Assembly: GCF_003704095.1 (NCBI RefSeq)
Contig: NW_020845867.1
Location: 434,001-498,000, forward strand
Direction of reading: 5' to 3'
From: Pocillopora damicornis
Lineage: Eukaryota
Length of the DNA: 64,000 bases
Translations under genes and position numbers: made by a program
In this document: one piece after another, positions 1-64,000 of the stretch
Numbering within the stretch: the first letter of the stretch is position 1
Layout of the letters: each line of letters begins with the position of its first letter
Notes under the pieces: generated by a model
The model's input: only the letters and a program-made list of their open reading frames with translations
Told to the model about the DNA's origin: nothing
Databases searched by the model: none

Positions 1-12800: not shown

Positions 12801-15421
12801 GTAGCTTAACCCTTTAACCCCAGAGAGTGACGAGCATCTAATTTCTCCCAACAGTATCACTCCCTGAATAAACGTTAAGGTCATGAGAATAAAGGAAAGG
12901 ACTTCGCGAGGTCTAGTAATTCTCGATTAACACGCAAGTTCTCCTTGTTTGTAGCATAAGAAGCGTATAGAGAATAGTATGGAGAATTAACCAGCTGATC
13001 ATGATGTTAAGGTGTAAAGAGCGAATGTGGGCCTGATAAATTGGCGGCCGCAAAAGCAAACTCACCATGAATGGCTACATAAACAAACTCGAATAGCCAA
13101 CTTTTAAAATGTGTTATTCGGGAATTTCCAGTTAGCCGATCTACGTCATCTCACATATATACAGCACTCATACGAAAAATGTCGGACAATCAAACAAAGC
13201 TTACTCTTCTTGAAGCTAAGCCCCAAAATGCTTTGAAGTGACTGCAATTTGGACAGGAATCGTAGTTAATACCATCAGATGATTTATTTTTTGAACCACA
13301 CCAAGTTAAGCCATTCATCATCCATCTGTTTGCAAAACAAAAAGGTTTCAAATCAATGCTTATTGATTCTAAGCCAGCAAGAGACTTAAACAATGACTTT
13401 TCTGTCATATGTTTTGAAGGAGCGAAAATATTTTTTCCTATCTCTCTAAATACGGAATAGTTAATGACGAATGCAACGGATTTATATTTTCATAATCATT
13501 TCTTTAATTCTGAGTATGGAAGTTTGTCATGCCATGAAAAAACAAATCACTCTATAACCTATTTAGATTACAGACGCTGTCCAGAGGTGTTAGATGAGAA
13601 CTAATTAAACAATTAAGTTTTTAATGTAAACCATTACTTATTTTACTTATCGCAAAAGTAAAACAATTTCACCTTACTCAACACACATAATTTCTTCTCC
13701 CTGTTATAGTAATTTAGTACATGTAGCAGAAAGTCATTATTCACATATCTTCCTCCTTTTTCATTGGCTAAAACCCTGCCAAGGGACCAACAAAAATTGC
13801 TTATTAAGCAAATAATGACTGCGCATGTGTAATACCGCCAAACTGAAAAATTATATTCTGCTTGTGCGTGGTTGTTTGAGTATGATTGGGTACCAGGAAA
13901 TCTCTACGGAAGCTTCTTTCTGGAGAGGTTGGGGCGGGGGAAGGGGAGAAACAGAAAATGGACGTAACACGAAAAAGGAAAGGACTTTGTACTGTGGGGC
14001 TTAAGAGACTCTGACGGTAAATACACTAACATCTGAGCTTACTTACCCTGCCATTGTATCTTCTAATGTAGTCAGTCTGGAGTTAAAGTCCGAGTATTCG
14101 TGAGCTTCTTTGTATGTTCCTGACCAAAAGAGACTCTGATACGAAAACATCAGTGAAAGACAAATTAGGAGGAGTGTTCCTTATGACCTTATTTGAAGTT
14201 ACTGTTTATTCCTTTCCTGATAGAGTTAATGATTTTATTATCATTGTTTACACTCTACAGTGAAGGAAGTAAAAGTATGTCGATGCTTGACAGTTACTTC
14301 TAATTTTCATTCAGTCTTTGCCTTTCATTAAACTGTAGGGAACCATTCTATCTTACCGACTTTTGTGCAGTGTATCTACTTGTAAGCAAACTCAGAGGCC
14401 ATCGAATATTGCAGCCTTGGTGTTTAGCGCGTGCTAAATATCCTTGTTGACGCAGCAAGAAAGAAAAGAAAAGAAGAACCATCGCATTATGCACAAAATA
14501 ACAAGTAATTTCATAAAAGATGTATATGCTGCTGTAGCCATCACCAATTGCCAATTTATTGGGCTAAAAGTTAATTTATTTATATGCGATAAACACCATA
14601 GAAGCGTGCAAGGTTTCAGTTCTTTACTAATTAGCATATAATGTCACGCAGTCCACTAGCGGCACGTATGACACTTGGAGCTTTCAGTTACGTTGCATTA
14701 ACGGCCACGCTTTGAATGCGGAAAAATGAAACTCAGTTCTGAATTAAAATATTCATCGCGTCAAACGATCACCTGTCGATGTCGAATCGAAATATTTGAG
14801 AGATAAATAGGTAGACATGGTAACTAAAAAAAAAAAGCTGCTAATGTAGTTACGAGTTGCTTTTTCCCTCGATCCAGGAAAAAGGTCTCCCACTGTTTTC
14901 GACTTGAGAATAGAAACTATCTTTGCCTGTTCTCTTACACAAATTCACTATACTGGCGGATTGTTAGTGAGAATTCAAGTTTTAAGTTGTTAATGTTCCT
15001 GATTAATTTACGTAAACAGTAACACTGTGCGCCAACTTGTCCGAATCATCCAACTGAATCGAATGAAGTTAGTTAGTGATAAAATTAAGTCAGCAGTCAG
15101 ATTTTCGTAATTGCGGTTTGGGAGCGTGTCTCTTATCCATCCTACCTTATCCCTTTTAACAATGTCCATTCCAACTTCATCAAAGAAAGGTTCATAATCA
15201 GAGAAATTCGTTGCACACGGGTCCTTGAAGGCGAATGCATTGTGAAATGTTTCCCATAATTTCGAACAGTTCTTGGGGGTGACCTCGGACGTCTTTTGCC
15301 GTTGAAAGTCCCAGCATCTACCGAGGACAATTTCCTTTAAATGCCTCGCCGAACCATGCGATGATATTGAATGTAACGAAGCTAAAATCACTAGCATCCA
15401 TAAAACAAATTTCAAGGCCAT
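9812..15421 (-). CDS. ADP-ribosyl cyclase / cADPR hydrolase family (Aplysia cyclase/CD38/BST1-like), ~285 aa, exons 15421-15146, 14135-14047, 13325-13205, 12384-12296, 11990-11898, 11099-11013, 9914-9812
   Basis: Signal peptide, then IVLGRC, AFAFKDPC, LFWSG, TLEDTMAG, LTWCG, FWGLASRRFA, LVNGS, catalytic FFGSMELPNL, CGNGSI, CLDDP and LLCADFPESRVC. All introns are GT-AG and phase-consistent. The exact 3' end is uncertain (possible donors near 9826/9815). Confidence 0.9.
12806..13024. mobile_element. Degenerate TTAA-type MITE in cyclase intron
   Basis: Left end TTAACCCTTTAACCCC and internal similarity to 4253-4464 and 22155-22364. The right end is decayed. Confidence 0.55.
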
Positions 15422-16029
15422 TCTAATGTCTGACCGTCTGTACTCTCACTACACATGCGATTTCATGCTAAATGGGTTTCATATGGACAAACAGGAAATC
15501 CTTTTATTTATAGATCCGAACGTCACGCCTCTTGTTTCATGCTTTTTACGAATTCCTGCTTGAGTTGAGGAGGCGTGGGGCATATAACGTAATTTGAACT
15601 GTCCTTCTGCCATGCGTTGTTGTGGCTTTTGTCGTTATTACTAAATTGATAACCGTGAATATCGAGATCACAAGAGTCCCTTAATTGTGAAATTTCGATG
15701 AAACGATATTCCAAAGATATGTCCCGTCTCTTGTATTGTCTTAATATCCACGTAGCCTCTTATTTTTTCAAAAATTTATATCAAAATACTGTATTGATTA
15801 AGACAACAGACCAAATGTCACCCTTGAATGATCCTGAAATTAGTGAACGAGGATAAATTAAAGTCACATATTTAAACTAATTAAGGAAGCTGCATTTTAA
15901 TTAAAAAAATTACCTACATCTTAAAATGCAGGCTTGGTCATAATTGATTTGAGTTTCATTGAACCCTCCTTTAAAATAGACAGAATGGAAACTAACCGTC
16001 CATTTAAAATATATTAAAGTTCACACGGC

Positions 16030-16632
16030 AGCCAGGTGGACAATCAGACATGGTTTGATGCTACTCTGGTTTACAGATTTAATGAATGTAACCGAAGAAG
16101 TTACAATTCATAGACCCAACGTTTCGACACTCCCGTCTAGTGCCTTCATCAGGAGTGATCTAAACGCTGCAACAAGAGGTGCTTTTGTATGATCACTAAT
16201 TAGCAGCCTTTTTTCTGACGAGGTGTAAATAGGCGTCAGGGAGCAAACCGCCATCGTCACGATTTAAAGGAGTGTGTGGGCGGAGTTAATATGCCAAGCC
16301 TCCAAACAAAGGCGCTGGTGGTAACGCCGNNNNNNNNNNNNNNNNNNNNNNNNNNNNNNNNNNNNNNNNNNNNNNNNNNNNNNNNNNNNNNNNNNNNNNN
16401 NNNNNNNNNNNNNNNNNNNNNNNNNNNNNCAAAGAAGTTCTTTGTCCCAGGGAAGCATCTTCTCTGAGTCTCTCCTCCGCAACTTTAACGGCAAGATCAA
16501 CAGGGATTTTAGTGAAGAGCGAAACAACGTCGAAAGATACTGATTCTTCACAAGCGTTAAGAGTTTTATCTCTTGTGAAATCCGCAAATTCGCAGGAATT
16601 TTTGACAGTGTAATCAGTATTCCCAACAACAA
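16030..16632 (-). mobile_element. Penelope-like retroelement fragment (RT segment plus 3' end, spanning an assembly gap)
   Basis: The minus-strand peptide YTVKNSCEFADF...VSFDVVSLFTKIPVDLAV...EERLREDASL is typical of PLE reverse transcriptase motif A. A hammerhead-like motif lies in the downstream terminal region. Boundaries are approximate. Confidence 0.8.
16110..16162 (-). ncRNA. Minimal type I hammerhead ribozyme motif (PLE-associated)
   Basis: Minus strand reads ACTC-CTGATGA-A-GGCACT-agacggg-AGTGTC-GAAAC-GTT-GGGT: conserved core boxes, a 6-bp stem II, a short stem I and a palindromic AACGTT in place of stem III. Confidence 0.7.
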
Positions 16633-18015
16633 ATCGTGACATACCTACGCACAAGTTTGTCAGTAATTATTATATTAGAAATAACAACATAGCGCTTTAC
16701 CTCTGGAAAGAAGATGGCGTTCAATTCAAATTACCCAGACAAGAATTCAAATGACTTTCAGGATCTTTTTTGCTTTTTTTTTTGTTTTTGTTTTTTTGCG
16801 TGATTGCTTTCATCGTCTTACAAGTAAATGAATATTTGATCCAGAAGCTTTATTTTAGGAATAAAGATTATGAACTCTCTCTTCTTTCTATTGAAGACAA
16901 ATAATCATTTGTAAAACCATTTTCGGTGTTTCATCCCCTTTGCCCACAGAAATCCTATTCCTGGGAGATTGCTTACATATGTCTTCAATGATCATAACAG
17001 GATGTGATCAGCCAGCCGTGAAAAGGAGGCCTTTGTTAGTTAGAAACTATGCTAAAAAAAATAATAAAAAAATGCAAGTTCAAATTCGAAAGCCAAAATA
17101 AAGTGTGTACGTGTTCCATCCTATTTTACTCTGCGAGTCTAACTTAAGGCCTTTAGGACTCGCGTCGCGCGAGCTCGAATTTCGTGATCTAAAAGTCGAC
17201 CCAAGATGACCTCCGTCTGACGCATTGCGAAGCTATGGTAACTTATGAATCCGGCATCGGTTGGGTCGAGAAGGCCAAACATCCCTTGGGGCGTGGACGC
17301 AATTTACAGTGTTTGCTTCCATAAGGTGCTAAATTGTTAGATGTGTATTGAGAACAGTCCCTCCACTTAGAAACTTCCATGAAATGATGGCCCGAAGTTA
17401 TCTCCAGCGAGTTCCAGTAAGGCTCCACTGGCTACGGGCTAAGCTGAGAAAAATGTCATGAAAGCCTAAAAAAAAGAAAAATATTCGAATAAAGTTACAG
17501 CACTTTGGTCCCAGAGCAACCTGAGCGTGAACAATTTTCTCTTTTCCATCCTGGCACAAAATTGTTTAGTGAAATGAACACGATTGGAATGCTTGCGAAA
17601 TATTTAAAATACGGTACGCATATTTCATGTTCAAAAGTTTGACAAAACCGAAAAGCAAGAAATCTCTCGGTCTTCATAACAACTGCGCAAAATTAATTGT
17701 TTATTAGACTGGAAATTGTAAGGAGGGAATTCGAGAAGAATCCTCTCTCCACATTCCCTGGATGGCGTCCAGTTCCGAGTACGTAAACATTGCAATCGCT
17801 TGACCCGACGCCTCAAACGCTTTGTTTAACACGCCCCAGCTGACAGAAAACTCCTGTCAACCCAGGCGAGACTGATCGGGACGCCAAACAATCACACTAT
17901 TTACAAACACTTTATCCCGTGTGGTGTAGTTTCCACCGCTTGGGTTGTACATCGTAGCGAACTCATCTTAGCAATTCCAAGTCCAGTGAAGGCCGGAAAG
18001 GAAAGTTGATAAATC

Positions 18016-21000
18016 ATGGGCAGGTGTAAGAACGAACGTTTGCGTTCCTGCTGCGGTAAAGTCTTGCACCACATTCGCAAAGAACTGCTTCTCGTCCTCA
18101 TTATTTTGGGAGTGCTCGTCGGCTTCATTATCGGTTTATCGGTAAACAAGAGTGTGAACGATATCAAAGACCCAGAAAAGAAAGCTACTACTATCATGTT
18201 GATTGGTTTTCCGGGTGAGCTCTTCATGAACATGCTGAAGTTGCTAATCCTGCCACTGATTGTTGCAAGTTTGATCACCGCCTTGGCCACGCTGGACTCC
18301 AAAGCCACGGGAAGAATTGGTCGTCGAACTGTGCTTTACTACATGGGAACTATGCTGATCGCTGTGCTTCTTGGAATCGTCTTAGTCCTTTCTATACGCC
18401 CGGGAGAACGCAGCAAACCTGAAGGAACCGACGAAAAGCTCTCGAGACCTTATCGTGGTCTCGATTCGCTTCTCGATCTTTTGAGGTGAGCTTTGATTAT
18501 GGATTGATATTTGTCATATTAATGACAATTGTCAAGTCTGTTGGAAATGGCGACAGTGCAAAATTAATCTGTTATTCCTTGTTATTCCATGCATACTATG
18601 TGTCACGGTCAACTTTTCGCCAGCGAAACTTGGCCGCAGGAGCAATATTTTTAAGTAAATAAGCGCAGAAATGCAAATTATTCCTTTCACTTGGTTATAC
18701 TAGAAAGGTCTGAAGCACTTTTGTTTCCATTTTAAAACTATTTTCGCTCAGTTCCGTCGATAATCGATTCCGTTGATGATTTCCGTGACAGTGCATCAAG
18801 ACTCCATGAAATGGTAGATCACTAACACAACCGTTTGGCTTGAAAAACAATATCCACCGCTGTGAAGGGATACAAAATGCAAATATATTTGTCTTAGTTG
18901 ACAGCCATAAATTCAGTTGACTACAATAACATGACATCAATGTTACATCTGTTTCAAGAATATTCCACTTCAGATGGACGTCATAACGTGAGGTCTTTTC
19001 AAGTCAAGTCAAGTAAAATTGTGTTTAACTCACATGAATATTCACAGAGATGACAATGTTTGTACAGTTGAGTCAACATATTAATGCAAACATGAAACAT
19101 AAAACATTAAAAAAATATATACATATATTATTCTACAATGCATTGTAATTGTAATATAAAATGATAAGCCTTTTAAGCAACCTTTAGTATGACGGACAAT
19201 GAAAATGAATGTACGTTTCATCTTTCGGTCAAGGACCCCTGACAAAATTTAATGAATAAGCTTATCTGTCTACAGTTTTTTATCATTCTAATTTTACAAC
19301 ACCGGGGGTTCTGCTGGAGTTCAATAATTTCAATTCATGTTTGCGTACAATGATTGTTAGTGCCTGACTGACCGTGCATGTAAATTATCACCAAATCACT
19401 TTTCCCATATCAGTAATGAGGGCGGCGTCAGAAAAGGGGCTTGATTTCGCCGGGCACGAGTTTTTTCTCTGGTATATTTCCGTCTTTTTCGTCATTTTTC
19501 CGTCTTTTTTTCTGTCACGCCCGTCATCTACTGTTACTAAGGGTGTCAAGTTTATCTTAAGATTCCCGATCGGTTGCGTTTTGAATAGCAAACGGCCTAC
19601 ACTTTTACACTGTCTGGGCAAATAACTCGCAATTTATCGATGTGATCTCAGGAAGGAAATTTGTGTCTTTAAGAAAGTTTTTTTCTTTCGATACCAAGGG
19701 GATATATATTAGCAAATTTACCCAAACCCAGAGAGGGCTATTTTATTCGGCCAAACATTGAAAGATGACAATTGACAATGACCTTAAGAATATTCGGTCT
19801 CATAAAGCCACTGGGCTAGATAGCTTCACTGTTCGCATACTTTCGTATTTTGAAAGGAAGAAATCAGGAAGCAGATAGGGAAGATCACGGCGTTGTCTGG
19901 GATGTGTCGATTCTACTAAGTGTACTTTTAACGGCCGCACTAGCATCCTCGCCTAAGGAAAACGATTCTCTTGTTTGTGGAGGTCTCCTTGACAACACTG
20001 ATTTCCCTGCGGAAAACCATCGTATTATTATTAAGGCTACCTTCAAATCGAGATCAGCCTCCACGCAAACGTCTCGGAAAACGATTCTCTTGTTTGTGGA
20101 GGTCTCTTTGACAACACTAATTTCCCTGCGGAAAACCATCGTATTATTATTAAGGCTACCTTCAAATCGAGATCAGCCTTCACGCAAACGTCTCGGAAAA
20201 CGATTCTCTTGTTTGTGGAGGTCTCTTTGACAACACTGATTTCCCTGCGGAAAACCATCGTATTATTATTAAGGCTACCTTCAAATCGAGATCAGCCTTC
20301 ACGCAAACGTCTCGGACAACAGACTTCCGTAAGATAGGCTATCGATAATAAACTTTAATGAAACTAAAGTATCTTAAAACTTGGACTAGGAGCCTTTTGT
20401 CTCTTCATTTTATTTTGATTCCTTATTATTGCATTACAGGAGCTGCTTTCCGGTGAACCTTGTGGAGGCAGCTTTCATACAGGTTAGTGGTTTCTAAATT
20501 AGTCCTCAACCGCTGGAACATTCCGTAGATTTGGTGGCAAAAAATGAAAGCTTACGGGTTAGGGTTAGGGTTAGCCGAGATAGTCTTTGTTCTCGAGGTG
20601 CTGGAGGAAGAGGGAGAAACTTTAAGCCAAACATGGAAGGGGGGGAGGCTCATATTAGAGAGTGGGGCTTACCAGAGAGGGAGAATGGTTAAAACGTTTC
20701 TGGGTTTTTTGTTCAATTTTTAACAGAGTAGCTTTTACTCATTTTATTTCTTGTGTAACCCCTTCCTATAGACTGTTAAAAGCTATTCTATACCTTCACT
20801 CAGGAAATCCCTTTCCTTTCGTACATCTTTGACCTGAAAAAGTTTACCCATTTGGCAGGGTACCCTTGTAAAGTCTAATGAACATGGCGAGTTCCACCCC
20901 CCAGGACTTGTGTGTTTGAATTCGATTTCTTTATTTTTTTAAGCAAGCCTTTTCTTTTTTTCGTGGTTAATCTTTATTGTCAGAAACGTACCAAATACAA

Positions 21001-24000
21001 GACTGTCGATCCCGTTGTTAACGAATACAACGAGACAATTAGGAACGGGACTCACAATTACACAGTTCTGAAGGAAGAGGAACTAGCTCCGGGATCATCG
21101 ATGGTTCCCGCGGGACTCGAAATTGCTTCCCGAAATATGAACGTCCTTGGGTTGGTGGTATTTTCTATTGTGTTCGGTATCGTGTTGGGGCGCGTTGGAG
21201 AGCGTGGATTGCCCATGAGAGCCTTCATTGAGTCGCTGAACGAAATCGTCATGGAAATGGTATCATTAGTCATGTGGTAAGATATTCATCGCAATGACTA
21301 AAGTAATGAGTCGCAATTAATGAAAATAAAGAAGACTATGCTAGGTTGTAGATCGCTAAGGGCCTGGGAAAGAGGAGAGGAGGGATATGCCAGCAAGAAT
21401 TGTTCAAAAGCCGGTATCGGGATTTTAGATCTTAATATAATTGTTTGCTGATTATCAAAATGGCCGCTTCGCGTTTTGTCCATCATGTTACCGAGGAAGT
21501 GATAAACACGGCATGAGAGAATTCAAATTCCGAGGAGTACAAAAGATGCTACTAAGTTTGGCCTGACACTTCTTAAAATTAAGAAAAGATGTTTCTTTTT
21601 CTGATTGAATTAAATAAATAAGCTTGTCAAATTCTAGTGGAAATTGGCTGGCCAAAAATTGTATTTTTTATTACTGCACGAGAACTTGAAAATCATAAAG
21701 CAACAGCAGTAAACCAGAAGGATGATGAGCATCATCAGAATTTCGCTGAGGAAAGTGATAAGTGGTATCCGTGGTGGTTGAAAATTTTTGATGGATTTTA
21801 ACCAAAACAAACAGGAAAATCGAACACCACCCCATTTAAGCTGTTTAATTTCAACGCTAATCGTCGCCTTTTTTTCACCAGGCTCTCTCCGATTGGAATA
21901 TGTAGTTTGATAGCTGCTAAGCTGGCCGGCATGGGTGATATTGGGCAGGCATTCAAAATGCTGGGGTATCTTATGGGTACCGCCATCGCTGGTCTTCTCT
22001 GCCACGGCTTTATTATTTTGCCGCTGGTTTATTTGATCTTCACGCGGAAAAACCCGATTATTTACATCAAAAATATGTCGGATGCCATATTTACAGCGTA
22101 CGGTACAGATTCCAGGTTGGTGTCATAATTATTTCTGTTTTTTTTGTAGGGCTCTTAACCCTTCGAACCATGCATGACGAACTTTTAATTTCTTCTCACA
22201 AGATCACCCCTGAATCAAACATTAAGGTCAGGAGAATAAAGCAGATGATCACAGACTGAAGGAGTGTTTGATTTTCAAACAGATTCTCCTTACACGCACC
22301 ATAGGAAATGTATATAAAACAGTATGGAGAATATGCATATTGATGTCAGGGTGTTAAGGGTTAAGTTGTAAATCCCTTATGCGTCGGTCGATTACATAGG
22401 GTGCGTTTCCATTCCAGCGAAACCAAGATTGTCATACATGTTTGTTGTAAGCGGCGTCCCAGAAATCTTTTCAGCTGATTGAAATGACTCCTTGTGTTAC
22501 CACTTGCCCCATGTATTGCTGAGTCGGGTTCGATGGGCAGGTCTACGGCTTCCGAAAGGCGGAACTTAGAGAAATCTTGTTGGCGAGGTCGTCGGTATCA
22601 CTTTGATTGGAAAGACCCTGGANNNNNNNNNNNNNNNNNNNNNNNNNNNNNNNNNNNNNNNNNNNNNNNNNNNNNNNNNNNNNNNNNNNNNNNNNNNNNN
22701 NNNNNNNNNNNNNNNNNNNNNNNNNNNNNNNNNNNNNNNNNNNNNNNNNNNNNNNNNNNNNNNNNNNNNNNNNNNNNNNNNNNNNNNNNNNNNNNNNNNN
22801 NNNNNNNNNNNNNNNNNNNNNNNNNNNNNNNNNNNNNNNNNNNNNNNNNNNNNNNNNNNNNNNNNNNNNNNNNNNNNNNNNNNNNNNNNNNNNNNNNNNN
22901 NNNNNNNNNNNNNNNNNNNNNNNNNNNNNNNNNNNNNNNNNNNNNNNNNNNNCATCTTTAATTCAGCGCGGCCACTTTGCCAACCACCATGAGATGTGTG
23001 GAGCAGAACAATCACGTAGACAAACGTATCAGTCGCTTCGTTCTACCGTTGGGTGCCACCGTTAATATGGACGGAACCGCGTTGTACGAAGGCGTTTGTG
23101 CTCTCTGGATCGCGCAGCTTCACGGAATCAGCCTTGGGGCAGGACAGGTTATTACTATTATGTAAGTACATTTCCTCTCTGAGGCTAAAGAAACATCTTC
23201 TCTCACCAAAATGTGTATTGGGTGCCTGTAAAAAAACGCTCTACATAAAAAACTTGATTTAAGAAACTCTTGTGTAACCAAAGTGGACTCTGTTTCAGTC
23301 AAGAATAGCAGGGTAATTTAGTGATATTAACTGAGTTGATAATGTAAACTGGGCACCGTGAAGAGTTTCAAAGCTAACGTTTCGAACGTTGGCCCTTCGT
23401 CAGAGCGATAGCCATGAAACGCTGTGTCACGGTTGTGTCATGAAAACCATGTGATCCCCCAAAATCCTCCAAACTTCCCCAATCCCGGCGGTAAATACTA
23501 ACTGGATCCTAACTGCTGATCATCAGAACTGATAAAGAAGTACTGCGGATGGAATATTTAAAATTAAAAATCCATTTGCAAAACAATTTAAGGTGGATTT
23601 CCAAATGGTAGTCGTCTGCAAAGAACAGATTATGTCGTTATAAAGTTGGTAAATCATCATGCTGGTTCACGGCCATAAATTTGAAAGTGAAGATTCCGTA
23701 TGTTAAATGATAGCTTAACTCCTGAAAAATCAGAACTGATTACCCTATTTCCCTCTTTGGTCGCGTATCTGGCAATTTTGTTCGCTCTTTGAAGAACTCG
23801 GCAGCTGAGCGAAACTAAATAAAGGAGCTCTGCGTTCGTTTTCGCCGCTCCAGCGCCTTTACTTTAGTAGAGGGCCCGTAAAGCCGGCCATGCCGCGCCG
23901 ACGTTGGCTACTACCCTACATCAATCTTAATTGTATGCATTCTATAGCTAATGAGTGTGTCAGTGGGATCTGTTCTCCTTTGTTTCATGCGGCAAGCCTC

Positions 24001-24897
24001 TTCCAGGCATTTTAAAAATTATTTGAAAAAACGTCATGGTACGAGTGGGAAAAATGGAAGAAAAAAAGAGAAGAGCATCTCTATCTAGCCTCGTTTCGAT
24101 CATCTTTTTCTCATTTTTAATGCATTTGTTTCGCGTTTCGTCTCTGTTTGATAAATGAATGCTTCGAATAGGCAAAAGGGCGCTGGTAAGTTATGTCTCT
24201 GTCATTTTTTTCCATCATTTAGATTGACATCTATGGCTGCGGCGGTTGGTGCAGCAGCAATTCCGTCTGCAGGCCTGGTTACCATGCTGATTGTGTTACA
24301 GTCTGCTAACCTCCCCACCAGTGATGTCGCTCTTCTTTGGGCAGTGGACTGGTTCATGTAAGACCAGAGATATCAGCGTTTATTAGAGTATTTTAAACTA
24401 TGAGTTTCATTTTACTCTACGCATATTTCTTTTTCGTCCTCAATGTTTATGGGGCTCCATATTTTCAACTTATCCAGTATATATTTATATGAAGGGTCTT
24501 GAAAGCGCTCCCGTCTTTTTTCTTCATTCCTTCATTCATTTATTTATTCGATACTTCATCCATCTATTCATTCTTTCATACATTCAGAATTTCATTTATT
24601 CATTCATCCATTTCGCTTCAAACGGAGTTTCATTTCTTGATCTTCATTGTTTGACTTTCAAGGGATCGCTTCCGTACTGTTGTAAATGTCCTTGGGGATG
24701 CAATCGGTGCTGGTATAGTTGGACACCTGTCACGTGATGAACTGAAGAACGCTGACCAAGCAGACATGGAAGAAGGTGGACAGGGAGATGAAAAGCATGA
24801 GCTTCTTGTACCGTCTGAGGGACGCTATGTTAAAAAAGACCCAGATCAGAACTACTCCCCAAGAATGACCAGCTTTAAGAGGTCCTCAGAGGAGTAG
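18016..24897 (+). CDS. SLC1/EAAT-family excitatory amino acid transporter, ~534 aa, exons 18016-18485, 20440-20482, 20984-21276, 21882-22115, 22967-23161, 24223-24357, 24663-24897
   Basis: [38 protein letters not shown]1 [31 protein letters not shown]2 [15 protein letters not shown]8 [19 protein letters not shown]. All junctions are GT-AG and in phase. Confidence 0.95.
19957..20316. repeat. Tandem repeat, 3 near-identical copies of a 119-bp unit in EAAT intron 1
   Basis: Unit GGAAAACGATTCTCTTGTTTGTGGAGG...CACGCAAACGTCTC starts at 19957, 20076 and 20195. Confidence 0.92.
22155..22364. mobile_element. ~210 bp TTAA-type MITE in EAAT intron 4
   Basis: TTAACCCTT ... AAGGGTTAA ends and internal similarity to 4253-4464. 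Confidence 0.7.
23305..23408 (-). mobile_element. Short interspersed repeat carrying a minimal hammerhead-like motif (PLE/retrozyme-derived)
   Basis: Minus strand GCT-CTGACGA-AGGGCCAACGTTC-GAAAC-GTT-AGC followed by ...TTTACATTATCAACTCAGTTAATATCACTAAATTACCCTG. A decayed plus-strand copy lies at 52522-52665. Confidence 0.6.
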
Positions 24898-27800
24898 ATC
24901 AAGAGTAGTACGCCAAGTTAAGTAGGTCAACTCCAAAATGGCTGCTGATGTTTGAAAACGCCATTTTACGTTTCTGGAAAAGAAAGATACAACACTTTAT
25001 TATAAGTAACTATAAGCACTAGAGTTGGGCAATGTTATCTTTCTTGACAGACAGCCAGTTTAAACAGACTTTTCTTTCTATTTTATTACAATTTCAATGG
25101 TTATCTTTAGATATTAGTAACATTTCTTGTATTTTATTCAACGACGTTTCTTTAGTTCGGGTAAAACTGCCGCGGGTAGGACAATTCCTGAGTAATCATT
25201 AAGAAAACCGAAACTAATGTGTTCAAATCAGTAAAGGAATCAGTTAAGGGGTTAGGAGCCTGTAGGCAGGGAGGTCTAAAACTGCTAGAAAAAAGTATAA
25301 CTTCGCAAGAGATTATAATCTCTTAAACTTAATCAGTTGCTTTTAGGATTACTACATGTGACACTTACCTACAACAGTTTGTGAAGGACTCACTTGAATA
25401 CTTTATATCTTACTGCTCTAGTGGGAAAAAGTTTGATTAGTCAGAAGTGACGCGGTGGATACTTCGTCAGAAAATTATATCTTCTATATGTGTGGAAAAA
25501 GAGCAAACGTAGAAAAAAGAAAAAGGGAAAACTTCTAAATTGCTTGAGTAAGACTGTCATCTTCATTATGCGGTATGTCGATACATGCATGTATGGAAAA
25601 CGCTAGTTCAGACATTTTTTGAGACGTAGACATCAGCTGGAAGTTGAGACTGCTTTTCCCAGGCGCCTAATACAGATCCTTCTATCTGCACTGTTCAGTC
25701 CAAAATGCTAGGATGAAGCCTTTGCTCTGGGCTATTTGATATGAATGCACATTAGACCTGGTTGCATCATCCTTTTGGTCGCCGTCCGCGTCTCATAATT
25801 GCTGCTGCTGAGTTTCCATATGACATATATTTTTTTAAACATAGTTAATATCCGCAAGTCGATTACAGTGTCAGACTTTTTCCTATAATTCCTCATATCA
25901 TGACAAGAAGCTTCTGAACCTGAGTCAGCTAAGGAGAAAAAAAAGGGGGAGGGGGGGGGGTTCGACACAGGTATTGTCGTCGAAAGTTTCATTTAGAGTC
26001 CGCTGACATAATTCAACGACCATCTCTCACTCACCCCTACCCCGCAGGGATCCTGAATAAAACAACTACATAAGATAGCTGCTAATCAAGAATATGAGGA
26101 ATTTTGTAATATAGTCAAGTATGCGTTTGTATTTGGTTTGTTAGATCAAGAATATATTTGCAAGTTTTCACCAAAGTCGTTTTCATTTTGTTTTGATTCT
26201 TCCTTGAAAATATACGTCTTTTTTTCATGGTAAGGAAAATAAAATGTGACTAAATTAATGATACTCCATATCCACCTTTCTCATAATTAATTTGCCAAAG
26301 TCTCCTTATTATAATGAAGCATTTTTTCCCAGTAATGTGCTAAGGGCAGAGTGCATCAAAATTTGCATTTTAATTGGCTTCTCGTGAAAGAAATCGAATT
26401 TTTTTTTCTCCAGTCAAAATAAAATGAAATTTGAAATTTAGCCTTTGGAGTTCATCGTGCATTGTAAACTGAACGTTTTTAAAGAAGAAACCTTTCCGCA
26501 ACAGATCAATGTATGTTGTTTAGGAATTCAGAGGACTCATTAGACACACTGCTTTCCCTATAGAAATACACATTAGTGTGAATATTTCACTACCCTTATA
26601 GTGTGAATTTTTAACTAAGTGGCAATTTCCGATAAAAGACATTGATGGCCAAGAATAGTTAGAGTGTCTTAATTTTCACTAAGTATCAACTACCTCCCCC
26701 AATAACTACTGGCCATCCGAATTGATGACTGAAATTTTTTTCTTAGAATCCATGCCGGTTCTTGCCTCATTTTACCTCGACATCTACTAATTATCAACTT
26801 TTCTACGAGAGAATAATAAACCTACGAAATATATAAATAACCATATTGCAGAATTCCTATTATGCGTTAGGCTAAATATTATTACTTTTGCCAGTTGATG
26901 ACAACAGCATGGATATCATCAATACAGTGAGTCAAGTAAATCTGTGTCTTGAGGCTGTTTATCTATCCTGCCAATATAATGAGAACTTTTATGTGGTATC
27001 TAAAGAGAGGAAAGACGCGCATTGATAATTTTAAATAAATTAAAAATTTAACTTTGTTATTAAAAGGCGAGAAAACGAAAGTTTCTACCAAAGTGTCAGT
27101 TAATCGAAATCAATGCAAGATACAGTTTGATTTGAAAAATTTGACGGTATAACGATGGTTGTGTGACAACCTAACGTATTCTGTGCTTTGTTACTCAGTC
27201 GAGGTACAAATTAACGACAGGTGATTCGAATTCTCATGTTTAATTAATGTGTAGGTTCTTCGTTTTAGTTGTTAAGATTATACATCCAGTAACGTTGATT
27301 GCAGTAACACTCATTTGTTCGTGATGGCTTAGCGGTACTTCATAGATCAAATGCGTTACATAGACAACGTCCACACTACGTAGCAGTTAAAGGAGTAACT
27401 TTGACGTACTCTAACTCTGAAAATAGTAGTCAACTTTAATTTTGGGTAAGTTTACACGTTGAGTACGCCCGGTATGAATTTGATCAACTCTTGCGGCATT
27501 CGACTGACTTCGAAAATTTTCTCGTCATCATACTTTTTTTTTCTTTTTTCTTCTCGATCAACGGGCGCAGTCATATGCCAGTGATATTTACAGTTTTACT
27601 TTGCTTGGTGAATATTGTGCTCAAGACACGTATTTTACCTACTGAATTTATGCGTTATTATGCTCTCTCAGAACAATTGTTTTTGTCGAATTGTCTTCTT
27701 TAAGTTTTCATCTTAAAAAGCTGANNNNNNNNNNNNNNNNNNNNNNNNNNNNNNNNNNNNNNNNNNNNNNNNNNNNNNNNNNNNNNNNNNNNNNNNNNNN

Positions 27801-27967
27801 NNNNNNNNNNNNNNNNNNNNNNNNNNNNNNNNNNNNNNNNNNNNNNNNNNNNNNNNNNNNNNNNNNNNNNNNNNNNNNNNNNNNNNNNNNNNNTATTTCA
27901 GACTAAATTGTCCATAAAATATTTCGATAATGCAACGAAAACAATTTTCTTTTCAATCAGGGTGATA

Positions 27968-28522
27968 ATGAAAGATTGGATTAAGGTGTTTTCAGTTGTC
28001 TTCATCGGAGCTGTCGTTGCAAATTTCATTATTGTGTCAGCCAATGATAACTCTTCTACAGAGGAAGACGAGTGGAAGATCAAATGGTACCTAAATCTAA
28101 CAATAACTTGGATTGCCAAACCACCGTATGTAGCTCGACCCACCAATGGATCTACAGATAGTGGCGGTCAGGGACTGATCCGAGATACACTTTTACGATA
28201 CATGACGTATGAATGAGGTATTCTTCATGGCATCGAATACCAAGTAGAAGACCGCCAAGTTAACAGTGAATATGAAATGATCGCACTTCTGAGGCAAAAC
28301 AAAGTCCACATTGCAGCTCCTATATTTGAGCCAAAAGGGGACAGACACTACAGCGAGTTCCCATTTTTTAAAGTTGTTGATTATCCAGGAACAGACTACA
28401 TTACCACTGAAGAAGGGAACAACAAGATTAGCTATGTTTTGGATGCCGTTCTGAGGTCTTGGCCACTGCTAGCTGTCACTCTGGTCCTGACAGCCATTTC
28501 AGGAGTTGTTATGTGGGCTTTG
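27968..28522 (+). pseudogene. Channel-receptor copy A, exon 1 (signal peptide + S1 + M1) with in-frame TGA at 28214-28216
   Basis: Near-identical to copy B exon 1 (34685-35239), with GAA TGA GGT where B has GAA TGC GGT. The splice donor is intact. Pore exons 2-4 are not seen and may lie in gaps. Confidence 0.75.
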
Positions 28523-28824
28523 GTAAGTTTTGAGTTTGTGTTACCAAACAGTCTTTAGCGCCTAAAGGGCATTTTCTAACTATATGCACTACTTTTTAAC
28601 TTTTAAATAAATTTAAACCTTTGCAAAATGATTTACGTGATCTTTCAACATCAACAACCCATTTTATCTGAGAAAGATGGGAAACAATTATTACGANNNN
28701 NNNNNNNNNNNNNNNNNNNNNNNNNNNNNNNNNNNNNNNNNNNNNNNNNNNNNNNNNNNNNNNNNNNNNNNNNNNNNNNNNNNNNNNNNNNNNNNNAATC
28801 AATTAATCAACAACGCCAAACGAG

Positions 28825-29020
28825 CAAGTCGGTCAGTCTGTCAGTCAGTCACTCAGTCGGTCAGTGGGTCAGTGTTTATGGGTGATAGACAGTCAGTCAG
28901 TCAGTCAATCTGTCGGTTGGTCAGTCAGTCAGTCGATCAGGCAGCCTGTCAGTCAGTCAGTCAGTCATTCAGTCAGTCGTTCAGTCAATTGGTCTGTCGG
29001 TCAGTCAGTCAGTCAATCTG
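28825..29020. repeat. Degenerate (TCAG)n microsatellite
   Basis: Repeated tcagtcag units. Shorter reverse-complement counterpart of 41745-42245. Confidence 0.9.
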
Positions 29021-30806
29021 CTAATCGTAACATAGATTTATTCTTGATAAACAGGAAAGAGTAAGAGGATTTTGTGGCATCCTTATTTCGCAACATTGAC
29101 TTGCATTATTCCTAATAAAAAGATACTTGCATAATTTCTCTTTATTTAGATACATGCATAATTTCTCTTCAAACAGATACTTGCAAAATACTTTTTATAA
29201 AGATACATCATAAGATGAGATTTTCGTGGACATGCTCCGTGCATGAATTTTTTCTACTCTAACCTTTATATGTTTTTAAGTTATTCAACTGTCTCAATTA
29301 ATTTCGCGACAGTCGTCTTCGTGTCCTTCGTGCTTTCCCAAACGCCTCAGCATTATGTAAGGGGTAACTCTCACTTTGTTGGCCTGTTTATGCTTTCTAA
29401 ACAATAATGGTTCCAAGACACAGGCTCTCGAGCCACGCGCTGCTATTCATTGCATGGAGTAAGCAACACTGGGTTTCATTATATGTGCTCTTTGACTTCG
29501 AAAACAAGGCATTTTCTGCACACTAATTATCCAATTATGGAAGACCAATTGGCAGGTCAAGAAAATCATAATGATGGAAAGTCCATCTAGGAAACATATT
29601 GGTATTAATGATGAACTTCCCAACTTAACTTCGCTAGTAGTCACTGCCATGGTTAACAAAATGTTGTCACTCGGCCAGGCTTATCATTCTTTGAGAAAGT
29701 GTGGAATTATATTGCGAGAAAGAAATAAAGCAACACAGAAAAAAAAGCAAAACAAACAAACTGAAAAAATCAAAAAGGACAAAAACAAGAAATAGGAAAG
29801 CTTGTATTAGAACTAAAAATCATTAGCATTTAATTCCTATTCGGTTTTATGATTTTGAACATATATTTATTTGTTTTGTCTTTCTGTTTTTCACTAAGTG
29901 TTATGTGTACATAAATACATTCGTATTTTAGGTATTTTCCATTCTATTGAGCAAGGAGTAATAGATAAACACGGTTGCTTGCGTGCAGGCCACCCTCGCC
30001 ATCAAAGGATAGTAGCCTAGTGTGTTTTTAATCTCGCTAAGTCACCTCTGCGGTCGAATTGGCCTCCAGTTAAAATAATCAACCATTTACTGTTCGCAAG
30101 GCCTTATAGTAGTCTCCTCCTGCCGCTGGATGCACGCAGCTGGACTTCCTGAACTATTGAACTACTCAAACGACAAAATACAATGCATTTTAACTAAGTA
30201 AGAACTTAACAAAGACTTTTGTTGTTATCTATTGAACTGATTATGAGAGACAATGATGAAATAATTTGCTAAGTAAAGTTTTTCAATCTGCAAAAAGGGG
30301 CTGAAAACCTTATGGAAAAAAAGGCTAAGTTTTGGACTAATACAAGAATTTGAAAACTTCAAAGAGATCGATGATCTGCATTCGTTAAGTTCGTAAGTAC
30401 AGTGGAAGTAATAAGCTACCTGTAAGTTTACGTAAGAATAGATAACTTTACCCCAAGCCAAAATGTCAAGATGCAGATTGGCAGATATAATAAGGAGTAA
30501 TTAAAAAAAAATTAAGCTAGAAGCTGGAGAAGAAAAATTCACTTAACGCATGACGAAATCATACACGGAAGCTATTTTCCAGTACGATTACTTTAACAAA
30601 CAAGCACACTTCTTTTCAGCAATTTCCATCAAGTTGTGATAGATAGGTAGATGATGCTGTTCTAGCCTTGTCCTCTTACATAGATGTTGAATATTGCCTG
30701 CCTTTGGAGTGAAATCAGTACATACATAGATATGCAATCAAGATTTTTTTTAACCTGTACACGTGTTGCATGGTTTGTAACTTGCAAAACTCACTGAACG
30801 CACCGT

Positions 30807-32087
30807 TTACTGGCTACCCCGAAGTTTTGAAACCTTTGATTCCAGTATAATAAAGTGATCTTGCATTTGTTTAAGAAGTCTTTTGCCTACTTCAAAGTCG
30901 TTGAGAATACTTTCTCTCTCAGTTAACACCATCCCTTTGTTTTCAGCTTCTGTTAAATGAATGAAATTGATTATTTCATAATGCCACTTAACCACATCAA
31001 TGGATAAGGCCCGCCGTTGAAATCAAACTGACGACAATGTTAAATAGAAAAAAAACATGCAAAAATGAAAAAAAGAAGATATATTTGTGGATGAAGTGAA
31101 TGAATTAAATGGATGGATGGATGGATGGATGGACAGAAGGATGAATGAGTAGATTGATGAAGTGATGGCTGGTAGAAAAAGTAAATAATTGTATAAATGA
31201 GTAAATCACTTAATCCGTAATAATTGATATGGGGTTAAATGGATATATCGGAAACTTAAGTGAAATGAAAAGACCGATGGATAAATGGATAGATGAATGA
31301 ATTACAGGCAGACGATACTATTCTCAATACGATGAACAAATGGACACCGTCAAAAGAAAAAAAGCTTACGCCACTCTATCGTGGAATTTTGCTGCTTGCC
31401 AGACTTCTTCCTGATAAGTAAGTCCCATATTACTCCAATACAAAGCATTCCCGCCAATACTCCAAGCAAAATGTACAGGAGTATTTTAATAAAGCTGGAA
31501 GAATCGTCAAACAAACTGAATTGTTTGGCTGGATTACTTTTGGTGTACTGTCAAAAAAGAAAGCATTCATGATTATCTTATAAATAGATCAATTAATCAT
31601 GACTCAAATCGTGCCAATCATTTCATGGGACTAAGGCAAGCGATGACAAGAAAGAGGTAATAAGGAACTAATTTCTGCTCTCTTGCATTCTAATTGGTTA
31701 CTTTTTTATCCAGTGACCTGGGTAACAGAAGTTGCTGACCTTGTTAAATGTTTTTCATGTTTCACGCACAATAGCTGATAAAGCAGAGATCTGAGCTCGC
31801 TGTTCAAATAATTCTCCCAACTTAAAGCTGTACCTTATATGTTGCAGTGATGGTTTGAGCCGACCTCAAAATGGTGGAACGCTGATAATTTAAGCAATCT
31901 GCCAGGTATTTTCTGTCCTTTGAAAAGAGAACCCCGACATCTCTTTGAAGTTCCAATTTCTTGACGGTGAGAAGCGTTTTCAGTTTTTCTCTTGAGTGAT
32001 AAAAGGTGTTTGCGTAGTGATCTATGAATAATCCATCGACTTTCTTGGACTGCACATCTTTAATAGCGTCTTCGATACTGTTGCGCA
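30807..32087 (-). pseudogene. Channel-receptor copy A, exons 5-7 on an inverted contig (32087-31834, 31547-31370, 30949-30807)
   Basis: Translates to RNSIEDAIKDVQSKKVDGLFIDHY..., M4 ILLYILLGVLAGMLCIGVIWDLL and coiled coil ...LLKQMQDHFIILESKVSKL, nearly identical to copy B exons 5-7. The contig is flanked by 100-N gaps on both sides. Confidence 0.75.
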
Positions 32088-32544
32088 CTAGATACAGTAT
32101 GAAAAAATATCAAATTATTAACACAACAGCCATACTGCCGACCGTTGTACACTTGAGAGTCTGGGCAGAACGACCTAACGTACCAGTCGGTTTATTACGC
32201 TCAACTGACGTACAAGGTTTTAGCTGATGACCTTTGCATAGATTGTTCAGACGTCGTTCTTAAGGCTAACGGCTTACAAGGAAGATCAGTAGACTCTAAT
32301 TCCTAAATTAGGCAATTAATTGTAGCAAATGGATTGATTGAATATGACGGTGCATACTCCATCGAAGTATCCAAGACATGAAACCCTTGTCATGTCCGTG
32401 GTTGATGGGCCATGCTTTGTAACGGGTTGTTTGTCCAATTGGTTNNNNNNNNNNNNNNNNNNNNNNNNNNNNNNNNNNNNNNNNNNNNNNNNNNNNNNNN
32501 NNNNNNNNNNNNNNNNNNNNNNNNNNNNNNNNNNNNNNNNNNNN

Positions 32545-32664
32545 TTCTCTGTCGTCTGGATCTTATTTGGCCTCATAGCTATGGCAATTTTCATGGCATA
32601 TGTCACTACTGCATTGACAGCTCTCTCTCTGCAACTTGAACCAACCAGCCTTCGTGGTGTTCAA
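32545..32664 (+). pseudogene. Truncated duplicate of copy C exon 3 (M3 helix)
   Basis: FSVVWILFGLIAMAIFMAYVTTALTALSLQLEPTSLRGVQ, with N>Y in the xAN motif and donor GTTAGT changed to GTTACT. No downstream exons occur before the copy B upstream region begins. Confidence 0.75.
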
Positions 32665-34684
32665 GTTACTTTGAAAAAATATCACTCAATGAGAATTAAC
32701 TCTCTCGTCTTTTAATTACCAATAATAACACTGGTCAAAATATTCCCGTACATTTGTCAAACGTTTGTTCTTTTAATGATAAAGGTTGATATCCCATCTT
32801 TCTTAAAGTAACCGGAGTTGCTTACGGTACTAGTGCATGCCATTTAGATTTTTAGTGTTACCATTTGCAAATACATGTGAAGTAAATCGACATTAAAACT
32901 TCCATCAGGAACGTAACGAAAAAAGAGATATAAAATGAATAAATGATGAATATATTTGCTAAGTTCTCACCAAAGTCGTTTTCATTTTGTATTGATTCTT
33001 CCTTGAAAAGATGGGTCTTTTTTTCATTTTAAGGAAAATAAAATGTGACTTAAATGATGATGACTTCATATCCAGCTTTCTCATAATTAATTTTCCAAAG
33101 TCTGTTCAGTATAATAAAGTATTTTTTCCCAGTAATGTGCTAAGGGCAGAGTGCATCAAAATTTGCATTTTAATTGGCTTCTCGTGAAAGAAATCGAATT
33201 TTTTTTTCTCCAGCCAAAATAATATAAAACTTGAAATTTTTAGCCTTTGGAGTTCATCGTGTTAACTGAACGCTTTTAAAGAAGAAAACTTTCCGCAACA
33301 GATCAATGTATGTTGTTTAGGAATTCAGAGGACTCATTAGACACACTGCTTTCCTTATACGAATACATGTTAATGTGCTATTTAACTACCCTTAGGGCGT
33401 GAATTTCTAACTAAGTGGCGTTTTTAAATAAAATACATCGATGGCAAAGAATAGTTAGAATGTCCCCCAATAACTACTGACTATCCGAATTGATAAGACT
33501 TAAATTTTTTACTTAGAATCCATGCCAGTTCTTGCTTCATTTTATCTCGACATCTACTAATTATCAACTTTTCTAAGTGAGAATAGTAAACCTATGAAAT
33601 ATATAAATAACCATATTGCCGTTATTATATATGCGTTAGGCTAAATATTATAACTTTTGCCAGTTGATGACAACTGGATACCATCAATACAGTGAGTCAA
33701 ATAAATCTGTGTCCTGGGGCTGTTTATCTGATCCTGCCATTAAAATGGGATCTTTTCTGAGGCATCTTTAGAGAGCAAAGAAGTGCATTGATAATTTAAA
33801 ATTAATTCAAAATTTAACTTAGGCATTAAAAGGCGAGAAAACGAAAGTTTCTACCAAAGTGTTAGCCAATCGAAATCAAGATACAGTTTGAATTGAACAA
33901 TTTGACGGTATAAGGATGGTCGTGTGGTAACCTAACGTATTCTGTGCTTTGTTTCTCAGTCGAGGTACAAATTAACGACAGGTGGTTCTCATGTTTAATT
34001 AACGTGTGGGTTCTTCGTTTTAGTTGTTAAGATTATACATCCAGTGGCGTTGATTGCAGTTACATTCATTTGTTCGTGATGGCCTAGCCGTATTTCACAG
34101 ATCAAGTGCGTTACATAGACAACGTCCACACTACGAAGCAGTTAAAGAAGTATCTTTGACGTACTCTAACTCTGAAAATAGCATTCAGCTCTAATTTTGG
34201 GTAAGTTTGCATGTTGAGTACGCCCGGTACGAATTTGATCGACTATTGCGGCATTCGACTGACTTCGACAATTTCTCGTCATCATTCCTTTTTTTTCTTT
34301 TTTCTTCGCGATTAACGCGCACAGTCATATGCCAGGGATATTTACAGTTTTACTTTGCTTGGTGAATGTTGTGCTCAAGACACGTATTTTACTTACTGAA
34401 TTTATGCGTCATTATGCTCTCTCAGAGGGATTGTTTTTGTCGAGATATCTTCTTTTAATTTTCATCTTAAAAAGCTGATGAAGAGTAAAGAACTTCTCGA
34501 AGCGGGCCACTTAAACTCTCTAATAATTTTAACGATTATCAATTCACTTTTTTCGAGAAGATAAAAAAATATGAGGTCTAATACAACCATTCCCTGGAAA
34601 GTTTGATTCAGTTTCGGACTAAAATCATCCCTAAAATATTTCGATAATGCAACGAAAACAATTGTCTTTTTAATCAGGGTGATA

Positions 34685-37600
34685 ATGAAAAATTGGACTA
34701 AGGTGTTTCCAGCTGTCTTCATCGGAGCTGTTGTCGCAAATTTCATCACTGTGTCAGCCAATGATAACTCTTCTACAGAGGAAGACGAATCGAAGATCGA
34801 ATGGTACCTAAATCTAACAATAACTTGGATTGCCAAACCACCGTATGTCGCTCGACCCACCAATGGATCTATAGACAGCGGGGCTCAGGGACTGATCCGA
34901 GATACGCTTTTACGATACATGACGTTTGAATGCGGTATTCTTCATGGCATCGAATACCAAGTAGAAGACCGCCAAGTTAACAGTGAATATGAAATGATCG
35001 CACTTCTGAGGCAAAACAAAGTCCACGTTGCAGCTCCTATATTTGAGCCAAAAGGAGACAGACACTACAGCGAGTTCCCATTTTTCAAAGTCGTTGATTA
35101 TCCAGGAACAGACTACATTACCACTGAAGAAGGGAACAACAGGATCAGCTATGTTTTGGATGCCGTTCTGAAGTCTTGGCCACTGCTAGCTGTTACTCTG
35201 GTCCTGACAGCCATTTCAGGAGTTGTTATGTGGGCTTTGGTAAGTTTGAGTTTGTGTAACAAAACAGTCTCTAGCGCCCTATATGCACTGCTTTTTTATT
35301 GCTTAATAAATTTAAACCTTTGCAAAATGATTTACGTGATCTTCCAACGTCAACAACCCATTTTATCTGCGAAAGGTGGGAAACAATTATCATGATTGAA
35401 GGACAAAAATAATTCAACCACAGACTGTCTGACTTAACTAGAGGGTACTCGTCGGGGAGCTAGGCCACATGCGCAGTTCATAATTATAAATATTAATAAC
35501 TATACCCGGTTCATAACTATAAAATGTGACAAGCGTTCTTCGTGTAGTTAAGAACTAAAATGCCACACTTAGAAAAACATTGTCGAAAGTGTGGAGTATG
35601 GAGTAAGCATTTGAATTTGGATTATTTGATCTTAGGAGCACTATTTTGTGTCCTTAAGAGACGGTTAGGAAGTGTCACGGCAAAAAAGATATATTTTGAA
35701 ATCATTCATTTTCTACCTCTTTATCAACAACAGCGACCGGCACATCTTGCAGCGGGTAAGCAACCGTTTGGGGATACACATTAAGAAATTTGATCGTATT
35801 TATTTCTTCATTAATAATATAACACCTTTTTTCTTGTTTACTAAGAATTGTTTCTTCACTTTTTTCAGGACACTTACTGGAATAGTGAAGAGTTTCCACG
35901 TTCATTCATCAAAGGCTCATGGGATGGATTTTGGTGGTCTTTTATTTCGATGACCACAGTAGGGTAAACCTCTTTAGTAACATAACTAGCTTTGCAAAAA
36001 ATGTTGTCAAACACCTAATGAATTTTGGAGATTTTATTTAAATTTATGGACACTACAAATTTTAATTGGACCTCAAAACAGTGGACCAGAGAAGCCTCCC
36101 TCGTTGATGTCCAATCTTTATTTCGGGCCGATTCAGCATGGTCCAGCCATCTAATTTTGGATGTTCTATCATGATCAGTGTGCAAGCAGATTTAGGTGAT
36201 AATGATCTCTTTCGTCTCAGGTATGGTGACAAATCTCCCAAATCAGTTCCTGCACGGATATTCTCCATTGTTTGGATTCTCGTGGGCCTGATTGTTATGG
36301 CAATCTTTACAGCGAACGTCACTTCAGCCCTGACGGCTCTTTCCCTGGAAACCGAACCAAGTAGCTTTGCTAATAAGAAAGTGAGGCTGATAGATTACTA
36401 AACGATGAAAAAAAACGTGGCATGTTATCATTCCTGTTCTTGCCGTTATTCCTCTTATTCTTCTCCTGCGTCCTCTTTTTCTTTTCCGTTGTCGTCATGT
36501 CCTTTTTAAAAACGATCTAAAAAGTTATTATTATAATTATACAACTGTGTTGTAGAAAACTATAATATGTCTGATAAAAAAATTTTTTTCGTCAGGTTGC
36601 AGTTATAGGAAATGGGACAGAGTACCAACATGCACTACAGGAGGAGGCTGAACCAATAGGTATATATGTACAATTCCATAACCACTGGATGCAATTAGTT
36701 GTTCTAAAACCAGAGTGTAAGCTTTACCAATTGAATAAGCAACCCGTTGCAAGCATGGCCCATCAACCCTGGACACGAAAAGGGTAAAATGTCTTGGATA
36801 CGTCGACGGAGTATGCACCCTCATATTCAATCAATCCATTTGCTACAATTAATTGCTTTAATTTAAGAATTATAGTCAACTTGTTTTCCTTGTGAGCCGT
36901 TAGCCTTAAGAACGACGTCTCAACAACCTATTCAAAAGTCAACAGCTACAGTCCTGTACGTCAGTTGGGTGTAATAAACCGACTGGTACGTCAGGTCGTT
37001 CTGCTCGGTTCGTTTTTAAATGAACTAATTAAATTCTTGGGTATGTTGAAAGTGATTGTTGACATTTTTGAGGAGTCTTTTCTTAGTTAGCACACCAGCT
37101 TTCCAGAGTCAGTCGTTGAAAGAAGTTGGTGCTGTAAGTTAAAAGTTGCGGGAAATCTCAATTATTGATGTAGTTCGCTACACTAGGTGATTGTTGATGA
37201 CACTATTTAATTTCTCGTCACTATTTCTTTTAAATTCATGCCAGTCTCTTCAGTGTACGAGGGTCGGCATTCTGTCTGCCGTGTTAAAACTTTGTTTTTT
37301 TTTTTTTCATACTGTATCTAGTGCGCAACAGTATCGAAGACGCTGTTAAAGATGTGCAGTCCCAGAAAGTCGATGGATTATTCATAGATAACTACGCAAA
37401 CACCTTTTACCACTCAAGAGAAAAACTGAAAACGCTTCTCACCGTCAAGAAATTGGAACTTCAAAGAGATGTCGGGGTTCTCTTTTCAAAGGACAGAAAA
37501 TACCTGGCAGATTGCTTAAATTATCAGCGTTCCACCATTTTGAGGTCGGCTCAAACCATCACTGCAACATATAAGGTACAGCTTTAAGTTGGGAGAATTA

Positions 37601-38594
37601 TTTGAACAGCGAGCTCAGATCTCTGATTTATCAGCTATTGTGCGTGAAACATGAAAAACATTTAACAGGGTCAGCAACTTCTGTTAGCCGGGTCACTTAG
37701 ACAAAAGTAACCAATTCGAATGCAGGAGAGGAGAAATTAATTCCTTATGACTTCTTTCTTGTCATCGCTTGCCTTAATCCCATGATTGGCACGATTTGAG
37801 TCATGATGAATTGATCTATTTATAAGAAAATCATGAATGTTTTCTTTTTTGACAGTCCACCAAAAGTAATCCAGCCAAACAATTCAGTTTGTTTGACGAT
37901 TCTTCCAGCTTTGTTAAAATACTCCTGTACATTTTGCTTGGAGTATTGGCGGGAATGCTTTGTATTGGAGTAATATGGGACTTACTTATCAGGAAGAAGT
38001 CTGGCAAGCAGCAAAATTCCATGATAGAGTGGCGTAAGCTTGTTTTCTGTTGACGGTGTCCATTTGTTTATCGTGTTGTGAATAGTATCGTCTGCCTGTA
38101 ATTCATTCATCTATCCATTTATCCATCGGTCTTTTCATTTTACTTAAGTTTACGAATCTATCCTTTCAACCCCACATCAGTCATTACGGATTAAGTGATT
38201 CAGTCATTTATACAATTATTCACTTTTTCAATCAGCCATCCCTTCATTAATCTACTCATTCATCCTTATATCCATCCATCCATTCATTCGATTCATTCAC
38301 GTCATCCACAAATTTATCTAATTATTTTTTCTCATTTTTGCATGTTTTTTTTCTATTCAACATTGTATTCAGTTCGATTCCAACGGCGGGCCTTCTCCAT
38401 TGATGTGGTTATGTGGCATTATGAAATAATCCAACTTCATTCATTTAACAGAAGCTGAAAACAAAGGAATGGCGTTAACTGAGAGAGAAAGTATTCTCAA
38501 CGACTTTGAAGTAGCCAAAAGACTTCTTAAACAAATGCAAGATCACTTTACAACACTGGAATCAAAGGTTTCAAAAATTCGGGATAACCAGTAA
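34685..38594 (+). CDS. Copy B: GluR0-like ligand-gated K+ channel / compact iGluR-like protein, ~482 aa, exons 34685-35239, 35869-35963, 36221-36380, 36596-36659, 37322-37575, 37856-38033, 38452-38594
   Basis: Open spliced frame: signal peptide, S1 (WIAKPPY...VHVAAPIFE), M1 (SWPLLAVTLVLTAISGVVMWAL), pore WDGFWWSFISMTTVG|YGDKSP, M3 ARIFSIVWILVGLIVMAIFTANVTSALT, S2 (VAVIGNGTEY...DGLFIDNY...DVGVLF), M4 and heptad-rich tail. Confidence 0.9.
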
Positions 38595-50980: not shown

Positions 50981-52521
50981 CTTTGATGCGACGTCAGATT
51001 CTCTCCAGTCACCTTTAATTAGCAACGTTGTAGTCTACTTTCGGAAATATCCCAGAGTCGCACTGTTCCTTTGTCATAGAGTCAAGAGACTTAACTAACT
51101 TAACAAAACACTACACCTAAGGCACATCTCCGCACGCCGCTCGTTTTTTTTATGAATTTCAAAATGAAAATTATAGTGATTACCTGAAATGCTCTAAAAA
51201 TTGCAATCTTGAAAAAATAGACTCAGTACAATACCCTCAATTAAACAAAAAGAGATGTTTGAATTATTTAGTCAGCGCCCCACTTCGATATTAGTCATTC
51301 TCTTTGTGATTGTGACAAGTAATAATCACCCCAGCAAGATACGGGAGTCGTCATGCAGCTGACTTAGAAAGAGAAAACATGAAACAAGAAGACGAAAATA
51401 GAAAGTTGGTTCGTTCTACATATTAACACTGTCAGGTGAGTCTTAAACTTATTCATCGATCAGTCATATATTAGTCTTTCTATTGGTCACTGAAAGGTCC
51501 AGATATGACTTGGTGTCACATCGGAGCCTCTCATTCTGTAAGTTATCTCATCCAAGAGATGGTCAAAGATTTGCCCGACCATTTTTTGATGACCAACTTT
51601 AAGGGTCAATTTATTTTTGTGAACAGTGTTAAGAGGACCGAAAGCTAACAGTGGAACTAAACATTTATTTCATGGAAACAACCCTTTTACAGAGAAAACC
51701 TACGGCCCACTGCTTTTGTAAAACCGCGGTTTGGGTTAGACCTCGTGTAAATAACCGTCCCTAGCATTTTGATTTTAAACCGTCAATTACCTGTCAGCAA
51801 GTGTAATTGATACTTGGTGTTTTCATTTATTTGCAAATCAAGAGAAGGGCGTAGAATTCTCATCCGATCACTCCTAAAGCCAAGTGTAAAGGTAACTATT
51901 TCCTTTTTACTATTAATGAAGCCTATTGTGGTACAAAACTCAAAAAAGAAGAAATCAGTGTATCAAACTATGAAATATACAATCCTTTTTTTATCAGGAA
52001 TTTAAAATGCTGAGATCATTAACTTGGGCTCACGCAATTAAAAAAAGTAGAAATGGATCTAATTTATTAAAAACGTAAAGGCAGAGTGAGTCCAATTTGC
52101 ACCACTAGCTTGTTAAAACATCTGCTCTCTTTCATCTGCAATGATACCACGATGTTTTATATTTCCTCTCCCGGATTAGTAACAGACGCTGAAGATAAGA
52201 TAAAATGGTGAAAAGAGGTTAAGTTATATTCCANNNNNNNNNNNNNNNNNNNNNNNNNNNNNNNNNNNNNNNNNNNNNNNNNNNNNNNNNNNNNNNNNNN
52301 NNNNNNNNNNNNNNNNNNNNNNNNNNNNNNNNNTGCAGACGCATTTTCGAAACTATACAATAGTTTAGTACCCTTCGGCTCGATGTTTGGACTGCATTGG
52401 TGAGATTTTGACTTACAAAAACCAGTCCAATTATGACCATATTAAGAGGGTCAATCACCATTGATAATAGATATTTAATATGATCAGTGATTTTAATGTA
52501 CACCCGTGCGAGAACCAACAT

Positions 52522-52611
52522 TGCTTTGACAAAGGGCTAGCACTCGAAACTCTTTACGAAAGCTAATTTACGTTGTCAACTCAGTTGATGATACTAAATT
52601 ACCCTGTTATA

Positions 52612-52648
<37 letters not shown>

Positions 52649-52665
52649 TTTACCCCCTTTATTCA
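52522..52665 (+). mobile_element. Decayed copy of the hammerhead-bearing short repeat
   Basis: TTTGACAAAGGGCTAGCACTCGAAAC...GTCAACTCAGTTGATGATACTAAATTACCCTG matches the reverse complement of 23305-23408. The catalytic box is mutated. Confidence 0.6.
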
Positions 52666-52705
52666 TTAATCTTCCTTTAGCCAATAACTATATTTGAAAT
52701 CCTAG

Positions 52706-55700
52706 GATTCATATTGGAACAGTGAAGAGTTTTCGCGTTCATTCTTCAGAGGCTCCTGGGATGGTTTTTGGTGGTCTTTCATTTCCATGACAACCGTAGG
52801 GTGAGGAGAGCTCTAAGTATTAGGATTTATCCCAAATCTTAATTGAGGTATCAGTTACATATTGATCAGGTGACTTTTCATTTCTTACGATGTATGTATG
52901 TACGATGCAGATTTTCCCCTCTTCTGGCGAGGATCGGGCAAAATTCATGCATTGTACTGCTAGAGTGCTTCCCGAAAATCTGTCACAATGCTTCAGCTTT
53001 AGCTAACTAGTCAGTAAAAGTATAACCACTGACTTTAGACTTCCCATAATCAATTTAGCTTATTAATTCACGACAGGGGAGGTCGAGCAGTTAATCGCAT
53101 ATGCGCTCTCTGAGCTAATGTTCTCCTACCCCCACACGCACACAAAACTGATCACACGTTTTATAAAAACGTATTTTCTGTTTGTTCTTTGCTAGATATG
53201 GAGACAAGGCTCCAAAATCTGTTCTGGCTCGTATATTCTCGGTCATCTGGATCCAGTTTAGCCTTATAATCATGGCTGTCTTCACGGCAAATGTAACATC
53301 TGCATTGACAGCTCTTTCTTTGCATCTAGAACCAACAAGCCTTGATGCCGTTGATGTTAGTGCAGATAATTTGACATTGCATTACATCAGTTATAATGAG
53401 CTATAACAAGGCATCTGTTTTACAACCCTGCCGACTCCAAGAAACTTATATAGAGAATTGTCTCTATTTTAGTAATTGACTATCCATAAAAAACAAGGAC
53501 CATGTAAAAGAAAAAAGTAGCCAAAACGGATAACATAAACTTCCTATCATAGTACGGCACTTTCTACAAATGGGGCTCACTAGACTTAAAACATTTATCT
53601 GTGATTCTTTGTATATGTGCTGTTCTTGGTTTTATTACTAACGTATTTTCTTTGGAGTCTTCCAAGTAAGAAAAGTCATGTGGAATTTAATCTGTCCAAA
53701 TTACCATGAATGTTATTTTGCGCTTTATCCTTAGGTTGCAGTGTTGAGCAATTGAACTGAATACCAATATGCGCTGGAGGAAAATGCACGTCCGAAAGGT
53801 CAATGGGAAATCAATTTAGCTAAACTAGATATTGACATATATAATAAACAGAATTATGAAGTTGTTAATTCTTGGTAACTTTTTGATCTCGGTAATGAAA
53901 TAGAGAAAGATATTTTTTATTTCGTCAATAGCAAAGCAAAAATAAACGATTCTGAGTCCCCATAAGGAGTCGTATCTAAGACTCTGTGGTGAGTTAGGGG
54001 TATAACTTGGTTCAGACAAATGCATGTGATGTGCGTCCTGCATGCTGCTAGGTTCAGTAATGTCAAAAGCGTCGTGTGCATAAACACAATAAGAGAGATA
54101 AAAAATTTAGTCAATGAGTATAACACAAAAAAAAATTATGTTCCTTTTTGTTGCCAAATTGGATTATTTAAAAAAATTATTTTAAGAGACGTCATCTATT
54201 GTTCCGTCTTCGTAGTGTTTAACAGCATCGATGACGCCATTGAAGCACTGGAATCAAAGCAAGTCAACGGAATGTTATTGGACCGCTACGCTGCTTCCTA
54301 TTATCAAAGAGATGGCAAACTGGAATCCCTTATAACTGTAAAGAAGTTAGATCTACAAAGAGACATAGGAGCGCTGTTTCATAACAACCGAAAGGCGCTT
54401 GCCGAGTGCTTAACAAACAATTTCCGCTCAGAGATATGGAGATCGGTTCAAGGCATTACTGACTTATACAAGGTAATCTTTAAAGTAAAGAAAAAAGACA
54501 TAATTTTGGCATCAAATTTCTGGATTCTTTATGCACAGTTCACCGATTTCTCAATACTACGAGTAGAATCAAGTAAAGTTGATAATGTAAGTGGTGCTTG
54601 TGCTGTACGGTAAAGTGCGATATGACAAGCAATGTTAATAACACACGTGAAGTCAGCGGCAGCATTGTAGTAACCGTGTGCCAAGTAAGGAATTAACAAA
54701 CAGACAAACCAACCAAAAAATAACAACTAACCATAAAGCAAAGGATATCATATGTTATTTCATGGTTTCATTTCATAATTAGCTAACACAAGAAAGGCCT
54801 CCGACAAGCTTCAATCTCTTTGACGAATCCTCCCCATTCGTCAGAAATTCCATGTATACATCACTTGGAGTGTTGGCTATTTTGCTTGTTATTGGTATGT
54901 CGTGGGAAGTGCTCATTAGACTGAAAGGAAAAGGAAAACGAAATTTCACCATGCACGTGGGTGAGCGTGTTGATCAATTTTCTTTAAAAGTCAGCTTTAA
55001 TATAAATTAATACATACCACGCAGCTGAAGAGAACTTTTTGCGCGCACTGACTGGCTAATTCGGAAGTGAATAACAAGTACTCTCCACCTCCGAGAGGCA
55101 GATGAGACAAAATCGCGTGTCAGTAGTTTAATGTCCGACCATTTTTCGGTATATTAAAATAAATAACTTGTGTTTTTTATCTTTGGGGTATAAACTAAAT
55201 AATTATTCACCTCAGTGTCGTTAAAAGTGGTGGATATTTACCTCGCCACTTCGCCGCTATGCGGGTATTCGTCACTCTTCACCTCCTCTAAGGTGAATAA
55301 TTGTTAAATAAAAAGTAGAGATCAGCAAAACGGAAATGAAGATGGAAGGCAAGAGATACGCTTGACCAAAATCTTCATCACTGTTCTTAAAGATGAGGGC
55401 CATTTTGGGACGGATTGATAGAGATTCAATCCTTCTGTGTTTCAAAACATTCTTCAAAAAACACTGATATGTAGAGAACTTGTATTGAGCATATTCCCTA
55501 AAAATCTGTTCATATTTGTATTAATTTCAAATAATGAAGATAACTTAAGGAAAAATGTCATTATGTAAATTTAAAAAGTAAAAACCTAAAAATGTTTAAG
55601 AGATTAAAATCGATTCTAATTAAAAAGGCGAACGACGAAGGCAAAAGAAAATATGATATAACATGAAAACTTAAAGAATACTTTACCAGTTGCATTCGAG

Positions 55701-56099
55701 TGAAAAGCTCTCCCCCACGTCTCTGTAGTTATACTGTGTCTCTATAATGAGGGTGAATTACTGGTTTCTACTTGTTGTGAATGCGACTGCAAAGTGAAAA
55801 ACTTTGAAAATAAAAGAGCCTATCACGATAAATGCAATTCATGCTCTGATCGCAGCGACTGTTGAGTACAGCTAGTATCTTCTGGTAACTTCAATGTTTA
55901 ACATTGTACCATGGAACGATAACCGCAGTTTTTAAAATTACGATTTTTCTTTTTCGCAGATGAGGTCATTAATAAAGGACGGGTCTCAGAAGGAGATACA
56001 GTTCGCGCCGAACTTGAAGTAATGCGACGGCTCCTGCGCACCACACAGGAACAGTTTGACAAACTGGAGTCCAAAGTTTTTAACATGAGACTGAAATGA
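52706..56099 (+). pseudogene. Copy D: GluR0-like K+ channel gene with in-frame TGA at 53753-53755; exons 2-7 at 52706-52800, 53196-53355, 53735-53798, 54216-54472, 54783-54960, 55960-56099; exon 1 not seen
   Basis: TTVG|YGDKAP and FTANVTSALT are intact. Exon 4 reads VAVLSN*TEY versus GNGTEY (GGA>TGA). Exon 1 may lie in the gap at ~52234-52333. It could be a null allele or base error rather than a fixed pseudogene. Confidence 0.75.
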
Positions 56100-56130
56100 C
56101 ACTGATCAGAAAAGCTGTTAATCCATGTAA

Positions 56131-56278
56131 CAAATAGATTCCATGTTTCCCTACATTTGTTCAGTAATAGATCACAGGAGGTGCAGCCAATTGTGTCATG
56201 CACCGATGTTCTAACCACATTTTTACGTCTACTGTGATCTTCTATTTCACAGACCTACGGCAACATGGAATCTATTTG
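56131..56278. mobile_element. MITE-like foldback element just after the copy D stop codon
   Basis: 20-bp inverted repeats CAAATAGATTCCATGTTTCC / GGCAACATGGAATCTATTTG (1 mismatch) plus internal AGATCACAG/CTGTGATCT. Confidence 0.7.
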
Positions 56279-57661
56279 ATTTATATGATAAAAAAGCAAA
56301 ATGTTGCTAATGCTGACGTCGTATATTCGTCAATCTTCCCAATGTATCATAAATGAGAACCAGTCAAAACGCAGGTAGTTTTCAGCTTATAATATAGTGC
56401 ATTATCAGCTTTGTTATGAGGATAATTGTTTAGTTAACTGAGATAGTTTTTTCAGTAAGAATGGCACTTCATTTGGAATTTTTCTGGCTTCGATACTCAT
56501 TGGAACTATTTGATCATGAGAAGGAAAGCAAATTCACGAAAATAAGAGATCCTCGCAGCTATGAACACTACTGAGTTACTAGTTGAAATAAGAAATGAAA
56601 AAAACTCTAGGACTGTTAATGTGAACGAGAACATGATCAGTTCAGTAAGAATCCTTTATCTTATGGTGGCGGAGAGATGCTTTGCAACAAGAGCAGCGAC
56701 GAGGCTGAGCATGCATTAATAAGGATAGGAAAGCAGCGAGAGATCTTCTTCAGATGCTGAAACACTTCAACAACCCTGAAACGGAAATAAACAAATTTTC
56801 CACATGATTACAAGAACATGTTATGTAAATTATTACATCTGTCCTTTCTACTAAATACATTTCTAGAATGAGTCCAAACAAAGCCAATGAAGTTGAAAAG
56901 ATAATCTCACAAAAGTTTGCCATATTTTCTCCAAGGCCGAGAATGACTTACAAACGATTTACCTCTCAAATCTATCAAGGAAAACCGGAAAACAAAAGAG
57001 AGGTAGCACATATGTTTCTTGTTTGCATTTAATTGCATTTTAATTTTGCTCTGTATTTGTCGCTGTTGGTTATTTTCCCATAAGAAAATAGTGAAGCATT
57101 GTCTTATAGAAATCCCACAGTTTTCTTTTATGATAAACCAATTTTTTATTTTATGTTTCTCTCCAGAGTTCCGATGCTATTTACAATTTTCGCCTCAAAA
57201 CACCCTTTGCATCTTTGTTAACATGATTGATTTGAATCCCAGGAGTCTCCTTTCATGATTCACGAATTTTAAAGTATTTTAGGATTATTGCTCCTCCCGG
57301 CATGGAAAATGTTTGTCATGATTAAAAGCACGCAATAATCAATGGTTGAACCTTCTAGGATGTTCTCAAATTAACCAACAGATGTTAAACGAAACAATAA
57401 AAGGGCAAATAAAATCTTCAGCGAAGCATTAATTATGTATATAGTAAAGCCCTAAACTCGGATAGCGAAAGCAGTCATACGAATTAAGAGGTAAGCCTAT
57501 TCATACACCGTATCTATTTTCTCATATTTCGAAGAAAGAGATTTCATGTGATATGTCTTTGTTGTGGCGTAGACGCTTCTCTGAAAATGAGTAAGATGTT
57601 GATATATTTACATTTATCGTATGCAATATGATCTTAGCTCCTTTTAGAGCAACAATTGGAA

Positions 57662-60600
57662 ATGGAATGGCGCAACATAATCATAGCTGCCGTATTTCAA
57701 CTCATTTTTGCCACCCTTGTCATCTTGACCACTGCTCTAGAAAGCAATGCGAACAAACCTGATCTGCATCCACTTCTTTCCTTAGCGAGGAAAGATAATA
57801 CAACAGTGAAACTCATGAGAGTAGCGTGGATCTCAAACCCTCCATACACATATTTACCTTCGAACGATTCTACCATTTACGAAGTAATTCATGGATTAAT
57901 ACAAGAAACTTTAATGCGTTACATGACGGTGGAATGTGGTGTGCTTTACGTTCATCCCGTTATATACCAATTTAAAATGTTTCAAGTTCACAGAGAGGAA
58001 ACGTTGATAGATATGATGAGAAAAAATGAGGTGGATTTGGCTTGTCCTGTGCTCGAGCAACAGCATTCTCGGAAATACGGTGAATTTCTTTTTTTCAAAG
58101 TCAGTGACTATCCAGGAACGGACTTCATTCGTGATGATTTTGAAACCAATGCTTTCGCTGTCGTCTTTCAGTCGATACAAAAATCTTGGCCTTTGTTGGC
58201 TATAACTTTGAATCTCACGGCCATTGCTGGGATCATTATGTGGATTCTGGTAAGTTCGTAACACTTCGGTTGTAAAGTAGCATTTTCTCTCTAAAAAGCC
58301 AAGGGTTTGATATCTCTCTTTTGCTTGGAGGGGTGTTGCAATTTTTTAGGGTTGGTTTTGGAAGAAGGATACCACAGAACCCAGAAAGTGCTTTAACCTC
58401 TGCTCTTCCATCGAAGAAACCATTTCATCTCGACAAACAATGGGGTAATTTACCCCTTTTATGAAAACGAGTAAAATCATTTTGTGACCATAACAGCTTG
58501 ATAGAGTAAGGAGCCTATTTTAATCATTGCACCCTCATAAGACGAGTGAATTTAAGTGCAGATACAAACAATTGGTTTTTAATTGTGTCATTCGCTCTAA
58601 GCTTTGATCCACGCAACCTAATCTCGTGACGGTTGATCTTTAGACGCAAACGATTTTACATCGGTGTTAACACTAACTCTTCTATATCTCCCAAGCATCT
58701 TTGGGATGATTCACCCATTTCCTTTATGTGCTTTTTTTTTCCGGAATTAAGGACACATACTGGAACAAAGATGAGTTTCCACGAAAGTTCATTCAAGGGT
58801 CTTGGCAAGGATTCTGGTGGTCGTTCGTCTCTGTCACCACTGTAGGGTGAGATGACAAAACGCGTTTATTTCCTTCTCAAGCTTTTTCCATTTTTTATAG
58901 ATTTTCAATTTAATTATCTTGGCTTTGAGCGAATTTTGCTACTTAAATTCCCCTGAAGTATAGCCTCGGAAGTCGTTTTCTTTTGTGATGCAATTTACAG
59001 TTAAGTTTTTTTATTTGCTTAGTGAGAGTACACGTGATTAAAAATGTAGTAATATACGTATGCTCCAACATACTAAAAATTAAGGTGCTGAAGATGTTTC
59101 TTCTTTCATATGTTAAACAGTGTTAGCTCATTTTCTTTAAATGCTATGCAATTTTTATCATTCAAATCTTAATCCAGCTCGAGAATTGATAAAAAAAAGT
59201 GACTTAAGGTTAGGAAGGACATATTAGTTTGCACCACACTGTGTTTAATGCTTTGAAGTCTGAAACTATAGGCATTGTGTTTAATGATGTTCAACATCAG
59301 TCTACGTTTAGCGTTTTCTCTTTATCAATCAAAGTATGTTTTAAAACAGATACGGTGACAAAGTTCCAAAGTCCATTCCAGCACGACTTTTCTCCACTTT
59401 ATGGATCCTTATTGGAATGATCTTTATGACAATTTTTTCGGCTCACATCACGTCCTCTCTCACGGCTCTTTCACTGGATCTGGAACCAACCAGTCTCGCA
59501 GGTGTTAAGGTTAGAATCCGTAGAAATCACCTTTTTACATTCATGTTCTGAGTAAGGAGCTTACTGTTCCAAATGACCAAACATCTCTCAGTAAAAAAGG
59601 TTGCTATAATTTGCAGTCTAGCGATTTTCTTTTTTCGTTGGTGTATTTGCTATGAAAATTTGTTTCAGTTCGCATGATTGAGATGAAATTACTAATTAAT
59701 TCTAATTTCTGTGATTTCTTTTCAAGGTTTAAAGCAATGTTTTTTTCGGATGGTATTTTACCCACTAGAACACTTTTAGGGAAACATATATCCAACACTC
59801 ACTAGCTGATAATACTCGAAAGTAACGTTCGTTGATCCGTCCGAATCGACCGTCGATTCGATTCGGAATCGTGAAGCAGAAATGATAACCCGCAAACTGA
59901 TGCATTCATGACTCAAGAATATATCATGAGTGGAGAAGGATAAGTGTACTACTAAGTGTATGAATCGTAAATGGGAGTCACGACTTCTGTCGATTCAGGA
60001 GCACTTGAACACTAGGGGGAAAACGATAACCCGCAAAAACATAGTCCGTTTTCTTGAGTGCAATCTTTGCATTGAAACGAAGATCAACATAAAAAGTTCA
60101 TTTTTTTTCCCGTTAGTCTGCTTTTTTCTTTTCTTGTGTTTGTTTGGCTTATTTATTTATTTGTTTTTTGCTGATTTTTTTTTCATTGCTTGTTAGGTTG
60201 CGGTGCTGGGCAATGGAACTGAATACCAACATGCACTTGAGCAAAATGCTCACCCGAAAGGTGACCTCAATAAATAGCCGACTCGACCCAATGAAGAGTG
60301 ACTTACGTCATTTAATGTCAAAGTCGATACTCTATAATAAAAAAGGGGAAATTGAAATATAACATATGTGTAAGAGACTATGCTCGTTGACGCTTATGAC
60401 AGGTGTGATTTGAAATTCTAATGGTAGAATTATAATACGAAACATTGATTATTCTCTAGACTTAACCGTCAATAAGAAGGCAAGCATTTGTATTCCTGAA
60501 AAGAAAAAAAGAAAAAGACAGCTGAATCGTACAAAACTATTCATCTACTATAATTCTTAGGAAATCAATGCCCCCAAGGCCTTTCCGTGATGGCTTAGTA

Positions 60601-62420
60601 ATTGTCCTCAATACTTAAATAACCTTTTTGTCTCAAAATTCTATTCATTTGTTGCGTTTAGTTTACGAAAAAATAGACGAAATCATCAAGGCTGTCAAAA
60701 CAAAGGAAGTAGAAGGAATTTTCTTGGATCGCTACACTGCTTCCTATCACCACTCCAGAGGTGAACTGGAGTCTCTTATCTCTATCAAGAGCTTGGATCT
60801 CTCCAGGGAGATCGGAGTGCTTTTTTCGGAGGACAACAGGGAACTAGCGCGTTGCTTGGAATTTTATCGTCCAAATATCATGATGCTGACTCAAACTGTC
60901 ACTTCTTCTTACAAGGTGGAGTCGCCATAAAAAGTGGCAAGGGTAGTCTATACCTAACAAGGGTAGTCTATACCTAACATACATTATTATCCAGAATTCA
61001 TTTTTTAAGATAATGGAAAAGTAATTGAAACCCCTGATCGTATACCCCTAAGAGACAAATAAACTTATAAAATTTTTAGTTCATAATTACATGTCACTGG
61101 AATAGTTCATTTTATAGTGGTGTACTTAGTTGCCAAGCCTTTGATTTGGAGTGAGGCTGAAGGTGACCTTGTTGTGATAGAGACCGGTATCTGGTTAGCA
61201 TGATAACAAAGAAATTTACCAAACCAAACCTAAACCAAACAGAGCGCATCCATCTCCTCCACATCAACTCTACTAACATTTCATTGCCCTTCTATTTAGT
61301 TTTTTAATTTTTTCTTCTGCCTTGTACTCGTTTAGTTTTGACGGATAAACGAAATTCCAGTTAACCCAATGGCATTTAGTTAGTCTAACTTAATCTCGCC
61401 CTTTCATTCAATTTGTATTTCCTTTATAACAAACTGAAATCCAACCCGAGTTCTGCAACGAGAGCGTAACTAAGCTCAGCGTAACTGTACCACATCTCAA
61501 GGACATAGGTAAAAAGACACAAACGTGCATTGAATTATATTCACAAGATCATCTAAAAACCAACTTTTATCTTTTTCAGCTGATGGAACAAAAGCGAACA
61601 AGGAAAGTCAATTTGTTCGACACGTCTTCCTCATTTCTTAGTGTTTTCATGTACACAACCCTCGGCATACTTACTGGTTTGCTTATGACTGGGACACTCT
61701 GGCAAATTCTCAGAAATAACTGCAAGACTGAAATCAATAATAACATTATTTCAGGTAAGTGTGCCGCTGTCCATAAGAAACGCACCCGCTCAATGGCTAG
61801 TGCGCTGAATTCGAGGTCGAGAGGTCCACCTGAATGACGTAACCGAGTCACTGTGTGGTTTTCGTGGGAAGGACTCTTTACTCTCTCCACTAAGGAGTAT
61901 GAATGGGAATCGGTGAGATTTCAGGGAATCTTGACGAAATGATTAAGGAAAACCTTCCTGTGGCAACATGCTACAGAAACCAGCTAAATGAGCCAATCGA
62001 ATCGACTCAACCAGATATCGCTCTACAGCAGTTAAAGCACTCTTTTTTTCTATCAATACTTGTCACTTGGGTAAAGTCGTCATTTTTCTTTTGAATACTT
62101 CTGCAAAAATTCTTGAAAGCCGTTTCCTGTCGACTGCTGTCGCTTCCAGTGCACACCACAGCAAACAAAAGAAAGCAAAGCAAGCTTTAATTCGTTTAGA
62201 TTATCGTTGCGATAAAATACTCCATTATGAACTTTGTTTCCTCGATGACGGACATGATTGTGGGCCCTATTTCTTTTTATGTCTCTCAGTAGAGCCAGTG
62301 AAGGAATGGAAGCTAAGAAGAAGCGAAGCCATCCAAGAAGACTTGGAAACAGCAAAAAGAATGCTATACCAAATCCAAAAGCACTTCGAGAAACTCGAAG
62401 CTGAAGTTCTCAGAATATGA
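57662..62420 (+). CDS. Copy E: GluR0-like ligand-gated K+ channel, ~488 aa, exons 57662-58249, 58752-58846, 59350-59509, 60197-60260, 60662-60915, 61580-61754, 62290-62420
   Basis: Same exon phases. WISNPPY, FWWSFVSVTTVG|YGDKVP, FSAHITSSLT, GNGTEY, IFLDRY, M4 VFMYTTLGILTGLLMTGTLW, tail LYQIQKHFEKLEAEVL. Confidence 0.9.
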
Positions 62421-64000
62421 CTGACGTCACTACAAATCATATTTATAATGTATATACATACACTAACACACTAACATAAGTCTGTCGATGTATTGGCACA
62501 AGTTCCCAGGATGGGCCTTTTTTAAAATAAGATGGGTAACCGAGATGGTCCTGGTAGCGGGACGAGTTTCTTATGCTTCTAATATGGGACATTTCAACTT
62601 GGTAACCAATGTGCAACGAACAATACACGATCTTTTAAGCTTCACTTGGGTTTCCGTGATCTTTGTCATGGAAGCAAAGATCTCCGTAGCTGCACCAGCT
62701 CATCTCCTTGCATGAATACGTCGAAAATTTTACAAAGTGAACAATAGCGGGGAAGATCATAGAAACCAAACCATATAAGTTATCCAGGTGCATATGTCTT
62801 AAGAAGGCTCTTCTGGGCTGGCCCAAGACGATTTTTTTCATAACGTTCTAGCCTGCAAATTCTTTGATGAGTAGATGCTACTACAATTTTTTGGTGAATT
62901 TGTGTCTGTTTTCAATGTTAACCCCAGTTTTCAATGAATTCTACTTTACCACCCCTTCCTTTAAGTTCCTTACAGCAGTCAAATAGGCCCGAGACTTAAT
63001 AATAAAGTTCTTTATAGACATGTTCTCTCCATTTTTAAAACTAAACAATGCGCACTCAGGTATCACAGATTTTTGCCAAAGAATATTCATGGCTTCATAT
63101 AATTTAATCTTTTAAGGATTCAAAATCCCTGGCCGATATTGGAAACATAAAAGGCAGATGGATCCTACAGCTTTTTTTGGAATACCGGTCTTTGTTGACT
63201 CTTTTGATTTCCGTCCTATTATTATGGCAGTATTACGTCAAATTATTTCTTCGTGATATTTCTATTTACACTATATCATAGTCCTTTCCAGAATAAAGAA
63301 AGATAAATTTAATTTGTTCTGCTCAATTATGCGTCTTCTTCCTATTCATCCTTTTCATCTTGGATATGAATGTTTAATGAATCGGCTCTCCTTTGGTCAA
63401 GTGTTATCAGGTTGTTCAATACATGACATAAACTTCTTGCATACATAGAGAGCACGTTTGTCATTTGAAAATCAGTATGAAAAGAATATTAGCATGAATT
63501 ATTGATTAAAATAACAGCAAAAATTAAAAAAAAAAAGGTTCAAAGAGCAAACCTTTATGTGAATCCGTGAATGAGAGTAACAGCGAGTTAAAAGAAAATT
63601 TACTGTAAAAGCTGGGATAAGCAGTTGAATATTGCAGATAAGACAATTTCTAAATGGGGAAGGAAGGTCGGGTATAGTAGTCATTGTTTCATCATTTTTC
63701 ATCTTCAATTTTTTTAAATTTTATTTTTACCAACACAGTCAGCTTTTCTTGTCTCATTCAGGCGAGCTGATATTGTAAACCGAGGACACCTTAAGTTTTG
63801 ATGAAGACATTGTCGCCGTGATAGATCAATTGGTTTAACCTGGAAACCTATTTTCCTTCTGCACATCATCGACTTTGGGCTTATCTCCATTTACAAGAGA
63901 ACTAAAAAGAAGACTTTTCCACCGTTACAGGTCTCATCTTAACCGTCTTTGAGATATCAATTATTCACCTCATTTCTATGAATTAATGCGCTTCAGTCGC

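What the first reader, a model, noticed from the sequence alone, without database searches (positions are those of the whole stretch)
27968..62420. Tandem array of compact, ATD-less ionotropic-receptor-like genes with an intact K+ selectivity filter (GluR0-like ligand-gated K+ channels in an animal)
Seen: five paralogs plus a fragment share a 7-exon gene encoding signal peptide - S1 - M1 - pore loop FWWSF(I/V)S(M/V)TTVGYGD - M3 (FTANVTSAL, similar to the iGluR SYTANLAAF gate) - S2 - M4 - short coiled coil, about 485 aa. The filter codons are split by an intron (TVG|YGD), so ORF-level annotation misses it. Known: vertebrate-type iGluRs have an amino-terminal domain and no GYG filter. Cyanobacterial GluR0 has the K+ filter but no ATD or M4, and rotifer AvGluR1 has the filter together with eukaryotic architecture. 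Inference: these genes are a distinct intermediate (no ATD, with M4, with K+ filter). The signal peptide would place S1/S2 outside the cell and invert the pore as in iGluRs. They could be extracellular-ligand-gated hyperpolarising channels, expanded like a chemoreceptor family. Conserved spliceosomal introns show they are genuine host genes.
Basis: partly seen in the sequence, partly recalled or inferred. Interest (0 to 1): 0.92.

Follow-up and report, generated by a model that had tools for sequence, protein, structure and literature searches.

The report
Coral glutamate-receptor-like potassium channel genes
A stony coral carries a tandem cluster of expressed genes for small receptor-channel proteins that pair a bacterial-type, glutamate-receptor-like ligand-binding clamshell with a textbook potassium-channel pore, a family found across cnidarians and in a few bilaterians that no paper we could search has described or tested.

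Summary
The window is from a Pocillopora coral. It holds three intact 7-coding-exon genes: B 34685-38594, C 42315-46530 and E 57662-62420, of 482-488 aa. Copy D has its exon 1 where an assembly gap sits and an in-frame TGA in exon 4. Copy A is scrambled across two gaps and also has a stop. A sixth gene lies just past the window.

Spliced transcripts confirm every coding intron of C and E and the five D introns the window holds, including the phase-2 intron inside the TTVG|YGD filter.

The encoded layout is signal peptide, S1, M1, K+ pore, M3, S2, M4 and a C-terminal helix.
- The pore matches Ion_trans_2, and M3 matches Lig_chan.
- A family profile aligns with bacterial GluR0-type proteins across S1-pore-S2 (hhalign E 7e-46).
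- In an AlphaFold model (pLDDT 85.7), S1/S2 superpose on the GluR0 ligand-binding core (Z 21.4). The whole chain matches ATD-deleted GluD2, NMDA and AMPA receptors.

The family has at least 23 loci in this genome. It occurs throughout Cnidaria and in a hemichordate and an annelid. Databases call all members "uncharacterized", and no paper describing them was found.

The best reading is tetrameric, extracellular-ligand-gated K+ channels. Ion selectivity, the ligand and gating are untested.

The parts
34685..38594 (+). Copy B, intact gene, 482 aa
   Evidence: Coding exons 34685-35239, 35869-35963, 36221-36380, 36596-36659, 37322-37575, 37856-38033 and 38452-38594. All introns are GT-AG and the frame is open. 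It is 94% identical to a Pocillopora verrucosa RefSeq protein, P0186. No read or transcript test was done for B here.
42315..46530 (+). Copy C, intact gene, 485 aa
   Evidence: Coding exons 42315-42878, 43291-43385, 43578-43737, 44288-44351, 44495-44751, 45771-45942 and 46385-46530. All six introns are bridged by spliced contigs in polyA RNA runs X1 and X2 (study P1) and X6 (study P3).
57443..63226 (+). Copy E, intact gene with UTRs, 488 aa
   Evidence: 5'-UTR exon 57443-57490. Coding exons 57662-58249 (the transcript exon starts at 57636), 58752-58846, 59350-59509, 60197-60260, 60662-60915, 61580-61754 and 62290-62420, with a 3' UTR to about 63226. It is 99.8% identical to P. damicornis XP_027047716.1.
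51366..56542 (+). Copy D; exon 1 not in the window, in-frame stop in exon 4
   Evidence: UTR exons 51366-51435 and 51841-51891. Coding exons 2-7: 52706-52800, 53196-53355, 53735-53798 (holds a TGA), 54216-54472, 54783-54960 and 55960-56099. Exons 2-7 are 98% identical to P0189, whose transcript contig L004 is full length. The gap at 52234-52333 lies where exon 1 should be and was not filled.
27968..28531 (+). Copy A exon 1 (B-like) with a TGA at 28214-28216
   Evidence: tblastn gives 91% aa identity to B exon 1, with a stop where B has Cys83. The genome search reports 1 TGA in this match.
30810..32086 (-). Copy A exons 5-7, on the opposite strand, in the contig between two gaps
   Evidence: Exon 5 at 32086-31835 (95% aa identity to B), exon 6 at 31548-31372 (98%) and exon 7 at 30980-30810 (72%). 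The whole contig 28797-32444 is the reverse complement of a roughly 89% nt copy of 36726-42275.
32545..32746 (+). C-like exon-3 fragment starting at the gap edge
   Evidence: 93% nt identity to 43618-43819. Its translation starts inside M3 and lacks the YGD part.
35950..36239 (+). Selectivity filter split by a phase-2 intron (example: copy B)
   Evidence: Exon 2 ends ...ACA GTA GG|gtaaac and exon 3 starts ag|G TAT GGT GAC, which reads T-V-G-Y-G-D. The equivalent junctions are 43385|43578 in C, 52800|53196 in D and 58846|59350 in E. RNA contigs confirm those of C, D and E.

Best explanation
The cluster encodes subunits of an undescribed animal branch of the glutamate-receptor/GluR0 superfamily. 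Each subunit of about 485 aa has these parts, in order:
- a signal peptide;
- lobe S1 of a periplasmic-binding-protein type II clamshell;
- helix M1;
- a canonical K+-channel pore helix and filter (GFWWSF.S.TTVGYGD);
- an iGluR-type inner helix M3 (FTANVTSALTA);
- lobe S2;
- a further transmembrane helix in the position of M4;
- a cytoplasmic C-terminal amphipathic helix.

There is no amino-terminal domain.

Inferred mechanism. Four subunits form a K+-selective pore that is inverted in the membrane, as in iGluRs. A small extracellular ligand closes the S1/S2 clamshell. For copies B and E, which keep both the S1 Arg and the S2 Asp, that ligand is probably an amino acid or a related amine. Closure pulls on the M3 bundle crossing and opens the channel. 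K+ efflux would then hyperpolarise or shunt the cell, making this a fast inhibitory or chemosensory receptor.

Shown here: gene structure, transcription and splicing, domain homology, and the predicted fold. Inferred: topology, tetramer formation, K+ selectivity, ligand gating, and the physiological sign of the response.
For: Genes and RNA: there are three open GT-AG models, and spliced transcripts exist for E, D and C.

Pore:
- Ion_trans_2 matches at E 6e-14 to 2.5e-17 on full-length relatives.
- TTVGYGD is invariant in 40/40 family members and in 4/4 window copies.
- The best PDB sequence matches are K+ channels (LmK 4h33 at 1.6e-13, then KvAP, Shaker and KcsA).

iGluR side:
- Exon 3 passes the Lig_chan cut-off (34.2 against 30.8).
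- The family profile aligns with GluN1 residues 619-860 (E about 2e-9).
- Foldseek's top matches are GluD2 with the ATD deleted (9nwq), GluN1/GluN2B delta-ATD (5un1) and GluA2 LBD-TMD, with 430-476 aligned columns at probability 1.00.

Ligand-binding domain:
- hhalign against bacterial GluR0-type proteins gives probability 100 and E 6.9e-46 over query residues 50-350.
- VIA-align gives Z 21.4 to the GluR0 core 1ii5, followed by glutamine- and arginine-binding proteins at Z 18-20.
- The S2 Asp is kept in 32/40 members and 4/4 window copies. The S1 Arg is kept in B and E.

Topology markers: N-terminal hydrophobic leaders, N-glycosylation sequons clustered in S1 and the conserved NGT in S2, and a basic stretch after M4.

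Self-assembly: four copies of residues 165-272 score 0.32 against a best control of 0.00. The runs agree in at least 94% of contacts, and the partner's pLDDT is at least 64. Contacts are filter-to-filter and M3-to-M3. At calibration the mark was reached by 21 of 30 proteins solved as pairs of one chain and by 0 of 23 solved as single chains. That calibration used two copies and microbial proteins, so the counts hold only roughly here, and the pass may come from memory of K+ channels.

Diversification pattern: the pore is 67% identical family-wide, against 24% for S1 and S2.
Against: - No current, ligand or localisation has been measured for any member.
- The S1 Arg that binds the alpha-carboxylate is invariant in the bacterial relatives. 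It is kept in only about a quarter to a third of the family, and copy C lacks it. Many members may therefore bind something other than amino acids, or nothing.
- Pfam does not recognise S1/S2.
- Exon-wise PDB sequence searches for the S2 and M4 exons gave nothing significant. M4 is assigned by position and predicted helix, not by demonstrated homology.
- A K+ signature alone does not guarantee K+ selectivity in an inverted, iGluR-gated pore.
- The monomer model has a modest pTM of 0.64, and the global TM-scores to iGluR chains are only 0.36-0.48.
Confidence: 0.68

Rival explanations
1. The proteins are K+ channels, but the clamshell no longer gates them with a small ligand. It would serve as a structural or assembly domain, or bind a protein or matrix partner, and the channel would be a leak channel or be regulated from the cytoplasm through the C-terminal helix.
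For: The S1 Arg is not conserved family-wide. S1/S2 fall below Pfam detection. Some subfamilies carry N-terminal CUB+Ig, fn3 or EGF modules typical of protein-protein recognition.
Against: The clamshell fold is predicted with high confidence and superposes on ligand-bound GluR0 (Z 21.4). The S2 Asp and the GNGT-type loop are conserved. The split S1...S2 arrangement around the pore is kept in every subfamily over more than 500 million years, and it is the arrangement that couples cleft closure to M3.
Confidence: 0.17
2. They are ligand-gated but not K+-selective. That would make them non-selective cation channels, excitatory like other iGluRs, despite the signature sequence.
For: All characterised metazoan iGluRs other than AvGluR1 are non-selective. 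Selectivity also depends on the packing around the filter, and that packing is unmeasured here.
Against: The signature is kept, and so is the whole K+-channel pore context: the WW aromatic cuff in GFWW, the TTVGYGD motif with its trailing Asp, and an Ion_trans_2 match across the pore helix and inner helix. This region is 54% identical to bacterial GluR0-type proteins. GluR0 is K+-selective (Chen et al. 1999, as cited in PMC12332018).
Confidence: 0.1
3. The array is bacterial contamination, a recent bacterial transfer, or a set of dead gene copies, and not a functional host gene family.
For: The closest non-animal relatives are bacterial (Bacteroidota-type GluR0 proteins). Two of the window's copies carry stops. 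The assembly is fragmented here.
Against: There are six GT-AG introns at conserved phases. PolyA RNA is spliced in independent studies. Orthologues of each copy exist in other corals. The family is present in Anthozoa, Hydrozoa, Scyphozoa, a hemichordate and an annelid. In the tree the animal sequences form one clade with deep subfamilies.
Confidence: 0.02

Closest known systems
GluR0 (Synechocystis slr1257) and bacterial 'Group 1' glutamate-gated K+ channels (SBP_bac_3 + Lig_chan-Glu_bd + Lig_chan + Ion_trans_2)
   Same: The layout S1-M1-pore-M2/M3-S2 with a TXVGYGD filter and no ATD. hhalign gives E 6.9e-46 over 289 columns. The pore region is 54% identical. The LBD model superposes on 1ii5 at Z 21.4. 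The S2 Asp is kept.
   Different: GluR0 is prokaryotic and about 360-400 aa. It has no transmembrane helix after S2 and no C-terminal domain (10.1101/2021.01.27.428399; PMC11479355). The S1 Arg is invariant there but variable here. The coral genes have spliceosomal introns, an M4-position helix and a C-terminal helix.
AvGluR1 of the rotifer Adineta vaga
   Same: An animal iGluR-superfamily subunit carrying the TXVGYG K+ signature and an M4. It is regarded as a link between GluR0 and modern iGluRs (PMC12332018). One review calls it K+-selective (PMC11479355).
   Different: AvGluR1 has the full eukaryotic architecture including the amino-terminal domain, which the coral proteins lack.
Eukaryotic iGluRs (AMPA/kainate/delta/NMDA, epsilon, lambda; insect IRs; plant GLRs)
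   Same: The predicted LBD-TMD fold and topology: Foldseek's top hits are ATD-deleted GluD2, GluN1/GluN2B and GluA2 LBD-TMD. The M3 gate motif resembles SYTANLAAF and exon 3 hits Lig_chan. IRs likewise lack an ATD and form expanded, tandemly arrayed chemoreceptor families with variable ligand pockets (PMC2924276).
   Different: iGluRs, IRs and GLRs have a Q/R/N-type non-selective pore loop, not a K+ filter. Most have an ATD. Here the pore is a canonical K+-channel pore. Homology of M4 was not demonstrable by sequence.
Two-transmembrane and voltage-gated K+ channel pores (KcsA, LmK, KvAP, Shaker)
   Same: The pore helix, the filter and the inner helix. These are the best PDB sequence matches. 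Databases mis-name some family members as 'voltage-gated K+ channel subfamily D/F/B'.
   Different: There is no voltage sensor and no T1 domain. The pore is embedded in a clamshell and, by inference from the signal peptide and the extracellular-type S1/S2, it is inverted in the membrane.

Membership tests
iGluR superfamily in the broad sense (clamshell LBD interrupted by a P-loop channel) | S1 and S2 lobes flank M1, the pore loop and M3 in one polypeptide | tested here: met
   hhalign is collinear over S1-M1-P-M3-S2, and the secondary-structure order of the AF2 model agrees.
iGluR superfamily in the broad sense (clamshell LBD interrupted by a P-loop channel) | Bilobed periplasmic-binding-protein type II ligand-binding domain | tested here: met
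   VIA-align: 1ii5 at Z 21.4, rmsd 2.6 A, 214/221 residues; 2pyy at Z 20.4; GLR3.4 LBD at Z 18.3. This rests on a predicted model with pLDDT 85.7.
Eukaryotic iGluR (Pfam Lig_chan PF00060 with ANF_receptor ATD) | Amino-terminal domain (ANF_receptor / LIVBP-like) | tested here: not met
   S1 begins about 25 residues after the leader, and no Pfam ATD hit was found. Some paralogous subfamilies carry CUB+Ig, fn3 or EGF modules in its place.
Eukaryotic iGluR (Pfam Lig_chan PF00060 with ANF_receptor ATD) | M3 gate of SYTANLAAF type; Lig_chan model match | tested here: met
   Exon 3 scores 34.2 bits against a cut-off of 30.8. Full-length relatives score 23-38 bits, with several above the cut-off. The motif is F(T/M/S)A(N/H)(V/I)T(S/T)(A/S)LTA.
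Eukaryotic iGluR (Pfam Lig_chan PF00060 with ANF_receptor ATD) | M4 helix after S2, homologous to iGluR M4 | tested here: inconclusive
   A helix at 405-443 with a basic stretch after it sits in the right position. The Foldseek alignments span it. The M4-exon profile finds nothing in the PDB by sequence.
Eukaryotic iGluR (Pfam Lig_chan PF00060 with ANF_receptor ATD) | Non-selective cation pore loop with a Q/R/N site | tested here: not met
   The pore loop is TTVGYGD, a K+-channel filter, in all members.
GluR0-type prokaryotic glutamate-gated K+ channel | TXVGYG filter inside an SBP_bac_3-type clamshell | tested here: met
GluR0-type prokaryotic glutamate-gated K+ channel | Only M1-P-M2, with no transmembrane helix after S2 and no C-terminal domain | tested here: not met
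   An extra TM helix and a C-terminal helix of about 40 residues are present in all window copies and in the relatives.
GluR0-type prokaryotic glutamate-gated K+ channel | S1 Arg and S2 Asp that hold the amino-acid ligand (totally conserved in bacteria, PMC2950845) | tested here: inconclusive
   Asp is kept in 32/40 family members (4 more have Glu) and 4/4 window copies. In the 40-member alignment, Arg occurs 11 times at one of two adjacent columns and 4 times at the other. It is present in B and E, while C has Gln-Lys. The alignment is uncertain by one column.
K+ channel pore (Ion_trans_2) | Pore helix, filter and inner helix matching PF07885 | tested here: met
   E 6e-14 to 2.5e-17.
K+ channel pore (Ion_trans_2) | Four-fold assembly around the filter | tested here: inconclusive
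   Complex prediction scores 0.32 against a best control of 0.00. The mark is reached, with filter and M3 contacts. The pass may reflect memory of solved K+ channels, and the test was calibrated on two copies, not four.
K+ channel pore (Ion_trans_2) | Measured K+ selectivity | not testable with these tools
   This needs electrophysiology.

The most novel reading that the evidence does not exclude
These genes represent a surviving, ancient metazoan lineage of extracellular-ligand-gated K+ channels. It would predate the cnidarian-bilaterian split and preserve the long-postulated intermediate between bacterial GluR0 and modern iGluRs: K+ pore and bacterial-type clamshell, M4 already gained, ATD not yet gained. 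In that reading, cnidarians and a few bilaterians would have a fast ionotropic inhibitory or chemosensory modality based on K+ in place of Cl-. Dozens of receptor types would have diversified in their ligand pockets and in added CUB/Ig, fn3 and EGF modules.
Probability: 0.4. Interest if true: 0.88.

Novelty: new variant of a known kind. Interest (0 to 1): 0.78.

Why it matters
The accepted account of glutamate-receptor origins is a binding protein fused to an inverted K+ channel, followed by gain of M4, gain of the ATD and loss of K+ selectivity. It rests on two proteins, bacterial GluR0 and rotifer AvGluR1. A large, expressed animal family with the K+ pore, a bacterial-type clamshell and an M4-position helix but no ATD would make the order of those steps testable, by phylogeny and by electrophysiology.

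The family would also be the first broad group of candidate extracellular-ligand-gated K+ channels in animals. That points to an unrecognised inhibitory or chemosensory signalling mode in corals, anemones, hydroids and jellyfish, organisms whose neurotransmitter receptors are only now being de-orphanised.

In practice these genes are mislabelled. Databases call them 'voltage-gated K+ channel subfamily D/F/B', 'Cubilin' or 'uncharacterized'. Because their Lig_chan scores lie near the cut-off and they have no Lig_chan-Glu_bd hit, iGluR surveys may also miss them. That last point is an inference, not something checked here.

Tried and rejected
- Pfam on the S1 and S2 exons, alone and in full-length relatives, gave no SBP_bac_3 or Lig_chan-Glu_bd hit. 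Homology showed up only by profile-profile and structural comparison.
- Exon-wise PDB profile searches found no hit for the M4 exon and only insignificant hits for the S2 exon, E 0.06 or worse. Sequence therefore says nothing about whether M4 is homologous to iGluR M4.
- The idea that the family is restricted to Cnidaria was suggested. It was rejected after a search with a divergent member found Saccoglossus and Dimorphilus proteins with the same layout.
- The idea that copy A is an allelic haplotig of B is judged unlikely, because nucleotide identity is only about 89-92%. A partial segmental duplication of the B-to-C unit, with the middle contig placed in the wrong orientation, explains the pieces better. 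This is not proven.
- No tree with canonical iGluRs, plant GLRs or AvGluR1 was made. None of those sequences could be obtained by reference with the tools, and typing them from memory is not acceptable.
- Joined (spliced) models were built only inside local scripts, to check frames and to compare with proteins already fetched. Searches went exon by exon by reference. Full-length analyses used the database protein P0001 (Pocillopora meandrina, about 97% identical to copy E) and its relatives.
- The gaps were not filled.
- Literature searches for 'GluR0-like' and for glutamate receptor + TVGYG + cnidarian returned no paper. Five further searches of GluR0, AvGluR1 and iGluR-evolution terms returned no paper on this family, but subscription journals are not covered.
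- The search of earlier findings returned nothing.

Full report
**What is in the sequence**

The motif FWWSF(I/V)S(M/V)TTVG occurs four times on the + strand. Each lies at the end of a 95-nt exon. A 160-nt exon follows that begins (G)YGDK and runs through an M3-like helix. I mapped exons by stop-to-stop scanning, local tblastn and inspection of splice sites.

Three copies are clean GT-AG models of seven coding exons:
- B: 34685-38594, 482 aa.
- C: 42315-46530, 485 aa.
- E: 57662-62420, 488 aa.

Exon lengths (95, 160 and 64 nt for exons 2-4) and intron phases are identical between copies. The intron in the filter is phase 2, inside the Gly codon that precedes Tyr, so the spliced product reads T-T-V-G-Y-G-D. 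None of these three models touches an assembly gap.

**The gaps, as the scan's program asked**

The sequence is not continuous across gaps 28697-28796 and 32445-32544.
- Region 26831-32746 is a copy, about 89-93% identical at the nucleotide level, of 33601-43819. That source region is copy B, the spacer, and the 5' part of copy C.
- The copy comes in three pieces, and the middle contig (28797-32444) is in the opposite orientation.
- 'Copy A' therefore consists of a B-like exon 1 (27968-28531), exons 5-7 on the minus strand (32086-30810), and a C-like exon-3 fragment that starts exactly at the gap edge (32545). Its exon 1 has a TGA at 28214-28216 where B has a nearly invariant Cys.
- Turning the middle contig would make the whole region collinear with the B-C unit, and A's exons 2-4 would then fall in the first gap. 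This suggests a partial segmental duplication with one contig placed in the wrong orientation. It cannot be proven here.

Gap 52234-52333 lies where exon 1 of copy D should be.
- A 2.35-kb transcript-size contig (L004) matches two UTR exons left of the gap (51366-51435, 51841-51891) and exons 2-7 right of it.
- Its positions 120-694 have no counterpart in the window.
- I did not fill any gap.
- D also has an in-frame TGA in exon 4 (53735-53798) where the transcript has GGA.

A sixth gene with the same split filter lies immediately right of the window (L006).

**Expression and splicing**

Three contigs of 2.2-2.3 kb from different sequencing runs (L001-L003) carry the whole 488-aa ORF. They match copy E at 99-100% and skip all six coding introns. 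They also add a 5'-UTR exon (57443-57490) and about 0.8 kb of 3' UTR.

For copy C, contigs of polyA RNA libraries from two independent studies bridge all six introns at exactly the modelled GT..AG sites, including 43385|43578 inside the filter. I laid 4501 letters, within the limit set for this genome.

Copy B was not tested with reads. Its nearest relative is a RefSeq model of Pocillopora verrucosa at 94% identity.

**Organism and family size**

Copy E is 99.8% identical to a Pocillopora damicornis protein, so the window comes from a Pocillopora coral. The genome has 234.35 Mb in 4393 contigs. It holds at least 23 exon-1 matches, and several of them lie in other tandem groups.

**What the protein is**

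Searches went exon by exon by reference. Full-length work used database proteins returned by those searches, chiefly P0001, which is about 97% identical to copy E.

Pfam results:
- Exon 3 passes the curated cut-offs of both Lig_chan (34.2 bits against 30.8) and Ion_trans_2.
- Full-length relatives match Ion_trans_2 at E 1e-13 to 1e-17, and Lig_chan at around its cut-off.
- Nothing matches on S1 or S2.

An exhaustive HMMER search with the exon-1 profile found 243 cluster representatives. Beyond the animal relatives, a full-length search reached bacterial GluR0-type proteins that combine SBP_bac_3, Lig_chan-Glu_bd, Lig_chan and Ion_trans_2.

Profile and structure comparisons:
- A 40-sequence family profile against 17 of those bacterial proteins gives hhalign probability 100 and E 6.9e-46 over 289 columns, covering S1-M1-pore-M3-S2.
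- Against the PDB, the family profile hits K+ channel pores best. It also aligns with GluN1 residues 619-860 at E about 2e-9. I could not inspect how much of that score comes from S2 and M4.
- AlphaFold2 with the family alignment gives mean pLDDT 85.7.
- Foldseek's top matches are ATD-deleted GluD2, GluN1/GluN2B delta-ATD and GluA2 LBD-TMD chains, aligned over 430-476 columns at probability 1.00. Global TM-scores are only 0.36-0.48.
- VIA-align ranks the GluR0 ligand-binding core first (1ii5: Z 21.4, rmsd 2.6 A, 214 of 221 residues, model range 47-387). Glutamine- and arginine-binding proteins follow it.

S1/S2 therefore model as the bilobed clamshell.

**Conserved residues**

- TTVGYGD is invariant in all 40 family members sampled, in the four window copies, and in the 17 bacterial relatives.
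- The S2 Asp, which holds the ligand's amino group in GluR0, is kept in 32/40 members (Glu in 4 more) and in 4/4 window copies.
- The S1 Arg is invariant in the bacterial relatives (PMC2950845). In the animal family it is kept only in a subset: B and E have it, and C has Gln-Lys.
- Family-wide identity is 67% in the pore segment, 45-47% in M1 and M3, and 24% in S1 and S2. This is the pattern expected if ligand specificity diversifies above a fixed conduction pathway.

**Topology**

The points below support an inference, and nothing here measures topology directly.
- The leaders look like signal peptides.
- N-glycosylation sequons cluster in S1, and there is a conserved NGT in S2.
- A basic stretch follows M4.
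- Because S1 and S2 form one domain, both ends of the M1-P-M3 unit must face that domain.

If the clamshell is extracellular, the pore is inverted relative to ordinary K+ channels, as in iGluRs.

**Self-assembly**

Four copies of residues 165-272 of P0001 scored 0.32 against a best control of 0.00. The runs agree in at least 94% of contacts, and the partner's pLDDT is at least 64. The contacts are filter-to-filter (225-231) and M3-to-M3 (254-270). At calibration the mark was reached by 21 of 30 proteins solved as pairs of one chain and by 0 of 23 solved as single chains. That calibration used two copies and microbial proteins, so the counts hold only roughly here, and the pass may be memory of solved K+ channels. 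I count this as weak support.

**Distribution and history**

Named members come from:
- Stony corals: Pocillopora, Stylophora, Oculina, Montipora, Acropora and Porites.
- Sea anemones: Nematostella, Actinia and Actinostola.
- Octocorals: Xenia and Dendronephthya.
- Hydrozoans: Hydra and Hydractinia.
- A scyphozoan: Rhopilema.
- Two bilaterians: the hemichordate Saccoglossus kowalevskii and the annelid Dimorphilus gyrociliatus.

The bilaterian proteins keep the leader, S1, M1, GFWWAFVTMTTVGYGD, the FTA..T-type M3, S2 and M4. Subfamilies with N-terminal CUB+Ig, fn3 or EGF modules exist.

I built a 77-row IQ-TREE (quick search, SH-aLRT support only) rooted on the bacterial proteins.
- B, C (with the D-like P0189) and E fall in a hexacorallian subfamily with a Nematostella gene at its base (support 99).
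- Orthologues of the separate copies occur in other coral genera, so the duplications are old.
- The three bilaterian sequences form one clade (support 93). It is nested among the cnidarian subfamilies, beside a Rhopilema/Actinia/Nematostella group (support 91).
- Two rows of that clade have long branches, so this placement is provisional.
- Taken at face value, the tree puts the family's origin before the cnidarian-bilaterian split.

Canonical iGluRs, plant GLRs and AvGluR1 could not be included, because no reference for their sequences was obtainable. The position of the family relative to them remains open.

**Comparison with what is known**

GluR0 lacks the NTD, M4 and CTD, and it is K+-selective (10.1101/2021.01.27.428399; PMC11479355; PMC12332018). 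AvGluR1 has the full eukaryotic architecture with the K+ signature (PMC12332018). PMC11479355 calls it K+-selective, but I could not read the primary paper.

A 2010 survey stated that the combination of a glutamate-binding site and a K+ filter was then known only in bacteria (PMC2950845). A 2025 review still cites only GluR0 and AvGluR1 (PMC12332018). A 2025 broad iGluR phylogeny mentions GluR0 only in passing (PMC12226733). Seven full-text searches found no description of this family. Subscription journals are not covered, so prior description cannot be excluded.

Every database name is 'uncharacterized', 'Potassium channel domain-containing' or an automatic mislabel.

**Verdict**

The family belongs to the glutamate-receptor/GluR0 superfamily. 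It is not a member of any described class:
- It fails the GluR0 definition, because it has an M4-position helix and a C-terminal domain, and it is eukaryotic.
- It fails the eukaryotic iGluR definition, because it has no ATD and its pore is a K+ filter and not a Q/R/N loop.

Function as a ligand-gated K+ channel is the best-supported inference, not a result.

Noticed in passing
window 48820-49770 (+) and 50725-51015 (+): A single-exon rhodopsin-family GPCR ORF of 317 aa (7tm_1 at E 1.7e-19) sits between copies C and D. A shorter GPCR-like open segment downstream has no Pfam hit and may be a decayed duplicate.
   Followed up: partly
window 18016-18486 and 20912-21277 (+): Exons of a sodium:dicarboxylate symporter (SDF, the EAAT/ASCT-type amino-acid transporter family) lie about 7 kb upstream of the channel cluster. 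So an amino-acid transporter gene neighbours candidate amino-acid-gated channels. This may be coincidence.
   Followed up: partly
window 6652-7542 (+) and 15011-15421 (-): A protein kinase ORF (Pkinase at E 1e-58, single long exon) and an exon of an ADP-ribosyl cyclase (Rib_hydrolayse at E 3e-16) with its own leader peptide.
   Followed up: partly
window 45534-45700 (intron 5 of copy C); possibly also 56546-56716: A short element has a summed contig depth of 1700-3300 in all four RNA runs, with many loose ends and strand-switch joints. This is an abundantly transcribed dispersed repeat. A similar translated motif appears in the spacer before copy E.
   Followed up: no
L006 180-3423 (genome contig C2502:498180-501423, just right of the window): A sixth family gene with the same exon order and a TTVG|YGDK split. 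It corresponds to a mis-modelled 397-aa P. damicornis prediction (P0027). The tandem cluster therefore extends beyond the finding's coordinates.
   Followed up: partly
P0223, P0227, P0244, P0258; P0223 and P0244 traced to ENA assembly ERZ26222911: Intronless family members of 460-500 aa lie on 40-50 kb eukaryote-like contigs beside a reverse transcriptase. They group with Hydractinia in the tree (support 98). This may be a hydrozoan genome with a retro-copied expansion of the family.
   Followed up: partly
P0372 (Saccoglossus), P0398 and P0404 (Dimorphilus): Bilaterian members of the family keep the full layout and the K+ filter. This implies loss in most bilaterian lineages, including vertebrates and the main ecdysozoan models.
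   Followed up: partly
P0113, P0136, P0343, P0348, P0363 (CUB+Ig); P0141, P0210, P0376 (fn3); P0349, P0350 (EGF): Some subfamilies carry protein-interaction modules where iGluRs carry the ATD. This is an independent solution to adding an N-terminal layer. One member is annotated 'Cubilin'.
   Followed up: no
window 28800-29060 and 41433-42275: Low-complexity tandem repeats (translating as SVSQSV-like runs) lie in the spacer upstream of copy C, and an inverted copy lies in the contig after the first gap.
   Followed up: no
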